Part shown: positions 1 to 64,000 of the stretch, one piece after another
How positions within the stretch are numbered: position 1 is the first letter of the stretch
How the letters are laid out: every line of letters begins with the position of its first letter
Assembly (NCBI GenBank): GCA_963676565.1
Contig: OY781089.1
Location: 3,104,001-3,168,000, forward strand
Direction: 5' to 3'
Length of the DNA stretch: 64,000 nucleotides
Origin: Halarcobacter sp.
Lineage (GTDB): Bacteria > Campylobacterota > Campylobacteria > Campylobacterales > Arcobacteraceae
Position numbers and translations under genes: made by a program
Notes under the pieces: generated by a model
Seen by the model: the letters and a program-made list of their open reading frames with translations, nothing else
The model's database searches: none
Told to the model about the DNA's origin: nothing

Positions 1-1330
1 TAACTTCTGCATCATCAATCACATTCATTGATAGTTTTATATTATGATAATTTAAAGAACTTTTAATAATGAAGTGAGCTTTTTCACAAGTATATTTTAC
101 ATTAAAGATTTTCTTTGCCTCTTCTGGTCTAAAAAAGTTTTGAAAATCAGATATAGTTTGGGTCATATATAAAGTCAAAGCATCAGCTTCATCTATTTTT
201 TCTTCTAAATACTCTTTTGTAAATTCATTAAATTCATATGTTGCAAGCATATTCATATGAATAGCAGAAATCTCACTTAAAGGTTGTCTCCATTGATGTG
301 CAATATTTCCAATCATCTCTCCCATTGAGGCTAGTTTTGATTGCTGTATTAGAATCTGTTCTTGTTCCATTCTTTTATCTATCTCTTCTTGAATTTTATA
401 TTCTAGGTTATCTATCATATCATTCATCATAATTTTTAATTCATTTAAAATTGCACTATCAGATTTTTTTGTAAGTCTCATACCAAGGTTTCCACCTTTT
501 ATATTTTTTAAAACTTCTGTAGCATCTTTTATTAGAATCTCATTCTTTTTAATATTATCTTCAACATTTTGGAAATTTTGATTAATAGATTCTGCCATTT
601 GGAAAAACTCATCTTTAGAGTGAATTATAATTTTTTGTGCTTTATCCTTTTTATAATTTAGATACTCAAAAAATTCATTTAAACCCCTTTGAACAATATT
701 TAAAGAAGTTATAATATTGTTTGAAACAAGCCAACCTGCAATAATAGAAAATAGCATTACAACAAGAAAATAAATAGCCACTTCTATTATCAATGATTTT
801 GATTCTTCAACAGCTTTCATATAAGAATTTTCTACTTCATTTAAAAGTTCACTTTGAATAGAAAGTAAATGATTCATCAAAAGGTCAAAATGTTTTTTAT
901 CTTTTGTTGAAACATTTATATATGCCCCTTCTTCAAAGCCTCTTTTTAAATATGCTTGTGTTCTTTCAATAACCTTTTTATAGTTATTCCACAAAATAGA
1001 TGTTTTTTTATTTTCTATTTTAATTTTCAAAAAAGAGTTATCAAGTTTTTCTACTAAAAGATTTATATCTTTTTGAATTATTGATCTTTGTTTTTTATTC
1101 GGAGCAATTACAATTGACTGATTTATTCCTCTTAATTTATATAGTGGAGCTATTATATTATCTTGCAAAAGTAAAGTTTTTTCAGATTGAATATAAACAT
1201 CTTTTAATCTATCTTTTGCTTTTTCACTTGTATTTATTGAAATCCATCCAAAAATAAAAACAGAACAACATAAAATTATAAAAAGAATACTCAATTTTGC
1301 TTTGATATTAAATCTATCAAACAGTTTCAT
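1..1330 (-). CDS. Membrane-bound sensor histidine kinase (helical periplasmic sensor, HAMP-like region, HisKA); C-terminus runs off the window edge
   Basis: Not in the ORF track. ATG at 1330 overlaps the upstream TAA. Translates MKLFDRFNIKAKLSILFIIL... with two TM segments and H-box QQSKLASMGEMIGNIAHQWRQPL; frame open to position 1. Confidence 0.9.
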   Translation of the reverse strand, partial: MKLFDRFNIKAKLSILFIILCCSVFIFGWISINTSEKAKDRLKDVYIQSEKTLLLQDNIIAPLYKLRGINQSIVIAPNKKQRSIIQKDINLLVEKLDNSFLKIKIENKKTSILWNNYKKVIERTQAYLKRGFEEGAYINVSTKDKKHFDLLMNHLLSIQSELLNEVENSYMKAVEESKSLIIEVAIYFLVVMLFSIIAGWLVSNNIITSLNIVQRGLNEFFEYLNYKKDKAQKIIIHSKDEFFQMAESINQNFQNVEDNIKKNEILIKDATEVLKNIKGGNLGMRLTKKSDSAILNELKIMMNDMIDNLEYKIQEEIDKRMEQEQILIQQSKLASMGEMIGNIAHQWRQPLSEISAIHMNMLATYEFNEFTKEYLEEKIDEADALTLYMTQTISDFQNFFRPEEAKKIFNVKYTCEKAHFIIKSSLNYHNIKLSMNVIDDAEV

Positions 1331-2973
1331 TATTTAATCCTTAGGGGTACTATAGGTGTATGAAAATCGATAGGATACTTTTTCTCTTCTCTTACGGACC
1401 AATGGTTTTTCGTAATTTTTGTTTTCCATAGTGGAGCAATCCCTCCTGCATATGGTTCATATATAACTTCTTTATTAACAGCAATTACTTTATTATGAGA
1501 AGGAACTCTTAATGTATAAGCCATATCTCTAGCTCTATTTAAAATTTTAGAAACAATATCTTCATAACTTGAACTATTTATTTTTGTAGTAAAAAATTCA
1601 TCTATGTACTCTTTCATAAACTTGTCATTTGGAATAATAGACCAAGGAGAGTCATTTTCATAAATAAACATTACTGTCCAAGGGTTTTGGTAATACCAAT
1701 CATCATCACCCCAAGCTAACAAATCCCAACTTTTGGTATTTTTTGAAGATCTTGTATTTAAAAGTTGCTCATAAATATCTTTTTCACTAGTGGTAACATC
1801 ATAAACTAATTTCACACCATATTTTTCAAGTTGATACTCTATTCCTCTCCATAAAAACATAAACCTATCTTGAGTAAAAACATTTAATACTAATCCATTT
1901 AATAATTGATGTTTTTTTTCTTCTGACATGGTATGAGTTTTATACTCATTTTTTTTTGCAATCTCTTTTACCACTCTAAAGTTTATTGATGTAGCAAAAG
2001 GGGATATTGTTCCTTCTTTTTTATAAATAAAATTTAAAATATTTTCTTGATTTATTGCTTCATTTAACGCTAATCTTATCTCTTTATTTGCTAGTTTTTT
2101 ATTTCCATTTATAAGATTGAAAAATATAATAATATTATTGGTTGATTCTTTTATCACAAGCTTTGAATATTTTGACATCACAGCTTCAATTTTTTTATCA
2201 AAAGGGATTGGGGAAACATCAAGTCTACCCTCATAATTTACTACATTCTCAAAAGCCTCTTCTGTATTAAGTTGAGTATATACTGTAACTTTTTTTATTT
2301 TTGGATACTGTTTATCCCAATAATATGGGTTTGCTTCTAAAACTATCTTTTCTGTTTGTTTTTTACCAACAGCATAACCACTTTTTAATATATAAGGTCC
2401 CATCCCATAAGGTCCAGGTTCTTGAGTTCCAGTTTCAGTCTCTTCAGCTTTTGTTGGATACTTCTTTAAATACTCATCTGTAAAGAAAAAAACCCTTGCA
2501 AGGTCTGTAAAAAAAAGTTCATATTTTTGTTTCAATTCTATTTTAAGTCTATATTCATCCACTTTACTTATCTCAAAATCAATTTTATCTACATTTGAAA
2601 ATAAAAAAGGATTCTTTTTAAAATGATTAAGGTTGTTTATTGCAGAATCAATTGTAAAGGGCGTCCCATCTTGAAATTTTAGATTTCTTTTTATTTCAAA
2701 TATATAAGTATAGTCATCAACTCTTTCATGTGACTTTGCTAAATCATAAACCCAACCTCTTTCATTATCATCAGAACGAATTAAACCTGCATTTGTATTT
2801 TTTGAAATATAAATATAAGGGATACTTGGGAAAAAAACTTTTATATGAGATTTTGGATGCATATATTCAATGGCATTTGAAGAAGAAGTATCTTCTTTAA
2901 AAATCTCATCATCAAGAGCATTTGAATAAGAAAAAGCTAGAATAGCAACTAAAATAAAAAATGTTCTAACCAA
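1330..2973 (-). CDS. Periplasmic solute-binding protein, family 5 (DppA/OppA/NikA-like)
   Basis: Signal peptide; family-5 motifs LAKSHERVDDYTYIFEIKRNLKFQDGTPFT, GMGPYIL, LEANPYYW, IRLALNEAIN. Confidence 0.85.
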   Translation of the reverse strand: MVRTFFILVAILAFSYSNALDDEIFKEDTSSSNAIEYMHPKSHIKVFFPSIPYIYISKNTNAGLIRSDDNERGWVYDLAKSHERVDDYTYIFEIKRNLKFQDGTPFTIDSAINNLNHFKKNPFLFSNVDKIDFEISKVDEYRLKIELKQKYELFFTDLARVFFFTDEYLKKYPTKAEETETGTQEPGPYGMGPYILKSGYAVGKKQTEKIVLEANPYYWDKQYPKIKKVTVYTQLNTEEAFENVVNYEGRLDVSPIPFDKKIEAVMSKYSKLVIKESTNNIIIFFNLINGNKKLANKEIRLALNEAINQENILNFIYKKEGTISPFATSINFRVVKEIAKKNEYKTHTMSEEKKHQLLNGLVLNVFTQDRFMFLWRGIEYQLEKYGVKLVYDVTTSEKDIYEQLLNTRSSKNTKSWDLLAWGDDDWYYQNPWTVMFIYENDSPWSIIPNDKFMKEYIDEFFTTKINSSSYEDIVSKILNRARDMAYTLRVPSHNKVIAVNKEVIYEPYAGGIAPLWKTKITKNHWSVREEKKYPIDFHTPIVPLRIK

Positions 2974-3649
2974 TTTTATATCCTATCCCAGAAAGATTAT
3001 TTATTATATTTGTAGGTAGTTTTTTTCTTAAATGTAAAACTACAGAGCGTAAAGCACTATCTGTCATAACAAGTTCTTGCCAAACCTTATCTTGTAATTC
3101 ATCATAGGTAACAACTCTATTTTGATTTTGCATTAGTAACTCTATAAATCTAATCTCTTTTTTATTTAAAACTATTATCTCACCTTTGTATTTTAGTTTT
3201 TTAATACCAAAATCGTAAGTATAGTTTTCATCACTTTCTAATTTAATTACTTCATTAATATTTAATGATTCAATACACTTTCCTAAAGTTTCAAAAAGCA
3301 TTTTTGTAGTTATTGGTTTTACAAGATATTTTTCCATATGTAACTCTACTGCTTCTAATAAATATTTCTTTTCTGTATGTGCAGTAATCATAACTACAGG
3401 AGTGGTTTTATCGACTTTTCTTACTTCTTTTATAAACGTGATCCCATCCATTAAAGGCATATGTATATCACTTAAAATAATATCAGGTTTTTTTTCAAAA
3501 TAAAGGTCTAAAGCTTCTTTTCCATTTGTTGCTTCATAGACTTCTTTTGAGTAATATCTAAGTGTTTTTAAAATGTTTTTTCGTATACCATCTTCATCTT
3601 CTGCATAAAGAATTCTCAAAGGTTTTAATTGTAATTTTACGTTATTCAA
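2966..3649 (-). CDS. OmpR-family response regulator
   Basis: REC domain (AEDE, DIHMPLMDG, KP) plus winged-helix C-terminus (GIGYKI). Confidence 0.92.
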   Translation of the reverse strand: MNNVKLQLKPLRILYAEDEDGIRKNILKTLRYYSKEVYEATNGKEALDLYFEKKPDIILSDIHMPLMDGITFIKEVRKVDKTTPVVMITAHTEKKYLLEAVELHMEKYLVKPITTKMLFETLGKCIESLNINEVIKLESDENYTYDFGIKKLKYKGEIIVLNKKEIRFIELLMQNQNRVVTYDELQDKVWQELVMTDSALRSVVLHLRKKLPTNIINNLSGIGYKIG

Positions 3650-3667
3650 AATCTTCTCCTAGTTGTA

Positions 3668-3710
3668 AAACTTTTTTTATTATACCAGCGAAACTTTTTT
3701 TATTATACCA
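3668..3710 (-). promoter_or_regulatory. Exact 20-bp tandem duplication, each copy containing an extended -10 element (TGGTATAAT on the minus strand)
   Basis: AAACTTTTTTTATTATACCA at 3668-3687 and 3691-3710, upstream of the response regulator. Confidence 0.65.
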
Positions 3711-3819
3711 AATAAAAATTAAACCAATAAATTAAGACAAATTTAAAAAAATAGCAAAATATGTATTTTTTTGCGATTTTTTTCCATTAGAATTAAGGAA
3801 ATCAAAACAAAGGAAAGAT

Positions 3820-4107
3820 ATGCGAAAAATATTATTTACGGCATTAATTTTATTTCAAGCTTCTATGTTTGCTGATGCAGCTACTGCATTTAAAGCTTGT
3901 GTAGCTTGTCATGGAGCAAATGGAGAAAAAGTGGCACTTGGTAAAAGTAAAATCATCAAAGACATGAGTAAAGAAGATTTCATTAAAGCAATGAAAGGTT
4001 ATAAAGATGGAACTTATGGAGGACAACTAAAAGGTATGATGAAAGCTCAGGCTGCTAGATTAAATGATTCTGATATTGAAGCAATTGCAGAGATGATAAC
4101 AAAATAG
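3820..4107 (+). CDS. Periplasmic monoheme cytochrome c (c553-like)
   Basis: Signal peptide, CVACH heme motif, distal Met in GMMKAQ. Confidence 0.92.
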   Translation: MRKILFTALILFQASMFADAATAFKACVACHGANGEKVALGKSKIIKDMSKEDFIKAMKGYKDGTYGGQLKGMMKAQAARLNDSDIEAIAEMITK

Positions 4108-4120
4108 AAAGTAGGAAAAA

Positions 4121-4678
4121 ATGGAAGCAGTTAAAAGTAATGATTTTTCACAAAGACTAGAAAAGGTATTAATCTTAAAAAATATATTTTCAAGTAAAAA
4201 TGAAGATGAACTATTCAAAGCTTTTTCAGAATTAAATAGTGGTTTAGAAGTTGATAAAACAACTCTTGAATCAGATTTCAATCGATACTTTATAGGTCCG
4301 GATGCTCCAATAGCTCCTCCATATTCATCGGTGTATATTGATAAAACTGATTCACTTATGACAGAAACTACTCAAAAAGTAAGAGATCTTTATGAAATCA
4401 TGGGCTTTAAGAATAAGTTAAAAAATTCTATTCCTGAAGACTTTTTAGGTTTAGAGTTGGATGCTTATTATCAACTACTTTTCATTGAAGAGAAAACTAA
4501 CTATTTATCTGAGATTAGATGTTATTTTTTATTTGAACATATTAAAGTTTGGATTTACGACTTTATAGAGGCTGTGTTATCAAATAAAGATAATCCTTCT
4601 GATGCAATAAATTATATTGTTCAGGAATTAAAATTGTTTTTTGACAACGAATTTAAATACGAAGGAGATTTAAAATGA
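4121..4678 (+). CDS. TorD/DmsD-family molybdoenzyme maturation chaperone
   Basis: FIGP..APPYSSVY and PEDFLGLEL motifs; lies directly upstream of a Tat molybdoenzyme. Confidence 0.88.
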   Translation: MEAVKSNDFSQRLEKVLILKNIFSSKNEDELFKAFSELNSGLEVDKTTLESDFNRYFIGPDAPIAPPYSSVYIDKTDSLMTETTQKVRDLYEIMGFKNKLKNSIPEDFLGLELDAYYQLLFIEEKTNYLSEIRCYFLFEHIKVWIYDFIEAVLSNKDNPSDAINYIVQELKLFFDNEFKYEGDLK

Positions 4679-6954
4679 ATTACGTAAAAGAAAATGTAGA
4701 CTCAATTTTAAATGATGGAGTAAACAGACGTGGGTTTTTAAAAGGACTAGCTGCCTGTGGTGCATTATCTATGTTTCCAGGTGGAAACTTATTGGCTAAT
4801 GAATCTTTAAATACAAAGATTCCTTATTTAGGTAAAAAAAGTTATACAACTTTTAGAAATGCCTGTCCAAGAAACTGTTATGACACTTGTAGTATCAAAA
4901 CATTTGTAAAAGATGGTGTAATGCAGTTTATTGAAGGTGCAACAGAATCAACATATACAAGAGGTGGTTGTTGTGTAAAAGGAAACTCATATGTAAGAAG
5001 AGTTTATTCTCCTAAAAGAATCAAATACCCAATGTTACAAGTAGGTGGTAAAGGTTCTGGTTCTTGGAAAAGAATCTCTTGGGATGAAGCTATTAGCAGA
5101 ATTGGTGACAAACTTCTAAGTATGAAAAAAGAAGATGGACATATGCTAGGCGCTGCACTTACAAAATACTCTGGAAACTTTGGTATTACTCATTACGGTG
5201 TTGAAGGAATGTTTAGTTCTATTGGATATACAACAAGATTTGGTGGAACTCCATGTTGGCCAGCAGGTATTGATGCACAAAATTTTGATACAGGTAATAT
5301 GTGGTGTAATGACCCAGAAGAAATGAAAGATAGTAAATATATCATTCTTTGGGGAGTTAATCCAGCTTCAAACTCTGTTCATAGTATGAAATATATCTAT
5401 GAAGCAAAAAGAAAAGGAGCTAAAGTTATTGTAATTGATCCATTATTTACAGAAACTGCTTCTAAAGTAAATGAATATTATCAAGTTAAAGCTGGAAGTG
5501 ATGGCTTATTAGCTTTAGCAATGGCAAAAATCATTGTTGAAAATAACTTGCATGACAAAAAATGGCTTAAGAAAAACTCTCACGGATATGATAAATTTGA
5601 AAAATATTTAAAAACTATATCAGTTAAAGAAGCTTCTGAAGTAAGTGGTCTTTCAGAAAAAATGATAAAAGAGATTGCACTAGGTTTTGCAAAAGCAGAT
5701 CCTGCAACAGTATGGATTGGATATGGTATTCAAAGACATACAAATGGTGGTTCTATGGTTAGAGCTATTGATGCACTAGTAGCAGTTACTGGAAATGTTG
5801 GTAAATATGCAGGTGGAGCTAGATATGGACACTTAAATACTTGGGGATTTAATTACAATGCAATGACAAATCCTAAACCAGAAGGAAGTATTGGTTATAC
5901 AGGTTCAGCTAAATCTATGGGTGATATTCATGGTGGTGGAGAAGGTGATCATAAAGTTAAATATTCTGATAGATATCTAAATATTAACAAAACAGCTGAA
6001 GGTATTTTAACAGCAACAGATCCAAAAATCAAACTTTTATGGGTTGCATGTAAAAACCCATTAGCTCAAGATTTTGATAGAAATAAAATTATTAAAGCAT
6101 TTAATACTGTTGATATGATAGTTGTTGCTGATCAATTCTTTAACGAAACTACAAAATGGGCAGATATTGTTCTTCCTGTAACAACGCAGTTTGAAGAGTA
6201 TGATGTAAATGTGTCTTATTGGCACTATTGGTTAAGCTTAAATGAACAAGCAATTAAACCACTTCATGAAGTAAAATCTGACCTTGAAATTGCATCATTA
6301 TTATCTAAATATATGAATAAAAAAGAGGCAGGTTCTTGTACTTTCCCTCAAAAATATGATAGTAAAAAGTTAACTATTAAAGAGTTTAACAAAGGTATAT
6401 ATGATCAATTTGGAATTAAATCTTGGAAAGAATTACAAGATGGTCCAAAAAAAGCTAAAGCAGTAATTCCTTTTGCTGATGGAAAATTTAATACTCCAAG
6501 TGGTAAATTTGAATTCTATTCTGAAAAAGCTGTAGAGTACGGACACACTGCATTACCTGAATATTTAGAAGTTAGAAAACCTTATGATAAATATAGATTA
6601 ACAACTCTACACTGTAGATATTCTTTACATTCACAATTCCAAAATTTAGATTGGATGGAAGATATTCATCCTGAACCATTTGTTTATGTGAATCCAGAAG
6701 ATGCAGAATACAAAAGAATTAAAACTGGAGATACTGTAGCAGTATTTAATAAACAAGGTCTTTTAAGACTTAAAGCAAAAGTTACTGATAATACACCAGT
6801 TGGAACATTTATGATGTATGAACAGTGGTACAACAATAGTATTTATAATGTAAATGAATTAGTTGATGATACATCTTCTGACATGGGATCATTTAAAACA
6901 GGTGCACCTGGAATTGCACTACAAGATACTTATGTAAATATAAGAAAAGTATAA
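4675..6954 (+). CDS. Tat-exported bis-MGD molybdopterin oxidoreductase catalytic subunit (DMSO reductase superfamily), substrate unknown
   Basis: Twin-Arg NRRGFLK; FS0 motif CPRNCYDTC...CVKG; RISWDEA; WGVNPA; ADIVLP; C-terminal molydop-binding region (VNPEDA); candidate Cys ligand in TPCWPAG. Confidence 0.92.
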   Translation: MNYVKENVDSILNDGVNRRGFLKGLAACGALSMFPGGNLLANESLNTKIPYLGKKSYTTFRNACPRNCYDTCSIKTFVKDGVMQFIEGATESTYTRGGCCVKGNSYVRRVYSPKRIKYPMLQVGGKGSGSWKRISWDEAISRIGDKLLSMKKEDGHMLGAALTKYSGNFGITHYGVEGMFSSIGYTTRFGGTPCWPAGIDAQNFDTGNMWCNDPEEMKDSKYIILWGVNPASNSVHSMKYIYEAKRKGAKVIVIDPLFTETASKVNEYYQVKAGSDGLLALAMAKIIVENNLHDKKWLKKNSHGYDKFEKYLKTISVKEASEVSGLSEKMIKEIALGFAKADPATVWIGYGIQRHTNGGSMVRAIDALVAVTGNVGKYAGGARYGHLNTWGFNYNAMTNPKPEGSIGYTGSAKSMGDIHGGGEGDHKVKYSDRYLNINKTAEGILTATDPKIKLLWVACKNPLAQDFDRNKIIKAFNTVDMIVVADQFFNETTKWADIVLPVTTQFEEYDVNVSYWHYWLSLNEQAIKPLHEVKSDLEIASLLSKYMNKKEAGSCTFPQKYDSKKLTIKEFNKGIYDQFGIKSWKELQDGPKKAKAVIPFADGKFNTPSGKFEFYSEKAVEYGHTALPEYLEVRKPYDKYRLTTLHCRYSLHSQFQNLDWMEDIHPEPFVYVNPEDAEYKRIKTGDTVAVFNKQGLLRLKAKVTDNTPVGTFMMYEQWYNNSIYNVNELVDDTSSDMGSFKTGAPGIALQDTYVNIRKV

Positions 6955-6964
6955 GGAGGAAGTT

Positions 6965-7600
6965 ATGCAAAAAGCTTTTTTAGTAGATAGTGAAAAATGT
7001 TTAGGGTGTAATACTTGTGCAATGGCATGTAAAAACCAATATCACCAAGATAAAGGGATATTATGGAGAAAAGTAAGAGAAATTGGCCATGAAGACTATA
7101 GAACAGATCAAAATAATATTTTACCTACTCTAGTATGGTATGCAAAACCTGAAAAAGTAGATGTTCCTGCTGAAAGATACTATGCATCAATTGCATGTAA
7201 TCACTGTGAAGAACCAGCTTGTGTTGCTATATGTCCTGTTCAGGCTCATACAAAAGATCCAGAAACAGGTATTTGTAAACACGATCAAAGTTTATGTATT
7301 GGATGTGGAGGATGTGTAAAAGCATGTCCATTTGGTGCATCTAAATTCAATGAAAGATTAGGAAAAGCAGAAAAATGTAGTATGTGTTGGGAAAGACAAG
7401 CTGATGGTAAACTACCTGCTTGTGTTCAATCTTGTCCAGTAGAAGCTATTAAACTTATCGATATTCATGATGAAAAATATGCAAATATAGGAGAAAAACA
7501 TCCTTTAGGACTTGATTATGCGGTTGAAGCTCCAACAAGACCAAGTACAAGATTTATTAAACCAAAAATGCCGGATAATATATATCGATTAGAAGGATGA
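6965..7600 (+). CDS. DmsB-like 4x[4Fe-4S] electron-transfer subunit
   Basis: Cys groups CLGCNTCAMAC, CNHCEEPACVAICP, CIGCGGCVKACP, CSMC...ACVQSCP. Confidence 0.93.
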   Translation: MQKAFLVDSEKCLGCNTCAMACKNQYHQDKGILWRKVREIGHEDYRTDQNNILPTLVWYAKPEKVDVPAERYYASIACNHCEEPACVAICPVQAHTKDPETGICKHDQSLCIGCGGCVKACPFGASKFNERLGKAEKCSMCWERQADGKLPACVQSCPVEAIKLIDIHDEKYANIGEKHPLGLDYAVEAPTRPSTRFIKPKMPDNIYRLEG

Positions 7601-7617
7601 TAAGATAAGGATATATA

Positions 7618-8028
7618 ATGAAAATTATATTCACACTTCTTTTTCTTTTTTTAACATTACTTTTTGGCGAGCAAGACTCGCCAAAAGTATGTCCTATAAA
7701 TAAAAAAGATTTTAACTACTACGCTAATCAGAAAGTTGATGTTTCAATTCCTTTAGAATTTTCTTTAGGAAAAAATGAGATAAAAATAAAATTGAGTGAA
7801 ACAGAGTATCCATCAGGATATAATGTTGTAGCTTTTATTGATGTGGAAGTGAGTTCATCAAAAGTTGAACCTGAAGTAGAAAATGGTATTCCAATTACTT
7901 CTATAGAGTTTTTTGAAAAAGGAAAATATGAATTACAATTAAATGTAAATATCATATATAGAAGTAGCTGAGCAGGTGTACAAGTTGCTAGTTTAGCAAG
8001 ACAAAAAATCTCCGTAGCTATTAAATAA
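7618..8028 (+). CDS. Putative secreted selenoprotein, 136 aa if UGA 7969-7971 is read as Sec (...YRSS-U-AGVQVASLARQKISVAIK); the ORF track stops it at 7971
   Basis: Signal peptide; 18 sense codons follow the UGA up to TAA 8026-8028; SECIS-like hairpin follows; terminator hairpin begins at the TAA. Confidence 0.7.
7985..7999 (+). promoter_or_regulatory. Candidate bacterial SECIS hairpin
   Basis: TTGCTA-GTT-TAGCAA; stem starts 13 nt after the UGA, and the apical loop begins with GU after a 19-nt spacer from the UGA. Confidence 0.65.
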
Positions 8029-8055
8029 AATAAGCCCTATAAAATGGGCTTATTT
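8028..8055. terminator. Bidirectional intrinsic terminator between convergent genes
   Basis: AAATAAGCCC-TATAAAAT-GGGCTTATTT. Confidence 0.75.
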
Positions 8056-8528
8056 AATTGATAGGGATTATACCTCACAAACTTTACATAATTTTTTATA
8101 CCTTCAAATATACCACCATCAAGATTAATCACCCTTTCATAACCTTTTGACTTTAAGAGTTTAGATACTTTAATTGATTCATTACCATTTTGAGAAAGTA
8201 TTGCAAATTCACTATTTTTATCAATAATAGTATTTAAATATCTTAGAAATTGGCTTTCGTCAAACCTTCTATCTTTACGATAAAAAGTTAATAATATACT
8301 ATGTTTTAAAACAGCTGTTCTTTTCAAGTCTTGTTCATTTCTAATGTCAATGATTGGTATATCTTTGAATAAAAAATCATTAGATAATTTTGCATGTTTT
8401 ACCTTTGTAGTATCCACTTCTAATAATTTAAGAACAAACACTACTGAAACCACTATTCCTAAAAAAATTGAAATTGTTACTACTATTAACTTTTTTGCTA
8501 AACCTAAGGTTTCATTATTATTTTCCAT
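8037..8528 (-). CDS. Membrane-anchored rhodanese-like domain protein lacking the catalytic Cys
   Basis: N-terminal TM; IIDIR and VINLDGGI rhodanese motifs; active-site loop reads ILSQNGNES. Start moved to ATG 8528 (MENNNE) with GGA upstream. Confidence 0.7.
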   Translation of the reverse strand: MENNNETLGLAKKLIVVTISIFLGIVVSVVFVLKLLEVDTTKVKHAKLSNDFLFKDIPIIDIRNEQDLKRTAVLKHSILLTFYRKDRRFDESQFLRYLNTIIDKNSEFAILSQNGNESIKVSKLLKSKGYERVINLDGGIFEGIKNYVKFVRYNPYQLNKPIL

Positions 8529-8638
8529 TTTAATTCCATTATTGTGTGCCAAGCTAAGGGAGGGAGAGAAACTTGGCACGGTTTGTGTTTTTTTGATTTA
8601 ATTTTAAATATTTTTTTAAGAGTAAGCTTAGAGAGTTC

Positions 8639-9694
8639 CTAAGGCTTAATATAATTAGTAATGGCAAGACCAAAACCACTAATTCCAACAAGTTCCCTTG
8701 TTTTACTACTTGAAAGTAAAGATATCTCTTCAATTCCCAAATGACTTAGAATTTGAGCACCAATTCCATATTCTTTTATCTCATCCATATTTTTTGCTTG
8801 ACTATCCATAAATATCAAGACCCCACAATGTTCTTTCAAATAAGAGATACTGTTCATTAACTCTTCAAATTTTTTTGTAGAAGAAAACAATTCACAGTCA
8901 GGTACAATGTTATGAAACTTAACATTTGTACATTGTGTAATATTTCCAAAAGTATATGCAATATGATGATTTTCTAAATGGTCTTGAAAATCATATCTAA
9001 CAACTTTTTGTCCTAAAAAATCTGTTTCCAATTCATTAGTTTGTTGTATTAATGATTCTTTCATCATTCTATACTCAACAAGATCTGAAATATAAACTAT
9101 GTTTAACTCATGTTCTTCGCAAAAAATATCTAAATCTGGACGTCTTGCCATTGTTCCATCTTCTTTCATAATTTCACAAATAACTGCTGATTCTCCAACA
9201 CCTGCAAGTTTACATAAATCTACAGAACCTTCTGTATGTCCAGTTCTTACTAGAGAACCACCTTCTTTAGCTATTAATGGAAAAATATGTCCAGGTCGTA
9301 CTAATTCTTGAGGTTGAGATATAGGATTAGCTAAAATTCCAATTGTCATATCTCTTTCTGCAGCTGAGATTCCAGTCTTTGCAGCTACTGCATCAACAGA
9401 GATAGTAAAAGCTGTTTCGTATGAAGAATTATTTTGTTTAACCATAGGAACTAAATCTAATCTTGTAGCAATTTTTTTAGAGACTGCTACACAAATAAGT
9501 CCTTTGGCATGAGAAGCCATAAAATTTACTTTTTGTGGAGTAGAGAAATTTGCAGCATAAACTAAATCACCTTCATTTTCTCTATCTTCATCATCTACCA
9601 TTACAACCATTTTTCCAGCTTGAATATCTGTTATAGCTTGTTGCACTCTATTTAATACAGCTATTGTTTTTTCATTATTTATAAATGCATTCAT
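8639..9694 (-). CDS. ribB: 3,4-dihydroxy-2-butanone 4-phosphate synthase with a degenerate GTP cyclohydrolase II C-terminal domain (RibBX-type)
   Basis: DDEDRENEGD, TGISAAER, RPGHIFPL, GHTEGSVDL; C-terminal YGIGAQIL without the Zn-binding Cys motif. Confidence 0.92.
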   Translation of the reverse strand: MNAFINNEKTIAVLNRVQQAITDIQAGKMVVMVDDEDRENEGDLVYAANFSTPQKVNFMASHAKGLICVAVSKKIATRLDLVPMVKQNNSSYETAFTISVDAVAAKTGISAAERDMTIGILANPISQPQELVRPGHIFPLIAKEGGSLVRTGHTEGSVDLCKLAGVGESAVICEIMKEDGTMARRPDLDIFCEEHELNIVYISDLVEYRMMKESLIQQTNELETDFLGQKVVRYDFQDHLENHHIAYTFGNITQCTNVKFHNIVPDCELFSSTKKFEELMNSISYLKEHCGVLIFMDSQAKNMDEIKEYGIGAQILSHLGIEEISLLSSSKTRELVGISGFGLAITNYIKP

Positions 9695-9710
9695 AATCTT
9701 TTCCTTTTAA

Positions 9711-10274
9711 TTAAAGCATATGCCCCATTAATTTTCTTTTTGTTTCTAAATAATCTTTGTTATGTTTGTTAGAAGGCATTACTATAGGCCATCTTTTTAT
9801 AATATTTACATCTTTTATTGATTCTATTTTCTTTGGATTATTTGTAAGAAGATGAATATTCTCTATTCCATAATGTTTTAAAATAAATTCAACTATCTCA
9901 TAAGTTCTTTCATCACTTTTAAATCCTAATTGATGATTTGCTTGAATAGTATCTAGACCTTCATCTTGTAAAGCATAAGCATTCACTTTATTAAAAAGTC
10001 CTATATTTCTTCCCTCTTGTCTAAGATATATAACCATACCACCTTCATCAGCTATATTTGACAAGGCATAATCTAATTGTTCTCCACAATCACATTTCAT
10101 TGAACCTAGAGCATCACCAGTTAAACATTCACTATGAATTCTAACTAGTGGAGCGGCACCAAAAGGTTCTTTAAAAATCACTAGATGATCTTTTATTCCC
10201 TCTTGGAAAGATTGTATTTTTAATTCACCATATTTACTTGGAAGTTTTGCTACATCTGATATATTTATTCTCAT
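9711..10274 (-). CDS. ribA: GTP cyclohydrolase II
   Basis: RIHSECLTGDALGSMKCDCG, QEGRNIGL, LLTNNPKK; ATG 10274 preferred because of the AAGGAAG RBS. Confidence 0.95.
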   Translation of the reverse strand: MRINISDVAKLPSKYGELKIQSFQEGIKDHLVIFKEPFGAAPLVRIHSECLTGDALGSMKCDCGEQLDYALSNIADEGGMVIYLRQEGRNIGLFNKVNAYALQDEGLDTIQANHQLGFKSDERTYEIVEFILKHYGIENIHLLTNNPKKIESIKDVNIIKRWPIVMPSNKHNKDYLETKRKLMGHML

Positions 10275-10291
10275 CTCTTCTTCCTTTAACA

Positions 10292-10371
10292 CCTTTTAAA
10301 AGAATCTTTAGTTAAATTTTAAAAACTCTTTTAAAAAGTTGGCTTTACTTTTTTGTAAAGCCTACTTTTTT
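10292..10371 (-). repeat. Intergenic double-hairpin element, copy A (downstream of dddY)
   Basis: GGCTTTAC-N6-GTAAAGCC hairpin adjoining a CTTTTAAAAGA...TCTTTTAAAAAG hairpin; similar to 11689-11766. Confidence 0.6.
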
Positions 10372-10372
10372 A

Positions 10373-11623
10373 TTACCATTTAGTATGAGTTAAATCACAC
10401 TGTATCATTTCACCTCTATGTGCAGGTGTACCTGGTTTTTCAGCAGATTCACACAATAAAGTTGTACCATAATCATTTCTTTTATCATGGGCATTAGTTC
10501 TTGCCCAAACTGATACAAGTGCTCTTTCTTCTGGTTTAGCTTCACATTTTCCATCTACTTCAAATGCATGAATTGTATTTTCATGAAGATATAAAAGTGA
10601 ATTCTCCATAGCATCACCTGATACCCACATATCTGGCTCATTTTTTGCTCCTGCATCAAATTGAACTCTTCTAAACTTATCATTTACTTTTACTGTTTTT
10701 AACAAAGGATTATCTTCTCTTATTGCAAAGTTTTTAAATTGTTTTACACAAGCAGGCATTCTCATATTATAATAAATCTCTGGGATAGCATGATTATGAT
10801 AAGGGTATAAAGAATCTACTACTTGAACTGTCATACCAACTTCAGCCCCTACTTTTTCTCCATTAATCTCATCAACTCTTAATAATCCCCAATGTCCTAA
10901 TATTTCAGCATATGCATATCCACCACGAATTATAAGAAAGTTCTTTTCATTTCTTTTACTCTCTTCTGCATACATTGGAAACCATCCTGCTGCTGCCCAA
11001 AGGTTTGGTAAAGAATTCGCACTTACATCATAAGGAAAAGTTTTTGGCATCTTAATCTCATCACCTGTTACCATTTTATAAAAGTTTTTTGTAAACTCTT
11101 TCCCTCTTTTTCTTACATCTTCATTTGTCACTTTTTTATCAAAAAACTCATCAAATGTCATTCTATTTGCCCATTTAGCAACTGGAGATTTTTCTGTTAA
11201 TTCTCTACCTGGATTATAGATCCAGTTTACATCACGTCTTGCAGAGAAACACTCTTTTGCTTTATCAGGATTTTCTAATATTTGGTAAATATTTTTTACC
11301 ATAGTTTTCATATCTCTTCTATCCATTACACAGATTCTTTTTTTCTGTGTTGTATCATAAACTGCTTCATCAGAATTTAGACATTCACTTACTTCACCAT
11401 TTGTTAAAGCTAAAGCATAAGCTTTTATATAAGTTAATGTTTCATCCCATAAAATATCTACATATTTTTGATCTTCTTTTGAGTACTTTACAGGTTTTGT
11501 TAAACATTTAAACTCTGCATTTTTAATATCTTTTTCATCTAAAAAACTTGGGATTTCTAATGCATTACAGCTTATAAAACTAAATAAAACTATAACTGCA
11601 CCTAACTTTTTCTTGTATGCCAT
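10373..11623 (-). CDS. dddY: Periplasmic DMSP lyase DddY (cupin)
   Basis: Signal peptide; Cys-containing N-terminal cap; cupin motif YPYHNHAIPEIYY and HENTIHAF matching the DddY metal ligands and catalytic Tyr; ~400 aa; acrylate-reductase-like neighbours. Confidence 0.87.
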   Translation of the reverse strand: MAYKKKLGAVIVLFSFISCNALEIPSFLDEKDIKNAEFKCLTKPVKYSKEDQKYVDILWDETLTYIKAYALALTNGEVSECLNSDEAVYDTTQKKRICVMDRRDMKTMVKNIYQILENPDKAKECFSARRDVNWIYNPGRELTEKSPVAKWANRMTFDEFFDKKVTNEDVRKRGKEFTKNFYKMVTGDEIKMPKTFPYDVSANSLPNLWAAAGWFPMYAEESKRNEKNFLIIRGGYAYAEILGHWGLLRVDEINGEKVGAEVGMTVQVVDSLYPYHNHAIPEIYYNMRMPACVKQFKNFAIREDNPLLKTVKVNDKFRRVQFDAGAKNEPDMWVSGDAMENSLLYLHENTIHAFEVDGKCEAKPEERALVSVWARTNAHDKRNDYGTTLLCESAEKPGTPAHRGEMIQCDLTHTKW

Positions 11624-11642
11624 TTTAAGTCCTTTTATTATC

Positions 11643-11675
11643 TAAAACTTGATATTACAAAAACATCAAGTTTTA
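11643..11675. promoter_or_regulatory. 11-bp perfect inverted repeat just upstream of the dddY start
   Basis: TAAAACTTGAT-N11-ATCAAGTTTTA. Confidence 0.45.
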
Positions 11676-11688
11676 AATTTAATTTCTT

Positions 11689-11766
11689 CTACTTTTTAAA
11701 AGAATCCTCGCTTACACTTCAAAGATTCTATTAAAAAGTAGACCTTACTTCTTTTAGTAAGGTCTT
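11689..11766 (-). repeat. Intergenic double-hairpin element, copy B (upstream of dddY)
   Basis: CTACTTTTTAAAAGAATC...GATTCTATTAAAAAGTAG overlapping GACCTTAC-N8-GTAAGGTC. Confidence 0.6.
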
Positions 11767-11773
11767 GAAATAA

Positions 11774-12448
11774 TTAACCTACTGGTTTGTGTTCTACATG
11801 TTTTTTATGTAGTTCTTGCTCGTCTTTAATAACGCCATATTTCTTATACTTTTCTTGAACTTTAAGTTTTTCTTCTTCCATTTCATAACGATAAATCTCA
11901 TGCTCAGGTTTATAATAATTTAAAACATTTTTTAAATTTTTATGTCCAGCATCGAAATGGCATGAAGCACATGAAACTTGTTTTTCTGTTCCTTTAAGTT
12001 TTGTATAATGGTTATGCATTTTTTGAGCTTGTTTTGATAAATTTACTAAATTTTTGTCAAATGCATTTCCATGACACTCTATACAACCAGAATCATAAAC
12101 ATAAGAATCTCTATGTTTAAGTTTCTCTACCCAATCTATCTCATCTGGATTTCCAAAGAAGTGAATACCAACTTCTAAAACTCCATTTTTCGCTTTTGTA
12201 AATATATAGTTAACTAAACTATCATGTGGTAAGTGACAATCTACACATTTTGCACTGGCACCTAATTTTCCAGATCCACCATGAACGTCTTGTTTATAAG
12301 CGATAACCATAGGATCCATTTCATGACATGAAACACAAAATTTTTCACCACTTGTTTTGTGAATCCCATAATAAGTTCCATAAGAGACAGAAACACCTAC
12401 TAATCCACCTAGGAATAATAATCCAATTATAAATAATACTGGTCTCAT
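11774..12448 (-). CDS. NapC/NirT-family membrane tetraheme quinol dehydrogenase
   Basis: N-terminal TM; CVSCH, CVDCH, CIECH, CASCH; ATG 12448 overlaps the upstream TGA (ATGA). Confidence 0.9.
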   Translation of the reverse strand: MRPVLFIIGLLFLGGLVGVSVSYGTYYGIHKTSGEKFCVSCHEMDPMVIAYKQDVHGGSGKLGASAKCVDCHLPHDSLVNYIFTKAKNGVLEVGIHFFGNPDEIDWVEKLKHRDSYVYDSGCIECHGNAFDKNLVNLSKQAQKMHNHYTKLKGTEKQVSCASCHFDAGHKNLKNVLNYYKPEHEIYRYEMEEEKLKVQEKYKKYGVIKDEQELHKKHVEHKPVG

Positions 12449-12906
12449 GGTGTTTTCCTCATCCAAACATTGTTTTTAATCTCTTTTTCATGGCATTCCG
12501 CACACATATTTATAGAAGGCTCATGTTCTCTATGGCATTCGTCACAATAAAGATTTGGTCCATCATGAACAGAGTTATGAGGATTTGCTTTATGTGTGTC
12601 CATAAAAGCTAAACGTTCAGCTAAATATACTTTTGTTTTATGACATGATAAACAAGCTTCTTCTCCTGCCGCTTCAAAATGCTCAGGATCTTTTCCTTGG
12701 TCTACATGACAAAAAACACATTCAAGAGATAGACTTTCATGTACACTCTTTAGTGGATACTTTTCTTTTTGCTCAGGTGTAACAGTTACCATACTCTCTT
12801 CATCTTGGGGGAAAGGCAAGCTTTCCCCATCATTTGCTTGTGCAAATACATAAAAAGATAAAAGTAAAATAGACATGCCACCTATTACTTTTATTATTGT
12901 TTTCAT
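12445..12906 (-). CDS. Periplasmic tetraheme cytochrome c (heme subunit of a split flavocytochrome c)
   Basis: Signal peptide from ATG 12906 (MKTIIK); CVFCH, CLSCH, CDECH, CAECH; NPHNS.H motif. Confidence 0.9.
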   Translation of the reverse strand: MKTIIKVIGGMSILLLSFYVFAQANDGESLPFPQDEESMVTVTPEQKEKYPLKSVHESLSLECVFCHVDQGKDPEHFEAAGEEACLSCHKTKVYLAERLAFMDTHKANPHNSVHDGPNLYCDECHREHEPSINMCAECHEKEIKNNVWMRKTP

Positions 12907-12908
12907 AA

Positions 12909-14447
12909 TTAGATATTTTCTCCTGCAACCATACCAAATACTAAACAATCAGGAATTGAACAACTTCCAAGTCTACTTGCTCCGTGTGTTCCACCTGTAA
13001 TCTCACCAGCTGCATAAAGACCAGGAATTGGTTTTTTAGTTGCTCCAGAGATAACTTCTGCTTTTGTATTGATTTTTAATCCACCCATTGTATGGTGAAG
13101 TTTTGGTACACCTCTAGTTCCATAGAATGGAGCTTTAATAATTTGTACACCTTCAGTTTTTTCAACTGGTTTACCAAATTCTGTATCTTTATTTGCTTTT
13201 ACATATTTATTATATGAATCAATTGTTGCTTGTAATTCAGCTGCTGGGATTTTATACTCAGCTGCTAATGCAGCAACTGTATCGAATTTTTTAACAACAC
13301 CAGATTTTAAAGCTTTTTCAGCAATTTCTGGAATAATTTTGTCAACAGCTGCTTGATCACAAATATTAATTGGATATGCATTAGTCTCTTTTGTTACTTT
13401 GAACATTGCTTGTGCTCTTGTTCTTCTATCTGCAAGCTCATTCATGTATCTTTTACCTGTTTTAGGATTTACTGAAATACCATATCTAAATGTAGCATTG
13501 ATATTGAAGTTAGATGCTGCACCAAAACCTTTTTCATCTGGACAAGCCCAAGGACCAAATTGAATCCAACTTAAATGAACAGGAACTGCACCAAGCTCAA
13601 ATGCTTTCATTAACACACCAGCAGTTGCTCCTGGTTGGTTAGTTGAATCTGTATCAGCAGGGATTCTTGGGTCTTGTTGTTCTCTTAAGAATTTATCTCT
13701 ACTAAATCCACCTGCTGCTAAAATAACACCTCTTTTAGCTTTATAGTATTTTACTTTACCAGTTGTATTTTCAGAATCATCATCGTTAGCATTATTATCA
13801 AATTTATAACCTTCTCTAACTTGAATTCCAACTACTCTTCCACTATCATCTAATACAAACTCATCAAATTTTGTTCTTTTTTTGATTGTTCCATTTGAAA
13901 GTTTTTGGAAGTGAGAAATCATTGGTAATACAATACCTGATCCACTACCATTTGAAGAAAGATATGTTCTAGGAACAGAGTGTCCACCTAAGTGAGAAAG
14001 TTTCTCATAGAATTTTGCACCAGCTCTTTCAACTAGTTTTAAAGCATCATTTCCTCTTTCACCAATTACTCTAAGTAAATCAGGGTGATTAATATATCTA
14101 CCTGCTTTCATACTGTCTTCCATATAAATGTCGATAGAATCTTTAATACCTTCTTTTTTCTGTTTAGGGTTATTAACAACAGCTAAAAGTCCACCATTAA
14201 TTACAGAGTTTCCTCCGATTCTTCCCATTTTTTCAACAATAACAACTTTTAAACCTTTTTCAGCAGCTGTAATACCAGCTGATAATGCAGCATAACCAGA
14301 ACCGATTACAACAACATCATACTCTTCGTCATACTTAACACCTTTTGAATCAACAGCCATTGCATTTGCAGCTGTACTTCCAAGTGCTATCATACCAGCA
14401 CCAACAGCACCCATTCTCATAAAATTACGTCTTGTTATATCACCCAT
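12909..14447 (-). CDS. Tat-exported flavocytochrome c flavoprotein subunit, probable acrylate/methacrylate-type reductase
   Basis: TRRNFMR Tat motif; GSGYAA FAD fold; GGHSVPRT; HHTMGG; HGASRLG; QFGPW replaces the fumarate-reductase QxHPT. Confidence 0.85.
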   Translation of the reverse strand: MGDITRRNFMRMGAVGAGMIALGSTAANAMAVDSKGVKYDEEYDVVVIGSGYAALSAGITAAEKGLKVVIVEKMGRIGGNSVINGGLLAVVNNPKQKKEGIKDSIDIYMEDSMKAGRYINHPDLLRVIGERGNDALKLVERAGAKFYEKLSHLGGHSVPRTYLSSNGSGSGIVLPMISHFQKLSNGTIKKRTKFDEFVLDDSGRVVGIQVREGYKFDNNANDDDSENTTGKVKYYKAKRGVILAAGGFSRDKFLREQQDPRIPADTDSTNQPGATAGVLMKAFELGAVPVHLSWIQFGPWACPDEKGFGAASNFNINATFRYGISVNPKTGKRYMNELADRRTRAQAMFKVTKETNAYPINICDQAAVDKIIPEIAEKALKSGVVKKFDTVAALAAEYKIPAAELQATIDSYNKYVKANKDTEFGKPVEKTEGVQIIKAPFYGTRGVPKLHHTMGGLKINTKAEVISGATKKPIPGLYAAGEITGGTHGASRLGSCSIPDCLVFGMVAGENI

Positions 14448-14503
14448 AATAGGTCTCCTTCTAAAAAATTTATAAGGAATCTTAATACAAATAAGTAATC
14501 AAA

Positions 14504-14533
14504 AAATAACCTTTTAGGGTAAAAAGGTTATTT
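14504..14533 (-). terminator. Probable intrinsic terminator after the two-component genes
   Basis: AAATAACCTTTT-N6-AAAAGGTTATTT ending in a T-run on the minus strand. Confidence 0.55.
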
Positions 14534-14573
14534 ATTTTAAAAAAAATGAATAATTGTTCAGTTTAAGCAGAAA

Positions 14574-15266
14574 TTAATGTGTACTTCTAATTTTGTATCC
14601 ACAACCAGATACATTTTCAATGATGTCATTATATGTTTTTTGACGTATTTTTTTTATTCTCATTCTAAGTGCTTCAATGCTCATACTTTTTTCTTGCCAA
14701 GCATAACTCTCTATTGTAGAATAATCAACTATTTTATCTATATTTGAGATTAATAAATGAAGAATCTCCATCTCTAATTTTGTTAACTTAACAGTCTCTT
14801 CATTTGAATTTATCAATTGCTTTGAATTTTTATCATAGGTAAAACCAAATTTTAGTTGAACTCTAAAATTATATATATCTTTTGTTGCCATAAGTAAAGA
14901 GGTTTGTAAATCTTCAATCACAATTGGTTTTCTTAAATAGTTATAAGCACCCTCATTGATGCTTTCAGAGATATTTGAGGGGGTATCGTAAGAAGTAATT
15001 ATAATAACTGGTAAATGGGGAGAAACTTCATGCATAGCATGTACCATATCTAAACCATTCATTTCTGGCAAGTTTATATCTGATATTACAATATCAGGTT
15101 TAAATTGTTCAAACATCTCAAACCCTTCTATACCATTTTTTGCTACATCTACACGTTTACAATGTAGTCCTAATGCTTGCCTTAAAGCAAAAGATGTTGC
15201 TTCATCATCTTCTACAATTAATACATGTATTTGAGAAAGTTTTTTTAATACTTTTAAATCAATCAT
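14574..15266 (-). CDS. OmpR-family response regulator
   Basis: VEDD, DINLPEMNG, KP; winged-helix tail GCGYKI. Confidence 0.92.
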   Translation of the reverse strand: MIDLKVLKKLSQIHVLIVEDDEATSFALRQALGLHCKRVDVAKNGIEGFEMFEQFKPDIVISDINLPEMNGLDMVHAMHEVSPHLPVIIITSYDTPSNISESINEGAYNYLRKPIVIEDLQTSLLMATKDIYNFRVQLKFGFTYDKNSKQLINSNEETVKLTKLEMEILHLLISNIDKIVDYSTIESYAWQEKSMSIEALRMRIKKIRQKTYNDIIENVSGCGYKIRSTH

Positions 15267-17253
15267 TATTATCCTTTATTTTTTTAGGGAAAGTAAATAA
15301 AAAAGTTGTTGGATTTTCATAAGATAATATAGTCAAATCTCCATAAAGTTTATTTCTAGCAATTAATCTAGATAAATAAAGACCATTACCTGTTCCATTT
15401 TCCCCTTTTGTAGTTTTAAAAGCTTCAAATAGAGTTTCACGAATACCAACTTTAATTCCTAAACCATTATCTTCAATTCTTAAATGGTATTTATCTTCAA
15501 GCTCTTTTATTGTGATTTTAATATACTTATTCTTTTTATTTTTATCATCAAGTAAAGAGTCTCTTGAATTCAGAACTAAGGCACTTATTATTTGTTGGAA
15601 TTCATTTTTATAGCTGTGGCATTCAAATTTTATTTTTTCATGAACTACGCTAATATCAATCCCTGAATTTTTAAAATGTGGTTCAAGTATTATTTTTGTA
15701 TCTTCTATAGCTTTTATAATATCAAAAGATTCGATTTTTCTACTTGGAAGATAAAAATTTTTAAAGGTATCAATTGTATCAGAAAGATAATGGGTACTAG
15801 ATAAAACACGATTTAGGTTATCTTTAAATATCTCATCACTTAAACATTCCATCTCTTTAAATTGTAAAGTGTTACCTATAAGTAAAGATATAGAGTTTAA
15901 AGGTTGCCTCCATTGGTGAGAAATTGCACCAATCATTGCTCCTAAATCTGCCATTTTAGTTTGTTGGAATAAAATATCTTCCTGCTCTTTTTTTAACTTT
16001 TTAGCTGTTTCATTTTTAGTAACATCTTCTACAAAAAAGATAACTCCTTTATACTCTTTGTTTGCATCTAAGACAGGAATAGAAGTAAAAGATAAAAAAA
16101 CTTTTTCTTTTTTTTCAAAAAAATGAAAAGTATTAGTATATGTTTTATGATTTTCTTTTGTTGCTTTTAATTGTTTAGTAATACAATCAGTTATCCATAT
16201 AGGAACCCTTCTAAAAAGTTTTGTACACTCAAGTAAATTCCTATCTAAAAGTTTATTTTCTGAAAGACAAAGTAATTTAGAAAACTCATTATTATAATAT
16301 GTTACTTTTTCATTGTCATCTGCAATTAAACATCCTCTTATATCTGATGCGAGGAATTGTTTTATTAAGTTTTTTGATATTTTTAATTTTTCATCACTTA
16401 GTTTTTGAGTTCTATTATAAAATAAATTCAACCATAAAAATATGATCATACTTATTCCATATAAAGTAAAATTTATTTTTAATTGAAAATCAACTCTTTC
16501 GTAAACTTTTTCTTTATTTAACTCAGATATAAGATACCAATTACCATATTTAATGAATCCTTGAGAAAAAATACTATTCTTTGTAACAGTTAACCGGCCT
16601 TTTTTGTCAATTTTTTGATTAAATCTTTTAAATCGTTTCTTTTTATCTTTATGTACTAATATTTTTTTGTTTTTATCTAATAAAAAAACATTCCCATCAT
16701 AGGGTAAAGATATCTTTAAAATCTCTTTTTCTATATACTCCAAAGGAAGAATACCACAAACTACTCCGGTTTGACCTCTTTTTGCTTTTGTAGTACTACA
16801 AACTGCAACTACCAAAGTATCAATTATAGATGAAACATAGGGATTTGTAATTGTTATATCTTCATTTCTTATAGTCTCACGATACCAAGGCATTGATATA
16901 GTGTTATATGTAAGAGGCTTTATAATTGTTCTACTAGATATAATTGAATTGTCTTCATAACCAACAAACATATAGGGGAAACCTGCAACAGAGGAACCAT
17001 GTTCCAGTAAACTTCCAATACTGTATTTATCTTGTTTATGATCCATATTTGAGATAAGTGCTTCTACATTTTTTACTGCTTGTATTTTTTCTTCTGTCCA
17101 CTTTACAATTTGTTTAGAAGCATTGTTAATTGCATTTACTTGTAAATCATTAATTGCATTTTTTAGAATATAAAGATTAATAAAATAATTTGCAAGTACC
17201 AATATAAGAAAAAGCATACTAACAAATAAAATAAACAGTGTACGTTTTGACAA
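15259..17253 (-). CDS. Sensor histidine kinase (dCache, PAS, HisKA, HATPase)
   Basis: Two TMs around a Cache domain (PWY...NPY); PAS-like region; SHQWRQPL; EDNGLG; GTGNGL. Confidence 0.9.
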   Translation of the reverse strand: MSKRTLFILFVSMLFLILVLANYFINLYILKNAINDLQVNAINNASKQIVKWTEEKIQAVKNVEALISNMDHKQDKYSIGSLLEHGSSVAGFPYMFVGYEDNSIISSRTIIKPLTYNTISMPWYRETIRNEDITITNPYVSSIIDTLVVAVCSTTKAKRGQTGVVCGILPLEYIEKEILKISLPYDGNVFLLDKNKKILVHKDKKKRFKRFNQKIDKKGRLTVTKNSIFSQGFIKYGNWYLISELNKEKVYERVDFQLKINFTLYGISMIIFLWLNLFYNRTQKLSDEKLKISKNLIKQFLASDIRGCLIADDNEKVTYYNNEFSKLLCLSENKLLDRNLLECTKLFRRVPIWITDCITKQLKATKENHKTYTNTFHFFEKKEKVFLSFTSIPVLDANKEYKGVIFFVEDVTKNETAKKLKKEQEDILFQQTKMADLGAMIGAISHQWRQPLNSISLLIGNTLQFKEMECLSDEIFKDNLNRVLSSTHYLSDTIDTFKNFYLPSRKIESFDIIKAIEDTKIILEPHFKNSGIDISVVHEKIKFECHSYKNEFQQIISALVLNSRDSLLDDKNKKNKYIKITIKELEDKYHLRIEDNGLGIKVGIRETLFEAFKTTKGENGTGNGLYLSRLIARNKLYGDLTILSYENPTTFLFTFPKKIKDNND

Positions 17254-17477
17254 AATAAAGCCTTTTATTATTAGCTTTCGGAATTATAGCTTTTCATTAA
17301 TTTTATATATCTGAAAAGAAAAGTTATTTTTTAGTCATTTTAAGTTGATATAGTTAAAAAATTGAAAAAAAGTTTTCTTAAATCTTTTTCTTAATAATTA
17401 ATTATGAAAGTTTCTGTATAGTTTCATTTTAGAAACATAGTATGTTTTAATATAAGTAAGAAAGGCAAACTACAGTA

Positions 17478-18248
17478 ATGTTTAAAAAGAGGAACTCCCT
17501 ATATTTTTTTATTATCTTTTTAATCACAACAATATTTATAATACAATATTTACAAATAAAAGAAGATCAAGAAAAGAAAATAATACAATCACTTAATAAG
17601 CAATCTTTAAATCTAGACGCATGGTTGTTAAAAAAGAAAAATTTTCTTGAAAAATTGTCGAAAGATTTAGGAAATATGGATTATGACAAAGAAACTTATT
17701 TAGATTTAATGAAAGACACAAATAAAAAAATGGGTACAAATAGTATTTTTAGTGGTTTTAAAAATGGAGAATACATTGATACCCAAGGATACTGGATAGA
17801 TAATTTTGACCCAAGAAAAAGACCTTGGTATATAGAAACTTTACAAAACAAAGAAACTACTTTTTCTGGACCAATGTATTATAATGATATTAGTGGTCAA
17901 CAAATTGTTTGGTGGGCAATTTCATCAGTTCTCTCAAAAGACAATGAACCTTTTGGAGTAGTTAGTAGTGAAATACTCCCAGATATGATTATTGAGCATT
18001 TAAAAAATATTCAACTAGATGATTTAGAACATATTTTTTTATTCCATAAAGAAACAGGAATTATTATATCAGCAATTAATAGAGATATAGAATTAAAATA
18101 TGTTCAAGACATATTTTCTGTAAGAATTTTTGAAAAATTTCAAAATACAAATGAAACAAAAATAGAATTTAAATATAAAAATCAATCTAAAACTGCCTAT
18201 AAGGCTCATTTAACTGAAGCGCCTTGGATACTTTGTATTATCAAATAA
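17478..18248 (+). CDS. Stand-alone membrane-anchored dCache_1 sensor-domain protein
   Basis: One N-terminal TM; FDPRKRPWY...GPMYYND; protein ends (PWILCIIK) with no second TM or output domain. Confidence 0.8.
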   Translation: MFKKRNSLYFFIIFLITTIFIIQYLQIKEDQEKKIIQSLNKQSLNLDAWLLKKKNFLEKLSKDLGNMDYDKETYLDLMKDTNKKMGTNSIFSGFKNGEYIDTQGYWIDNFDPRKRPWYIETLQNKETTFSGPMYYNDISGQQIVWWAISSVLSKDNEPFGVVSSEILPDMIIEHLKNIQLDDLEHIFLFHKETGIIISAINRDIELKYVQDIFSVRIFEKFQNTNETKIEFKYKNQSKTAYKAHLTEAPWILCIIK

Positions 18249-18273
18249 ATTACTAATTTTTTTATTTAAGGAT

Positions 18274-18299
18274 GAACCACTTTTAAATAAAAGTGGTTC
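18274..18299. terminator. Hairpin terminator between convergent genes
   Basis: GAACCACTTTTA-AA-TAAAAGTGGTTC. Confidence 0.65.
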
Positions 18300-18305
18300 T
18301 AAAAC

Positions 18306-18878
18306 TTATTTATGTAAAGATTGAGCAACTATAGAAAGGAACTCATCTTTTGTTTTTTTCTCTTTTTTAAATAATCCTCTAAGTGCTGAAGTTACAGTTG
18401 TTGAACAAATTTTTTCAACCCCACGCATTTCCATACACATATGTCTTGCATCTATCATAACTGCTACACCTTTTGGTTTTAAAGCATCATTTAATGCATC
18501 ACAGATTTGTTCAGTCATCTGTTCTTGAATTTGTAATCTTCTTGCAAAAACATCAACAACCCTTGGTATTTTACTAAGTCCAACAACTTTTCCATTTGGT
18601 ATATAAGCTATGTGTGCTTTTCCTATTATTGGTAACATGTGATGCTCACACATTGAGTAAAACTCAATATCTTTTATAACAACCATTTCATCATTTGAAC
18701 TTGTAAATAAAGCTGAATTTATAATTTCAATTGGATCTTGTTTATATCCACCACACATAAACTCATATGCTTTTCTAACACGACTTGGCGTTTTTTCAAG
18801 ACCTTCTCTATTTACATCTTCTCCAATATACTCTAAAATATTTTTAACTGAATCTTCAAATTCTAACTCTTTACTCAT
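18306..18878 (-). CDS. folE: GTP cyclohydrolase I
   Basis: [30 protein letters not shown]. Confidence 0.97.
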
Positions 18879-18889
18879 TTATATTCCTC

Positions 18890-20068
18890 TTAAGACTTTA
18901 ACATATCACTCATACTCCACAATGGGACAAAAATAGCTAAGATAATCCAAACAATAAGTGCCATTATGATTATGAAAAATAGAGGTTCTATTAAAGTAGA
19001 AAAAAACTTCAATTTATCTTCAAATCGTCTTTTGTAAATAATCTTAATCTCACTAACAACAATATCAAGAGAACTGCTAGCCTCTGCACTGTTTATTAGA
19101 TTTAAAATAATATCATCAAATAGATTTGAAGACTCAAATGCAAGTTTTACACTTTTTCCACTTTTTAGCAGATTTTCTATTTTGGTAATCTTATCAAAAA
19201 GATGTTGATTATTGATTAAAGTCTTTGCTTTTATAAAAGCATCAAGAAACTCATACTTACTTTTTAACAAAATATCTAAGACAACAAAAAATGTATACAA
19301 ATTTTTGTATTTATATAAAGAACTTATTATATAAAGATTTTCAACTATCATCTTATCTATAAAGACTCTTACTTTTTTTTCTTTTTTATAAAAAAGAAAA
19401 ATTGATATAATAAAAGCAATTAAAGTAAAAACAATCAAAAATAAATAGTTTTCAAAGATATCTTTGACAAATAATAAAGACCTTGTAGCCAAAGGTAATT
19501 GACCTTTTGCATTATTAAATATAGATTCAAAATTTGGAACGACAAATTTAAAAATACCGATTAAGGCAGAAAAAAAAGTTATCAATAAAATAAAAGGATA
19601 GGTCATAGCTTTTTTAAAATCTTTTTTTATTTGTATATTTTCACTTATAATATCACTTAAAAAAGAGAGGTTTTCTTTTGTATTACCACTATCTTGGATT
19701 ATTTTAAACATCGATTTTATTAGTGGATTTATTTTAAACCTATCTATACTTGTATAAATATCTGAAGAGTTTGAAAAAGAGTTTTTTAAACTTTTCAAAA
19801 AATCATTAATATGTTGTTTCTTTTCATTTTTTATTAAAATATCAAAGGCATCATCAAGCAAAATCTTTGAATTCAACATCATACTTAATTCATAAAGTGA
19901 ATTTCTAATTTGATTATCCGTAATCTTTTCTTGAAATTTAAACTCAAAAATAGACTTTTTTATCTCAATTATATTTGAGGGTAACTCCTCAAGCTCTAAA
20001 TTATTAGTTTCTATAGTTTTTGATTTTAAATTACCATTTTCTTGATAAACAATTTTATACTTTTTCAA
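18890..20068 (-). CDS. Type II secretion/type IV pilus inner-membrane platform protein (GspF/PilC/CtsF-like)
   Basis: AMTYP, FVVPNF, LIEP, AIFVP motifs; adjacent to a GspE-like ATPase. Confidence 0.87.
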   Translation of the reverse strand: MKKYKIVYQENGNLKSKTIETNNLELEELPSNIIEIKKSIFEFKFQEKITDNQIRNSLYELSMMLNSKILLDDAFDILIKNEKKQHINDFLKSLKNSFSNSSDIYTSIDRFKINPLIKSMFKIIQDSGNTKENLSFLSDIISENIQIKKDFKKAMTYPFILLITFFSALIGIFKFVVPNFESIFNNAKGQLPLATRSLLFVKDIFENYLFLIVFTLIAFIISIFLFYKKEKKVRVFIDKMIVENLYIISSLYKYKNLYTFFVVLDILLKSKYEFLDAFIKAKTLINNQHLFDKITKIENLLKSGKSVKLAFESSNLFDDIILNLINSAEASSSLDIVVSEIKIIYKRRFEDKLKFFSTLIEPLFFIIIMALIVWIILAIFVPLWSMSDMLKS

Positions 20069-21398
20069 CTACTTTATATACCTCAGATATTGTAGTTATA
20101 CCCTCTTTAACTTTTTGTTTTCCATCATCTAACAATGTTTTAAATGAAACTTTAGATAAATATTCATTTATATTCTCATTTTTAATAATATAAAGTGAAA
20201 GGTTTTCATCATTTTTTAAAACTTCACCTAAAGAGCTTCTTCCTAAAAACCCAGTGAAATTACATCTTTGGCAACCTTTTTTTAAACAATTTTGACAAAT
20301 TTTTAAAACCAGTCTTTGGGAGATTATATATTTAAGGGTATTTGCTAAAAGGTATCTATCAGCTTTTAAATCAATTAACCTATTAATTGTTTCTAAAGAG
20401 TTATTTGCATGAATTGAAGCTAATACTAAATGCCCTGTTAAAGATGCTTGTAGAGCAATATTTAATGAAGTTTCATCTCTAATCTCACCTATTAAAATAA
20501 TATCAGGATCTTGCCTTAAGATATTTTTTAATACTTTTTCATATCCTAATTCAATCTCATCATTAACCTCAATTTGTTGTATCGATTCTAATTTATACTC
20601 AACAGGATCTTCTATAGTAATAACTTTCTTTTTTGAAGAAGAAAGTTTTTTTAATAATGAATATAAAGTAGTACTTTTACCACTTCCTGTAGGACCTGTT
20701 ATTAAAACTAATCCTTGTCTTAGATTCTCAATTTCATTAAATGAATCTATAATATCACTGGAAAACCCTAATTTTTCTATATCTTTTTCAACTGTATTAT
20801 TATCCAAAATTCTAATTACTATTGACTCTCCAGTAATAATTGGCATAGTTGAAACTCTGAAATCATATTTTTTATCTTTAATTTCAAAGGAGAACCTACC
20901 ATCCATAGGAGTTCTAAAATTAGTAATATCTAATTTTGAAACCATCTTTATATATGAGCTTAAAACCTTTGAAAATGATTTACAGAAAGTGTAAAAAACT
21001 TTTAATGTTCCATCAATTCTAAATCTAATTTCAATAGAGTTTTCCTTGCTCTCAATATGTATATCACTAGTTCTATTTGAAATAGCTTTTTCTAAAAGTA
21101 TTTGAAAAAAAGAATTTATATGATTTAAATCATTTTCAAAACTTTGCATTGATTTTTTCGCTAAATCATATAATTTTATTCTAGTATCTAAATCATTTAG
21201 AAAAAAGAGAATCTCTTGTTTACTTATTAATTTTTTTCTAAATACATGGGAAACTGTTAATAAATTAATATCTGATTCTTTGCAATAATAACAATAAAAA
21301 TAGATACCATCTTTTTTTATTGGGATAATTAAACTATCTATTAATAGTTTTTTGTCAAATGATTTTAGGTATTCGTAGTCAATATTTTCAAAACTCAT
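20055..21398 (-). CDS. GspE/PilB/CtsE-family assembly ATPase
   Basis: SDIHIE, GPTGSGKST, EDPVE, LRQDPD, TGHLV, CxxC Zn motifs. Confidence 0.93.
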   Translation of the reverse strand: MSFENIDYEYLKSFDKKLLIDSLIIPIKKDGIYFYCYYCKESDINLLTVSHVFRKKLISKQEILFFLNDLDTRIKLYDLAKKSMQSFENDLNHINSFFQILLEKAISNRTSDIHIESKENSIEIRFRIDGTLKVFYTFCKSFSKVLSSYIKMVSKLDITNFRTPMDGRFSFEIKDKKYDFRVSTMPIITGESIVIRILDNNTVEKDIEKLGFSSDIIDSFNEIENLRQGLVLITGPTGSGKSTTLYSLLKKLSSSKKKVITIEDPVEYKLESIQQIEVNDEIELGYEKVLKNILRQDPDIILIGEIRDETSLNIALQASLTGHLVLASIHANNSLETINRLIDLKADRYLLANTLKYIISQRLVLKICQNCLKKGCQRCNFTGFLGRSSLGEVLKNDENLSLYIIKNENINEYLSKVSFKTLLDDGKQKVKEGITTISEVYKVVEKV

Positions 21399-21399
21399 A

Positions 21400-22038
21400 T
21401 TAATTTTTCTCTTGTAAATTTAAACTTATTTTTTTGAACTTATTTTCCATAAGTACACTTGTTTTATTGATTTTTTTAATCTCAAATCTTTCTATCTTGT
21501 CATTTAAACTAAACCACTTATTGTTTATAAAAACTTTTTGACCAATAATTGCTTTTAACTCATAAATTTGCTTTTTCTTTTCTTTAATCTTCTCAAGCTC
21601 TTTATTTAAATCTAATTTTTCTTTTTTATAAAATTTTTTAAAATCAATTGATACTTTTAAATTTTCATCACTCATTTGAAAACTTTTTATTTTAGAAAAG
21701 GAATTGTATTTTTCTAAATAGATTAATAAACTCAATCTTTTTTTTAAATCACTATTTGCAATGAAATCTAAACTACTATCCCCTTTTGTAATTTTGTTTA
21801 GATATATCTCATTTTTAAAGGCAAAATTTTCAATATCTTTTAATACATCTATCAATTTCATTTTCATTTTTATTTTCTCAATATTTACAAGTGAAGGGGT
21901 TTTATTAATTGGTTTTTTAATCTCCAAAAAATATAAATAGATTAAACAAAATATTGTAAGTGGAAACAAAAAGATTATAACCTTTGTTCTAAAAGATAAA
22001 AGGTAAAAACTATTTTCTATGGATTTTAAAAACTGCAT
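21400..22038 (-). CDS. Hypothetical bitopic protein in the GspE/F cluster
   Basis: N-terminal TM, operon context. Confidence 0.6.
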   Translation of the reverse strand: MQFLKSIENSFYLLSFRTKVIIFLFPLTIFCLIYLYFLEIKKPINKTPSLVNIEKIKMKMKLIDVLKDIENFAFKNEIYLNKITKGDSSLDFIANSDLKKRLSLLIYLEKYNSFSKIKSFQMSDENLKVSIDFKKFYKKEKLDLNKELEKIKEKKKQIYELKAIIGQKVFINNKWFSLNDKIERFEIKKINKTSVLMENKFKKISLNLQEKN

Positions 22039-22804
22039 TGGCTAAATAAACCTTTCTTTGAGAATCGTAAGTTATATCTTCCACTTTGAATTTTTCTAAT
22101 TTTTTAAAAAGAGCATAAAGATCTTGTTTTTTTGATGATTCAAGTTCTAAAAAAAGTTTTGAATTAATAAGACTTACTTTTAAAACCTTTACTAAATGTT
22201 CTTTACTTAAAAGAAAAATATCAATAAGTTCTTTACTTACAAAATAAAACTGTGAGTTAAACTCAATTTGTTTAGTATTTGTTCTTATCTTTTCTAGGAT
22301 ATTTTGATTATCAATTTTTGAAAAATCTAATATATAAAACCCAAAACAAAGAGTAAAAAAATATAAAAGAAAAAATTTAAGAAGATGTGACTTTTTAATT
22401 TTTAGAAATTGGTGTGTATTTTTCTTAGTAAATTTTAATTGAGAGTTTATTTGAAGGTTTTCAATTTTTAGTATCTTTTCTAAAAACTCTTTAACCTCCT
22501 CTTTTGTATTTGTTTTATCAATTTTCTGACAAAAATATAATTGTTTATTTTTAAAAACCAAAGCTAAATTCTCATAAAAAAATAGATTTGGATTTTTATT
22601 AGAATCTAAAAAAAAGTACTTTGGTATTTGTGTTTTGAAATGAATTACTTGGTATATATTCAGAGATTTTATGTATGAGTTATATAAAAAACTACTCTTA
22701 TCATAATTTAAAGAGGAGTTTTCTATGTAGTTTTTAATATATTTGTCTAAAAAATTTGAGTTTATCTCTTCATTAGATTTTATTTCTATTAAGTCTATTT
22801 TAAT
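22010..22804 (-). CDS. Hypothetical pilus/secretion assembly protein; frame open ~80 codons upstream of the listed TTG (22561), possible ATT/ATA start
   Basis: No stop codon between 22561 and 22807; AAGG directly upstream of ATT AAA ATA GAC TTA. Confidence 0.55.
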   Translation of the reverse strand: MKIDLIEIKSNEEINSNFLDKYIKNYIENSSLNYDKSSFLYNSYIKSLNIYQVIHFKTQIPKYFFLDSNKNPNLFFYENLALVFKNKQLYFCQKIDKTNTKEEVKEFLEKILKIENLQINSQLKFTKKNTHQFLKIKKSHLLKFFLLYFFTLCFGFYILDFSKIDNQNILEKIRTNTKQIEFNSQFYFVSKELIDIFLLSKEHLVKVLKVSLINSKLFLELESSKKQDLYALFKKLEKFKVEDITYDSQRKVYLANAVFKIHRK

Positions 22805-22882
22805 ACCTTATTTATTTTTAATAAGGTATTTTATTATTTATTACTTTGTATTTTAATTAAATAAATATATTTTTTTATTATT

Positions 22883-23767
22883 TTAAAAAGTTACGTCATA
22901 TCCTAATTCTTTAAGACCTTTTCTATCTTTTGTCCAACCTTTTTTAATAGAGACAAATAGTTCTAAATAACACTTTCTTCCTGTTAATCTTTCTATTTTT
23001 TGTCTTGCATCTTTTCCTATTCTTTTGATTGCACTTCCACCTTTCCCTACAATCATACCTTTTTGAGTTCCTTTTTGAACTATAATTGTTGCATTAACTA
23101 CATCAATATCTTTTTTCTCTTGCACCTTATTGATTTTTACATCTGTTTCATATGGTATTTCATCGGAAATATTCTCAAAAATTGATTCTCTAATAAACTC
23201 TTTAAAGATATCTCTCATATGTTCAGTTGTTAAAATTTCTGGGTCGTATAAGTAAGGATGCTCAGGGAGATATTTTACAACAACATCTAAAATATCATCA
23301 TGGGTAGTTTGTTTTTTTATTGATACAGGAATGATAGCTTCATATTTATCAGTATGTTTTTCATACTCTTTTATTTTTTCTAAAACTTCATTGTTTCCAA
23401 CATTATCAATTTTTGTTAAAAGTAAAATATGTTTTGTGTTTTTTTTATTTTTCTCTAAAAAGTTCTCATAGTGAGTCAATTTATCAGTAACAGGAGCTAA
23501 AAATAAAATCAAATCACAATCACCAATTGCTTTTAAAGCCTCATCAAGCATAAATTGATTTAATAACTTTTCTGTTTCGTGTAAACCAGGAGTATCTACA
23601 AATATAATCTGATCCTCTTTATGCATCACAATTATATTAGATCTTTTTCTAGTAGCATTTGCTTTATGCGAAACTAAGGCAATTTTTTCACCAACTAACC
23701 AATTTAATAGTGAACTTTTACCTGCATTAGGTCGACCTACAACTGAAACATAACCACATTTACTCAT
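22883..23767 (-). CDS. era: GTPase Era
   Basis: GRPNAGKSS, DTPG, KH domain with GKGG. Confidence 0.97.
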   Translation of the reverse strand: MSKCGYVSVVGRPNAGKSSLLNWLVGEKIALVSHKANATRKRSNIIVMHKEDQIIFVDTPGLHETEKLLNQFMLDEALKAIGDCDLILFLAPVTDKLTHYENFLEKNKKNTKHILLLTKIDNVGNNEVLEKIKEYEKHTDKYEAIIPVSIKKQTTHDDILDVVVKYLPEHPYLYDPEILTTEHMRDIFKEFIRESIFENISDEIPYETDVKINKVQEKKDIDVVNATIIVQKGTQKGMIVGKGGSAIKRIGKDARQKIERLTGRKCYLELFVSIKKGWTKDRKGLKELGYDVTF

Positions 23768-23817
23768 ACAATTCCTTCAAACATTTTAATAAGGTGATTA
23801 TATCTAAAATTTTCTAC

Positions 23818-25314
23818 TTATCTTCTTCGGTAAGAAAGAGATTCAAGTAAATGTTTTTTTTGTATATTTGTAGACTCTTCTAAATCTGCTATTGTACGGC
23901 TAACTTTTAATATTTTGTTTATACTTCTAAAGGATAGATTTAAATTGATTCTTGCTTTTTCTAAAAGCTCTTTTGTTTCAGAATCCAAAATACAATATCT
24001 TGCAATTTCATCATCACTTAACTTACCATTTAGATTTTTTTGACCTCTTAACATTTGCATTTTAAAAGCACTTATTACTTGCTTTCTTATTTCATGGGAA
24101 CTTATTGTTGATTTTGAATCCACACTTGTATCACTCATAATTACATATAAATCAATCCTATCTAAAAAAGGTTCACTTAAACGATTTTTATACCTTTTAA
24201 TTTCAAGTTCATTGCATCTACAATTATTTGAAACTGAGAGTAAATTTCCACATGGACATGGGTTCATTGCTGCGACAAACAAAAACTTTGTCTCATACAA
24301 GACTTTTGAATTTGCACGACTAACTAATAAAGAGTAATCCTCCAAGGGTTCTCTTAATGCTTCTATTATTGAGGAACTAAAATGTGGAAGTTCATCAAAA
24401 AATAAAATTCCTGAATTTGCTAAACTTATCTCCCCTATATTTGTTCCCCCTACAATAGAAGCTTTTGTTGAAGTATTGTGAGGACTTCTTATTGTTCTAA
24501 TTGGTTTGAAATCAGGTTCTTTTAATTGCAAGGCTTGTAATTTTGCAATCTCTAAAATCTCATCAATACTCATAGGTGTCATTATAAAAGGTAATCTTTT
24601 TACAAGCATAGATTTTCCAACTCCAGGACTTCCTTCTAAAATTATATTGTGATTTCCAGCTGCTGCAATAAGTGCAGCTTTTTTTGCAATTTCTTGACCC
24701 CTTATATCTTTAAAATCCAACTTATATTCATTTGTAAAATAAAACTCTTTACCGTTTATATTGATTTTTTCATATTCAAACTTTTCTTTTTTATATAAAT
24801 ATTTTTCTTTTTCTTTCAATTTAAAAAAATCAATTGCCTCCAATAAATTTTTAACACAATAAATATTTATATTTGGGATTTTAGATATTTTTCTTGCACT
24901 TTTTTCACAAACTAATACGTTTTTTATTTTTCCTTGTTTTACCAAAGATAAAATTATTGGGAAAATAGAATAACTATCTTTAATATCACCATTTAAAGAT
25001 AATTCTCCAAAGATATGATACTCTTTAAAATCAACTTTTTCTTCATATAATGAGACTAATAATGCAATTGGTAAATCAAAATGACTACCCGTTTTTTTAA
25101 TCTCGCTAGGTGCTAAATTTATGGTGATTTTTTTAGGAGGAAATTTAAATTCATTGGTTAATAATGATGATTTTACTCTATCTTTTGATTCTTGTATACT
25201 ATTTGTTGCTAATCCAACAATTGTAAAACTTGGTAATCCTTTAGTAAATGTTGCTTCAACATTTACTTCTTTTGCTTCTATTTCATTTAATGTTGCTGAT
25301 TTTATAATTTTCAT
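23818..25314 (-). CDS. comM: YifB/ComM-family Mg-chelatase-like AAA+ ATPase
   Basis: INLAP, DLPIA, GSPGVGKS, RSPH, FFDELP, NPCPCG, RTIADL. Confidence 0.9.
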   Translation of the reverse strand: MKIIKSATLNEIEAKEVNVEATFTKGLPSFTIVGLATNSIQESKDRVKSSLLTNEFKFPPKKITINLAPSEIKKTGSHFDLPIALLVSLYEEKVDFKEYHIFGELSLNGDIKDSYSIFPIILSLVKQGKIKNVLVCEKSARKISKIPNINIYCVKNLLEAIDFFKLKEKEKYLYKKEKFEYEKININGKEFYFTNEYKLDFKDIRGQEIAKKAALIAAAGNHNIILEGSPGVGKSMLVKRLPFIMTPMSIDEILEIAKLQALQLKEPDFKPIRTIRSPHNTSTKASIVGGTNIGEISLANSGILFFDELPHFSSSIIEALREPLEDYSLLVSRANSKVLYETKFLFVAAMNPCPCGNLLSVSNNCRCNELEIKRYKNRLSEPFLDRIDLYVIMSDTSVDSKSTISSHEIRKQVISAFKMQMLRGQKNLNGKLSDDEIARYCILDSETKELLEKARINLNLSFRSINKILKVSRTIADLEESTNIQKKHLLESLSYRRR

Positions 25315-25496
25315 TTAACTTCTTTAAATAATTCATTTAATTATAACAATTTATATATTTATTTTGAATAATAAATAATTGTATTTTTTATTTTAAATTA
25401 TAAAATCTAAAATATTATATTAAATATATATTTTTATTCTTATTCACTCAATAAATTTGTTATAATAATTAAAGATTCAAAAAAGAAGATAATATT

Positions 25497-26891
25497 ATGT
25501 CAAAAAATAATGCTCTACTTAAAACGAAACTTGTTTATTTCATTGTTTTTTTATCCCTAACATTCTGGGCTCTATTTGCTTTTTTTACAATGCATCAATT
25601 AATTAGTTCCCAAGAAATTTATGCAAAGATAATCAATATAAGTGGTAAACAAAGAATGTTATCACAAAAAACTACATTGATGGCAAAAAGAACATTTGAA
25701 ACAAATAATCAAAATTTTTTAGACCATACTTTAGAATTAATTAAAGAGATGAAAGAAGACCATAATTTTTTAATTAATAATTTGGCTTCAAAGGATATGA
25801 AAAATATTTATTTTGATGAACCCCATTCTCTTGATAAAAGAGTTAAAGAGTATTTTTCAATCTTTGACAAGTTCTTAAAAGAAAAAACAAAATCTAATCT
25901 TCAAAAAATAGAAGAATATTCTTATAACTTATTACCAAAATTAAATATTGCAGTTTATAAATTTGAAGAGGAGAGTAATCAAAAAATACTTGAACTTAAA
26001 AAAAGAGAATTTATAATACTTTTTGGGACTTTATTAACTCTATTTCTAGAAGCATTTTTTATAGTTATTCCCTCAATAAGAATAAATGAACAAAAAGAAA
26101 AAGAATTACAAGAGATAAATAGCAACTTAGAAAATAGAGTAAAAGAGGACATAAAAAATTTAAGAGAAAAAGACAAAATTATAAATGAACAATCAAAAAT
26201 GATTTTAATGAGAGAAATATTAAATAATATCTCTCATCAATGGAGACAACCATTGTCAATTATAACTACTGCTGTTAGTGGAATAAAACTAAAAAAAGAA
26301 TATAAACAATTAAATGATAAAGATTTAGATGAATATTTAAATGTAGTATTAGAAAATAGTGATTATTTATCAAAAACAATTGATAATTTTAGAAATTTCT
26401 TTGAAGATAAAGATGAGATGACTACATATAAGTTTTCATCTTTGATTGAAAATATTGAAGATCTTCTAAAAGAAGAGTTTGATAAGTATAAAATTGACTT
26501 TATTTTAGATATTGAAGAGTTACATTATTATGGAAATGAAACAAGACTCTTAAATTCAATACTTCATATTTTACATAACGCCATTGACGTTTTAAAAATC
26601 AAACAAGATCAAAGACTTATATTTATAAGTATATATAAAAATGAAAAAATTCATATAAAAATAAAAGATAATGGTGGAGGAGTAAAAGAAGATATTATAA
26701 ATAAAATATTTGAACCATATTTCACCACTAAACATAAATCTTTAGGTAAAGGAATGGATTTATATATTGTTAAAGAATCAATAGAAAAAATCTTAAAAGG
26801 TTCTATAAAAGTCACAAATGAACAGTATACTTACAAAGGAAATAATCAAAAAGGTGCATTATTTGAAATAATTTTACCTTCAAATCAATAA
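25497..26891 (+). CDS. Histidine kinase with NarX/PilJ-type periplasmic sensor
   Basis: P-box-like INISGKQRMLSQK; SHQWRQPL; KDNGGG; FEPYFTTK. Confidence 0.85.
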   Translation: MSKNNALLKTKLVYFIVFLSLTFWALFAFFTMHQLISSQEIYAKIINISGKQRMLSQKTTLMAKRTFETNNQNFLDHTLELIKEMKEDHNFLINNLASKDMKNIYFDEPHSLDKRVKEYFSIFDKFLKEKTKSNLQKIEEYSYNLLPKLNIAVYKFEEESNQKILELKKREFIILFGTLLTLFLEAFFIVIPSIRINEQKEKELQEINSNLENRVKEDIKNLREKDKIINEQSKMILMREILNNISHQWRQPLSIITTAVSGIKLKKEYKQLNDKDLDEYLNVVLENSDYLSKTIDNFRNFFEDKDEMTTYKFSSLIENIEDLLKEEFDKYKIDFILDIEELHYYGNETRLLNSILHILHNAIDVLKIKQDQRLIFISIYKNEKIHIKIKDNGGGVKEDIINKIFEPYFTTKHKSLGKGMDLYIVKESIEKILKGSIKVTNEQYTYKGNNQKGALFEIILPSNQ

Positions 26892-26950
26892 AAAAGTTAC
26901 AATATATTTACTTAAATTAAATATAATATACATGTATTAAAGGAGTTGAT

Positions 26951-27433
26951 ATGCAAACAGAAATTAGTACTCAAGATGAAAGGTCAAAAAACTATCTAAA
27001 AGATTGTTTTATGCAAAAGTGTAGAAATGAATATGATGATTATCTAAAGGATGAAGAATCATCGTTGGACAAATATGCAAAACTTTCAATACAATATCTT
27101 CAATATATATCATTGGGAGTATTTTCTACTGCTGTACTATTACAATCACCCTTAAACTTTAACTTTATAGCAGCATTTTTAGCATTGTCTGTTATAGTTT
27201 TTTTCACATCAGTTATATTAATTTTAAGATACTCTATGAAAAATAGTAATGATATGAAACTAAAAAATGATATCTATGATGCATGGACTAAAACTGTTCT
27301 TTTTGCCATTTTATTAAATCTATTATTGTTTTTTGTAGAAAATGGTTTAAATCAAATTCTAGTGGTTTTATTTTTTGCAACAATTGCAATAGTATTTATT
27401 CAAAAAAGTAAAAAAAATATTCAAGAACAGTAA
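26951..27433 (+). CDS. Hypothetical membrane protein (about 4 TM)
   Basis: AAGGAG RBS, hydrophobic segments. Confidence 0.7.
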   Translation: MQTEISTQDERSKNYLKDCFMQKCRNEYDDYLKDEESSLDKYAKLSIQYLQYISLGVFSTAVLLQSPLNFNFIAAFLALSVIVFFTSVILILRYSMKNSNDMKLKNDIYDAWTKTVLFAILLNLLLFFVENGLNQILVVLFFATIAIVFIQKSKKNIQEQ

Positions 27434-27494
27434 GTATATTAATACCCTTTTTAGTTGTAGATTTATAATTAAAAAGGGGGAAAGCTAAAAAGTT

Positions 27495-28007
27495 TTATTT
27501 ACCTTTTAACTTCTTTTTCCATTCTTTTTCAAATTTTTTTCTTTTGATTATTGAAAGGTTTTCTATAAAAAGATGTCCCGCTAGATGTTCCATCTCATGT
27601 TGCCATGCAACAGCTAAAAAGTCTTCACACTCCATAGTTTGTTTTTGACCATCTCTATTATAATATTCAACTATTATATGCTGAGCTCTTTTAACCTCTT
27701 CATTAAATCCAGGTACACTAAGACACCCTTCTACAAAAATTTGAACACCATCTTTATGGGTAATTACAGGATTAATTGCTTCAATTAAATCCTCTTTGTC
27801 TTGAATATCTTCCTCATTTGGAAGATTAATGATTAATACATTTAAAGGGATACCAACTTGAATTGCAGCAAGTCCTACTCCATTTTGATCAATCATTGTT
27901 TCATACATGTCATCTAAAAGAGTATGAAGTTCTTCATCAAACTTCACTACATCTTTAGACTTTGTTCTTAATAATTTATTTGGATATGTTAATACTTCTC
28001 TAATCAT
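27495..28007 (-). CDS. def: Peptide deformylase
   Basis: GVGLAAIQ, EGCLS, QHEMEH. Confidence 0.97.
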   Translation of the reverse strand: MIREVLTYPNKLLRTKSKDVVKFDEELHTLLDDMYETMIDQNGVGLAAIQVGIPLNVLIINLPNEEDIQDKEDLIEAINPVITHKDGVQIFVEGCLSVPGFNEEVKRAQHIIVEYYNRDGQKQTMECEDFLAVAWQHEMEHLAGHLFIENLSIIKRKKFEKEWKKKLKGK

Positions 28008-28015
28008 TTCAAACT

Positions 28016-28600
28016 TTACTTATGGCTAGTGATAACCTCATCAATTAAACCATATTTACAAGCTTCTTCAGCACTCATAAAGTTATCTCTATCAGTATCT
28101 CTTTCAAGAACTTCTAAAGGTTGCCCTGTTTGTGCTGCTAAGATTTCATTTAATGTATCTTTCATTCTTTGAATCTCTTTAGCTTGAATTTGGATATCTG
28201 TAGCTTGTCCTTGAGCTCCACCTAATGGTTGGTGAATCATTACTCTAGAGTGAGGCAAAGAATATCTTTTACCTTTAACTCCAGAAGATAATAAAAATGC
28301 ACCCATAGATGCAGCTTGCCCAATACAAATTGTACAAACATCAGGTTTAATATAATTCATAGTATCATAAATTGACATACCACTTGTAATTACTCCACCT
28401 GGAGAGTTGATATATAGATAGATATCTTTATCTGGGTCTTCAGCTTCTAAGAATAAAAGCTGAGCAACAATAGATGAAGCAACTTGGTCATTTACCTCAC
28501 CACTTAACATAATAATTCTATCTTTTAGAAGTCTTGAATAAATATCATAACTTCTTTCACCTCTTCCACTTTTTTCAACTACGTATGGTATATAACTCAT
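28016..28600 (-). CDS. clpP: ATP-dependent Clp protease proteolytic subunit
   Basis: [29 protein letters not shown]. Confidence 0.98.
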
Positions 28601-28615
28601 TTTCTTTCCTATTTA

Positions 28616-29920
28616 TTAGTTTCCTAATTTTTCGTCTAATAATTTTGTAATTACTTTATCTTCAATCATAGACATTTTAATAGCAGGTAAATATCCAGCT
28701 TCTTGGTATTGTTTTAATACATCTTGTGGATTTTGACCCATTTGCATTGCCTCATAGTAAATTACTTGAGTAACTTCTTGGTCATTTACCTCTACACCTT
28801 CAGCTTTTGCTAATGCATCAACAATGAAAGTTGCTTTTACAGATTTTTCAGCATCTTCTTTTAATTCATCTCTGATAGTTTCTACTTTTGATGCATCTTC
28901 TTGTAATTCTTTAATCTCGTCTTCTGACATTGATCTAACTTTGTTATTAAGTGCAAAGTTAATCTCTTGATCTACAACAGTTGCAGGTAATGAGAAGTTT
29001 AATTCATTTACTAAAGTATCAAGGTAAGCTGGTTTTAACTCATTTCTATAATAAGTACCTTTTTGCTCAGCTACCATTTGTTCTTTAATTTTTTCTTTTA
29101 ATGCATCAACATTTGCTTCACCATCATAACCTGGTAAGAATTTAGCAGCAAATTCATCGTTGATTTCTGCTGGTACTTTTTCTTGAATCTCATTAAGAGT
29201 TACTTTGAATACAGCTTCTTTTCCAGCTAACTCTTTTGATTGGTATTCAGCAGGGAAAGTAACAGTTACATCTTTTTGCTCTTCATATTTCATACCAATA
29301 ATTTGATCTTCAAATCCTGGGATAAAAGAACCTGAACCAATCTCTAGTGGATATTGTTCACCTTTTCCACCTTCGAATGCAACACCATCAACAAATCCTT
29401 CGAAATCAATTACTGCGAAGTCACCTTCTCTAACCATTCTTTTTCTTTTGATTTTTTCTAATGGAGCAGATTGAGCAGCTAACTCATTTAATCTTTCCTC
29501 AACATCTTTTTCTTCAATCTCTTTTAATTCAACAGCAGGAACTAAAGATTTATAATCACCTAAATCAACATTTGGCTTACAAGCAACTTTGATTTCAATC
29601 TCAATTGAACCATCTTCTTTTTTGTCAAATTTAGCAAATTGTGGTTCACCTACTAAATCTTCGTTAGCGATTTCTAACTCTTTTAAAGCATCACCAAGGA
29701 TAGCTCTAACTGCTTCACCTTCAGCATCTTCTCTTAATTTGTCAGCATATCTTTGTTTTACAACAGATACAGGAACTTTACCTTTTCTAAATCCTTGGAT
29801 ATCCATTGTTTTAGCAGCTTGCTTAGCTACTTTATCAATATTTTGCTCTACAGTTTCTGTAGAAATTGTTGAAGTAATAACAGCATTTGCGTCATCAACT
29901 CTTTTTGCGTTAAATTCCAT
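28616..29920 (-). CDS. tig: Trigger factor
   Basis: GFRKGKVP; FKBP domain FIPGFE; tig-clpP synteny. Confidence 0.97.
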   Translation of the reverse strand: MEFNAKRVDDANAVITSTISTETVEQNIDKVAKQAAKTMDIQGFRKGKVPVSVVKQRYADKLREDAEGEAVRAILGDALKELEIANEDLVGEPQFAKFDKKEDGSIEIEIKVACKPNVDLGDYKSLVPAVELKEIEEKDVEERLNELAAQSAPLEKIKRKRMVREGDFAVIDFEGFVDGVAFEGGKGEQYPLEIGSGSFIPGFEDQIIGMKYEEQKDVTVTFPAEYQSKELAGKEAVFKVTLNEIQEKVPAEINDEFAAKFLPGYDGEANVDALKEKIKEQMVAEQKGTYYRNELKPAYLDTLVNELNFSLPATVVDQEINFALNNKVRSMSEDEIKELQEDASKVETIRDELKEDAEKSVKATFIVDALAKAEGVEVNDQEVTQVIYYEAMQMGQNPQDVLKQYQEAGYLPAIKMSMIEDKVITKLLDEKLGN

Positions 29921-30019
29921 TAACTTTACTCCGATTTTTTAGTTTAGCCGTGATTTTATCTTAATTTTAATAAAATAGCCATTAGATATATTTAGACCAA
30001 ATAAAAAGAGTAAAATACT

Positions 30020-31762
30020 TTGCAATTTCTATACCATAATGTGTTATTTTTAATGTTAATTCCGATTTTTTTGTTGATGTTTTTGATTATTTCAAATAAA
30101 GATAGTTTTCAAAAACATTTTTCACAAGATATATTAGAGAAACTTTCAGTTTCAAATAAATATATGGGAAAAACAACAAGGAATATTTTGTTTTTTATAT
30201 CATTAATTTTAATGACAATTGCACTTGCACGCCCAGTTATGAATGAAAAAGAACAATCTTTTAAACAAGAAGTTGCTTCAATTGTTATTGCTATTGATGT
30301 TTCTAGATCAATGCTTGCAAATGATGTTTATCCAAATAGATTAGTAATGGCAAAACAAAAACTTCTTAATATCATAGATGAATCAAAACAAAATGCCCTT
30401 GCAGTTATTTTATTTGCAAAATCATCTTTTATACTTTCACCTGTAACACAAGATTTTAATTCATTAAAAATATTAGTTGAAAATTTAAATACTGGAATGA
30501 ATTTTGATAATGGCTCAAATATTTTTTCAACATTAGAAGCAACAAACAAACTTTTAAAAGATTATGAAAATAAAAATCTACTTCTGTTAACAGATGGGGG
30601 AAATGCAACTTCTTATGAAAAAGAGATTGAATATGCAAATGAACATAATATAAATGTTTATACTATTGCAGTAGCAACAAACAAAGCCTCTGCAATAAAA
30701 CTTGATGATGGAAAATTTTTAACAAAAGATGATGGATCTATTGTAACTGTTTCTTTAAATGAAAACATAAAAAAATTAAGTTTAAATACAAATGGTGGAT
30801 ATATCCACTACTCAATAGATAATAATGACTTAAAACAAATTCTTAATGATATTGAACAAAAATCAGTAAAAAAACAATTAGAAAGTAAGAAATTTAAAAC
30901 CTATACTGAACTATTTTATTATCCTTTAGGACTAGCTATTTTAATACTTTTTATTGCTTTTTCTTCATTACCAAGATTTCTTTCGAAAAATGTTGTAAAG
31001 ACTATAATTTTATCTTTAATTTTTATTTCATCAAATGACTTAAAGGCTTTAGAATTTGATTTTGAAACTATAGAAAAAGCAAAGGAAGCATATGAAAATA
31101 AAAACTTTGAAGAGGCATCAAAGAACTTTGATAAAGTCTTAAATACTCCAGAAGCAAGATATAACTATGCAAACTCTTTATACAAAGAAAAAAAATATAA
31201 AGAGGCTTTAATGCAATATAAAAATGTAATTACTTCTAATAAAAATCTTGAGTATAAAAAGTTGCATAACATGGGAAACTCTTATGTTAAATTAAATGAT
31301 TTAGAAAATGCAAAGAAGATGTACGAAAATGCTTTGAAAATAAAAGCAGATAAAGAAACTAGGGAAAACCTTGAAAAAGTTCAAGATATTTTAGACAAAA
31401 TTAAAAAACAACAAAACAAGAATCAAGAAAATCAAAATAATAAAGATAAAAAAGACAAGAAAAAACAAAAAGAACAAAAAGAACAAAAAGAACAAAAGCA
31501 AGAAAAGCAAAACAAAGATAAAAAAGAAGAGAAAAATAAAGAACAGAATAATAAAGAAGAAAATTCAAAAGATAAACAAAACCAGCAAGATAACAATGAT
31601 GATAAAAAAGAAGAGAATCGAGAAAAGCAAAGTCAAAAACCTGAACAGTTATCAGATTTAGAAGAAAAGAAATGGTTAGAGAGATTAGAGAATAAAAAAT
31701 CCCCAGTATTACTAAAAAAGGTTAAAACCAAGAATGAAGATACCTCTTCTAATCCTTGGTAA
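30020..31762 (+). CDS. VWA plus TPR protein (BatB/BatC-like) with Q/K/E-rich tail
   Basis: ALARP, DVSRSM (MIDAS), LTDG, TPR motifs, low-complexity tail, terminal PW. Confidence 0.85.
   Translation: MQFLYHNVLFLMLIPIFLLMFLIISNKDSFQKHFSQDILEKLSVSNKYMGKTTRNILFFISLILMTIALARPVMNEKEQSFKQEVASIVIAIDVSRSMLANDVYPNRLVMAKQKLLNIIDESKQNALAVILFAKSSFILSPVTQDFNSLKILVENLNTGMNFDNGSNIFSTLEATNKLLKDYENKNLLLLTDGGNATSYEKEIEYANEHNINVYTIAVATNKASAIKLDDGKFLTKDDGSIVTVSLNENIKKLSLNTNGGYIHYSIDNNDLKQILNDIEQKSVKKQLESKKFKTYTELFYYPLGLAILILFIAFSSLPRFLSKNVVKTIILSLIFISSNDLKALEFDFETIEKAKEAYENKNFEEASKNFDKVLNTPEARYNYANSLYKEKKYKEALMQYKNVITSNKNLEYKKLHNMGNSYVKLNDLENAKKMYENALKIKADKETRENLEKVQDILDKIKKQQNKNQENQNNKDKKDKKKQKEQKEQKEQKQEKQNKDKKEEKNKEQNNKEENSKDKQNQQDNNDDKKEENREKQSQKPEQLSDLEEKKWLERLENKKSPVLLKKVKTKNEDTSSNPW
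31466..31492 (+). repeat. In-frame 9-bp tandem repeat (CAAAAAGAA)x3 encoding QKE
   Basis: Read directly from the sequence. Confidence 0.7.
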
Positions 31763-31769
31763 TTTAGCA

Positions 31770-32891
31770 TTAATAGTTTTGAGATTTTCTCATTTGCATT
31801 AATTCTTTTTGAACAGAAATATTAATATTTTCATTTGGTTCAAAATCTAATTTATAATTTCTTCCATCATAATCAACAGAATTAAGTATAATTTTCATTG
31901 CTTCTTTTCTTGCTTTATGTTTGTCATCACTTCTTACAACATACCATGGCGCTGATCTTGAAGAAGTACGTCTTAGCATCTCATATTTCTTTTCAGAAAA
32001 TTCAGACCATAAATCTTGTGCTTGCATATCAACTTCGGAAAACTTCCAATGTCTTAAAGGGTCATTGATTCTTCTATCAAATCTTCTTTTTTGTTCCTCT
32101 TTTGAAACAGAGAAATAAAGCTTGATTAAAATCATCCCTTGTCTAACTAAGTCTTGCTCAAAGTTCACAACATCTTCCATAAAGATTTCATGTTCCTCTT
32201 TTGTACAGAAACCAAAGATTGGCTCAACCATTGCTCTGTTGTACCAAGATCTATCAAATAAAACCATCTCTCCACCTGTTGGGAAATGTTCAATATATCT
32301 TTGGAAAAACCATTGATTCTTTTGAGTATCAGTTGGCTTACCTAGGGCAACAACTCTGTAGTGTTTGTTATTCATATATCTTGTAATTCGTCTAATTGCA
32401 CCACCTTTTCCTGATGCATCTCTACCTTCAAAAAGTATAATCATTCTTTTATTTTGAGATTCTAAAAAGTTTTGTAATTTAATTAACTCAATTTGATATG
32501 ATTTTAACTCTTCTAAATCATAAATTTTTTGAATACCATCATGTAAAACTTGAGGGTCAACATCTTGAAAATTTCCTAAAATCCCTTTTAATCTTTTATT
32601 CTCTTCAATTAAATCTTCATATTTTTTATCTGAAATATTTTTTGTTGGTTTTACAATCTCTTTTGACTCTTTTATAATATTTTCATTTATAACCGAATCT
32701 TTAAATTTCTGCATTAAATTTAATGCAGATTTTTTTGTAAGATTATCTTTTTTTGTATAACCTAATACTTTTACGTATCTTTTTTTATCATATTGAAATC
32801 TTGCGATATATTTTTTTCCAAAAGCTGGATGTGTAGCTTTTGAGATATACAGTCCACTATAATTTGTTTTTTCAAAATCACTTAAATTCAT
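31770..32891 (-). CDS. ppk2: Polyphosphate kinase 2 with ~120-aa N-terminal extension
   Basis: FEGRDASGKGG, FDRSWYNR, SDDKHKAR. Confidence 0.93.
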   Translation of the reverse strand: MNLSDFEKTNYSGLYISKATHPAFGKKYIARFQYDKKRYVKVLGYTKKDNLTKKSALNLMQKFKDSVINENIIKESKEIVKPTKNISDKKYEDLIEENKRLKGILGNFQDVDPQVLHDGIQKIYDLEELKSYQIELIKLQNFLESQNKRMIILFEGRDASGKGGAIRRITRYMNNKHYRVVALGKPTDTQKNQWFFQRYIEHFPTGGEMVLFDRSWYNRAMVEPIFGFCTKEEHEIFMEDVVNFEQDLVRQGMILIKLYFSVSKEEQKRRFDRRINDPLRHWKFSEVDMQAQDLWSEFSEKKYEMLRRTSSRSAPWYVVRSDDKHKARKEAMKIILNSVDYDGRNYKLDFEPNENINISVQKELMQMRKSQNY

Positions 32892-32897
32892 TTTCTC

Positions 32898-33824
32898 TTA
32901 GGCCTTTGCAAATTTATTTTCATCTTCCATAATTTCTAATTCTTCTGAACCTGAAATTACTATTTTCTTGTCAACTTTCAAATGCTTACTATCAACTTTA
33001 CTTGGATAATCTACACTAGATAAAATATGTTTAATACAATTTATTCTTGCTTTCTTTTTATTGTCACTTTTTACTACTACCCATGGAGCATGGTCAGTAT
33101 TTGATGCCATCAACATAGAAAATTTAGCAATAGTGTATTTATCCCAAAGTTTTTGAGATTCTTTATCAACAGGGCTTAATTTGTATTGCTTTAAAGGATC
33201 AGTTTCTCTTTTTGCAAATCTTCTTGCTTGTTCCTCTTTTGATACTGATATATAAAATTTCAATAGAATAATTCCCGATTTTACAAGCATTTTTTCAAAC
33301 TCTGGAACTTCCCTTAGAAACTCATGATGTTCTTCTGATGTACAAAAGCCCATAACTGGTTCAACACCAGCTCTGTTGTACCAAGACCTGTCAAATAAAA
33401 CTATTTCACCTGCACTTGGTAAATGTTTTGTATATCGTTGAAAATACCATTGTGTTTTTTCAATATCACTTGGTTTTTCTAAAGCAACAACTCTTGCACC
33501 CCTAGGATTTAGATGCTCAGTGATTCTTTTTATAGTTCCACCTTTACCTGCAGCATCCCTTCCCTCAAAAAGCATTAGAACCTTAAGACCTTTTTCCTTT
33601 ACATAGTTTTGAAATTTTAAAAGTTCAATTTGAAGTGAAGTTAACTCCTTTTCATATTCAAGAGTTTCTTTTTTTACCCAAATTTGAACTTTGTTTCCCT
33701 TTTCGTTAAACTCTTCTCTTTCCCGCTTACTATCTTTATTGTGTTTGATATTTTTATGGGTATCTATTTCGTCTTCGTCTTTAAATTCCTCATTTATAAT
33801 CTGTCTTTCCTGTCCCATAGTCAT
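32898..33824 (-). CDS. ppk2: Polyphosphate kinase 2
   Basis: FEGRDAAGKGG, FDRSWYNRAGVE, SDNKKKAR. Confidence 0.95.
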   Translation of the reverse strand: MTMGQERQIINEEFKDEDEIDTHKNIKHNKDSKREREEFNEKGNKVQIWVKKETLEYEKELTSLQIELLKFQNYVKEKGLKVLMLFEGRDAAGKGGTIKRITEHLNPRGARVVALEKPSDIEKTQWYFQRYTKHLPSAGEIVLFDRSWYNRAGVEPVMGFCTSEEHHEFLREVPEFEKMLVKSGIILLKFYISVSKEEQARRFAKRETDPLKQYKLSPVDKESQKLWDKYTIAKFSMLMASNTDHAPWVVVKSDNKKKARINCIKHILSSVDYPSKVDSKHLKVDKKIVISGSEELEIMEDENKFAKA

Positions 33825-33835
33825 ACCATCTCCCT

Positions 33836-34975
33836 TTATGAAAGTCTACATTTATACTCATTATATCCAAAGTTGTTTACAATTTGATAACTACCTTTAA
33901 TATTTTTTATCACTATTGATGGTAACTTAATTCCATTAAAGGTAGTAGTCTTAACCATAGTATAGTGAATCATATCTTCTAAAATTATTTTATCCCCTAC
34001 TTTTAAAGGTTCATCAAAGGAATAATCCCCAATAATATCACCTGCTAAGCATGTATTTCCACCAAGTCTATATGTGTATTTTTTCTCATTTGCAAGGGCA
34101 CTATTTCTAATATCAGGTCTATAAGGCATAGCTAATGTATCAGGCATATGTGCTTCTGCAGAGGTATCCAAAATAGCTATGTCCATTCCATTATTGATAA
34201 TATCTAAAACAGTAGCCATTAAGTATCCAGTTTGCCAACCAACTGCTTCACCTGGTTCCATATATACTTCAATGTGTGGATATCTGCTTTTGAAATCTTT
34301 TAATAAACTAATTAAACCCTCAACATCATAATCAACTCTTGTGATATGGTGTCCTCCACCAAAATTTACCCATTTCATTTGAGGCAAAAACTCACCAAAC
34401 TTTTCTTCAAAGTTTTTTAAAGCCCCTTCTAAGGCATCAACATTTTGTTCACATAAAGCATGAAAATGTAAACCATCAACATCTTCTAAATTATCCCCTT
34501 GGAAATTTACTCTTGTAATACCAAGTCTTGAATTTAAACCACAAGGATTATATAAATCAACCTCAACAGAAGAATACTCTGGGTTTACCCTTAATCCCAT
34601 AGAGGTTTTACCCCTAGCTTTATCTTTATATCTATTTAATTGATTGAATGAATTAAAAACAAGATGATTTGAGATTTGGATAATTTCATCAATTTCTTCA
34701 TCTTTAAAAGCTGGAGAATAGGTGTGAACCTCTTTATTAAATTCCTCTTTTGCTAAAAGAGCCTCATGTAATCCTGAAGCACAACACCCCTGTAAAAACT
34801 CTTTACATAAATCAAAAGTTGACCAAAGAGCAAAACCTTTTAAAGCTAAAAGAATTTTTACCCCTGTTTCATCTTGAACTTTTTTTAAAAGTTCAAGATT
34901 TCTTTTAAGTAATTCTTCTTCACAAACAAACGCTGGACTTGGCAGTTCTTCTATACTATTTACTATATTATTCAT
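33836..34975 (-). CDS. nspC: Carboxynorspermidine decarboxylase
   Basis: [41 protein letters not shown]; start at ATG 34975 overlapping the rubredoxin stop. Confidence 0.93.
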
Positions 34976-35135
34976 CTTCATTATAAGGTTCAAAATCCTC
35001 TTTACCTACTCCACAATCTGGGCATTCCCAATCATCTGGAATATCTTCAAATGCAGTTCCTGGTGCAATACCACTCTCTTCATCACCAATCTCAGGGTCA
35101 TAAATATAATCACAAACTGTACAAATATATTTCAT
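34968..35135 (-). CDS. Rubredoxin (55 aa, below the ORF-track cutoff)
   Basis: [64 protein letters not shown]. Confidence 0.95.
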
Positions 35136-35283
35136 AGATTATCCTTTTTTATAATTTTGTATTCATTAACAGAATAAAAAGCTTTATGAGATTCAAGGCT
35201 TGAAAAGGAAAAAACTAGAAGCTTACTAATAGTAAGTGACTAGTTCTTTATCTTTTTGTAAACGAAGAAACTCAACAAGATTT

Positions 35284-36480
35284 TTATTCTAGCTCTAAGA
35301 TTTTCCAAGGAAGCCCTTGAGTCATCAACTCATCCATAAAAGGTTTAGCATCAAACTCTTCTATGTTAAATACACCTTTTCCATCCCAAATACCTTTATA
35401 AAGCATTTTTGTACCAATCATTGCAGGAACCCCTGTAGTGTATGAAACTGCTTGAGCTCCCGTTTCTTTATAACACTCTTGGTGGTCACAAACATTGTAA
35501 ATATAAACTTTTTTCTTTTTACCGTCTTTTAAACCTTCAATAATACAACCAATATTTGTTTTACCAACTGTTCTAGGTCCTAAACTTGCAGGATCTGGTA
35601 ATAATGTAGTTAAAAACTCTATTGGAATAATCTCTACACCTTTATGCATAACTGGTTCAATACCTAACATACCTACATTTTGTAAGCAGTTCATATGTTG
35701 AATATAAGAATCACCAAAAGTCATAAAAAATCTAATTCTTTTTAAACCTTTTATATTTTTAGATAATGACTCTAACTCTTCATGGTATAAAAGATATGAA
35801 GGTTTAACACCAACTTCTGGATAATCATGCTCAACTCTAATCTCTAAAGGTTTAGTTTCAATCCACTTACCATCTTCCCAATATCTACCATTTGCAGATA
35901 CTTCTCTTAAGTTAATCTCTGGATTGAAGTTTGTGGCAAAGGGATAACCATGATCACCTGCATTACAATCCATAATATCAATGTAGTTAATCTCATCAAA
36001 TAAGTTTTGTTGAGCGTATGCACAGAAAACTCCAGTTACACCTGGGTCAAAACCTGAACCTAATAATGCTTTGATTCCAGCTTCTTTAAACTGCTCATCT
36101 CTTGCCCATTGTTCTTTGTATTCAAATTTTGCTTCATCTGGATGCTCATAATTTGCAGTATCAACATAATCAACCTTACATTTTGTACACGCATCCATGA
36201 TAGTTAAATCTTGATAAGGTAAAGCAACATTTAAAACAACTTTTGGATTTAACTCTTTTATTAATTCTACTAATTGTTCTACATTGTCTGCATCAACTTG
36301 TGCAGTTTGAATCTCAACACCCAATCTTGATTTTATATCCATAGCAATCGAGTCACATCTTTTAATCGTTCTTGAAGCTAATGTAATTTTTTCGAATGTA
36401 TCTATATTCATTGCACATTTAGTTGTAGCAACTCTACTAACCCCACCAGCACCTATTATTAAAATTCCTTTTTTTTCCAT
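35284..36480 (-). CDS. Saccharopine dehydrogenase family protein, probable carboxy(nor)spermidine dehydrogenase
   Basis: GAGGV, NVALPYQD, DTANYE, GFDPG, FATNFNPEINLRE; upstream of nspC. Confidence 0.9.
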   Translation of the reverse strand: MEKKGILIIGAGGVSRVATTKCAMNIDTFEKITLASRTIKRCDSIAMDIKSRLGVEIQTAQVDADNVEQLVELIKELNPKVVLNVALPYQDLTIMDACTKCKVDYVDTANYEHPDEAKFEYKEQWARDEQFKEAGIKALLGSGFDPGVTGVFCAYAQQNLFDEINYIDIMDCNAGDHGYPFATNFNPEINLREVSANGRYWEDGKWIETKPLEIRVEHDYPEVGVKPSYLLYHEELESLSKNIKGLKRIRFFMTFGDSYIQHMNCLQNVGMLGIEPVMHKGVEIIPIEFLTTLLPDPASLGPRTVGKTNIGCIIEGLKDGKKKKVYIYNVCDHQECYKETGAQAVSYTTGVPAMIGTKMLYKGIWDGKGVFNIEEFDAKPFMDELMTQGLPWKILELE

Positions 36481-36603
36481 AAAAAACTCCGTTTAAAATA
36501 TCTGATATTATATAATTAATTTCGTAAAAAGCTGTTAATGTATTCATCTAAATTACAATCTAAAAAGAATTTAAATAATTTAATTGAAAATCATTGATTC
36601 TTC

Positions 36604-36612
36604 TGATATAAT
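36604..36612 (+). promoter_or_regulatory. Extended -10 promoter of ssrA
   Basis: TGATATAAT about 20 nt upstream of the mature tmRNA 5' end. Confidence 0.6.
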
Positions 36613-36633
36613 TCGCTTCTCACTTTTTTATGT

Positions 36634-37032
36634 GGGGGTGACATGGTATCGATTAGAGCAGTGAGGATTAGTTGCATGTCGGCCTGAGCATGCCGTTAAG
36701 CGGCTCATTTTTTTTAGACGCAAACAATACAGATTACGCTCCAGCTTACGCAAAAGCTGCGTAAGTTTAACAACTTATAGGACTCCCCTTTATCGGGTTG
36801 AGACCTCGGAGGTTCACTCAGTAGATTCTATCTATGCTGATTATAGTGGATTCACCCAGATAGATTACCTTAAGGATATTGATCGAATCTTTTTGGGACA
36901 TTCTAGATCTTAGCTTTTTGCTTGCTTTGCGAGTTGTGCTGGTGAAAAGTGAAATTTTACAACTCTTCTAAGCATGTAGACGCTGGTAGTAGCTGTTTTA
37001 AGACTCCGGTTCAATCCCGGACACCTCCACCA
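36634..37032 (+). ncRNA. ssrA: tmRNA; tag peptide ANNTDYAPAYAKAA (36720-36764)
   Basis: GGGGGTG/CACCTCC acceptor stem with G3.U and ACCA end; T-arm CCGGTTCAATCCCGG; Campylobacterota-type tag. Confidence 0.96.
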
Positions 37033-37400
37033 AATAACAATCTTATAAAATCTTTAAAAGTCTCTATAGATACTACAAAGTGGGACTTTTGTAACATATG
37101 TTAGTCTTTAATAAACTTATGGAATCCAACTACTTTAGGGATACATTTAGGGGTAACCGTTAAAATTTTAATCTCTGACACCTTATTAAAAATAGTAATA
37201 ATACCCTATTATAATTATCACTATTTAAATTCTTTTTAATTTAATGTAGAATAAATAACATTATTTATTAATTAAATAATTTTTAAAAATTTTGATTATT
37301 TTATGTCAAAAAGTCCTATTTTATAGAATTAAACTTATTTAAAATATAATACTTATAGTACTTGTTCATTATGAACCAATTAATAAAAAAAGGAGCTAAA

Positions 37401-38285
37401 ATGAAAAATGTCTTTTCTACACTATCTATATTTGTAATTACTGCATTATTAAGTGGTTGTGTACCTACGGAAAAATCAGTAATCAAAAAATCAGCTAATT
37501 ATTTAGAGGTTGAAGTTACTGATAATGGATGTGCTCAAAACCTAAGTGAAGCATCAGATTTAGCATATGATGATACAAAACAAATTCTATACATTATAGG
37601 GGATAAAGGTGATTTCTATCAATGTAGTGTAAAAGCAACGAAAGATATGATTACTTTGGATTATATCTCTTCTACTAGTATTAGCCATAATTTTAGTAGT
37701 ATTGATGCAGAAGGTCTTACTATAAATCCAGAGACAGGTGAATTGATAATCTCTACAGAAGGTACAAATGCTAATATTTATCCGCTTACAAGTGAAGGGG
37801 GAATAAATGGAAGCTATGATTTACCTAATGTTTTAAAAAATGCTACTTTCAATAGTACTAATACTATATTTGAAGCTGTATCATATGACAATAATTTTGG
37901 TATATTAACAGCTGCTGAGCAACCAATAAATAAAAAAGCACTAACTGATCAAACAATCTACAGCTTAGATGGAGACTCTTGGAATTTTGCAGCTGAGGAC
38001 TATAGCCAATCTTCTGTTACAGCTTTAGAAAGTACAAATGATGGTAATGTAATTGTATTAGAAAGAGCACAAAGTAATACTACAGATTTTTATATTACAC
38101 TTAAAAAAGTTTTTATTAACGACGAATGTAAAAATAAAAATATTTGTAATAATGAAATTATATACCAAGCATTATGGGAAGGTGGTAACTTTGAAGGTAT
38201 CACAAAAATCAATGATGCTTACCTACTAATAAATGATGGTCAGGGACAAGTTGATGCTTTATTTAAAGCATTCAAAATTAAATAA
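37401..38285 (+). CDS. Lipoprotein, phytase-like/SdiA-regulated beta-propeller family
   Basis: AAGGAG RBS before ATG 37401; lipobox LSGC; repeats LSEASDLAYD, DAEGLT, FEAVS, NFEGIT. Confidence 0.7.
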   Translation: MKNVFSTLSIFVITALLSGCVPTEKSVIKKSANYLEVEVTDNGCAQNLSEASDLAYDDTKQILYIIGDKGDFYQCSVKATKDMITLDYISSTSISHNFSSIDAEGLTINPETGELIISTEGTNANIYPLTSEGGINGSYDLPNVLKNATFNSTNTIFEAVSYDNNFGILTAAEQPINKKALTDQTIYSLDGDSWNFAAEDYSQSSVTALESTNDGNVIVLERAQSNTTDFYITLKKVFINDECKNKNICNNEIIYQALWEGGNFEGITKINDAYLLINDGQGQVDALFKAFKIK

Positions 38286-38337
38286 AATTACAAAGAAGAT
38301 ATAAAAAATATCTTCTTATGTATATATTTTTAAATTA

Positions 38338-38499
38338 TTACTTTCCAGATGCTGTTGGATTTTCTTCCATAAATTTATCTATTTTAGCAACAGCAGTAGA
38401 TTCAAGAGAACTAGTTTTTTCATCAAAAAAAGTTTTAATACCAAACATCCCAGAAATAGCAACAATAACTAAAAGTAATGCAACATATACCCTATCCAT
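38338..38499 (-). CDS. Small single-TM protein (53 aa), not in the ORF track
   Basis: MDRVYVALLLVIVAISGMFGIKTFFDEK...SGK; AAGGGAGAG RBS and TATAAT upstream. Confidence 0.7.
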   Translation of the reverse strand: MDRVYVALLLVIVAISGMFGIKTFFDEKTSSLESTAVAKIDKFMEENPTASGK

Positions 38500-38711
38500 A
38501 ATCTCTCCCTTATGTGAAATTATACTTTAAGAATAAAATAATGTCAATTTATATTTTTATATTATATATAGATTATTAAATATATTATATACCTATATTA
38601 AGAGATATAAAATATTATTATATTGATAAAAAATATAAATTTTTTCTACTATATTAATTTTTATACATTCAAAGTATATAAAAGTTATATTATATGGTAT
38701 AATTCTATATT

Positions 38712-39539
38712 ATGAATTTTATATTAAAATGTATTACATTTTTTATTCTACTTACAAATGTTCTTTTTGCTGTTTCATGGGATACCTGTATAGAAAAATA
38801 CTCTAAGGCAAAAAAATTTAGTGATAACACTAGATTAATGTATATCTATTTAAAATCAACAAAAAATTGCTTATTAAAATTCAAAGACTCTTTAAAAGAG
38901 AATCCTAAAAGTGAATTTACACTTGAAGCGATGGATGATAATATCAAAAAAATCAATGGCTATATGGAAGAACTAATTCCTAATTATATCTATCCCAATT
39001 CAAATCTAGAGCAAATTCCTAAATATATTTATACTCAACAATCTATTCCTAAATTTAACACAGATTATATGCATTTTGTAAAATTTAAAAAATGTAATGG
39101 AATACATGCAAAAGATAAAATATACACTGCAAAACATTGTAATATAGAAAATTCAATGCATATAAAAGATGACTTAAGTTACATAAAAACTAACACAATC
39201 TCTAAACTTGAAACTAATAAACTAGATTTAAATAAATCTGGCACATTCAAATACTATTCTATGTCAAAAGAGGGTATGTTTTACAATGTGTTAATCAAAG
39301 AAAGTGATTGTAAATTTTATGAAGAGAAAGTTGGTATTAGTGCCCTAACCCAATCACTAGATTTAGCTGATTTAAATAAAAAAACTGAGATTAGAAGTAA
39401 TTGTTTAGCAATACCTTCTAATAGCGGTGGTGGTGTATTCCAAGATAATAAACTTGTAGGAATTATTTCAAAAACAGTATTTAAAAATGATATCTTTTTA
39501 TATAGTGTTATTGAACCAATTCATACAGTTTATAAATAA
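38712..39539 (+). CDS. Secreted protein with divergent trypsin-like serine protease domain
   Basis: Signal peptide; YTAKHC (His), DDLSYI (Asp), PSNSGGGVF (Ser), LVGIIS. Confidence 0.65.
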   Translation: MNFILKCITFFILLTNVLFAVSWDTCIEKYSKAKKFSDNTRLMYIYLKSTKNCLLKFKDSLKENPKSEFTLEAMDDNIKKINGYMEELIPNYIYPNSNLEQIPKYIYTQQSIPKFNTDYMHFVKFKKCNGIHAKDKIYTAKHCNIENSMHIKDDLSYIKTNTISKLETNKLDLNKSGTFKYYSMSKEGMFYNVLIKESDCKFYEEKVGISALTQSLDLADLNKKTEIRSNCLAIPSNSGGGVFQDNKLVGIISKTVFKNDIFLYSVIEPIHTVYK

Positions 39540-39591
39540 ATTTTAGTGACTATTTTAAAATCTCTAAGATCTTTTTCTCTCCTTTTTGATT

Positions 39592-41229
39592 TTAATTCCA
39601 TGTTTTAATTGTATCTAATAAACCTTTACTTGAAGAATCAAGTAAACTAGTATCTTTTGAATCATCTTGAATATATGAAACCATTTTTGTAGCAAGCTCT
39701 TTTCCAAGTTCTACTCCCCATTGGTCAAAAGAACCTACATCCCAAATTGCTCCCTCTACAAAAACTCTATGCTCATAAAGGGCGATAATTTTACCCAAGG
39801 TTTTAGGGTCTAGTCTTTTATAAATCAATGTAGAAGATGGTCTATTTCCTTCAAAAACTTTATGAGGAGCCAATTCTTCAATTTTTTCTTCACATAGTCC
39901 CGAATCTTTTAAAATAGTTCTAACCTCATCTATATCTCTTCCATTCATCATAGCTTGACTTTGAGCTAAGCAATTTGCCATTAGCAAATCATTATGGATA
40001 TCCATTTCTTTTTCATGATTGTTTACTGCAAGCATAAATTCACAGGGAATAATATCTTTACCTTGATGTAAAAGCTGAAAAAATGAGTGTTGTGAATTTG
40101 TTCCTGGTTCACCCCAAACAATTGGTCCAGATTTTATTTTTAACTCTTCACCACTTAGAGTAACTCTTTTCCCATTACTCTCCATATCAAGCTGCTGAAC
40201 ATACATAGCAAAAGATCTTAATCTTTGATCATATGGTAAAATTGCCCTTGTATCATAATCACAGATATTTCTATGCCAAATACCAATCAGTCCTAAAAGC
40301 ATTGGCATATTATTTTCTATTGATGCTGTTTTAAAATGCTCATCCATAATAAATGCACCCTCTAAAAAATCATCAAAACTATCTGCACCAATTGCAATCA
40401 TAACACTTAAACCAATAGCAGACCAAATTGAATATCTTCCTCCAACCCAATCCCAAAATCCAAATACTCTATCATCACTTATTCCAAACTCTTTTGTTTT
40501 TTCTAGTGCAGTTGACAATGCAGCAAAGTGTAAATTTGCTTCTTTTTCACCTAAATTTTCTTGAAGCCATTTTTTTGCTGATTTTGCATTTGTCATAGTT
40601 TCAATAGTTGTAAATGTTTTAGAAGCAACAATAACAAGTGTTGTTGTAGGATTTAAATCTTTTATAGTATCACTTAAATGTGATGAATCGATATTTGAAA
40701 CAAAATGAACCTTTGGACCATCACAATATGGAGTTAAAGCTTGAGAAACCATTTCTGGCCCTAAATGAGAACCACCAATTCCAATATTAATTACATCGGT
40801 AAATTTTTCATTTGATGATGATAGAATTTTCCCTTCTCTTATAGAAGTTGCAAACTCTTTCATATTTTGTAAAACCTCTTTTATATCAGGTATTACATCT
40901 TTTCCATCTACAAAAATTTGATTATCAGATTTGTTTCTAAGTGCAGTATGTAAAACGGCTCTATCTTCAGTGATATTTATTTTTTCACCACTAAACATAG
41001 CATCTCTTTTTTCTTCTACATTACACTCTTTTGCAACTTCAATAAGTTTTGAGATAGCATCCTTGTTAATATTAATTTTTGAATAATCTAAAATCATATT
41101 TTCCAATGAAATAGAAAACTCTTCAAATCTTTTTGGATCTTTTTTAAATAATCCCTTTAAAGTAATTTTTTCTAATTCATTTTTAATCGATTTTAACTCA
41201 GCAAATAAATCCTCTCTTCTCCCCATCAT
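39592..41229 (-). CDS. pgi: Glucose-6-phosphate isomerase
   Basis: GIGGS, SKTFTT, DWVGGRYS, QLDMESNGK, DQWGVELGK. Confidence 0.97.
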   Translation of the reverse strand: MMGRREDLFAELKSIKNELEKITLKGLFKKDPKRFEEFSISLENMILDYSKININKDAISKLIEVAKECNVEEKRDAMFSGEKINITEDRAVLHTALRNKSDNQIFVDGKDVIPDIKEVLQNMKEFATSIREGKILSSSNEKFTDVINIGIGGSHLGPEMVSQALTPYCDGPKVHFVSNIDSSHLSDTIKDLNPTTTLVIVASKTFTTIETMTNAKSAKKWLQENLGEKEANLHFAALSTALEKTKEFGISDDRVFGFWDWVGGRYSIWSAIGLSVMIAIGADSFDDFLEGAFIMDEHFKTASIENNMPMLLGLIGIWHRNICDYDTRAILPYDQRLRSFAMYVQQLDMESNGKRVTLSGEELKIKSGPIVWGEPGTNSQHSFFQLLHQGKDIIPCEFMLAVNNHEKEMDIHNDLLMANCLAQSQAMMNGRDIDEVRTILKDSGLCEEKIEELAPHKVFEGNRPSSTLIYKRLDPKTLGKIIALYEHRVFVEGAIWDVGSFDQWGVELGKELATKMVSYIQDDSKDTSLLDSSSKGLLDTIKTWN

Positions 41230-41238
41230 TACACCCTT

Positions 41239-41862
41239 TTAGTCTATTGAATCTAATGCTTCAATACATAGTTTTGTTATTTTATCAAAATCATTATTAG
41301 TTATTGCATCTTTTGGAACAAACCATGTTCCACCAACACACATAACATTTTTTAAAGTTAAGAATTCATTTAAATTTTCTAATTTTACTCCACCTGTTGG
41401 ACAAAAATTCATTTTTGAAAATGGACCACTAAAAGCTTTTAGAATATCTACTCCACCTGCAATTGTTGCAGGGAAAAGTTTACAATAAAAGATTCCATTA
41501 TTTTGGGCAAGCATAACTTCACTCGCAGTCGCAACTCCTGGGATTAAAGTAATCTCATGTTTTTTTGCAGCATCTATTAACTCTTGTGAAATTCCAGGGG
41601 AAAAAGCAAACTTTGCTCCGGCTTTTTTTGAAGCAATAATATCATCTTCGTTACAAACTGTTCCTGTCCCTACATTCATAGAAGGCATCTCTTTACTAAT
41701 AATCTCAACCGCTTTTAATCCAGCAGATGTTCTAAGTGTAATCTCCATCACATTTACACCCCCTGCACTTAAAGCACGTGCAAGTGGTAATGCATCTTTC
41801 TCATCATCTATAGCAATTACTGGAACTATTGGGGAAATACCCATTATATCTTTTGCTTCCAT
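41239..41862 (-). CDS. eda: KDPG aldolase
   Basis: EITLRT, KLFPA, FCPTGGV. Confidence 0.96.
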   Translation of the reverse strand: MEAKDIMGISPIVPVIAIDDEKDALPLARALSAGGVNVMEITLRTSAGLKAVEIISKEMPSMNVGTGTVCNEDDIIASKKAGAKFAFSPGISQELIDAAKKHEITLIPGVATASEVMLAQNNGIFYCKLFPATIAGGVDILKAFSGPFSKMNFCPTGGVKLENLNEFLTLKNVMCVGGTWFVPKDAITNNDFDKITKLCIEALDSID

Positions 41863-43682
41863 TAGGCTCTCTCCTCTCCAACTAAATCAAAAATAGTAGC
41901 ACCCTCTTCTGCACTACCAACATTTGCTCTAATAGTAGAAAATAATTCTCTACCAAAACCATGAACATTTGAACTAGTATCTGGTAGTTCAATTTCTCTA
42001 TTTTCAAGCTCAATTGTATCAACAATTACACTTACTTCACCATTTTCAACATCAAATTTAATTAAATCCCCTGTTTTAATTTTAGCAATAACTCCTCCGT
42101 CACTAGCTTCTGGTGTTAGATGAATAGCTGAAGGCACTTTTCCTGAAGCCCCTGACATTCTTCCATCTGTTAAAATTGCAACTTTAAAACCTCTATCTTG
42201 TAAACTTCCAAGTGGTGGCATAAGACCATGAAGTTCAGGCATACCATTTGATTTTGGACCTTGATAACGTACTACTGCTATAAAATCTTTTTCAAGTTCT
42301 CCTGCTTTAAAGGCAGTTTGAAGTTCATCTTGAGAATTAAAGACAATTGCAGGAGCTTCTATTATCATATGCTCATTTTTTAACGCAGATGTTTTTATAA
42401 CACTTCTTCCAACATTCCCTTTTAGAAGTTTGATTCCACCCTCACTAAAAAATGGTTTTTGTACAGTTGAAATTATGTTTTCATCCCTAGAAACTTTTGC
42501 TCCTTTTTCAAAGACAACTTCATCTTTATCTAGTTTTGGTTCAACTACAAAGTTTTCTAAACCAAAGCCAACTACTGTTTTAACATCTTTATGAACAAGT
42601 CCTGCATCAATAAGTTGGGAGATAACTACAGACATTCCACCTGCATCCCTAAAATGATTTACATCAGCACTTCCATTTGGATACATTTTACATAAAAGAG
42701 GGATTACTTTAGAAAGCTCATCAAAATCATCCCATGTTAAAACAATACCAGCAGCCTTTGCCATAGCAATTAAGTGTATGGTATGATTTGAAGAACCTCC
42801 TGTTGCCATAAGTCCTATAATTGCATTTACAAAAGATTTTTCATCTATCATTTCCCCAATAGTTTTACCCTCTTTTTTCAACTTAATTAGAGTTTGTGCA
42901 GCTTTTCTAGTAAGGGCATCACGAAGTGGTGTATTTGTATTTACAAAAGAGGAGTTTGGAAGTTGTAATCCCATCATCTCCAAAAGCATCTGATTTGAGT
43001 TTGCAGTTCCATAAAACGTACAAGTACCACTACTATGGTATGATTTAGATTCAACTTCAAGTAAAGCTTTTTCATCAACTTTTCCTTGAGCGAACTCTTG
43101 TCTTACCTTTGCTTTTTGAGAATTTGAAATCCCCGATGGCATTGGTCCTGCTGGAACAAATATTGAAGGTAAATGACCAAATTGTAATGCTCCAATTAAT
43201 AATCCTGGAACAATCTTGTCACAAACTCCCAAATAAAAGGCTCCATCATAAACATTATGACTCATCCCAATAGCTGTTCCCATTGCAATATTATCCCTAG
43301 AAAAAAGAGACAATTCCATTCCAGGTTGTGATTGAGTAACCCCATCACACATAGCTGGAACCCCACCTGCTACTTGTGCAGTCGCACCATTATTAAATAG
43401 TTCTCTTTTTAAAAGAGCTGGATAAACTGAATATGGTTCATGGGCTGAAAGCATATCATTATATGCGGTAATAATTGCCATGTTTGGTGCAGTTTCACCA
43501 GTCATAACATTTTTCTCTTCACTATTCATAGGTGCTATTGCATGGGCAAAATTGCTACAACCTAAAGTTTTTCTATTAACTGTTTGTTTTTTTGCTTTTT
43601 TTACTCTGTCTAAATAGATTTCTCTACTTTTTTTTGAACGATCTATTATTTTCTGTGTTACATTTTTTACTATTTCATTCAT
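41862..43682 (-). CDS. edd: Phosphogluconate dehydratase
   Basis: YNDMLSAH, AMCDGVTQ, CDKIVPG, GTCTFYGTAN, TDGRMSGASG. Confidence 0.97.
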   Translation of the reverse strand: MNEIVKNVTQKIIDRSKKSREIYLDRVKKAKKQTVNRKTLGCSNFAHAIAPMNSEEKNVMTGETAPNMAIITAYNDMLSAHEPYSVYPALLKRELFNNGATAQVAGGVPAMCDGVTQSQPGMELSLFSRDNIAMGTAIGMSHNVYDGAFYLGVCDKIVPGLLIGALQFGHLPSIFVPAGPMPSGISNSQKAKVRQEFAQGKVDEKALLEVESKSYHSSGTCTFYGTANSNQMLLEMMGLQLPNSSFVNTNTPLRDALTRKAAQTLIKLKKEGKTIGEMIDEKSFVNAIIGLMATGGSSNHTIHLIAMAKAAGIVLTWDDFDELSKVIPLLCKMYPNGSADVNHFRDAGGMSVVISQLIDAGLVHKDVKTVVGFGLENFVVEPKLDKDEVVFEKGAKVSRDENIISTVQKPFFSEGGIKLLKGNVGRSVIKTSALKNEHMIIEAPAIVFNSQDELQTAFKAGELEKDFIAVVRYQGPKSNGMPELHGLMPPLGSLQDRGFKVAILTDGRMSGASGKVPSAIHLTPEASDGGVIAKIKTGDLIKFDVENGEVSVIVDTIELENREIELPDTSSNVHGFGRELFSTIRANVGSAEEGATIFDLVGEERA

Positions 43683-44368
43683 GCGTGATAAACCTCTATT
43701 AATCTTTCATTGTTTAACACAGCACTTATTGGAGTTTTAAAAATATCCTTTGAGTTTAAGGCTTCTTCATATACTTTAAGTTTTTCTTCCCCTTCAATAT
43801 GAAGAATGATATTTTTAGCACTTAAAATTGCACCTAGGGTTAAACTCATCCTATCGTATGGTGCAGTATCTGGTTTTATAGAAATACATAGATTTTCATT
43901 TTTTAAATCATATGCTTCTTTTAATTTTTTATTATTAGGAAAAAGTGATGCTGTGTGTGAGTCACCTCCCATACCTAAAATAATAACATCAAAAGGGAAT
44001 ACACTATCTTCATAAGTTAATGAACAATCTTCATCACTCTCATATGCATTCTTCCCTTCAATGAACATTCCTACAAATTTAGCCTTTGAAGCAAAATTTT
44101 GCATTAAATTTTCTTTTACAAGTAATTCATTACTATCTTTATGTGTTGGTTCTACCCATCTATCATCAACAAGTGAAATTGTTACTTTCTCCCAAGGAAT
44201 ATCTATATTTGAAAGTTTTTGAAAAAGTGGTTTTGGTGTAGAACCACCTGAAACTAGTAAACTAGCCTTCCCTTTCTCTTCAATTTCATCTTGTAAAAGC
44301 TCAACTATATTTGAGCTTAGTTCTTCTAAAAGTTCCTCTTTTTTATCAAATTTTCTTAAATTAGTCAT
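43679..44368 (-). CDS. pgl: 6-phosphogluconolactonase
   Basis: SGGSTP, DDRWV, GMGGDSHTASLFP; start at ATG 44368 overlapping the zwf stop. Confidence 0.94.
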   Translation of the reverse strand: MTNLRKFDKKEELLEELSSNIVELLQDEIEEKGKASLLVSGGSTPKPLFQKLSNIDIPWEKVTISLVDDRWVEPTHKDSNELLVKENLMQNFASKAKFVGMFIEGKNAYESDEDCSLTYEDSVFPFDVIILGMGGDSHTASLFPNNKKLKEAYDLKNENLCISIKPDTAPYDRMSLTLGAILSAKNIILHIEGEEKLKVYEEALNSKDIFKTPISAVLNNERLIEVYHA

Positions 44369-45824
44369 CGTTCCAACTTCTTCCATCTTGAGCAATCATT
44401 TGAACTGCAGCTGTGGGACCATCAGTTCCTGCTGTATATTTTTTCATTGGAACTAAGTTTTGTTCCCAACCTTCTAAAATAGGGTCAGCCCATTTCCATG
44501 CAGCTTCAACTTCATCAAGTCTCATAAATAGTGTTGCATTTGCTCTAATTACATCTAAGATAAGTCTTTCATAGGCATCTGATTTTCTTTTATGAGTATG
44601 GGGTGCATTAAGTTCAAGATTTACTTCTTGTAATTGCATAGTTTCACTAAGACCTGGAATTTTATTCATAAGTCTTAATTCAATTGATTCTTCTGGTTGA
44701 AGCTTTATTACAAGTTTATTATCAACAAGTGGAGAATGATTGTTTTTTTCAAAAATTGAGTGGGGCATAGTTTTAAACTGTATTACAACCTCAGAATTTC
44801 TTTTTTGCATCCTTTTTCCACTTCTTATATAAAAGGGAACTCCATTCCATCTCCAATTATCTATATCAACTCTTACAGCAGCATAGGTTTCTGTATTACT
44901 CTCTTTTATATCTCCATCTAAATATCCAGGAACTGATTCTCCCATAGATGAACCAGCAGTATATTGAGCTCTTACAGTTTTTGTAGCTATCTCATGGGGA
45001 GAGATTGGCCTTAGTGTTTTTAAAACTTTAACTTTTTCATCTCTGATATCATTTGCATCAAGTGAACAGGGTGGTTCCATTCCAATTAGACATAATAATT
45101 GTAATAAATGGTTTTGAATCATATCTCTCATAGCACCATACTCATCATAATAACCCCATCTTCCCTCAGCTCCAACACTTTCAGCAACTGTAATTTGAAC
45201 ATGGTCAATATGGTTTGAACTCCAAAGATGAACAAATAATCTATTTGAAAATCTAAGAGCCATAATATTTTGAACTGTATCTTTACCTAAATAATGGTCA
45301 ATCCTATAGATTTGATTCTCTTCAAAATATTTTAAAACTGTTTTATTAATTGCCTGAGATGATTCCAAGTCTCTTCCAAGTGGTTTTTCTAAAACTACCC
45401 TTGAGTTTTCAGTAATCAAGTTATTGTGAGATAAAAATTTACAAATTCCACCAAAATAGTTTGGTGAAGTAGACAAATAGTTTACCCTATCTCGGTCAGG
45501 AAATTCATCAAGTATCTCTTTTAATTTGTCATACCCCTCATTGGTACAAAAATCAATAGTTACTATCTGTAACTTTTTTTTGAATCTATCAAAATCCTCT
45601 TCAGTAAAACTTTTCTTTGGTAAAAATTCAATCAGTTTTTCTTTTACTAATTCAATATGTTGAAAATTGTTCATATCTCTTCTAGAAACAGTAATAACTC
45701 TACTATCACTAGCTAGATACTCATCTTTACATAAATGAAAAAGGGCAGGCATTAGCTTTCTAAAAGCTAAATCACCATGCCCTCCAAATAAAATAAAATC
45801 GCATAAGTTGTCTTTAGTGTTCAT
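44361..45824 (-). CDS. zwf: Glucose-6-phosphate dehydrogenase
   Basis: GDLAFRKL, EKP, RIDHYLGK, DMIQNH. Confidence 0.97.
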   Translation of the reverse strand: MNTKDNLCDFILFGGHGDLAFRKLMPALFHLCKDEYLASDSRVITVSRRDMNNFQHIELVKEKLIEFLPKKSFTEEDFDRFKKKLQIVTIDFCTNEGYDKLKEILDEFPDRDRVNYLSTSPNYFGGICKFLSHNNLITENSRVVLEKPLGRDLESSQAINKTVLKYFEENQIYRIDHYLGKDTVQNIMALRFSNRLFVHLWSSNHIDHVQITVAESVGAEGRWGYYDEYGAMRDMIQNHLLQLLCLIGMEPPCSLDANDIRDEKVKVLKTLRPISPHEIATKTVRAQYTAGSSMGESVPGYLDGDIKESNTETYAAVRVDIDNWRWNGVPFYIRSGKRMQKRNSEVVIQFKTMPHSIFEKNNHSPLVDNKLVIKLQPEESIELRLMNKIPGLSETMQLQEVNLELNAPHTHKRKSDAYERLILDVIRANATLFMRLDEVEAAWKWADPILEGWEQNLVPMKKYTAGTDGPTAAVQMIAQDGRSWNDD

Positions 45825-45881
45825 TGTATACTTCTTTATGTTTTTTGTATATTATACTTTATAAGTATTACAATTAGATTA

Positions 45882-46736
45882 TTATTTTTTCTGTTTTTTA
45901 TCCAATTCATAAAAATAATTAGTAGCTTCCACAAAACCTTCTACAGAACCACAATCAAATCTTCTTCCTTTGAATTTATAAGCTAATACCATACCTTTTT
46001 TTGCTTGTTCACATAAAGAATCTGTTATTTGCAATTCTCCATTTTTACCTGGTTTTGTATTCTCTATTATTTCAAAGATTTCTGGAGTTAAGATATATCT
46101 TCCTATTACAGCTAAATTAGATGGTGCTTTATCATTATCTGGTTTTTCTACCATATTTGATACCATATATACTCCATCTTCCATTGGTTTACCTTCTATT
46201 ACACCATATTTATGTACTTGATCTTTTGGTACTTCCATACAAGCTACGATACAACATTTATATTTATTATACAAATCTACCATTTGTTTTAAAATTCCAT
46301 CACCTTTTTCATTTACACAAAGGTCATCTGCTAATACTACTGAGAATGGATTATTATCACCTACTAGAACTTTACCTTTATATATTGCATCACCTAAACC
46401 TTTCATTTCATTTTGTCTAGTATAGGTAAAGGTACAAGTCTCTATAATTTTTCTAATATCTTTTAGAAGATCTTCTTTAGAAGATCCTTTTATTTGATGT
46501 TCAAGTTCATAGGAAATATCAAAGTGATCTGTGATAGCTCTTTTACCTCGTCCTGTAATTGTTGCCATTACAGTACATCCTGCTTCCATCGCTTCTTCTA
46601 CACCATATTGGATTAATGGTTTTGTTAATATTGGCAACATCTCTTTTGGCATCGCTTTTGTTGCTGGCAAAAATCTTGTCCCATATCCTGCTGCTGGAAA
46701 CAGGCATTTTGTAATTTCGTTTGCTTTTTTAGTCAT
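45882..46736 (-). CDS. galU: UTP-glucose-1-phosphate uridylyltransferase
   Basis: PAAGYGTRFLPATKAMPKEML, VEKP, GELQITD. Confidence 0.96.
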   Translation of the reverse strand: MTKKANEITKCLFPAAGYGTRFLPATKAMPKEMLPILTKPLIQYGVEEAMEAGCTVMATITGRGKRAITDHFDISYELEHQIKGSSKEDLLKDIRKIIETCTFTYTRQNEMKGLGDAIYKGKVLVGDNNPFSVVLADDLCVNEKGDGILKQMVDLYNKYKCCIVACMEVPKDQVHKYGVIEGKPMEDGVYMVSNMVEKPDNDKAPSNLAVIGRYILTPEIFEIIENTKPGKNGELQITDSLCEQAKKGMVLAYKFKGRRFDCGSVEGFVEATNYFYELDKKQKK

Positions 46737-46755
46737 ATTTTCTTTTCCCTTTTAT

Positions 46756-48495
46756 TTAAATTTCACCCTTAAGCCACATCATTTGATATGGTTCAAGTGT
46801 TATTTCACGTCTAGATTTACAATCATCACATTCATATTGGTTACAATTTGCTGATAAAATATCACACAATGGTGAAGTTATATTTTCAGGAACGGCAACA
46901 GTCACCTCTTCATTTGAAAAGTTGTGAATTGCTAATATTCTTTCTTTGTTATCCCTAGATATTTGATCAACAACAAATAATCTTTCATCTAAATCTAAAA
47001 ATTCAAAATCTCCAAAAGGGTTAAATGATTTTTCATTAATTCTTATTGATATTAATCTCTTATAAGAATCAAGCATCTTTTTTGCTAATGAACCTTGTGT
47101 AGAAAGTTCCTTTTCAAGCCAATCAAAGTTATACTTTTCTCTATTTATAGTTCTATTACTACCAGAGTGTTTTACTCCATCATGGTAGTTTCTTGAACCA
47201 ACCAAAGAATGAAAATATACCCCAGGAACGCCTGGCATAACTAATACAGTTGCTTGGGCTAAAAGCATTCTTTTAAATCTTATTTGATCCTCTTCATCTG
47301 GATGAGTTAAAGCATCAATATATGAACAATTTAACTCATAAGGTGTTTGAGAACCATCTGATTCTGCTCTATATGAAACTAAACCACCATGCTCTTTTAC
47401 CTTATCAACCATTGCATAAAGTTCTTCATCACTTAAAATACCTTTAATAGGCCTCATACCTATACCATCATGGCTTGCTGTAAAGTTAAAGAAGCAAACC
47501 TTATCAGTAGGTAAAGTTAAGGTTTTTGCCCATGAGGTTAAAGTTTTTGTATTTTCATTTTGAATAGAATGAACTAAAAGTGGAGGTAAAGCAAAATTGT
47601 AAACCATTTGAGCTTCATCATCACCACTTCCAAAATATGATACATTTTCATGGTGAGGAACATTTGTTTCAGTAATAATAATCACTTCAGGTGCAACTTC
47701 ATGAAGAACCTCTCTGATTAATTGGATTAACTCATGGGTTTGTGGTAAATGAACACATTGGGTTCCAATCTCTTTCCATACAAAGGCAATAGCATCAAGT
47801 CTAATTAAAGTTGCTCCTTTTTCAATATAATAAAAAAGTGCATCAAGAACATTTCTTAACACTCTATGATTTTTATAGTTTAAATCAACTTGGTCTTTAC
47901 TAAAGGTAGTCCAAACATGTCTTAATTTACCATCATCGTCAATAAATTCACTTAAAAGTGGAGTTGCTCTAGGTCTGACAACTTCGCTTAAGTCAATTGA
48001 TGGGTCGACCTCAATAAAGAAATCTTGAAAATATCTATCACCAGAAAGAAAAGCTTTAAACCAATCTGAAAATTGAGAAATATGGTTAATTACTCCATCA
48101 ACCATAACTCTATAATCAGCACCTAACTGTTCAATTTCTCTCCATGATCCCATATGTGGATCTACTTCATTATAATTTACAACAGAAAAACCATCATCAC
48201 TAGAATATGGATAAAAAGGCAAAATATGAACAGAATTTACAAAACCTTTTAGATGATTATCCATAAACTCTTTTAAGGTTTGTAAAGAGGGCTCACACTC
48301 TCTGTTTACTTGATCACCATAGGTAATTAAAATAATATCTTTTTCACTTAGATGGTATTCATGGGATTTTATTCTTGATTTATATTTAAAAACTAAATCA
48401 ATAATACTATGAACTGCTTTTTCGGCTATCTCTTCAGGATAAAGTCTATGAATCCTTTTATTTATTATATGATTTGGGTCGGAGATATGTTTCAT
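46756..48495 (-). CDS. GH13_18 phosphorylase, probably glucosylglycerate phosphorylase
   Basis: RLDA nucleophile, ITETNVPH acid/base, ASHDGIG, YELN; the TETN and YE(L/I)N signatures distinguish GG phosphorylase from sucrose phosphorylase. Confidence 0.82.
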   Translation of the reverse strand: MKHISDPNHIINKRIHRLYPEEIAEKAVHSIIDLVFKYKSRIKSHEYHLSEKDIILITYGDQVNRECEPSLQTLKEFMDNHLKGFVNSVHILPFYPYSSDDGFSVVNYNEVDPHMGSWREIEQLGADYRVMVDGVINHISQFSDWFKAFLSGDRYFQDFFIEVDPSIDLSEVVRPRATPLLSEFIDDDGKLRHVWTTFSKDQVDLNYKNHRVLRNVLDALFYYIEKGATLIRLDAIAFVWKEIGTQCVHLPQTHELIQLIREVLHEVAPEVIIITETNVPHHENVSYFGSGDDEAQMVYNFALPPLLVHSIQNENTKTLTSWAKTLTLPTDKVCFFNFTASHDGIGMRPIKGILSDEELYAMVDKVKEHGGLVSYRAESDGSQTPYELNCSYIDALTHPDEEDQIRFKRMLLAQATVLVMPGVPGVYFHSLVGSRNYHDGVKHSGSNRTINREKYNFDWLEKELSTQGSLAKKMLDSYKRLISIRINEKSFNPFGDFEFLDLDERLFVVDQISRDNKERILAIHNFSNEEVTVAVPENITSPLCDILSANCNQYECDDCKSRREITLEPYQMMWLKGEI

Positions 48496-49706
48496 TACTC
48501 ATTGTCCTTTCTTACATATTCTGAAAACTTGTAAGAGAAATCTGACATTACTGATCTTACTGTAATCCAAGAAGATAATGATGGGATTCCCATAGGATCT
48601 TCATAAAACTCTTCTGCTGCTTCTTTAATTGCAACTTGAAAAGCCTCAACAGCTTTAATCTCTTTTTCTCTATTATATTCAAGTCCATTTAATTTACTTA
48701 AGGCATTGTATTTTGAAATTTCAAATCTTGATTCTTGGAAATATGTTGCCAAAAGGGTTTTAAATGAAGCTTCTGAAAAAACAACTCCCTCTTGAGCTAA
48801 AACTCTAAATATAGTTTTTGCAATATCATTTGCCATTTTATAAATTCCACCGCCATCTTGGGCACTACCTAACTCCTGATGCTTATGTTCATATGTTTCC
48901 ATTATCTCTGTTTGGCATATTCTTTTATTAGAAGTGTTTTTATAAACTTCACTTAATGTTGAAACTTCTAAGCCCCATGTAGGGGAAATAGCGATTCCTC
49001 TTCCTAGACTTCTAATAAAAGAAAACTCACCAGATAATGAGTACCTAAAACTTTCCATATAATCTAAATATCTATTTGAACCATAAACCTTTGTAAGAGC
49101 ATTGATTAATGGTGTGTAAAGTAATCTTGTAGCTCTACCATGAAGTTTGTTTGTAACCCTTGAATAATAACCTTTATTAAACTCAAAGTCTAATGCTGGA
49201 TGAATAATTGGATAAAAAAGTCTAGCTGGAATCTCTCTACTATAATTTACAATATCGCAATCGTGTAAAGCAAAGGCATAGGCATCTTTGTCTGCCATTC
49301 CATAACCTATCATTGTCCAAACATTTCTTCCTTTTCCAGGAGTATCAAGTCCAGGAAAACCTTCAGCGGTTAAATCTGCATAAAGCTCTTTTATTCTTGG
49401 TCCATCATTCCATAAAACATCTACTTTACAAGGTAAAACAGACATTAACTGTTTTACCTCTTCAAACTGCTCTTTTGTAGCTTGATCTAAACCAAGAATT
49501 ATTTTATAGAGATACTTTACATTTTTTAATTCTTCTATAATCTTATGCATTGCAGGAGTCTCAAACTCTGAATAAAGTGCTGGTAATAATAAAACCATTT
49601 TTCTTCTCGAACCAAAATCTTCTAACTCTTTTTCAATATCTTCTATTGGTCTATCACCAAGATTTTGTAAAGTTGTAATCACCCCATTTTGAAAAAAATC
49701 TGCCAT
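48495..49706 (-). CDS. gpgS: Glucosyl-3-phosphoglycerate synthase (GpgS-type glycosyltransferase)
   Basis: MADFFQNGVITTL start, GKGRNVW, HDCDI, KGYYSR, GRATRL, LSGEFS, YEHKHQ; gene context. Confidence 0.8.
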   Translation of the reverse strand: MADFFQNGVITTLQNLGDRPIEDIEKELEDFGSRRKMVLLLPALYSEFETPAMHKIIEELKNVKYLYKIILGLDQATKEQFEEVKQLMSVLPCKVDVLWNDGPRIKELYADLTAEGFPGLDTPGKGRNVWTMIGYGMADKDAYAFALHDCDIVNYSREIPARLFYPIIHPALDFEFNKGYYSRVTNKLHGRATRLLYTPLINALTKVYGSNRYLDYMESFRYSLSGEFSFIRSLGRGIAISPTWGLEVSTLSEVYKNTSNKRICQTEIMETYEHKHQELGSAQDGGGIYKMANDIAKTIFRVLAQEGVVFSEASFKTLLATYFQESRFEISKYNALSKLNGLEYNREKEIKAVEAFQVAIKEAAEEFYEDPMGIPSLSSWITVRSVMSDFSYKFSEYVRKDNE

Positions 49707-50866
49707 TATCTCCCCTTTTTTTCTATTATTATAAAATCCATCACATTTGTACCTGTAATTCCCGTTACAAAATCAAAACCAAGTTTTTTAAAAAATGTAT
49801 TAGAATCACTATTTTCTAAAAAATCTTTTGGATTTAATTTCATCTCATTCATCTTTTCAATAGTTTTCAAAGTTACAAATGCCCCATTTGCTTCAGAGCG
49901 TCCATCAATACCATCACTTCCTGCACACAAAATTGAAATATCTTCATTAACTACATTTTCAAGTAGTAATCTTAAAGCAAGTTCTTGGTTTCGTCCACCA
50001 TATCCCCCACCTGATTTTACTACTGTTGTTGTTTCCCCGCCAAACAACAACACAAAACTAGAGTATTTTTTATCATATTCTTTTATCAATTTAGTTACAA
50101 ACTTTGAAGCCTTTTTTGAAGGGTAATCTAAAGTTGTAGTAATAATTTCTACTTTTTCATAATCTTTTTTACAAAACTTTTTTGCTTCATTTAATGCTAT
50201 TTCATTATTCCCAACTAACATATGTTGAAACTTTCCATTGTTCATTGGAGCAGAACCTATAATATTTAAATCATCTCCAATTACATCACTTAAAACTAAT
50301 ACTTTTCCATTGGCTTTAATAAAATCAGCTAATTTCCCACCTTTTACTTGTGAAATAGATTTTCTAATTGTATTTAATGCTTTTATATCAATTCCAGAGG
50401 TTAATAAAGAGGATGAGGCTTTTATAAAGTCTTCTAAGCTAAGTCCCTTAATAGGTTTTTCAATCATTGCTGAAGCTCCACCTGAAAGTAAGAATATAAA
50501 ATAGTCATCTTTTTTCAACTTCTTTACATTATCAATTAGTTTACTTGCAGCTTCTTGGCTTTTTGTTGTTACATTAGGGTGTGTGGATGTAAAATGTTCT
50601 AAATATTTTAAACTTCCTTCCGAAGTTGAAACAATAAATCCACCTTTTATTTTTTTCCCAATTATATCTTCACACTCTTTTGCCATAGAAAAAGCAGCTT
50701 TCCCCACTCCAAAAATATAAAGATTATTAAACTTTTTTAAGTCTATTTTCTCATTGGAAATTGTTAATATATTTTTTTCTAAAGAGATATTATCTTTAAT
50801 AATAGACTTAGCTTTTACCTTATTTAATGCTTTAAAATATATTTTTTCTAAATTTTTCTTAGACAT
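49706..50866 (-). CDS. MOFRL/TtuD-type glycerate kinase
   Basis: GKAA, LSGGASA, VKGG, SDVIGDD, GGETT, GGRNQE, DGIDG, TGTNVMD. Confidence 0.9.
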   Translation of the reverse strand: MSKKNLEKIYFKALNKVKAKSIIKDNISLEKNILTISNEKIDLKKFNNLYIFGVGKAAFSMAKECEDIIGKKIKGGFIVSTSEGSLKYLEHFTSTHPNVTTKSQEAASKLIDNVKKLKKDDYFIFLLSGGASAMIEKPIKGLSLEDFIKASSSLLTSGIDIKALNTIRKSISQVKGGKLADFIKANGKVLVLSDVIGDDLNIIGSAPMNNGKFQHMLVGNNEIALNEAKKFCKKDYEKVEIITTTLDYPSKKASKFVTKLIKEYDKKYSSFVLLFGGETTTVVKSGGGYGGRNQELALRLLLENVVNEDISILCAGSDGIDGRSEANGAFVTLKTIEKMNEMKLNPKDFLENSDSNTFFKKLGFDFVTGITGTNVMDFIIIEKKGR

Positions 50867-51653
50867 TTTTTAATACCATCTCATTCCAGCCCTTTGAGCC
50901 TTTAAATTCTGATTTTTGGATATTTTTAACCTTAGTTTCTACATATTTACCTTTATGGCTTTTGATAACTATAGGAATATCAACATTTTCAAACATAACA
51001 ATATCATTTGGTCCATCCCCTAAACCAATTGTCTTTATATCATCATCATAAATTCTTTCAAAAATCTTTTTTGCTTTTTTTACTGCAATACCTTTATCTT
51101 GAAACTCTCCAATTAAATGATAAAACCTACCACCTTCTGTAATTTTAATATTATATGTAAGTGCAAGGTTTTTTAAGTTTTTTAATTTTGTTTTATCTTC
51201 CAATAAAAATGGCTCAGTAAAATCTCTTTGTTTTGAAAGCTTTGCATCTTCTATACTTAAACCTGTATGTTTTACTATATCATCAATACTCATATCCGAA
51301 AAACCTATTAAACCAAACTCACTTTTATACTTATTATAGAAGTTTAGTACTTGTTTGTATTTAAGTCCAAGTTGTAAAATATAATAACCATGATACTCAT
51401 CTAAAAATGAAAGGTCAAAATTTTGATAATCTTTTGGAAAAAATATAGCGGCACCATTTTCAACAATAAAAGGTTCATTTATCCCAACTTTTTTTTGAAG
51501 CAACTCCACCTCAACTCTAGTTTTGCTTGTGGTGAATAATAATGGGATTTTTTTTTCGTTGATTAATTTAAGGGAATCCTTGGAAGAATCAAAAGAATAA
51601 TCATCATGATTTAAAAAAGTTCCATCTAAATCTGTAAATATTACTGTTTTCAT
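50859..51653 (-). CDS. HAD-IIB glucosyl/mannosyl-3-phosphoglycerate phosphatase (GpgP/MpgP/YedP family)
   Basis: TDLDGT, TSKTRVE, ENG, GGRFYH, DKG, LGDGPND. Confidence 0.88.
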   Translation of the reverse strand: MKTVIFTDLDGTFLNHDDYSFDSSKDSLKLINEKKIPLLFTTSKTRVEVELLQKKVGINEPFIVENGAAIFFPKDYQNFDLSFLDEYHGYYILQLGLKYKQVLNFYNKYKSEFGLIGFSDMSIDDIVKHTGLSIEDAKLSKQRDFTEPFLLEDKTKLKNLKNLALTYNIKITEGGRFYHLIGEFQDKGIAVKKAKKIFERIYDDDIKTIGLGDGPNDIVMFENVDIPIVIKSHKGKYVETKVKNIQKSEFKGSKGWNEMVLKNV

Positions 51654-51804
51654 GTATAAAGTATATCATTTTATAAACATAAGTATATATTTTGACTATA
51701 TATTTTATATACAATATATTAATTAGTTACAAACTTGTAAAAAAAATATTTATTAAGTTTTAACTTTCTTTCAATAAAATTAGATTATCACAAAAGGGAG
51801 AATT

Positions 51805-52104
51805 ATGGATTCACAAACACAGATGATTATTGTACTTATTATTGTACTAACTGCATCTTTTTTAACATGGAAGATGATAAAAGATTTTTATAAAGAAAAA
51901 TTTCATATGGTTTTTACCCATTTGATTGCTGTAACAACAGCATCATTTATGTTTTTATCTAGTATGTCTTTATTTGTTCCAAGAAACTATCAAAGGGGAA
52001 CTAGTCCTGAAGTTGAGATAAGTTTTACTGCAATTGCAATTGTTATTGCAATGTTAGTGGTGATTTTTTTCTTTTTTAGATACTTACCTAATAGAAGCAA
52101 ATAA
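51805..52104 (+). CDS. Hypothetical membrane protein (3 TM)
   Basis: GGGAG RBS, hydrophobic segments. Confidence 0.7.
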   Translation: MDSQTQMIIVLIIVLTASFLTWKMIKDFYKEKFHMVFTHLIAVTTASFMFLSSMSLFVPRNYQRGTSPEVEISFTAIAIVIAMLVVIFFFFRYLPNRSK

Positions 52105-52105
52105 T

Positions 52106-54946
52106 TTAGTTTTTCTTTTCCAAAATCGTTAAAGTATCTTCAAAGCTTAATGGTTTTGAGAAAAGATAACCTTGTCCAAGATTACAATTTATAGATTGTA
52201 AAAACTCTTCTTGCTCTTTATATTCTATCCCCTCTGCAACAACACTAAAACCTAAACTTTTTGATAAAACAACAATTGCTTTTACAATTTGAACATTATT
52301 ATTATCATCAGGTGTTCCATCAATAAATGATTTATCTACTTTTATAATATCAATTGGGAATTTAGTTAAATATCCCATTGATGAGTAACCTGTACCAAAA
52401 TCATCAATAGAAAATCTAAAACCTAAATCTCTCAATTCATCCATGGTATTTAAATTACTTTGAGAATATTCCATAACATATCGTTCAGTAACTTCTAGTT
52501 CAATCTCACTTGGTTTTAAATTATATCTGCAAACAATATAGAAAATATCATTAACAAAATTTTTATCTTTAAATTGAACACTTGAAATATTTATAGCTAT
52601 ATATTTTAGATTTTTATTTACTTTTTTAAATTCAACAAAATCTTTACAAGCTTGTTCAAATACAAATTTACCAATCTCATAAATCATACCATTATCTTCA
52701 GCTATTGGAATAAATTTGTCAGGTCTTACATAACCTAAGTCTTTACTTTGCCATCTAACTAAAGCTTCAAAAGAGGTCACTTCCTTAGTATCTAAGTTAT
52801 ATTGAGGTTGATAATTTAAATAAAATTCATTATTAGAAATAGCAGATTTTAATGCTTGTTCAATTTTAAGTTGGGCGTGAACATCAAGTGAAAGTTTTTC
52901 ATCATAAAATTGGTAATTGTTTTTTCCTAATTTTTTAGCATAGTACATAGCAGTATCCGCATTTTTAATAAGAGATGTGATATCTTTTCCATCTTCAGGA
53001 AAAACTGCAATACCAATACTTGCCGTTGTATTTAGATTATTTCCCTCTATGATAATAGGTTCTTTAATTATATTTAATATCTTTTCACAAACAAAACCTG
53101 CACCTTTTTTATTTCTAGAGGTATCCAATACTACAATAAACTCATCACCACCCATTCTAGCTAAGATATCAGTTTCCCTTAAAACAGATTTTATTCTATT
53201 TCCAACAATTTTTAATAACTCATCACCAATTCCATGACCTAAAGTGTCATTGATTATTTTAAACCTATCTAAATCGATAAATAAAACAAAAATTTCAAGT
53301 TCATTTCTAGTGGCAATATTAATTGTATATTCTAAATCTGATTCTAGTTTTAGTCTATTTGGTAAAGAGGTTAAACTATCATGATAAGCTAGGAATTCAG
53401 CCTTTTTCTGAGATTTAATTATCTCTTGCAAACTTGTGTGAACAGCTATGTATCTTGATATTTCTCCATTATTGTTCTTAATTGCAGATATGTTAAGCCA
53501 AATAGGAATCATCTCCCCTGACTTTTTCTTATCATATACTTTCCCTCTCCAAGAACCTTTATCTTTTATATCTTGCCACATTTTTTTATAAAAAATAAAA
53601 TCATGGAAACCAGATTTAAATAAGCTTGGTTTTTCTCCAATTAATTCACTTTTTGAGTATCCTAAAATTGATTCGAAAGCTCTATTTACGGTTAATATCT
53701 TTTTATCAGCACCACATATTAAAATACCCTCTTTGATATTTTCAAATATAGCAGCTGAAAGTTTCAACTCTTCACTTTGTTCTATATATTCAGTAATGTC
53801 AAGTTTTATAGCCAAATAGTTTGTAATTTTTCCATCAATTTTAATAGGAACAATGGAAGCTTTTTCATAAAACAAAGTTCCATCTTTTTTCTTGTTTACA
53901 AATTCACCTTCCCATTTATCACCATTTTCAAGCTTTTCATTTAAATCATCATACACCTCTTGAGGTGTGTCCCCGGAACTTAAAACATCAGGTGATTGAC
54001 CAAAAACATCATCTTTTTGATACCCGGTTATTTTTTCAAAATTATCATTAACATATAAAATATTTTTCTTTGCATCTGTCAAAACAATTGAATTATCACT
54101 ATTTTCAACGGCATATTTAAATGCAGCTAATTCACTTTTAACTTTTTTAGCTTTTATATGCTGTTTATACATTAAATATAAAATTATGATAATTAAAATA
54201 AAGAAAATAAAGGCAATAAAAAATTGATATTTTAATTTCTCATTGTAAATTTTTTCTAAATTTAATTGTGATTTTTGGATATAAGCTAATAAATTTAAAT
54301 CATATATCTCTACTTTTAACTTTTCTAAAAAATTTAGATTTTCTATAAACTTTTTTGAATGTACGATAAAAAGTTGGTCTTTATCAGTTAAATGATTTTT
54401 ATTTTGCTTTTCTAATTTGTTTATTAAATTAATTATATCTTTTTCATTTTTATTAATTTTAATAAATTCTTGCATTATTAAAAAAGTAATCTCTTCAAAA
54501 AGCTTCTTTTTTTCTTCTTTTATATTTTTAGGTAAAAGATGATTTAATTCATATATATAATGTAAAGAGTTTAAAAGTGATGCTTGTCTAGATTTAAATC
54601 TTTCCATTAGTTCTGTTTTTTGTAAAAATAGATCTTTGATTTTTTTAATATTTAAATAAAACTCTTCCCCAAACTCTTTTTCTACATCTTTTTTTAAAAT
54701 ATCTTCTAAAGAATTTTCAAAATCATTTGTTTGGGAAACTATAGTATCAAAGTTTATAAACTTATCTCTTTTTTCTAAAAAGTTATTTATAAAAAGATTT
54801 GAAATCATCATTTTATTTAAGTTATTTTTATAGTTTTCATAACTTGATTTACTGTTTTCTAAAAAGAAAAGATATGAGAATAAGCCTATAACTACTACAC
54901 TAAAAAAAAACAGTTGAACTATAAATGAATCTTTAATCTTAATCAC
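52106..54946 (-). CDS. Membrane diguanylate cyclase/phosphodiesterase (helical DAHL-like periplasmic domain, 2 PAS, GGDEF, EAL)
   Basis: Two TMs; two PAS domains; RMGGDEF; FEALVRW; DDFGTGYSS. Confidence 0.9.
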   Translation of the reverse strand: MIKIKDSFIVQLFFFSVVVIGLFSYLFFLENSKSSYENYKNNLNKMMISNLFINNFLEKRDKFINFDTIVSQTNDFENSLEDILKKDVEKEFGEEFYLNIKKIKDLFLQKTELMERFKSRQASLLNSLHYIYELNHLLPKNIKEEKKKLFEEITFLIMQEFIKINKNEKDIINLINKLEKQNKNHLTDKDQLFIVHSKKFIENLNFLEKLKVEIYDLNLLAYIQKSQLNLEKIYNEKLKYQFFIAFIFFILIIIILYLMYKQHIKAKKVKSELAAFKYAVENSDNSIVLTDAKKNILYVNDNFEKITGYQKDDVFGQSPDVLSSGDTPQEVYDDLNEKLENGDKWEGEFVNKKKDGTLFYEKASIVPIKIDGKITNYLAIKLDITEYIEQSEELKLSAAIFENIKEGILICGADKKILTVNRAFESILGYSKSELIGEKPSLFKSGFHDFIFYKKMWQDIKDKGSWRGKVYDKKKSGEMIPIWLNISAIKNNNGEISRYIAVHTSLQEIIKSQKKAEFLAYHDSLTSLPNRLKLESDLEYTINIATRNELEIFVLFIDLDRFKIINDTLGHGIGDELLKIVGNRIKSVLRETDILARMGGDEFIVVLDTSRNKKGAGFVCEKILNIIKEPIIIEGNNLNTTASIGIAVFPEDGKDITSLIKNADTAMYYAKKLGKNNYQFYDEKLSLDVHAQLKIEQALKSAISNNEFYLNYQPQYNLDTKEVTSFEALVRWQSKDLGYVRPDKFIPIAEDNGMIYEIGKFVFEQACKDFVEFKKVNKNLKYIAINISSVQFKDKNFVNDIFYIVCRYNLKPSEIELEVTERYVMEYSQSNLNTMDELRDLGFRFSIDDFGTGYSSMGYLTKFPIDIIKVDKSFIDGTPDDNNNVQIVKAIVVLSKSLGFSVVAEGIEYKEQEEFLQSINCNLGQGYLFSKPLSFEDTLTILEKKN

Positions 54947-54952
54947 AAAAAA

Positions 54953-55867
54953 CTACTTTATAATCTTTAATTGACCCGTTAAGGTTTTCAAAAAAGCAGT
55001 TATTTTATTAATCTCTTCATCATTCATTGGTCTACCAAGTTGAACTAATGCCATAGTTTTTACAGCATTTTTTAAATCATTTTCTCTTCCATCATGAAAA
55101 TATGGTGATGTTAACGCTATATTTCTAAGTGTTGGAACTTTAAAATAAAACTTATCATCTTCATTTTTTGTAATATTATATCTTCCAAAATTTAAATTAT
55201 TTACATCTACAACTGCACCAAAGATATTATAATGATTCCCACCAATATTTATTCCATGATGACACGTTATACAACCTTTATCTTTAAACAGTTTAAATCC
55301 TTCTTTTTCATATTTAGTTATTGCTTTTTCATCTCCATTTAAATATTTATCAAATCTTGAATTTGGAGTTATTAAAGTTTTTTCAAACTCTGCTATAGCA
55401 TCTAAAATATTATCTTTAGTTACACCATCTTTGTATACTCTAAAAAACTTACTGTAATAATGTGAATTTTTAAGTTTATATACTAAATCATTTAAGTTGT
55501 GTGCCATTTCAATTGGATTTTCAATAGGACCTAAGGCTTGCTCTTTTAAATTTTTTGCTCTACCATCCCAAAATTGCCTAAAATTAAATACTGAATTTAA
55601 AACTGTTGGAGCATTCAATTTACCAATTGCTCCTTTAACACCAACAGAAAATTGAAGTCCGTCATCACCACCATCTTCTAAATTATGACAGGTGGCACAG
55701 GATATTGTTTCATCAATTGAAAGTTTTACATCAAAGAAAAGTTCTTTCCCTAAAAGTGCTTTTTTTCTATCAATATCAATAGTTTGAGGTATAGGTAAAA
55801 TACTTACTGCAAGCAAGTTTTTACAAATAATAATATTGATTATAAGTATGAAAAAAACTCTATACAT
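54953..55867 (-). CDS. Diheme cytochrome c peroxidase family protein
   Basis: Signal peptide; CATCH, CITCH; QFWDGRA; FKVPTLRN; PYFHDG. Confidence 0.9.
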   Translation of the reverse strand: MYRVFFILIINIIICKNLLAVSILPIPQTIDIDRKKALLGKELFFDVKLSIDETISCATCHNLEDGGDDGLQFSVGVKGAIGKLNAPTVLNSVFNFRQFWDGRAKNLKEQALGPIENPIEMAHNLNDLVYKLKNSHYYSKFFRVYKDGVTKDNILDAIAEFEKTLITPNSRFDKYLNGDEKAITKYEKEGFKLFKDKGCITCHHGINIGGNHYNIFGAVVDVNNLNFGRYNITKNEDDKFYFKVPTLRNIALTSPYFHDGRENDLKNAVKTMALVQLGRPMNDEEINKITAFLKTLTGQLKIIK

Positions 55868-55941
55868 CTGCTGTCCCAACGATTAGTAATAAACTATTAT
55901 AGCATAGCTTGGGACAAATAATAATTAAAAATTTGATTCAG

Positions 55942-56379
55942 TTATTGGCAAGCTTCACAAATACCATAAATTTGCATTGAATGACTTGTGATTCTAAATT
56001 TGTTTTTCTTTGCAATTCTTTCTTGTCTTTTTTCTATCTCTTCATCCATAAATTCTACAATTTTACCACAGTTAGTACAAATTAAATGATCATGGTGATC
56101 TTTTGTATTACTCTCATATTTTTTCCCATCTGCACCAAAAGTTATTGAAGTAATTAAATTTACTTCTTCTAAAAAACTTAAAGCCCTGTAAACAGTTGCT
56201 ATTCCAATATTAGAGTCTGGTCTTTTTGTTTTAATAAGATTATAAATCTCTTCTGCAGTTAAGTGATCATCAGCATGAAGCAAAACATTTAGAACTATTT
56301 CTCTTTGTTCTGTATATTTTAAACCCTTTTGCTTAACTATTTTTTTTAGCTCTTCAATTACCTCTTCACTTTTAACCAT
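55942..56379 (-). CDS. fur: Ferric uptake regulator family protein
   Basis: TEQR, ATVYRAL, HHDHLICTNCG, C-terminal CEAC; divergent from feoAB. Confidence 0.9.
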   Translation of the reverse strand: MVKSEEVIEELKKIVKQKGLKYTEQREIVLNVLLHADDHLTAEEIYNLIKTKRPDSNIGIATVYRALSFLEEVNLITSITFGADGKKYESNTKDHHDHLICTNCGKIVEFMDEEIEKRQERIAKKNKFRITSHSMQIYGICEACQ

Positions 56380-56453
56380 AATAATACCTTTAAATAATTC
56401 TATAGGAATAATTATTGCAAAATATTGATTAAAGAAAGTATATTTATGATTTT

Positions 56454-56525
56454 TAATAATTATTATTAAAATTGAAAGTAAAGTATAAGTTAAGTTTAAT
56501 TACAATTACTTGATAATAATTATTA
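56454..56525. promoter_or_regulatory. Two Fur-box-like 7-1-7 palindromes between fur and feoA
   Basis: TAATAAT-T-ATTATTA (56454-56468) and TGATAAT-A-ATTATTA (56511-56525); the AT-rich background lowers specificity. Confidence 0.6.
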
Positions 56526-56544
56526 AAATAAATAAAGGCTCCCA

Positions 56545-56781
56545 ATGAAGTTAAGTGAACTACAAAAAGGCGAATGTGGTAAAATCATTTCAATTGATTC
56601 AGATTCTGTCCTAAAATCAAGATTCAGTTCTTTTGGAATTACTAGAAATTCACTTGTATATGTAATTGAACAAACTATTTCAAAAAATACTATTGAAATT
56701 AGAATAAATAATACGAAAATTGCATTAAGATTAAGTGAAGCAAAAACAATAGAGGTAGAAAAATCAGAATGCGAGATATAA
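56545..56781 (+). CDS. feoA: Ferrous iron transport protein A
   Basis: SH3-like FeoA pattern (IALRLSEA), directly upstream of feoB. Confidence 0.88.
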   Translation: MKLSELQKGECGKIISIDSDSVLKSRFSSFGITRNSLVYVIEQTISKNTIEIRINNTKIALRLSEAKTIEVEKSECEI

Positions 56782-58892
56782 AAAATAAAAAAACTATAAA
56801 AATTGCCTTGGTTGGACAACCAAATGTTGGTAAATCAATGCTTATCAACTCAATTTCCAATTCAAGACTAAAAGTTGGAAACTTTTCTGGAGTTACAGTA
56901 GAAAAAACTCAAATAGAATTTGAATACAAAGATTACAATTTTGAAATTACTGATTTACCTGGTTCTTATTCTTTAACTGAATATACTTTAGAAGAAAGAG
57001 TTACAAAAAACTATTTGGAAGAGGGTGTTTATGACATCATTTTAAATGTACTTGATTCAACAAACTTAGAAAGAAACCTTTACCTAACAAATGAACTATT
57101 AGCCTTAGATAAGAAAATGGTTCTAGCTTTAAATATGACTGATGAAGCAGAAAATGAGGGAATAATAATAGACGAAAAGCAATTAAGTAAAATTATTGGT
57201 AAGCCTTGTGTTAAAACCTCTGCAAAGGATAAATCAGGGATTGACGAACTAATTGATACATTAATATTAAAATATGAATCACCAAAATTCCAAACAAAAT
57301 TGATTTTTTCTGATGTTATAGAAGAAGAGATTGATAATATCAAAAGTTTATTATTTGAAAAAAGATTTAGAAGTGATATTCACTACAGAGAAATTGCAAT
57401 TAAATTATTAAAAGAGGATAAGAAAACATTTTTAAAATTCCATGATGAACCTATATGGATCGAGTTACAACCACTTTTAAGTGAAGCTTTTGAACATATA
57501 TATTTACATTATGGAACAAAAAATATTGAAGATATTTTTGAAGATGAAAAGTTTGCCTTTGCCAAAGGTGCTGTTACAGAAACAGTAAAAGAGAAAAAAG
57601 AAATTGTTGAAAAAACACTTACAGAAAAAATTGACTCAATTCTAATCCATAAATTTTTAGGACTTCCAATTTTTATCTTCTTAATGTGGGGACTTTTTCA
57701 ATTAACCTTTGAAATAGGCTCAATTCCAATGGATTTAATTGATGCTTTTTTTGCTAGTTTAATTGATAGTACAAAAGAGATTTTAGGGGATAGTCAACTA
57801 TCTTCAATTATAGCAGATGGGGCAATAGCAGGAGTTGGTGCTGTTATTTTATTCTTACCTAATATTGTTATCTTATTTTTAGGTATAGCCTTACTTGAAA
57901 CAACTGGTTATATGAGTAGAGTTGCATTTTTACTTGATGGTTTCTTTCATAAATTTGGTTTACATGGTAAATCTTTTATCCCATTAGTTACTGGTTTTGG
58001 GTGTTCAGTTCCTGCATATATGGCTGCAAGAACCTTGAAAAATGAGAGGGATAGATTACTTACTTTATTTATTATTGGATTTATGAGTTGTGGAGCAAGA
58101 CTTCCTATATATGTTCTTTTCACGGGAGCATTTTTTGCTGGAAATAACGCAGGAAATATTTTATTTCTTATATACATTGCAGGAGCAATCTTAGGTTTAA
58201 TTGCTGCTAAGGTTCTAAAAATAGTTGTATTCAAAAGTGAAGATGAACCATTTGTAATGGAGATGCCAAAATATAGAATGCCTTCATTTAAATTAATTTG
58301 GCATACTGTTTCAAATCAAGCATTAATGTATCTAAAAAAAGCTGGTACATATATTCTAGCAGCTTCAATTTTAATCTGGTTTGCTTCAAACTATCCTAAA
58401 TATCCAGAGTATGAAGAACAAATAAATCAAAAAATAGAATTAGCAACATCTGAAGAGGAAAGATACGAATTACAAAATACTCTAACTCAATATAATCTTG
58501 AAAATTCATATTTAGGGAAAGTTGGTAAATTTACTGAACCACTTTTTGCACCCCTTGGATTTGATTGGAGAATGACAATAGCACTTGAAACAGGTCTTGC
58601 TGCAAAAGAAATTGTTGTATCAACATTGGGAATTTTATATGGTTTAGGTGAAGAATTAGATGAAAACAGTAAAGGATTAATTGAAAAGATTAGAAATAAT
58701 ATTCCAATAGCTTCAGCCTTAGCATTTATTGTTTTTGTAATGATTTATTTACCTTGTTTAGCTGCATCAATGGTATTTGCAAGAGAAGCAGGAGGGTGGA
58801 AGTATCTATTCTATCTATTTGTATTTACAACAACTACTGCTTGGATTTTATCCTTTATAACTTACCAAATAGCTAGTTACTTTCTAGCTTAA
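56769..58892 (+). CDS. feoB: Ferrous iron transport protein B
   Basis: GQPNVGKS, GVTVE, DLPG, GFGCSVPA, MSCGARLP, AKE, YLPC. Confidence 0.97.
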   Translation: MRDIKNKKTIKIALVGQPNVGKSMLINSISNSRLKVGNFSGVTVEKTQIEFEYKDYNFEITDLPGSYSLTEYTLEERVTKNYLEEGVYDIILNVLDSTNLERNLYLTNELLALDKKMVLALNMTDEAENEGIIIDEKQLSKIIGKPCVKTSAKDKSGIDELIDTLILKYESPKFQTKLIFSDVIEEEIDNIKSLLFEKRFRSDIHYREIAIKLLKEDKKTFLKFHDEPIWIELQPLLSEAFEHIYLHYGTKNIEDIFEDEKFAFAKGAVTETVKEKKEIVEKTLTEKIDSILIHKFLGLPIFIFLMWGLFQLTFEIGSIPMDLIDAFFASLIDSTKEILGDSQLSSIIADGAIAGVGAVILFLPNIVILFLGIALLETTGYMSRVAFLLDGFFHKFGLHGKSFIPLVTGFGCSVPAYMAARTLKNERDRLLTLFIIGFMSCGARLPIYVLFTGAFFAGNNAGNILFLIYIAGAILGLIAAKVLKIVVFKSEDEPFVMEMPKYRMPSFKLIWHTVSNQALMYLKKAGTYILAASILIWFASNYPKYPEYEEQINQKIELATSEEERYELQNTLTQYNLENSYLGKVGKFTEPLFAPLGFDWRMTIALETGLAAKEIVVSTLGILYGLGEELDENSKGLIEKIRNNIPIASALAFIVFVMIYLPCLAASMVFAREAGGWKYLFYLFVFTTTTAWILSFITYQIASYFLA

Positions 58893-58925
58893 AAAATAGT
58901 TGTAAGAGTTTTTATTTTAAAACTC

Positions 58926-59276
58926 TTACTCTATTGAAAAAGTTGTAGTAGTTTCAATATCACCTTCGATAACTTTAAATTGCCAAAGACCTTTTTTTCT
59001 ACCTTCAACATATCTAAAATCATAAATTGAGCCATGCCCTGCAGGGAATATAATAGGTCTTTCCCTAGATATTTCACCATCAGGATCTATCCATTGAATA
59101 ATAATTTCTTTATCTTCTTCTAATCTTTCATGAAGATATTTACAAATGATTGAGTTTTCATCTTGTAAGATAAGACAATCCGCACTATTCATTTGTGTTT
59201 CATCTACAAAATTTTCCTCACCTTCGGCAAAAACAAAAGACATACAAAACAACAAACTAAAAAGTAATCTTTTCAT
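58926..59276 (-). CDS. Hypothetical secreted protein
   Basis: Signal peptide; WIDPDG...GLWQF beta-rich pattern. Confidence 0.7.
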   Translation of the reverse strand: MKRLLFSLLFCMSFVFAEGEENFVDETQMNSADCLILQDENSIICKYLHERLEEDKEIIIQWIDPDGEISRERPIIFPAGHGSIYDFRYVEGRKKGLWQFKVIEGDIETTTTFSIE

Positions 59277-59320
59277 TTTATCTCACTTAAAAAATTTAAA
59301 AAATTATACCATAAAAGGTA

Positions 59321-60058
59321 TCAAGGTTCATATTTTTTCCAAATAGTTTCTTCTTTCAAAGAGACTCTATTTGTTAAAACTTCAAAGGGCTTATAATGTT
59401 CTTTATATCCCATAGAAAAATGATCTTTTATCCAATAACCTAAATAAATGTATGGGATTTTTAACTCTTTAGCAATTTTTATTTGTGCTAAAATTGAGAA
59501 TTTCCCAATAGATAAATCTTGGTAATCATGGTCATAAAAACAATATATTGAAGAGATAGACTTAGGTAAAATATCAACTAATGCAACTCCAATTAACTTT
59601 TTATCTCTAACATACAAAAACTCTTTTGTAAACTCATCTTTTCCTTGCACATAAGACCTATCATATTCAGATGGTTCAATTGGAGTATATGTCCAATCTT
59701 TCTTTTTATTCATTTCTTGATGATATTTATCATACAACTTCAAATGATCTAAAGTTAATGATGGTGCTTGAATATAAACTTTAGTATCTAAATTCTTTTT
59801 GAATACTCTTTTTTCAGAACGTGAAAATTTATAATTTTCAACATCGATTCTCATAGATATACATTTTGTGCAATTTTTACATTCTGGAACAAAATGCATC
59901 TTACCAAATCTACGCCATCCATGTTCAAGCATATTCTGATAATCTTCTTGTTCGCATTTATGAATATATCTATATCTTATATCTGAAATTTCATCATCAA
60001 AATAAGAACAATCCCTATTCTCTTCTACAAACTCTACATCTCGTTCTAAAATATGCAT
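59321..60058 (-). CDS. ATE1-like aminoacyl-tRNA-protein transferase (arginyltransferase/Bpt family)
   Basis: CSY, GWRRFG, CKNC, SIYCFYD, YLGYWI, YK. Confidence 0.9.
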   Translation of the reverse strand: MHILERDVEFVEENRDCSYFDDEISDIRYRYIHKCEQEDYQNMLEHGWRRFGKMHFVPECKNCTKCISMRIDVENYKFSRSEKRVFKKNLDTKVYIQAPSLTLDHLKLYDKYHQEMNKKKDWTYTPIEPSEYDRSYVQGKDEFTKEFLYVRDKKLIGVALVDILPKSISSIYCFYDHDYQDLSIGKFSILAQIKIAKELKIPYIYLGYWIKDHFSMGYKEHYKPFEVLTNRVSLKEETIWKKYEP

Positions 60059-60060
60059 AA

Positions 60061-60801
60061 CTATTCGTTTATTTTTTCTTTTATAATTTTTGCTGTTTCA
60101 CAAATTTTGCTAATTTTTTCATTATTTGATAAACTTTCATCAATTAAATGCTTAACAAAACTACTCCCAACAATAACACCATCAACACCTTTTGACTTCT
60201 CTTTACAAGTTTTTTCATCCACACCAAAGCCAATATAAAGTGGAGTATTAGAGTATTTTTTAACTGTTTCAATTATAGTTGTTAAATCCTCTTTTTGTCC
60301 ACTTCCAGTAATACCTGCATAAGCAACCATATAAATAAACTTTTGGGCATGCTCAACAACTTTTTTAATTCTATTTTCACTATGAGTTGGAGCTACAAAG
60401 GTGATATTCGCTTTATCATACTTTTTAAATAATGAATTTAAAAGTAATGATTCTTCAAAGGGTACATCAGGAATAATCATTCCATTTACCCCATATTCTT
60501 TTGCCTTTATTAAAAAGTTTTCCATACCATAATGGAAAAATGGATTCATATAACCCATCCATAACATATCCATATTTGGTGCAATCTTTGAACTAACTTC
60601 AAATAAATCTTTTAAAGAAAACCCCGATTCTAAAGCAATATGATTTGCTTTCTCAATAACTGGACCATCTGCAACTGGATCTGAAAATGGAACTCCAAGT
60701 TCTAAAGTATCAACTCCTGCATCTTTCATACTAAGTGCTAAATCAACTGTAAAGTTGTTATCAGGAATTGAAGAAGTAATATATCCTACTAATTTTTTCA
60801 A
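60061..60801 (-). CDS. trpA: Tryptophan synthase alpha subunit
   Basis: ELGVPFSDPVADGPVI, GITG, GFG, DGVIVGS. Confidence 0.96.
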   Translation of the reverse strand: MKKLVGYITSSIPDNNFTVDLALSMKDAGVDTLELGVPFSDPVADGPVIEKANHIALESGFSLKDLFEVSSKIAPNMDMLWMGYMNPFFHYGMENFLIKAKEYGVNGMIIPDVPFEESLLLNSLFKKYDKANITFVAPTHSENRIKKVVEHAQKFIYMVAYAGITGSGQKEDLTTIIETVKKYSNTPLYIGFGVDEKTCKEKSKGVDGVIVGSSFVKHLIDESLSNNEKISKICETAKIIKEKINE

Positions 60802-60965
60802 AATTTAAATCCTATAAAATATTTCATTTTGAAGAAGATTTTATCGAAATTAATCTTGATTTGATATGAGTATGTGTTTAGAATATATTTTTTAAGTTTT
60901 ACAAAATAATAACAAGGAGAATTTTGATACAATATTCCTAAATTTATACAAATTAGGGAAGCTTT

Positions 60966-61775
60966 ATGAGCATTATAAAAAACGATTTTGAGAAAATGAA
61001 TATTACTAAAATAAAAAATGCCAAAAACAATAAAAAATTAACGATGATTACCGCCTATGACGCACTTTTTGCAAGACTTTTTGAAGAAATTGCTGATATG
61101 ATTTTAGTAGGAGATAGCTTAAATATGAGTTTTGCAGGGGAAAATGACACCCTTTCAGCGACACTTGACCAAATGATTTATCATACAAATGCTGTATGTA
61201 AAGGGGCACCAAAAGCCTTTGTTATATTAGATATGCCCTTTGGGACATACATAAACAATGATGAAGCACTTAGAAACTCAATTAAAGTATACCAAAAAAC
61301 TTCTGCTGCAGCTATTAAAATAGAAGGTGGTGAAGATAGAGCTGATATAATTAAACATCTTACTTCAAACTCAATTGCAGTTATGGGACATATTGGTTTA
61401 ATGCCTCAATATGTAAGAAGTGAAGGTGGTTATAAAGTTAGAGGAAAAACAAAAGAAGATGAAGAGCAACTTGTACGTGATGCTATTGCTGTTGAAAAAG
61501 CGGGTGCCTTTGCAATTGTAATTGAAGGGGTAAAAAGTGAAGTGGCTAAAAAAATCACCCAAGCAGTTTCTATCCCAACAATTGGAATTGGTGCTGGAAA
61601 TGTAACTGATGGACAAGTTTTAGTCTGGTCAGATATGTTAGGTTTCTTTGAAGAGTTTAAGCCAAAATTTGTAAGACATTATTTAGATGGGGCAAATTTA
61701 GTAAAAGAAGCTGTAAACCAATATAGAAGTGATGTACAAGATAGCTCTTTTCCATCAAAAGAAGAAGAGTACTAA
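60966..61775 (+). CDS. panB: 3-methyl-2-oxobutanoate hydroxymethyltransferase
   Basis: [32 protein letters not shown]. Confidence 0.96.
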
Positions 61776-62812
61776 TGGAAAGAGTTGTTGAAGTAGAGCA
61801 AATATCTTTTGAAGAGGATAATGCTGAAGTTAATCTTCGTCCATCATCTTGGGATGATTATATTGGTCAAGAGAAAATAAAAAAGAATTTAAAAGTATTT
61901 ATTCAAGCTAGCAAAAAAAGAAATGAAGCTTTAGACCATATTTTATTTTATGGACCTCCTGGTCTTGGTAAAACTACACTTTCATATTTAATTTCAAATG
62001 AGATGAATTCAAATATTAAAGTAACAGCCGGGCCAATGATTGAAAAAAGTGGAGACTTAGCCGCTATTTTAACAAACCTTGAAGAGGGTGATATTCTATT
62101 TATTGATGAGATACATAGATTAAGTCCAGCTGTTGAGGAGATTTTATATCCTGCTATGGAAGATTATAGACTTGATATTATAATTGGAAGTGGTCCTGCA
62201 GCTCAAACTGTTAAAATAGATCTTCCAAGATTTACTTTAATTGGTGCGACTACAAGAGCAGGAATGTTGAGTAATCCATTAAGGGAAAGATTTGGGATGC
62301 ATTTTAGAATGCAGTTTTATACCCATGAAGAGTTAGCAAAAATCATCCAAAAAGCAGCAATAAAACTAGGAAAATTTTGTGAAGATGATGCTGCATTAGA
62401 GATTTCAAAAAGAAGTAGAGGAACTCCAAGGGTTGCATTAAGACTTTTAAGAAGAGTGAGAGATTTTTCTGAAGTTGAGAATGAAGATAGCATTCATATA
62501 AAAAGATGTAAATATGCACTTGATGAATTAGGTGTAAATGATAGTGGATTTGACGAAATGGATTTAAATCTCCTTGAACTTCTTGTTTCTAATAAAGGAA
62601 AACCTATGGGTCTTTCAACTATTGCAGCAGCTCTTAGTGAAGATGAAGGAACAATTGAAGATGCCATCGAACCTTATCTTTTAGCAAATGGTTTTATTGA
62701 AAGAACTGCTAGGGGAAGAGTTGCTTCAGTTAAAACATATGAACTTTTTAGGCTTTCATATCCAGGAAGTGAAAAACTTGATACAAATGAAAACCAAGGT
62801 CAACTATTTTGA
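61775..62812 (+). CDS. ruvB: Holliday junction branch migration helicase
   Basis: [28 protein letters not shown]. Confidence 0.98.
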
Positions 62813-63873
62813 AACCACAATATTTTTTGGTAGCTTTAACTATTGTTACTCTATTTTTTATGCTCGAGCTTTTTGACCCATTTATAAAACCAATGATAGT
62901 TGCTTTATTACTAGCAGTTGCTACTAATTCTATGAATATCTATTTTAAAAGGTTAATTCCAAACAATTTTTTAAGTTCAAGTTTAATGACAATATTTTTA
63001 ACTGCAATATTTTTTGTACCCGTTTTATATTGTATTTTTTCATTTGCAACTTTAATTAATAAAATTGACCAAAAAGCCTTATTTGAGATTTTTAAAGTTA
63101 CTCAAAATTGGGTTGAAAACCTACCTGAAGATTTTAATTTTATAAAAGAGCAATTAAATCTTATTTTAGAAAAAGTTGATATTCCTCAATTTATACAAAA
63201 CCTTTTTTCTATAGGTGCATATTTAGGTAAAAACTCTGCAAAATTTATTATTGATATGATAATGATTTTAGTATTTTTCTTTTTCTTTTCTTTCTATAGC
63301 TCAAATTTGGCAAGATATTTTAAAGAGGCTCTTCCCCTTAAAATGGAAGATTCAAACGCTTTATTTTATGAGTCATCAAATGTTATGAGTGTAGTTTTAT
63401 ATTCAATTTTAGCAACTGCTATTTTGGAAGGTTTCTTATTTGGTTTTTTTATAAGCTTCTTTGGTTATGATGGGATTTTACTTGGAGTTTTATACGGATT
63501 TGCTTCTTTAATTCCTGTTGTTGGAGGTCTTGTAATGTGGCTTCCTGTAGCTATTTATGAAATTTTTGCTGGAAGTACAACAAGTGCCATAGCTATTGTG
63601 GCATACTCTATTATTGTAATTTCTATAATTGCAGATACATTTATTAAACCTGTTATTATAAAATATATAAATCATAATATAGTAAAAACTCCAACTAAAG
63701 TAAACGAATTATTGATATTTTTCTCAATTGTAGCTGGTCTTTCAACATTTGGTTTTTGGGGAATGATTATTGGTCCAGCAATGGTAACATTCTTTATCTC
63801 ACTATTACAACTACTTAAAAAATTTAGTGACGATTTTTATAGTTTTGAACAAACCCTTGAAAATAAAGGTTAG
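62809..63873 (+). CDS. AI-2E family transporter
   Basis: Multi-[25 protein letters not shown]. Confidence 0.9.
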
Positions 63874-63888
63874 GAATAGAAAATAATT

Positions 63889-64000
63889 CTATTCTTCACC
63901 TGATTCAAGTTCACCTTGATAAGTCATAATTCCATAGTCATAATTTAATACAGTTTTATATCCATTACTTAACATAATTCTTTGGCAATATGCACTTCTA
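63889..64000 (-). CDS. C-terminal end of a probable rhodanese-domain protein (start outside the window)
   Basis: ...RSAYCQRIMLSNGYKTVLNYDYGIMTYQGELESGEE*. Confidence 0.6.
   Translation of the reverse strand, partial: RSAYCQRIMLSNGYKTVLNYDYGIMTYQGELESGEE

Follow-up and report, generated by a model that had tools for sequence, protein, structure and literature searches.

A dddY–acrylate reductase cluster and an adjoining molybdoenzyme operon with a predicted selenoprotein in Halarcobacter: probably two separate respiratory cassettes

In a Halarcobacter sp. genome, genes for cleavage of DMSP, an osmolyte of algae, and for acrylate reduction directly adjoin an operon for a molybdoenzyme and a small selenoprotein. 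Does this region work as one DMSP-respiration island, or does it hold two systems that are merely neighbours? The window analysed here is a stretch of 64,000 nucleotides (contig OY781089.1, positions 3,104,001 to 3,168,000), and the features in question lie in its first 18,248 positions (Table 1). The region was best explained, with a probability of roughly 0.72 for the whole account of both parts, as two self-contained periplasmic respiratory cassettes which abut in this species only: cassette 2 at 2-8027 and cassette 1 at 8037-18248.

All genes named in an earlier sequence-only reading of this DNA were recovered by ORF, Pfam and NCBIfam analysis, in the order and orientation it had given. 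The + strand operon runs from the cytochrome c through the TorD/DmsD-type chaperone, Mo subunit and FeS subunit to a TGA-ended ORF, and the sensor genes of cassette 2 (regulator, SBP_bac_5 protein and histidine kinase) lie upstream of it and divergent. The two converging operons of that reading were borne out in genes and orientation, but the - strand operon may represent three transcription units, because terminator-like hairpins flank dddY on that strand (11765-11740 and 10362-10341); these came from a consensus scan only, which found 7 sites versus 5.0 +/- 2.5 expected.

Table 1. Genes and RNA element of the two cassettes, with positions in the window
Feature	Position	Strand	Evidence and remarks
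Sensor histidine kinase HK1, 4HB_MCP-like periplasmic module + HisKA	2-1330	-	Pfam, NCBIfam
Periplasmic SBP_bac_5 solute-binding protein (SBP5)	1330-2973	-	PF00496 1.9e-34
OmpR-type response regulator RR1	2966-3649	-	Response_reg + Trans_reg_C; conserved beside Mo operon
Monohaem class I cytochrome c, signal peptide	3820-4107	+	PF00034; one CXXCH
TorD/DmsD-family Tat proofreading chaperone	4121-4678	+	PF02613 6.8e-22
Catalytic bis-MGD Mo/W subunit, 759 aa	4675-6954	+	Tat motif; Fe4S4, Molybdopterin, Molydop_binding domains
DmsB-like four-cluster ferredoxin (FeS) subunit, no own signal peptide	6965-7600	+	PF13247
Small secreted selenoprotein (predicted), 136 aa, Sec118 at TGA 7969-7971	7618-8027	+	In-frame TGA, reads on to 8027
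SECIS-like hairpin, 6 bp, 3-nt loop, 13 nt after TGA	7985-7999	+	13-sequence comparison
Membrane-anchored rhodanese-homology protein	8037-8579	-	PF00581 2.8e-08; 0 Cys
ribBA-type DHBP synthase, partial cyclohydrolase II domain, extra copy	8639-9694	-	NF006804 539 bits, cut-off 432; three copies in genome
ribA GTP cyclohydrolase II, extra copy	9711-10292	-	NF001591 258.9 bits, cut-off 148; four genome copies
dddY, periplasmic DMSP lyase	10373-11623	-	NF053571 759.8 bits, cut-off 650
NapC/NirT-type tetrahaem membrane quinol dehydrogenase	11774-12466	-	PF03264 1.1e-31; 4 CXXCH
Tetrahaem cytochrome c3, ArdB-like	12445-12948	-	PF14537; 4 CXXCH
Tat-exported FAD flavoprotein, ArdA-like acrylate reductase subunit	12909-14447	-	TIGR01813 457.9 bits, cut-off 285.45; Tat motif
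OmpR-type response regulator RR2	14574-15266	-	Pfam; 91-92% identical in G047, G048, G051 dddY cassettes
dCache-PAS histidine kinase HK2	15259-17253	-	Pfam; 83% identical in sister-genus cassettes
256-aa membrane protein, dCache domain only	17478-18248	+	Pfam; conserved edge of dddY cassette

The earlier reading had proposed that one co-evolved locus uses both products of DMSP cleavage, with the Mo/Se enzyme oxidising DMS or reducing DMSO. The cassettes are indeed only 9 bp apart, and their junction was also present in contigs from two other public runs (X6 record 3, spanning 5378-9169 with 12 differences, and X7 record 10, spanning 3902-9176 with 31 differences and 2 gaps). The junction is therefore not an assembly artefact; the adjacency is stable in the species, so co-regulation of both cassettes here is possible. 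Moreover, the cassette 2 sensor and those of TorA/BisC-type reductases are paralogues, the Mo subunit has DmsB- and DmsD-like partners, and some sources call its relatives 'DMSO reductase'. The distribution of the genes, however, argued strongly against an integrated island. Among 184 genomes of the family, DddY scored above the model cut-off in 7 and a Mo subunit orthologue (E <= 1e-100, 89-93% identity) was found in 7; both were present in this genome only, that is, in 1 of the 13 genomes carrying either one. The Mo cassette was syntenic in all six other carriers of the same genus (G092, G099, G100, G102, G103 and G107), none of which has dddY, and neither dddY nor ard genes were found in the 11-20 kb fetched around it. 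Likewise, dddY was beside none of 80 loci that encode a Mo subunit relative, drawn from several phyla and searched over up to 8 kb of flank on each side, and records of Chloroflexota, Desulfobacterota and Deferribacterota commonly include members of the Mo clade. In three sister-genus genomes (G047, G048 and G051) the dddY-NapC-c3-ArdA-RR2-HK2-dCache cassette was kept in synteny, and the Mo, rib and rhodanese genes were absent from it. The Mo subunit also scored far below the cut-offs of the DmsA/YnfE model (TIGR02166, 280 versus 777.7) and of the type II DMS-dehydrogenase-like model (248.5 versus 984.75). These results suggest that the Mo cassette is functionally unconnected with DMSP; a DMS or DMSO link from DMSP is not supported, and the integrated island is very improbable. 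The Mo operon is unlinked to dddY elsewhere, which the sequence-only reading had itself named as evidence against its proposal, and its reservation that the two might adjoin by chance is the more convincing view.

Of the two self-contained cassettes, cassette 1 is, judging from its gene content, the already described kind of cluster in which dddY accompanies a flavocytochrome acrylate reductase. In the periplasm, DddY would split DMSP into DMS and acrylate. Menaquinol electrons would then pass via the NapC/NirT-type tetrahaem protein to the Tat-exported ArdA-like flavoprotein and its ArdB-like tetrahaem partner, which would reduce acrylate to propionate, and the dCache/PAS kinase with its regulator would switch the cassette on. 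In the flavoprotein, Gly replaces the fumarate-binding His365 of Fcc3, and R402, H504 and R545 are kept. A second dddY copy is present in the genome (G000:C1:3285533-3286717), and the 256-aa dCache protein is 52-53% identical at the same place in the three sister-genus genomes. With its three genes in a row, for a flavoprotein, a tetrahaem cytochrome and a NapC/NirT protein, the cassette resembles FccABC, the periplasmic (meth)acrylate-reducing flavocytochrome system of Wolinella succinogenes. Our flavoprotein is 59% identical to a protein listed in sources as W. succinogenes flavocytochrome c, and the two have the IQFGPW and FRYG motifs in common; we know of no DMSP lyase attached to FccABC.

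The association of DddY with a quinol-linked, acrylate-reducing flavocytochrome, which the earlier reading had also recognised, was supported and is already published. Bertsova et al. 2024 (10.1101/2024.02.11.579808) showed DddY beside a periplasmic flavocytochrome that passes quinol-derived electrons to acrylate (Shewanella woodyi ArdAB), state the same dddY neighbourhood for Arcobacter genomes, include Gly at the His position in the ArdA signature, and predict that S. woodyi dddY is not co-transcribed with the ard genes. The present cluster is like that of S. woodyi in that DddY adjoins an FAD subunit exported via Tat and a tetrahaem cytochrome that is a separate protein exported via Sec, in the Gly replacing the fumarate C1-carboxylate His, and in that dddY is probably transcribed apart from the ard genes, as the terminator-like hairpin suggests. 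It differs in having a NapC/NirT quinol dehydrogenase gene within the operon, a dCache/PAS two-component system where a single transcriptional regulator is listed for S. woodyi, no acuI nearby and, after dddY, ribA/ribBA and a gene for a Cys-less rhodanese. Flavin demand is probably covered by the additional ribA/ribBA pair. This idea of flavin supply gains a measure of support from the present genome but is not borne out by conservation in the sister genus, where the rib genes are absent from beside the dddY cassette, a point against the best explanation. The rhodanese-like gene noticed downstream is present, but its product has no Cys at all and is therefore an inactive fold, not a catalytic sulfurtransferase; in other genomes the gene was found beside neither cassette.

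Cassette 2 encodes what is, from sequence comparison, one of the DmsAB-type bis-MGD enzymes of a clade that spans phyla and is uncharacterised. No NCBIfam family reached its cut-off for the Mo subunit, which is 'MopB_3' in one UniRef name. Subunit identity across phyla is 57-64%. The TorD chaperone adjoins the Mo subunit in 77 of the 80 loci, the FeS subunit was found in 76, and a DmsC-type anchor lies 3' of the latter in 28 of the 80, a feature of non-Campylobacterota loci. The monohaem cytochrome c was detected by tblastn at 13 of the 80, within the first 16 loci (L030-L045) except for L078 and L083. HK1, the C-terminal part of which runs off the window start, keeps its place beside the Mo cassette in genomes of the same genus and in Sulfurospirillum.

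The Mo subunit would be loaded and proofread by the TorD-type chaperone and exported via Tat, with the FeS subunit carried along. In Campylobacterota the monohaem cytochrome c, the probable electron donor, would stand in place of the quinol-oxidising DmsC anchor of other phyla, so the enzyme is most likely a soluble periplasmic terminal reductase fed by the cytochrome c pool. Alternatively, it could be a dehydrogenase oxidising a reduced sulfur, arsenic or organic compound, since periplasmic dehydrogenases usually pass electrons to cytochrome c, and here such a cytochrome lies in the operon and the window has no quinol-oxidising anchor. We consider this improbable: the DmsC-type anchor 3' of the FeS subunit in the 28 loci is the layout of a quinol-oxidising reductase, the relatives come mostly from records of anaerobes, and a Rieske or haem b subunit is absent.

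The substrate of the putative reductase would be sensed by the solute-binding protein, kinase and regulator, the SBP_bac_5 protein probably acting as the ligand sensor for HK1. Sensing for a Mo reductase also depends on a binding protein in TorT-TorS-TorR, which likewise combines a periplasmic solute-binding protein, a kinase and an OmpR-type regulator beside a periplasmic Mo reductase operon. In contrast to that system, the binding protein here belongs to family 5 (peptide/nickel/opine type), and the kinase, which is not of the hybrid type, senses through a four-helix bundle. With E. coli DmsABC and YnfEFGH plus DmsD, the enzyme shares a bis-MGD subunit that contains an Fe4S4 domain and is exported via Tat, an FeS subunit with four clusters, and a DmsD/TorD chaperone, and its relatives from other phyla share the DmsC anchor. 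It departs from DmsABC in the low TIGR02166 score given above and in a TIGR02951 score of 144.8 for the FeS subunit, below the cut-off of 214.1, in having cytochrome c and no DmsC in the window, in the residue that likely binds Mo (below), and in an additional Sec/Cys subunit.

This additional subunit had been called a putative selenoprotein, and the comparison upheld it. The ORF up to the TGA encodes 117 aa (7618-7971). The in-frame TGA is kept in 15 of the 80 related loci with a conserved reading frame beyond it, and in these 15 the following 18-22 codons are conserved as protein (UAGVQVASLA / UGGILVASLA). Cys occupies the aligned Sec column in all 19 table-11 rows aligned, L034 included, and the Cys homologues read through the same motif (KSSCGG) to the same end point. 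In the SECIS-like hairpin five pairs were invariant across 13 sequences, the sixth being AU in 7, UA in 5 and CG in 1; these compensatory changes are synonymous and fall at third codon positions. The genome holds complete Sec machinery (tRNA-Sec, selA, selB and two selD genes). The protein matched no family in Pfam or NCBIfam and is modelled as an Ig-like beta-sandwich whose last beta-strand is formed by the post-TGA residues (pLDDT 96-97). Gene callers end at the TGA, 10 of 12 database relatives are 117 aa long, and the hairpin could act as an RNA element, all as expected if TGA 7969 were a true stop with a terminator or other RNA element conserved downstream. Such a stop is hardly credible in view of the protein-like conservation after the TGA, the Cys homologues that continue, the modelled last strand and the Sec genes. 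The conservation pattern indicates that the product of 7618-8027 is a genuine Sec protein.

Complex prediction for the pair from L034, whose partner naturally has Cys, yielded a median score of 0.72 (runs 0.80, 0.72 and 0.00), and the controls gave 0.00 as best of 3. Among solved complexes 116 of 157 reached the docking mark, versus 2 of 215 mismatched pairs, a calibration that holds only roughly because the docking alignments were our own. The runs agreed in at least 30% of contacts, with a partner pLDDT of at least 66, and the predicted interface joined partner residues 110-116 (with Cys113) to the 191-197 loop of the Mo subunit. The Sec/Cys loop of the small Ig-like protein is thus predicted to dock on the catalytic subunit, at the funnel. 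Five genomes whose loci showed no partner were tested, and the protein was absent from four of them (Citrobacter and three Chloroflexota), indicating that the partner is not essential to catalysis.

As a committed but tentative guess, the selenol or thiol of the partner may bind a sulfur or selenium acceptor covalently and present or relay the adduct at the Mo site; polysulfide, thiosulfate/tetrathionate-type or selenium species would be candidate acceptors. Precedent is offered by Sud (Wolinella, with polysulfide reductase) and SoxYZ (with SoxCD): Sud and SoxY are small periplasmic proteins with one reactive Cys that present covalently bound sulfur to a molybdoenzyme, and SoxY is an Ig-like sandwich with a Gly-flanked Cys. 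On the other hand, no sequence or specific fold match to either was found for the selenoprotein, the Campylobacterota partner uses Sec, and its reactive residue lies in a hairpin before the last strand, not in a C-terminal arm.

The Mo site itself bears on a further alternative, which we regard as unlikely though less so than a dehydrogenase: a stand-alone S-/N-oxide reductase (for DMSO, TMAO, methionine sulfoxide or a related compound), apart from DMSP, with the Sec/Cys protein as a structural or protective funnel cap. Cys194 of the Mo subunit, in a GTPCWPAG loop, is invariant and is likely the Mo ligand in place of Ser. Sequence does not fix this assignment, as alignments differ: one sets the formate-dehydrogenase Sec opposite G190, and the other sets the Ser of S-/N-oxide reductases, which we take to be their Mo ligand, opposite A197. 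Neither candidate position has Ser or Asp, the curated S-/N-oxide models were missed by a wide margin, and to our knowledge a reactive Sec/Cys partner has no precedent among these reductases. In favour of such a reductase, a DmsC anchor and DmsD/TorD chaperone go with the enzyme in other phyla, and regulator-SBP5-kinase trios flank two enzymes of the TorA/BisC type in this genome, the first of which passed both the bisC_fam (1137.4 versus 1017.55) and TorA (913.3 versus 909) cut-offs and the second of which fell just short (988.9 versus 1017.55). The SBP5 proteins of these trios are the closest paralogues of the cassette 2 sensor (62% and 44% identity), which counts against the best explanation, and the DmsB-, DmsC- and DmsD-like partners point to an S- or N-oxide and against a sulfur or selenium substrate.

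The gene content of the window (G000:C1:3104001-3168000 in the numbering of its genome, handle G000, a single contig of 3.34 Mb) was assigned by ORF calling and family scans, and every gene named in the sequence-only reading was recovered. The DNA is AT-rich, with a G+C content of about 23-34%. The left part holds two cassettes, a Mo-enzyme set (cassette 2, 2-8027) and a set of dddY with flavocytochrome genes (cassette 1, 8037-18248); folE, type II secretion genes and housekeeping genes lie to the right. The junction of the two cassettes was spanned by contigs from two other runs at about 99% identity. The adjacency in G000 is real, and it is specific to this species. A promoter scan gave 80 sites versus 81.8 expected and was uninformative.

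Features of the two cassettes, and related sensor loci elsewhere in the same genome
Feature	Position	Strand or orientation	Basis
Kinase, four-helix-bundle sensor	2-1330, cut by window edge	divergent, upstream of Mo operon	
SBP_bac_5 protein (SBP5)	1330-2973	divergent, upstream of Mo operon	family scan
OmpR-type regulator	2966-3649	divergent, upstream of Mo operon	family scan
Monohaem cytochrome c	3820-4107	+	one CXXCH and signal peptide
TorD/DmsD-type chaperone	4121-4678	+	family scan
Mo subunit, 759 aa	4675-6954	+	twin-arginine motif; Fe4S4, Molybdopterin and Molydop_binding domains
Ferredoxin (FeS) subunit, 17 Cys	6965-7600	+	family scan
Partner, 117-aa ORF with signal peptide, TGA at end	7618-7971	+	ORF calling
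Membrane-anchored rhodanese-domain protein, N-terminal membrane helix	8037-8579	-	family scan
ribBA-type gene	8639-9694	-	family scan
ribA	9711-10292	-	family scan
dddY	10373-11623	-	NF053571
Tetrahaem NapC/NirT	11774-12466	-	family scan
Tetrahaem c3	12445-12948	-	four CXXCH
Tat flavoprotein	12909-14447	-	PF00890; twin-arginine motif at residue 6
Regulator of cassette 1	14574-15266	-	family scan
dCache/PAS kinase	15259-17253	-	family scan
dCache-only protein, 256 aa, closes the region	17478-18248	+	family scan
SBP5 trios with reductases	L111 (G000:C1:545001-558000); L112 (G000:C1:2546001-2560000)		

The stretch had been proposed to be one integrated DMSP-respiration island, with the Mo/Se enzyme possibly acting on DMS/DMSO or a related organosulfur compound. 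The check named for this proposal, co-occurrence and synteny of the Mo operon with dddY across genomes, came out against linkage. Among 184 genomes of the family Arcobacteraceae, DddY scored over its cut-off in seven (G000, G047, G048, G051, G097, G101 and G168), with fragments in three more, and Mo subunit orthologues (E <= 1e-100; identity seen 89-93%) were also present in seven (G000, G092, G099, G100, G102, G103 and G107). G000 alone carries both, and DddY had no match in the six other Mo carriers, whose genomes are 95-100% complete. The order kinase-SBP5-regulator, then on the divergent side (cytochrome c)-TorD-Mo-FeS-small protein, is kept in these carriers where the stretch allows, and none of the cassette 1 genes occurred in the stretches fetched around their Mo cassettes, two of the six contigs stopping inside or just past the regulator gene. 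In a wider scan of 80 Mo loci, TorD was found beside the Mo gene in 77 and the FeS gene in 76, a flavoprotein fragment in one, and dddY in none within up to 8 kb on each side. The integrated-island reading failed the check proposed with it, and gene distribution indicates a Mo cassette without a tie to DMSP. All members of the set, with regulator, SBP5, kinase and cytochrome c among them, are kept in Sulfurospirillum-type records, where their order is different. The FeS gene of Desulfobacterota, Chloroflexota and a Citrobacter record is followed by a gene for a DmsC-type anchor (PF04976), and PAS/GAF kinases of the HisKA_3 type stand there in place of the sensor. Downstream of the Mo operon, an FmdE-domain protein with a DksA/TraR-type zinc finger was grouped by clustering at 10 loci (named are L052, L056, L058, L061, L066, L071, L072, L082 and L091), in some cases together with an NMT1_3-type binding protein; both genes possibly serve cofactor or metal supply.

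The identity of the Mo subunit was examined against curated families, and no family cut-off was reached in the NCBIfam scan. The candidates rejected were formate dehydrogenase (280.8 vs cut-off 666), the DmsA/YnfE DMSO-selenate reductase subfamily (TIGR02166) with DmsB and DmsC (A 280 vs 777.7, B 144.8 vs 214.1, no DmsC gene in window positions 1-8600), the type II DMSO reductase family (TIGR03479, covering DMS dehydrogenase and selenate/chlorate reductase; 248.5 vs 984.75), thiosulfate/polysulfide reductase PhsA/PsrA (234.6 vs 694, no NrfD-type gene), TorA (169 vs 909), respiratory arsenate reductase ArrA (102.8 vs 1600) and tetrathionate reductase TtrA (56.1 vs 1750). The third gene of the Mo operon encodes an Ig-like Sec protein and not the haem b gamma subunit of type II enzymes. 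Solved relatives were all distant (best E-value 2.7e-47). The subunit shares 75% identity with Sulfurospirillum proteins and 57-64% with those of other phyla, the sample covering Campylobacterota, Desulfobacterota, Chloroflexota and Deferribacterota with a further relative in the Citrobacter record; identity at this level across phyla suggests that the clade may use a common anaerobic electron acceptor. One relative is named 'MopB_3 family' in UniRef, and in the available part of PMC13524816, a paper on the DmsA_EC clade, MopB_3 is merely a tree label. The literature searched on Sulfurospirillum molybdopterin oxidoreductases, selenocysteine, selenoproteins and SECIS gave no description of the enzyme or of its partner. 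Sequence alignments disagreed on the position of the Mo ligand, setting the Sec of formate dehydrogenase opposite G190 and the Ser-ligand position of TorA-type enzymes opposite A197. Between these two lies Cys194, in a GTPCWPAG loop that is invariant in the relatives, and this residue is a candidate Mo ligand.

Given that a DmsC anchor is present elsewhere and a cytochrome c here, the layout points to a terminal reductase; a dehydrogenase, which would run the enzyme in the opposite sense, is improbable. Cassette 2 is a variation on the DmsAB(C) theme, as yet uncharacterised, whose Sec/Cys partner had not been named before. A stand-alone S- or N-oxide reductase is given more weight than a dehydrogenase. 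The SBP5 protein has two paralogues in G000 (62% and 44% identity); both belong to regulator-SBP5-kinase trios, and next to each trio stands an S-/N-oxide reductase of the TorA/BisC family with a TorC-C-terminal-type cytochrome. One of these two reductases passed the bisC_fam and TorA cut-offs, and the other fell just below bisC_fam. This paralogy hints at an oxide-type ligand and keeps a DMSO-like substrate alive as a stand-alone function; with the cassette's own Mo subunit far below the TorA cut-off, we regard the oxide reductase as rather unlikely. The trios also indicate that kinases dependent on a binding protein serve several periplasmic Mo reductases of the lineage, where the pairing of a kinase with a family-5 binding protein appears to recur as a design. 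Three ligand-binding proteins of such sensors are thus available in one genome and could be screened in vitro.

The small gene that ends the Mo operon had been called a putative selenoprotein, and this was confirmed on several lines. When the TGA at 7969 was read as Sec, the ORF was extended from 117 to 136 aa. The window and 15 of the 80 loci (L030-L033 and L035-L045) keep the TGA together with the 18-22 codons after it, and Cys stands at the aligned column in 19/19 table-11 rows, including the same-genus locus L034, leaving the Sec/Cys column invariant. In L034 and the other-phylum homologues, this Cys lies within the motif K-S-S-C-G/A-G. Only five columns were invariant in the 30-row partner alignment, namely P65, G67, G102, Sec/Cys118 and G120. 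A short 6-bp hairpin was found 13 nt past the TGA in 13/13 sequences, with one covarying pair (AU 7, UA 5, CG 1) in which both sides had changed through synonymous third positions, indicating a hairpin of SECIS type with putative SelB binding. The genome also has the Sec machinery, with tRNA-SeC, selB (298.8 bits vs 242.25), selA (562.4 vs 267.9) and two selD genes over cut-off. Each selD has one in-frame TGA (L012, G000:C1:1992297-1993211; L013, G000:C1:1958723-1959640), and G000 thus encodes two selenoprotein selenophosphate synthetases.

A member of the partner family was found at 46 of the 80 Mo loci (35 fall in one cluster and 7 in another of shorter members, 3 were recognised by their motif, and 1 came from a genome search). 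Pfam and NCBIfam gave no family for the Sec reading or for four Cys homologues, and a profile search of 1.84 billion representatives gave 221 matches at E <= 0.001, mostly of 100-190 aa. The predicted structure (pLDDT 90.9, pTM 0.73) consists of a signal peptide and an Ig-like sandwich, with residue 118 in the turn before the last strand. Foldseek returned no partner match in the PDB at E <= 0.001; VIA-align over 48,161 chains matched generic Ig, filamin and PKD folds with a Z of at most 7.8, which the tool counts as background and above which SoxY, Sud and metal-binding folds did not stand out, and the ESM Atlas gave only 'hypothetical protein' and PKD-like clusters for a natural Cys homologue, with recognition below the tool's mark. 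In a few very long proteins (P0254, P0260 and P0273; 1586-2560 aa) there are 10-18 matches to the sandwich portion of the profile and none to the Sec/Cys hairpin; the domain is also a repeat in large surface-type proteins. At L034 the partner (L034:10930-11322, also recorded as L019) is 34-36% identical and has Cys for Sec, and the Mo subunit is 89% identical to that of the window; the L034 partner has either been replaced or has changed far more rapidly than the enzyme.

For complex prediction, L034 supplied a pair that carries Cys naturally, with Mo subunit residues 46-759, partner residues 17-131 and an alignment for each. The median score was 0.72 (runs 0.80, 0.72 and 0.00) and the best of three controls 0.00; the mark was reached by 116/157 solved complexes and 2/215 mismatched pairs, a calibration weakened by the self-made alignments. 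The runs showed contact agreement of at least 30% and partner pLDDT of at least 66. On the partner side, the predicted interface comprised residues 110-116 (K110, S112, C113 and G115), and on the enzyme side 165-210 (which takes in the 191-197 loop and its invariant Cys), 388-401, 515, 569-576 and 740-743. A good number of these enzyme positions stay invariant even where a lineage lacks the partner, which fits a site at the substrate funnel where the partner would dock. We also considered a Mo ligand supplied in trans by the partner. Since the partner was absent from the whole genome in four of the five genomes tested whose loci showed none, and Cys194 is invariant, this idea was set aside. 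The partner is tentatively read as a selenol or thiol that handles the substrate, the acceptor being a sulfur or selenium species; the chances of this are clearly less than even. Taking enzyme, partner and sensor together, the most far-reaching interpretation, to which we give a probability of roughly 0.3, is a phylum-spanning uncharacterised respiratory Mo clade whose funnel is served by a dedicated Ig-like protein with an invariant Cys (Sec in Campylobacterota), and which acts on or through a chalcogen adduct on the protein selenol/thiol. This would be a carrier-coupled bis-MGD reductase together with a new bacterial selenoprotein family. The sensor of the enzyme would also be one of a family of kinases, dependent on solute-binding proteins, which Arcobacter relatives employ with several periplasmic Mo reductases. 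Carrier coupling, if true, would be a new working principle for the superfamily. The Mo arm is the more valuable part compared with the DMSP arm, and the partner, being without a Pfam or NCBIfam family, offers a direct handle on the substrate of the Mo enzyme.

For cassette 1, the placing of DddY beside flavocytochrome and cytochrome genes held up. DddY scored 759.8 bits on NF053571 (cut-off 650) over its full length (1-395 of 395), the genome search agreed, and its N-terminus, MAYKKKLGAVIVLFSFISCNAL, is hydrophobic and signal-like by inspection. The flavoprotein passed the flavocytochrome c model (457.9 vs 285.45). In the available text of 10.1101/2024.02.11.579808, ArdAB of S. woodyi, encoded beside dddY, is a periplasmic acrylate reductase that supports anaerobic growth dependent on DMSP, the route from DddY lyase through acrylate to the flavocytochrome is shown for Shewanella, Arcobacter is named among carriers of dddY-linked flavocytochromes, and in these proteins the C1-carboxylate His and Thr/Ser are changed to Gly and Tyr. 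The ArdAB layout is present here, a Tat FAD_binding_2 subunit and a separate tetrahaem cytochrome c adjoining dddY. Against Shewanella Fcc3 structures, the flavoprotein keeps R402, H504 and R545 and has Gly opposite His365; IQFGPW and FRYG are common to it and its relatives. The conserved Tyr of FRYG lies nearby, yet the pairwise alignment sets Ile opposite Thr377, and the Tyr equivalence is therefore ambiguous. The best 120 matches listed for the flavoprotein included no Shewanella entry, so any such entry would be less similar to the query than these. The dddY gene lies 150 bp past napC, and terminator-like hairpins flank it on both sides in a consensus-match scan, fitting the published prediction that dddY stands outside the ard operon (available text of 10.1101/2024.02.11.579808). 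By its sequence features, cassette 1 is a newly found member of a known system, whose flavoprotein would reduce acrylate. Electrons would pass from menaquinol through NapC and the tetrahaem cytochrome to FAD, and sensing would be performed by the dCache kinase. To a pathway so far shown only in Shewanella, the DMSP arm adds a member from the Campylobacterota that brings a quinol dehydrogenase and a sensor of its own. Respiration of DMSP without oxygen is relevant to the release of DMS in the sea.

The order dddY-NapC-c3-flavoprotein-regulator-kinase-dCache recurs in the sister genus (G047, G048 and G051) at 72-92% identity, the dCache protein at 52-53%. That last protein has a membrane helix and a dCache domain without an output domain, and is kept at the same cassette edge in all three. 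The family has 11 full-length dddY loci; 9 of these were examined, and 4 of the 9 carry ard genes. A second dddY in G000 (L027:8668-10811) adjoins an enoyl-CoA hydratase gene, a pair also found in G101 (L026:9337-11520); this is a cytoplasmic acrylate-handling context distinct from the ard cassette. Two dddY genes are recorded for Arcobacter nitrofigilis in the available part of PMC3338564. Partial or split DddY matches below cut-off (G087:C1:2926856-2927227, G093:C21:125221-125973 and G156:C2:301842-301955) look like gene remnants.

The genes at the dddY end of cassette 1 were compared separately. The rhodanese-domain protein (180 aa) has no Cys and thus lacks the catalytic residue of a rhodanese sulfurtransferase, and its gene lies beside neither cassette in the other genomes examined. 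The sister-genus cassettes have pyruvate kinase after dddY and are without rib, rhodanese or Mo genes, and the proposed link of the flavin-synthesis pair to the flavocytochrome is absent there. G000 has three ribBA and four ribA copies. A paralogous module at G000:C1:3093727-3100108 (L110:7718-14120), 4-10 kb left of the window, has the order flavoprotein-c3-NapC-Trans_reg_C regulator-OprD-family porin-ribA-ribBA. A flavocytochrome module with an extra rib pair therefore occurs twice in G000, supporting flavin supply in this genome. The flavoprotein of the paralogous module is of the Tat type, 53% identical to the ArdA-like one, and has Gly at the fumarate-His position (QGPW). The module probably encodes another 2-enoate reductase of the non-fumarate kind, provided with a porin and a rib pair of its own.

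Follow-up and report, generated by a model that had tools for sequence, protein, structure and literature searches.

SoxY, the small periplasmic protein of SoxYZ that serves SoxCD, has an Ig-like fold and a single essential cysteine amid small residues, in the motif GGCGG on a C-terminal arm. GrdA, which is cytoplasmic and has a CxxU motif, works by selenoether chemistry. The intermediates of the Sox pathway are covalently bound to the SoxY cysteine, and in the consensus model the bound sulfane is oxidised by SoxCD (as described in a section of PMC5336275). GrdA, a selenoprotein of small size, carries a covalently bound intermediate from one enzyme component to another and thus offers a precedent for selenocysteine (Sec) as a carrier residue; most characterised selenoproteins have thioredoxin-like folds (both from the article text of a 2026 catalogue, PMC13188914). 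In epsilonproteobacteria, the SECIS element is a hairpin of 5 or 6 bp a few nucleotides past the TGA, with an invariant G in the loop (article text of PMC4607533). On the enzyme side, DmsABC and YnfEFGH combine a Mo-bisPGD subunit that has a Tat signal and an N-terminal Fe-S motif with a DmsB-like subunit and a NarJ-family chaperone.

The window analysed here, a stretch of 64,000 nucleotides, holds an operon in which all of these enzyme features recur. Its first gene (3820..4107, plus strand) encodes a small c-type cytochrome of 95 aa (Pfam Cytochrom_C, E = 6.8e-8) and is followed on the same strand by the genes for a NarJ/TorD/DmsD-type maturation chaperone (4121..4678; Pfam Nitrate_red_del, E = 6.8e-22), a Tat-exported Mo-bisPGD catalytic subunit of the DMSO reductase family (4675..6954, 759 aa; Pfam and NCBIfam) and a four-cluster, DmsB-like Fe-S subunit (6965..7600, 211 aa; Pfam Fer4_11, E = 2.7e-24). 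The gene that concerns us, at 7618..8028, comes after these four, in agreement with the earlier note, which had placed it at the end of a periplasmic molybdoenzyme operon. Divergent from the operon, on the minus strand, lie an OmpR-type response regulator (2966..3649), a family-5 periplasmic solute-binding protein (1330..2973; Pfam SBP_bac_5, E = 1.9e-34), which is probably the ligand sensor of a two-component system, and the N-terminal part of a histidine kinase (2..1330), which runs off the window and shares 40% identity with the L038 HATPase_c protein. In both L038 and L039, these three regulator genes likewise adjoin the operon. A rhodanese-like neighbour was considered as a clue to sulfur transfer and set aside as weak; in the window copy, Ser replaces the catalytic Cys as read by eye.

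The catalytic subunit has Molybdopterin, Molydop_binding and Fe4S4 domains and a Tat signal (Pfam E = 5.5e-49, 2.1e-19, 1.7e-7 and 8.7e-4), and these domains, the signal and the adjoining Fe-S subunit place it in the DMSO reductase family. None of the DmsA/YnfE, PhsA, ArrA, TtrA, TorA or FdhA equivalogs is reached at its cut-off: 25 of the 28 matched NCBIfam families were compared, and all score below their own thresholds, the best being Fdh-alpha with 280.8 bits (cut-off 666) and dmsA_ynfE with 280 (cut-off 777.7). The best solved relative gives only E = 2.7e-47. Subunits that adjoin the Cys forms of the small protein in Desulfobacterota (see below) are 56-59% identical. In this enzyme clade, the chaperone, the Mo subunit and the Fe-S subunit are followed by a DmsC anchor or a cytochrome c; the anchor, as in DmsABC, is present in the Desulfobacterota versions, whereas the Arcobacter-type operon has the cytochrome c instead. 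Classical DmsABC differs from the present enzyme in that it has no obligatory fourth gene with a Cys or Sec. The Mo subunit of the Sulfurospirillum cluster is called 'DMSO reductase' in its source records by annotation only; a DMSO reductase cluster of S. multivorans was likewise named by annotation (PMC4794192).

At the small gene, the coordinates of the earlier note hold. The 117-codon ORF that starts with the ATG at 7618 ends at TGA 7969-7971, and the frame continues as AGVQVASLARQKISVAIK up to TAA 8026-8028. The perfect hairpin TTGCTA-GTT-TAGCAA is found at 7985-7999 (plus strand), 13 nt past the UGA, with a 6-bp stem and a GUU loop that starts with GT in the DNA. A terminator-like hairpin between the convergent genes (8028..8055, from a hairpin scan that scored it on the minus strand) begins with the last base of the TAA. 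The complete gene on the plus strand would thus have 136 codons, with the UGA as Sec118 in the motif SS-U-[AG]-G and the TAA as the true stop. A Sec-type signal peptide is predicted by eye for approximately residues 1-17 (7618..7668, plus strand; MK, a hydrophobic run, then G/E), where the structure model has a helix at residues 2-15. The codon of Cys25 (7690..7692, plus strand) belongs to a CP[IL] motif near the mature N-terminus. Public records end at the UGA: unnamed NCBI-sourced entries of the Arcobacter group have 117 aa, and those of Sulfurospirillum are 122-aa 'hypothetical protein' records. A single 136-aa database entry has W at the UGA column, and the codon in its source contig is TGA. 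Since the annotated forms stop at the UGA, an essential residue and the last strand are missing from the records.

Taken by itself, what is observed in this one sequence does not rise above chance level. RNAfold of 7969-8030 gave z = 0.08 against shuffled sequences, 106 of 200 of which fold equally well or better. To define the chance level, we surveyed 383 TGA-terminated ORFs of 100 aa or more in this genome of 28% G+C. In 52 of them the frame stays open for 18 codons or more past the TGA, and 13 are followed, at a SECIS-like distance, by a perfect hairpin whose stem has 6 bp or more and whose first or second loop base is G. Both together occur in two ORFs, one of which is the gene at 7618..8028, compared with approximately 1.8 expected. 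Any significance must therefore come from comparative evidence.

A search of 1.84 billion representatives gave 80 matches at E <= 0.001, that is, an unnamed family of 80 clusters at 50% identity; six of the representatives terminate at the Ser directly before the Cys/Sec column. We built a 66-row alignment from 60 of the 74 non-truncated representatives, the Cys form of genome G001 and five UGA forms, for which Cys was written in place of the UGA. Every one of the 61 members that are naturally full-length has Cys in the UGA column, and G102 and C118 are the only invariant columns of the alignment. G001, which is of the same genus and has an identical operon, including the gene for the small cytochrome, carries TGT at this position. 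As far as the alignment can tell, the family consists of small exported proteins in which the Cys/Sec is the only invariant side chain. Eleven of the 66 members have no second Cys between residue 15 and the motif, a count that was taken in favour of single-residue chemistry.

The UGA form was found at 38 loci, namely in 15 species genomes from two Campylobacterota genera and on 23 metagenome contigs. Among 61 relatives, residues 1-134/136 are matched, with a single internal TGA, in five more genomes of the same genus and in one from another family. A sample of 401 genomes from across the class gave matches in 9 of the 19 genomes of the second genus, each with one TGA. The metagenomes were scanned with a degenerate DNA pattern upstream of the codon, which itself was permitted to be TGA, TGC or TGT; the 23 loci obtained are all family members and all have TGA, with extensions of 18-22 codons. 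Two further matches, in G030 (E = 0.006) and G209 (E = 8e-6), lie within frames of more than 1,200 aa and were rejected as generic Ig-like similarity. An open and conserved extension of 18-22 codons follows the UGA at 38/38 loci, with peptides such as AGVQVASLARQ, GGILVASLANTK and GGIKFASMARQ across lineages, and is homologous to the C-terminal strand after the Cys in 61/61 Cys forms. In two sequence groups, the DNA ahead of the UGA has a mean pairwise identity of 0.865/0.794 and the extension one of 0.833/0.858; past the second stop, the value drops to 0.352/0.424. Two of the three things for which the earlier note had wanted homologues to be searched, a Cys at the UGA position and conservation after it, were thus found.

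The hairpin is retained as well. Its 6-bp stem is paired in 132/132 cells over 22 distinct sequences, and the loop is always G-U-N. One pair, 21-27, varies between UA (9), AU (8) and CG (5), and thus shows compensatory change; another is GC in 21 sequences and GU in one. Variation is seen in only two of the six stem pairs. The varying pair 21-27 joins the third base of an Ala codon to the third base of a Leu/Ile/Met codon, i.e. synonymous sites. None of 500 shuffles reached the observed pairing or covariation score, a count that overstates independence since the sequences are related, and sliding the partner by 1-3 columns lowers the pairing to 24-50% of cells. Some of the conservation of the stem is due to selection on the protein, since the codons that it occupies (V/F-A-S-L/I/M-A/V) are themselves conserved. 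The Cys form of G001 has no hairpin at the corresponding place. With respect to stem size, distance and loop G, the hairpin resembles the 'minimal' SECIS of Cravedi et al. 2015; its loop starts 19 nt after the UGA, in keeping with the 16-18 nt in the selD and fdhA genes of the same genome. An Rfam scan of 7800-8150 at E <= 10 gave chance-level matches only and no SECIS family.

The machinery to read such a codon is encoded in this genome, another point that the earlier note had raised. We found selA (562 bits, cut-off 268), selB (299 bits, cut-off 242), a tRNA-Sec with anticodon TCA (49.4 bits, gathering score 47), and two selD and two fdhA genes, each with one in-frame TGA. All five other carriers tested also have selA and tRNA-Sec. 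Loss of the Sec trait as an explanation of the Cys form in G001 was ruled out, as selA and tRNA-Sec are present there. The locus thus shares with the prototypes fdhF/fdhA and selD an in-frame UGA aligned with Cys, a downstream hairpin with a loop G, and SelA, SelB, SelD and tRNA-Sec. The suspicion of a hidden selenoprotein is borne out by an invariant Cys in the UGA column, by a frame and residues kept at 38 of 38 loci, by the compensated hairpin and by the Sec machinery, and on this comparative evidence UGA 7969-7971 almost certainly encodes Sec.

Genomic linkage ties the protein to the enzyme. At all 15 genomic UGA loci, the genes for its Fe-S and Mo subunits come directly upstream; at the metagenomic ones, the Fe-S gene was seen at 22/23 and the Mo gene at 18/23, the other five contigs ending too early to show it. 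An orthologous Mo subunit was found at 7/9 Cys-form loci of Desulfobacterota in a genome search with a narrower alignment. Among the 61 relatives, the eight genomes with an orthologue of the Mo subunit are the eight that have the small protein (8/8 versus 0/53). Judged by these neighbourhoods, the family of the small protein is probably devoted, as a partner, to a single clade of Tat-exported enzymes of the DMSO reductase family. A complex prediction for the Mo subunit of the window with a natural Cys-form partner returned 'no answer' with a score of 0.00 and counts neither way.

The AlphaFold model (pLDDT 94) is an Ig-like sandwich with strands at 102-115 and 121-135 and Sec118 in the turn between them, and thus agrees with the earlier note, which had read this part of the sequence as a beta-hairpin, with Sec at its loop, in an Ig-like fold. 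In the model, the product truncated at the UGA would miss the final core strand, and Sec118 is on a protruding turn, a tight beta-turn S-S-U-A-G rather than a long flexible arm. Structure searches (Foldseek on the PDB, best E = 9.6e-4; VIA-align in wide mode, best Z = 7.7) retrieved only generic Ig/PKD/filamin-like domains and no functional relative; the copper protein CrdA is among the weak matches. A query of the ESM Atlas with P0016, a natural Cys form, retrieved no named cluster, and the unnamed ones, at 0.80-0.82, are below the useful range. No thioredoxin-like fold is seen in the model and no CxxC/CxxU motif in the family. The protein thus differs from known selenoproteins with a SECIS within the ORF, both in its Ig-like instead of thioredoxin-like fold and in having no UxxC/CxxU motif.

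We searched for the family among those already catalogued. The small protein has no NCBIfam family (release 20.0) at E <= 0.01 and no Pfam match, and no Pfam family is common to the 66 members. In Table 1 of the 2026 catalogue, which has 119 selenoprotein families, no row fits by domain ID or motif (PMC13188914, article text), and the family is absent from those named in the article text of PMC4607533, namely Fdh, SelD, SelW, thioredoxin, thiol peroxidase and DUF466. A literature search for the motif SSCGG gave nothing relevant. These results are consistent with the statement in the earlier note that the protein belongs to no described family.

From these data we propose the following. The region 7618-8028 would be one gene, whose UGA at 7969-7971 is decoded as Sec under the direction of hairpin 7985-7999 with the genome's own SelA, SelB, SelD and tRNA-Sec to give an exported product of 136 residues. 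The mature protein would have approximately 119 residues and form an Ig-like beta-sandwich with Sec118 in a tight turn between the last two strands. That the gene encodes an exported Sec protein of 136 residues, the dedicated partner of this Mo enzyme clade, is in our opinion the best overall explanation and quite probable.

For the role of the residue, SoxY and GrdA offer analogies. Like SoxY, the protein is small and periplasmic; like the SoxY cysteine, the residue stands alone amid small neighbours (S-S-C/U-G/A-G), and the protein is encoded with, and presumably serves, a Mo enzyme and a c-type cytochrome. The two differ in other respects: no member of the 66 matches the SoxY Pfam family at E <= 0.1, the residue is not on a C-terminal arm but in an internal beta-turn, 18 residues before the end of the chain, a SoxZ-like partner gene was not seen, and SoxCD is of the sulfite oxidase family, the present enzyme of the DMSO reductase family. 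GrdA, for its part, showed no sequence similarity to the small protein in any search here, and differs from this exported Ig-like protein in fold, pathway and location. By analogy, we tentatively take the lone Cys/Sec with its small flanking residues as a covalent carrier or nucleophile that serves the Mo site, where it would offer or receive a chalcogen-containing group, at somewhat less than an even chance. A more specific version, which is possible though rather unlikely, is that the whole enzyme clade does not use a free small molecule alone but works by means of a protein-borne chalcogen: the turn would enter the Mo funnel either as a carrier, as a reductive counterpart of SoxY-SoxCD, or as a catalytic residue or ligand in trans, and Campylobacterota would have upgraded the residue to Sec.

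The strongest rival also accepts a genuine selenoprotein, but as a thiol/selenol oxidoreductase in which Cys25 and Sec118 cycle through an intramolecular selenenylsulfide and might restore an oxidised enzyme residue or reduce a disulfide-type product, with no substrate being carried. Most catalogued selenoproteins are thought to be redox-functional (article text of PMC13188914), Cys25 is invariant in eight close homologues, and Cys, usually as C-P, stands at this column in 42 of the 66 family members; four Cys of the Mo subunit outside its Fe-S cluster motif (C194, C211, C459 and C555), invariant in 14/14 sequences, would also fit. However, the column-25 Cys is missing in 24 of the 66 members and, as noted, a second Cys in 11, so that a two-Cys cycle is not the general mechanism of the family, and neither the fold nor the motifs are those of thioredoxin-like proteins. 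We regard this oxidoreductase role as distinctly unlikely.

In another rival, the protein is a third, structural subunit that uses its Cys/Sec to bind a metal or cofactor; in the most extreme form it would ligate the Mo in trans, in others a different metal or a soft-metalloid product. Sec is a metal ligand in formate dehydrogenase (article text of PMC13188914), and the Sec ligand of the solved enzyme aligns with G190 of the Mo subunit, an unconserved column; the weak match to CrdA also points this way. The invariant C194, however, is only four residues on from G190, a distance too short for the alignment to resolve, and is therefore the simpler candidate for the ligand, and a lone Cys with Gly and Ser neighbours would make a poor metal site. 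In the DMSO reductase family, we know of no enzyme that receives a ligand in trans, and we consider metal ligation quite improbable.

That the UGA is an ordinary stop after 117 residues, with the frame and hairpin kept for 3' UTR structure or terminator context, or is read through with a standard amino acid, would fit the public annotation and the chance-level features of the single sequence, but is scarcely credible given an extension conserved at the protein level and homologous to the strand after the Cys, a conservation that collapses only past the second stop, a UGA column that is one of two invariant ones, the core strand that the truncated fold would lose, and the TGA behind the one W entry.

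The preferred reading, a Sec-containing partner of the Mo enzyme, adds a family to the inventory of prokaryotic selenoproteins, and an atypical one in being exported, Ig-like and without a redox motif. The Cys/Sec column marks the functional residue of an unnamed family that is genetically tied to a well-conserved, uncharacterised respiratory molybdoenzyme of Campylobacterota and Desulfobacterota, and residue 118 offers a concrete, mutable handle on the substrate and mechanism of this enzyme. If a protein-borne chalcogen does act at the Mo site, this would be a new operating principle in the largest family of respiratory molybdoenzymes.

On re-reading, the region 7618-8028 proved to be as the earlier note describes it. 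An ORF of 117 codons on the forward strand (7618-7971) ends in TGA, and its frame continues past this codon for 18 codons (AGVQVASLARQKISVAIK) to a TAA at 8026-8028. A perfect hairpin, TTGCTA-GTT-TAGCAA (7985-7999), begins 13 nt past the UGA, and a terminator-like hairpin (8028-8055) lies between the small gene and its convergent neighbour. The folding energy around the UGA hairpin is unremarkable (z = 0.08). In the host genome (G+C content 28%), 383 ORFs of 100 aa or more terminate in TGA; an extension of 18 codons or longer follows 52 of them, and a comparable hairpin follows 13. Extension and hairpin occur together in 2 of the 383, about 1.8 being expected; judged on this one sequence, the combination does not exceed chance. 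The sole other ORF that combines the two, its hairpin at a SECIS-like distance, lies near 610,700 on the minus strand (G000:C1, host genome) and has 316 aa, a 21-codon extension and a perfect 6-bp hairpin with a G early in the loop.

The read-through protein was searched in six frames against 61 related genomes. Five more genomes of the same genus gave matches of 70-74% identity over residues 1-134/136, and one genome from another family gave 39% identity, each with one TGA inside; G001, also of the same genus, matched at 35% identity with no stop inside. A marginal match in another relative, G030, was set aside. When a 401-genome sample of the class was considered, 9 of 19 genomes of a second genus matched, every one with one TGA. 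Judging from the names of cluster members, the two UGA-form genera fall in the Arcobacter/Halarcobacter group and in Sulfurospirillum. Metagenome contigs were scanned with a degenerate pattern for the codons up to and just past the critical codon, at which TGA, TGC and TGT were allowed; all 23 loci obtained are family members, carry TGA and stay open onward. Conservation downstream of the UGA, which the earlier note made a touchstone, was found across 38 UGA loci: the extension measures 18-22 codons and its sequence is kept as protein (AGVQVASLARQ, GG[IM][LQ]VAS[LI]A, GGIK[VF]AS[LM]A[RK]Q, GGIQFASMVRQ). At the DNA level, pairwise identity averages 0.83-0.86 in the extension and then 0.35-0.42 past the second stop. 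One database protein of 136 aa (P0003) has W at the UGA column; the codon on its contig is TGA, which the gene caller presumably read as Trp.

The hairpin is likewise retained in UGA-containing homologues. In a gap-free alignment of 22 distinct 48-nt sequences from the UGA onward, columns 17-22 pair with 26-31 in 132 of 132 cells, and the loop is G-U-N throughout. Four pairs are constant, one is G-C in 21 sequences and G-U in one, and one is U-A (9), A-U (8) or C-G (5). The observed pairing or covariation was reached in 0 of 500 shuffles, the 22 sequences being kin, and stem registers slid by 1-3 columns paired in just 24-50% of cells. The covarying pair connects the third position of an Ala codon, which is free to vary, with that of a Leu/Ile/Met codon, and the substitutions observed in hairpin codons (L to I or M, A to V) are of the kind that preserves pairing. 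This evidence comes from two varying pairs only, in kin sequences and inside conserved codons. Several lineages have an extra lower stem, in differing registers. No hairpin was found at the corresponding place in the Cys form of G001, and Rfam reported nothing at the hairpin. In shape, the candidate agrees with the epsilonproteobacterial SECIS as characterized in PMC4607533, a 5/6-bp hairpin a few nt past the TGA whose loop has an invariant G. Its loop starts 19 nt past the UGA, against 16-18 nt in the selD and fdhA genes (four genes) of its own genome.

The genome also has the Sec machinery that a recoded UGA calls for: selA, selB and tRNA-Sec (anticodon TCA) are clustered near 1.95 Mb, selD is present, and the two selD and two fdhA genes nearby have one in-frame TGA each. 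This selenium neighbourhood (G000:C1, ~1,949,800-1,993,300; loci L001, L002, L010, L011, L014, L073, L074) holds selB, selA and tRNA-Sec together, followed by the two selD and two fdhA paralogues within 45 kb. We are highly confident that the small gene is a real selenoprotein gene that has been mis-annotated. Sulfurospirillum source records give a 122-aa 'hypothetical protein' ending at the UGA, and NCBI-sourced Arcobacter-group entries are nameless, 117 aa long and end there too.

Homologues with Cys at the UGA position, also sought by the earlier note, exist. G001 carries the operon in identical make-up, and its small protein reads ...VYKNS-C-GGIQFSNL..., with the codon TGT at the UGA column. 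When 1.84 billion representative proteins were searched with a profile, 80 matched at E <= 0.001, six of which stop at the Ser directly preceding the Cys/Sec column; the remaining 74 are not cut at that Ser and are mostly 130-150 residues long. An alignment was built from sixty of these 74, the G001 form and five UGA forms. Over its 66 rows (the five UGA forms entered as Cys) invariance is limited to Gly102 and the Cys/Sec column; the UGA thus occupies the one functional side chain that never varies in the family, within the consensus (K/R)-S-S-C-G-G. The G001 small protein (locus L039, 7246-7641) is only 34-35% identical to that of the window, the Mo and Fe-S subunits being 89% identical; this suggests that the partner gene was replaced or evolves much faster than the enzyme. 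G001 keeps selA and tRNA-Sec although its small protein carries Cys. Another representative, P0066 (478 aa), matches profile positions 26-76, the domain's N-terminal half, six times over, which suggests a relative of the fold built from tandem repeats.

AlphaFold2 modelling on the 66-row alignment (mean pLDDT 94, pTM 0.76) bore out the suggested beta-hairpin with Sec in its loop. The model is a beta-sandwich with S-S-U-A-G in the turn between its last strands (102-115 and 121-135), and the UGA-terminated product would be without the final strand. An N-terminal helix (2-15) is compatible with a signal peptide and is followed by a less ordered stretch that contains Cys25. The Ig-like fold was recovered as well, Foldseek and VIA-align matches being generic Ig/PKD/filamin-like domains only (best E = 9.6e-4, best Z = 7.7). 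Searches of Pfam and NCBIfam returned no family for the query small protein, and the 66 members have no Pfam family in common.

Four genes of the same orientation upstream of the small gene belong to the molybdoenzyme operon recognised earlier: a c-type cytochrome of 95 aa (3820-4107, forward strand), a NarJ/DmsD-type chaperone, a Tat-exported Mo-bisPGD subunit of 759 aa (4675-6954) and a DmsB-like four-cluster Fe-S subunit. Against NCBIfam, the Mo subunit matched 28 families and stayed below the cut-off in each of the 25 shown (best score 281 bits), and its matches to solved enzymes are distant only (best E = 2.7e-47). The Sulfurospirillum-cluster subunit is named 'DMSO reductase' in source records, by annotation only; PMC4794192, a genome paper, reports an annotated DMSO reductase cluster in S. 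multivorans. At every one of the 15 genomic UGA loci, the Fe-S and Mo genes are the direct upstream neighbours of the small gene. Of the 23 metagenome loci, 22 show the Fe-S gene and 18 the Mo gene, the other five contigs ending too early for it. In seven of nine Desulfobacterota Cys-form loci there is a Mo subunit with 56-59% identity to that of the window, and the four whose neighbours were scanned also have the chaperone and Fe-S subunit. Among the 61 relatives, the eight with a Mo orthologue (E <= 1e-100) are the same eight with the small protein, an agreement that, among kin genomes, does not amount to a statistical test. The small protein is very probably a dedicated partner of the neighbouring molybdoenzyme. 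The electron-transfer module varies by lineage, with a small c-type cytochrome in the Arcobacter group (3820-4107 in the window) and a DmsC-type membrane anchor in Desulfobacterota, seen in both loci where the gene at that position was scanned (L047, 4379-5179; L048, 5139-5942). No cytochrome gene was found adjoining the operon in the Sulfurospirillum locus L038.

Beyond the recoding signature, the Sec on an exposed turn of the predicted fold and the obligate genetic linkage to one enzyme clade, all of which we regard as established, function can only be proposed. The family's function would rest on one nucleophilic Cys/Sec with small flanking residues, and the small protein would be exported separately via the Sec pathway and meet the Tat-exported enzyme. 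Tentatively, we favour a covalent carrier or nucleophile that may present or accept a chalcogen group at the Mo site. Precedents are SoxY, on whose cysteine Sox intermediates are carried and whose bound sulfane is oxidised by the molybdoenzyme SoxCD in the consensus model (PMC5336275), and glycine reductase protein A, a small Sec-bearing shuttle (PMC13188914). A redox couple of Cys25 and Sec118 is less probable: Cys25, near the mature N-terminus and usually in C-P, is present in 42 of 66 members, but the reading is weakened because 24 of 66 are without it, and 11 of 66 have no further Cys between residue 15 and the motif. That the Cys/Sec serves as a metal or cofactor ligand is unlikely; this reading is retained in view of the ambiguous Mo ligation of the enzyme itself. 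Mo subunit residues 185-203 (Y-T-T-R-x-x-G-T-P-C-W-P-A-G-I-D-A-Q-N) are invariant in 14 of 14 orthologues except both x; in alignment, solved formate dehydrogenases have their Sec ligand at variable position 190 rather than at invariant Cys194, which leaves the Mo ligand of the clade unassigned. An ordinary stop codon, with the chance-level pattern of the single sequence on its side and the conserved extension against it, is very improbable.

The family, as the earlier note had surmised, fits no described one in the sources consulted: it is absent among the families named in the epsilonproteobacterial selenoproteome study (PMC4607533), the 119-family table of a May 2026 review (PMC13188914) has no fitting row, and it is not among the nine deep-Sep families, though supplements to these papers could list it as an unnamed candidate; no NCBIfam model of June 2026 matches it. 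UGA recoding itself is textbook. What is new, as far as checked, is the protein family, the fold class for a selenoprotein and the family's part as a fourth component in a DMSO-reductase-family enzyme.

The product of the convergent neighbour (8037-8579, minus strand) is membrane-anchored and has a rhodanese-like domain in which, judged by eye, Ser occupies the catalytic-Cys position (...LSQNGNES... stretch). The Sulfurospirillum operon is flanked instead by a ferredoxin-thioredoxin-reductase beta chain-rhodanese fusion (L038, 2983-3726, minus strand), whose rhodanese retains its active-site Cys. The window and the Sulfurospirillum locus share a three-gene sensing module beside the operon, made up of a histidine kinase, a family-5 solute-binding protein and an OmpR-type regulator (window 2-3649, minus strand; L038 7941-11947). 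In G001 (L039, 979-3340) the binding protein is confirmed and a response-regulator-sized ORF adjoins it; Desulfobacterota versions (L041, L042) have a PAS-LuxR regulator in place of the trio. The family-5 binding protein may point to the inducer, and hence to the substrate of the enzyme.
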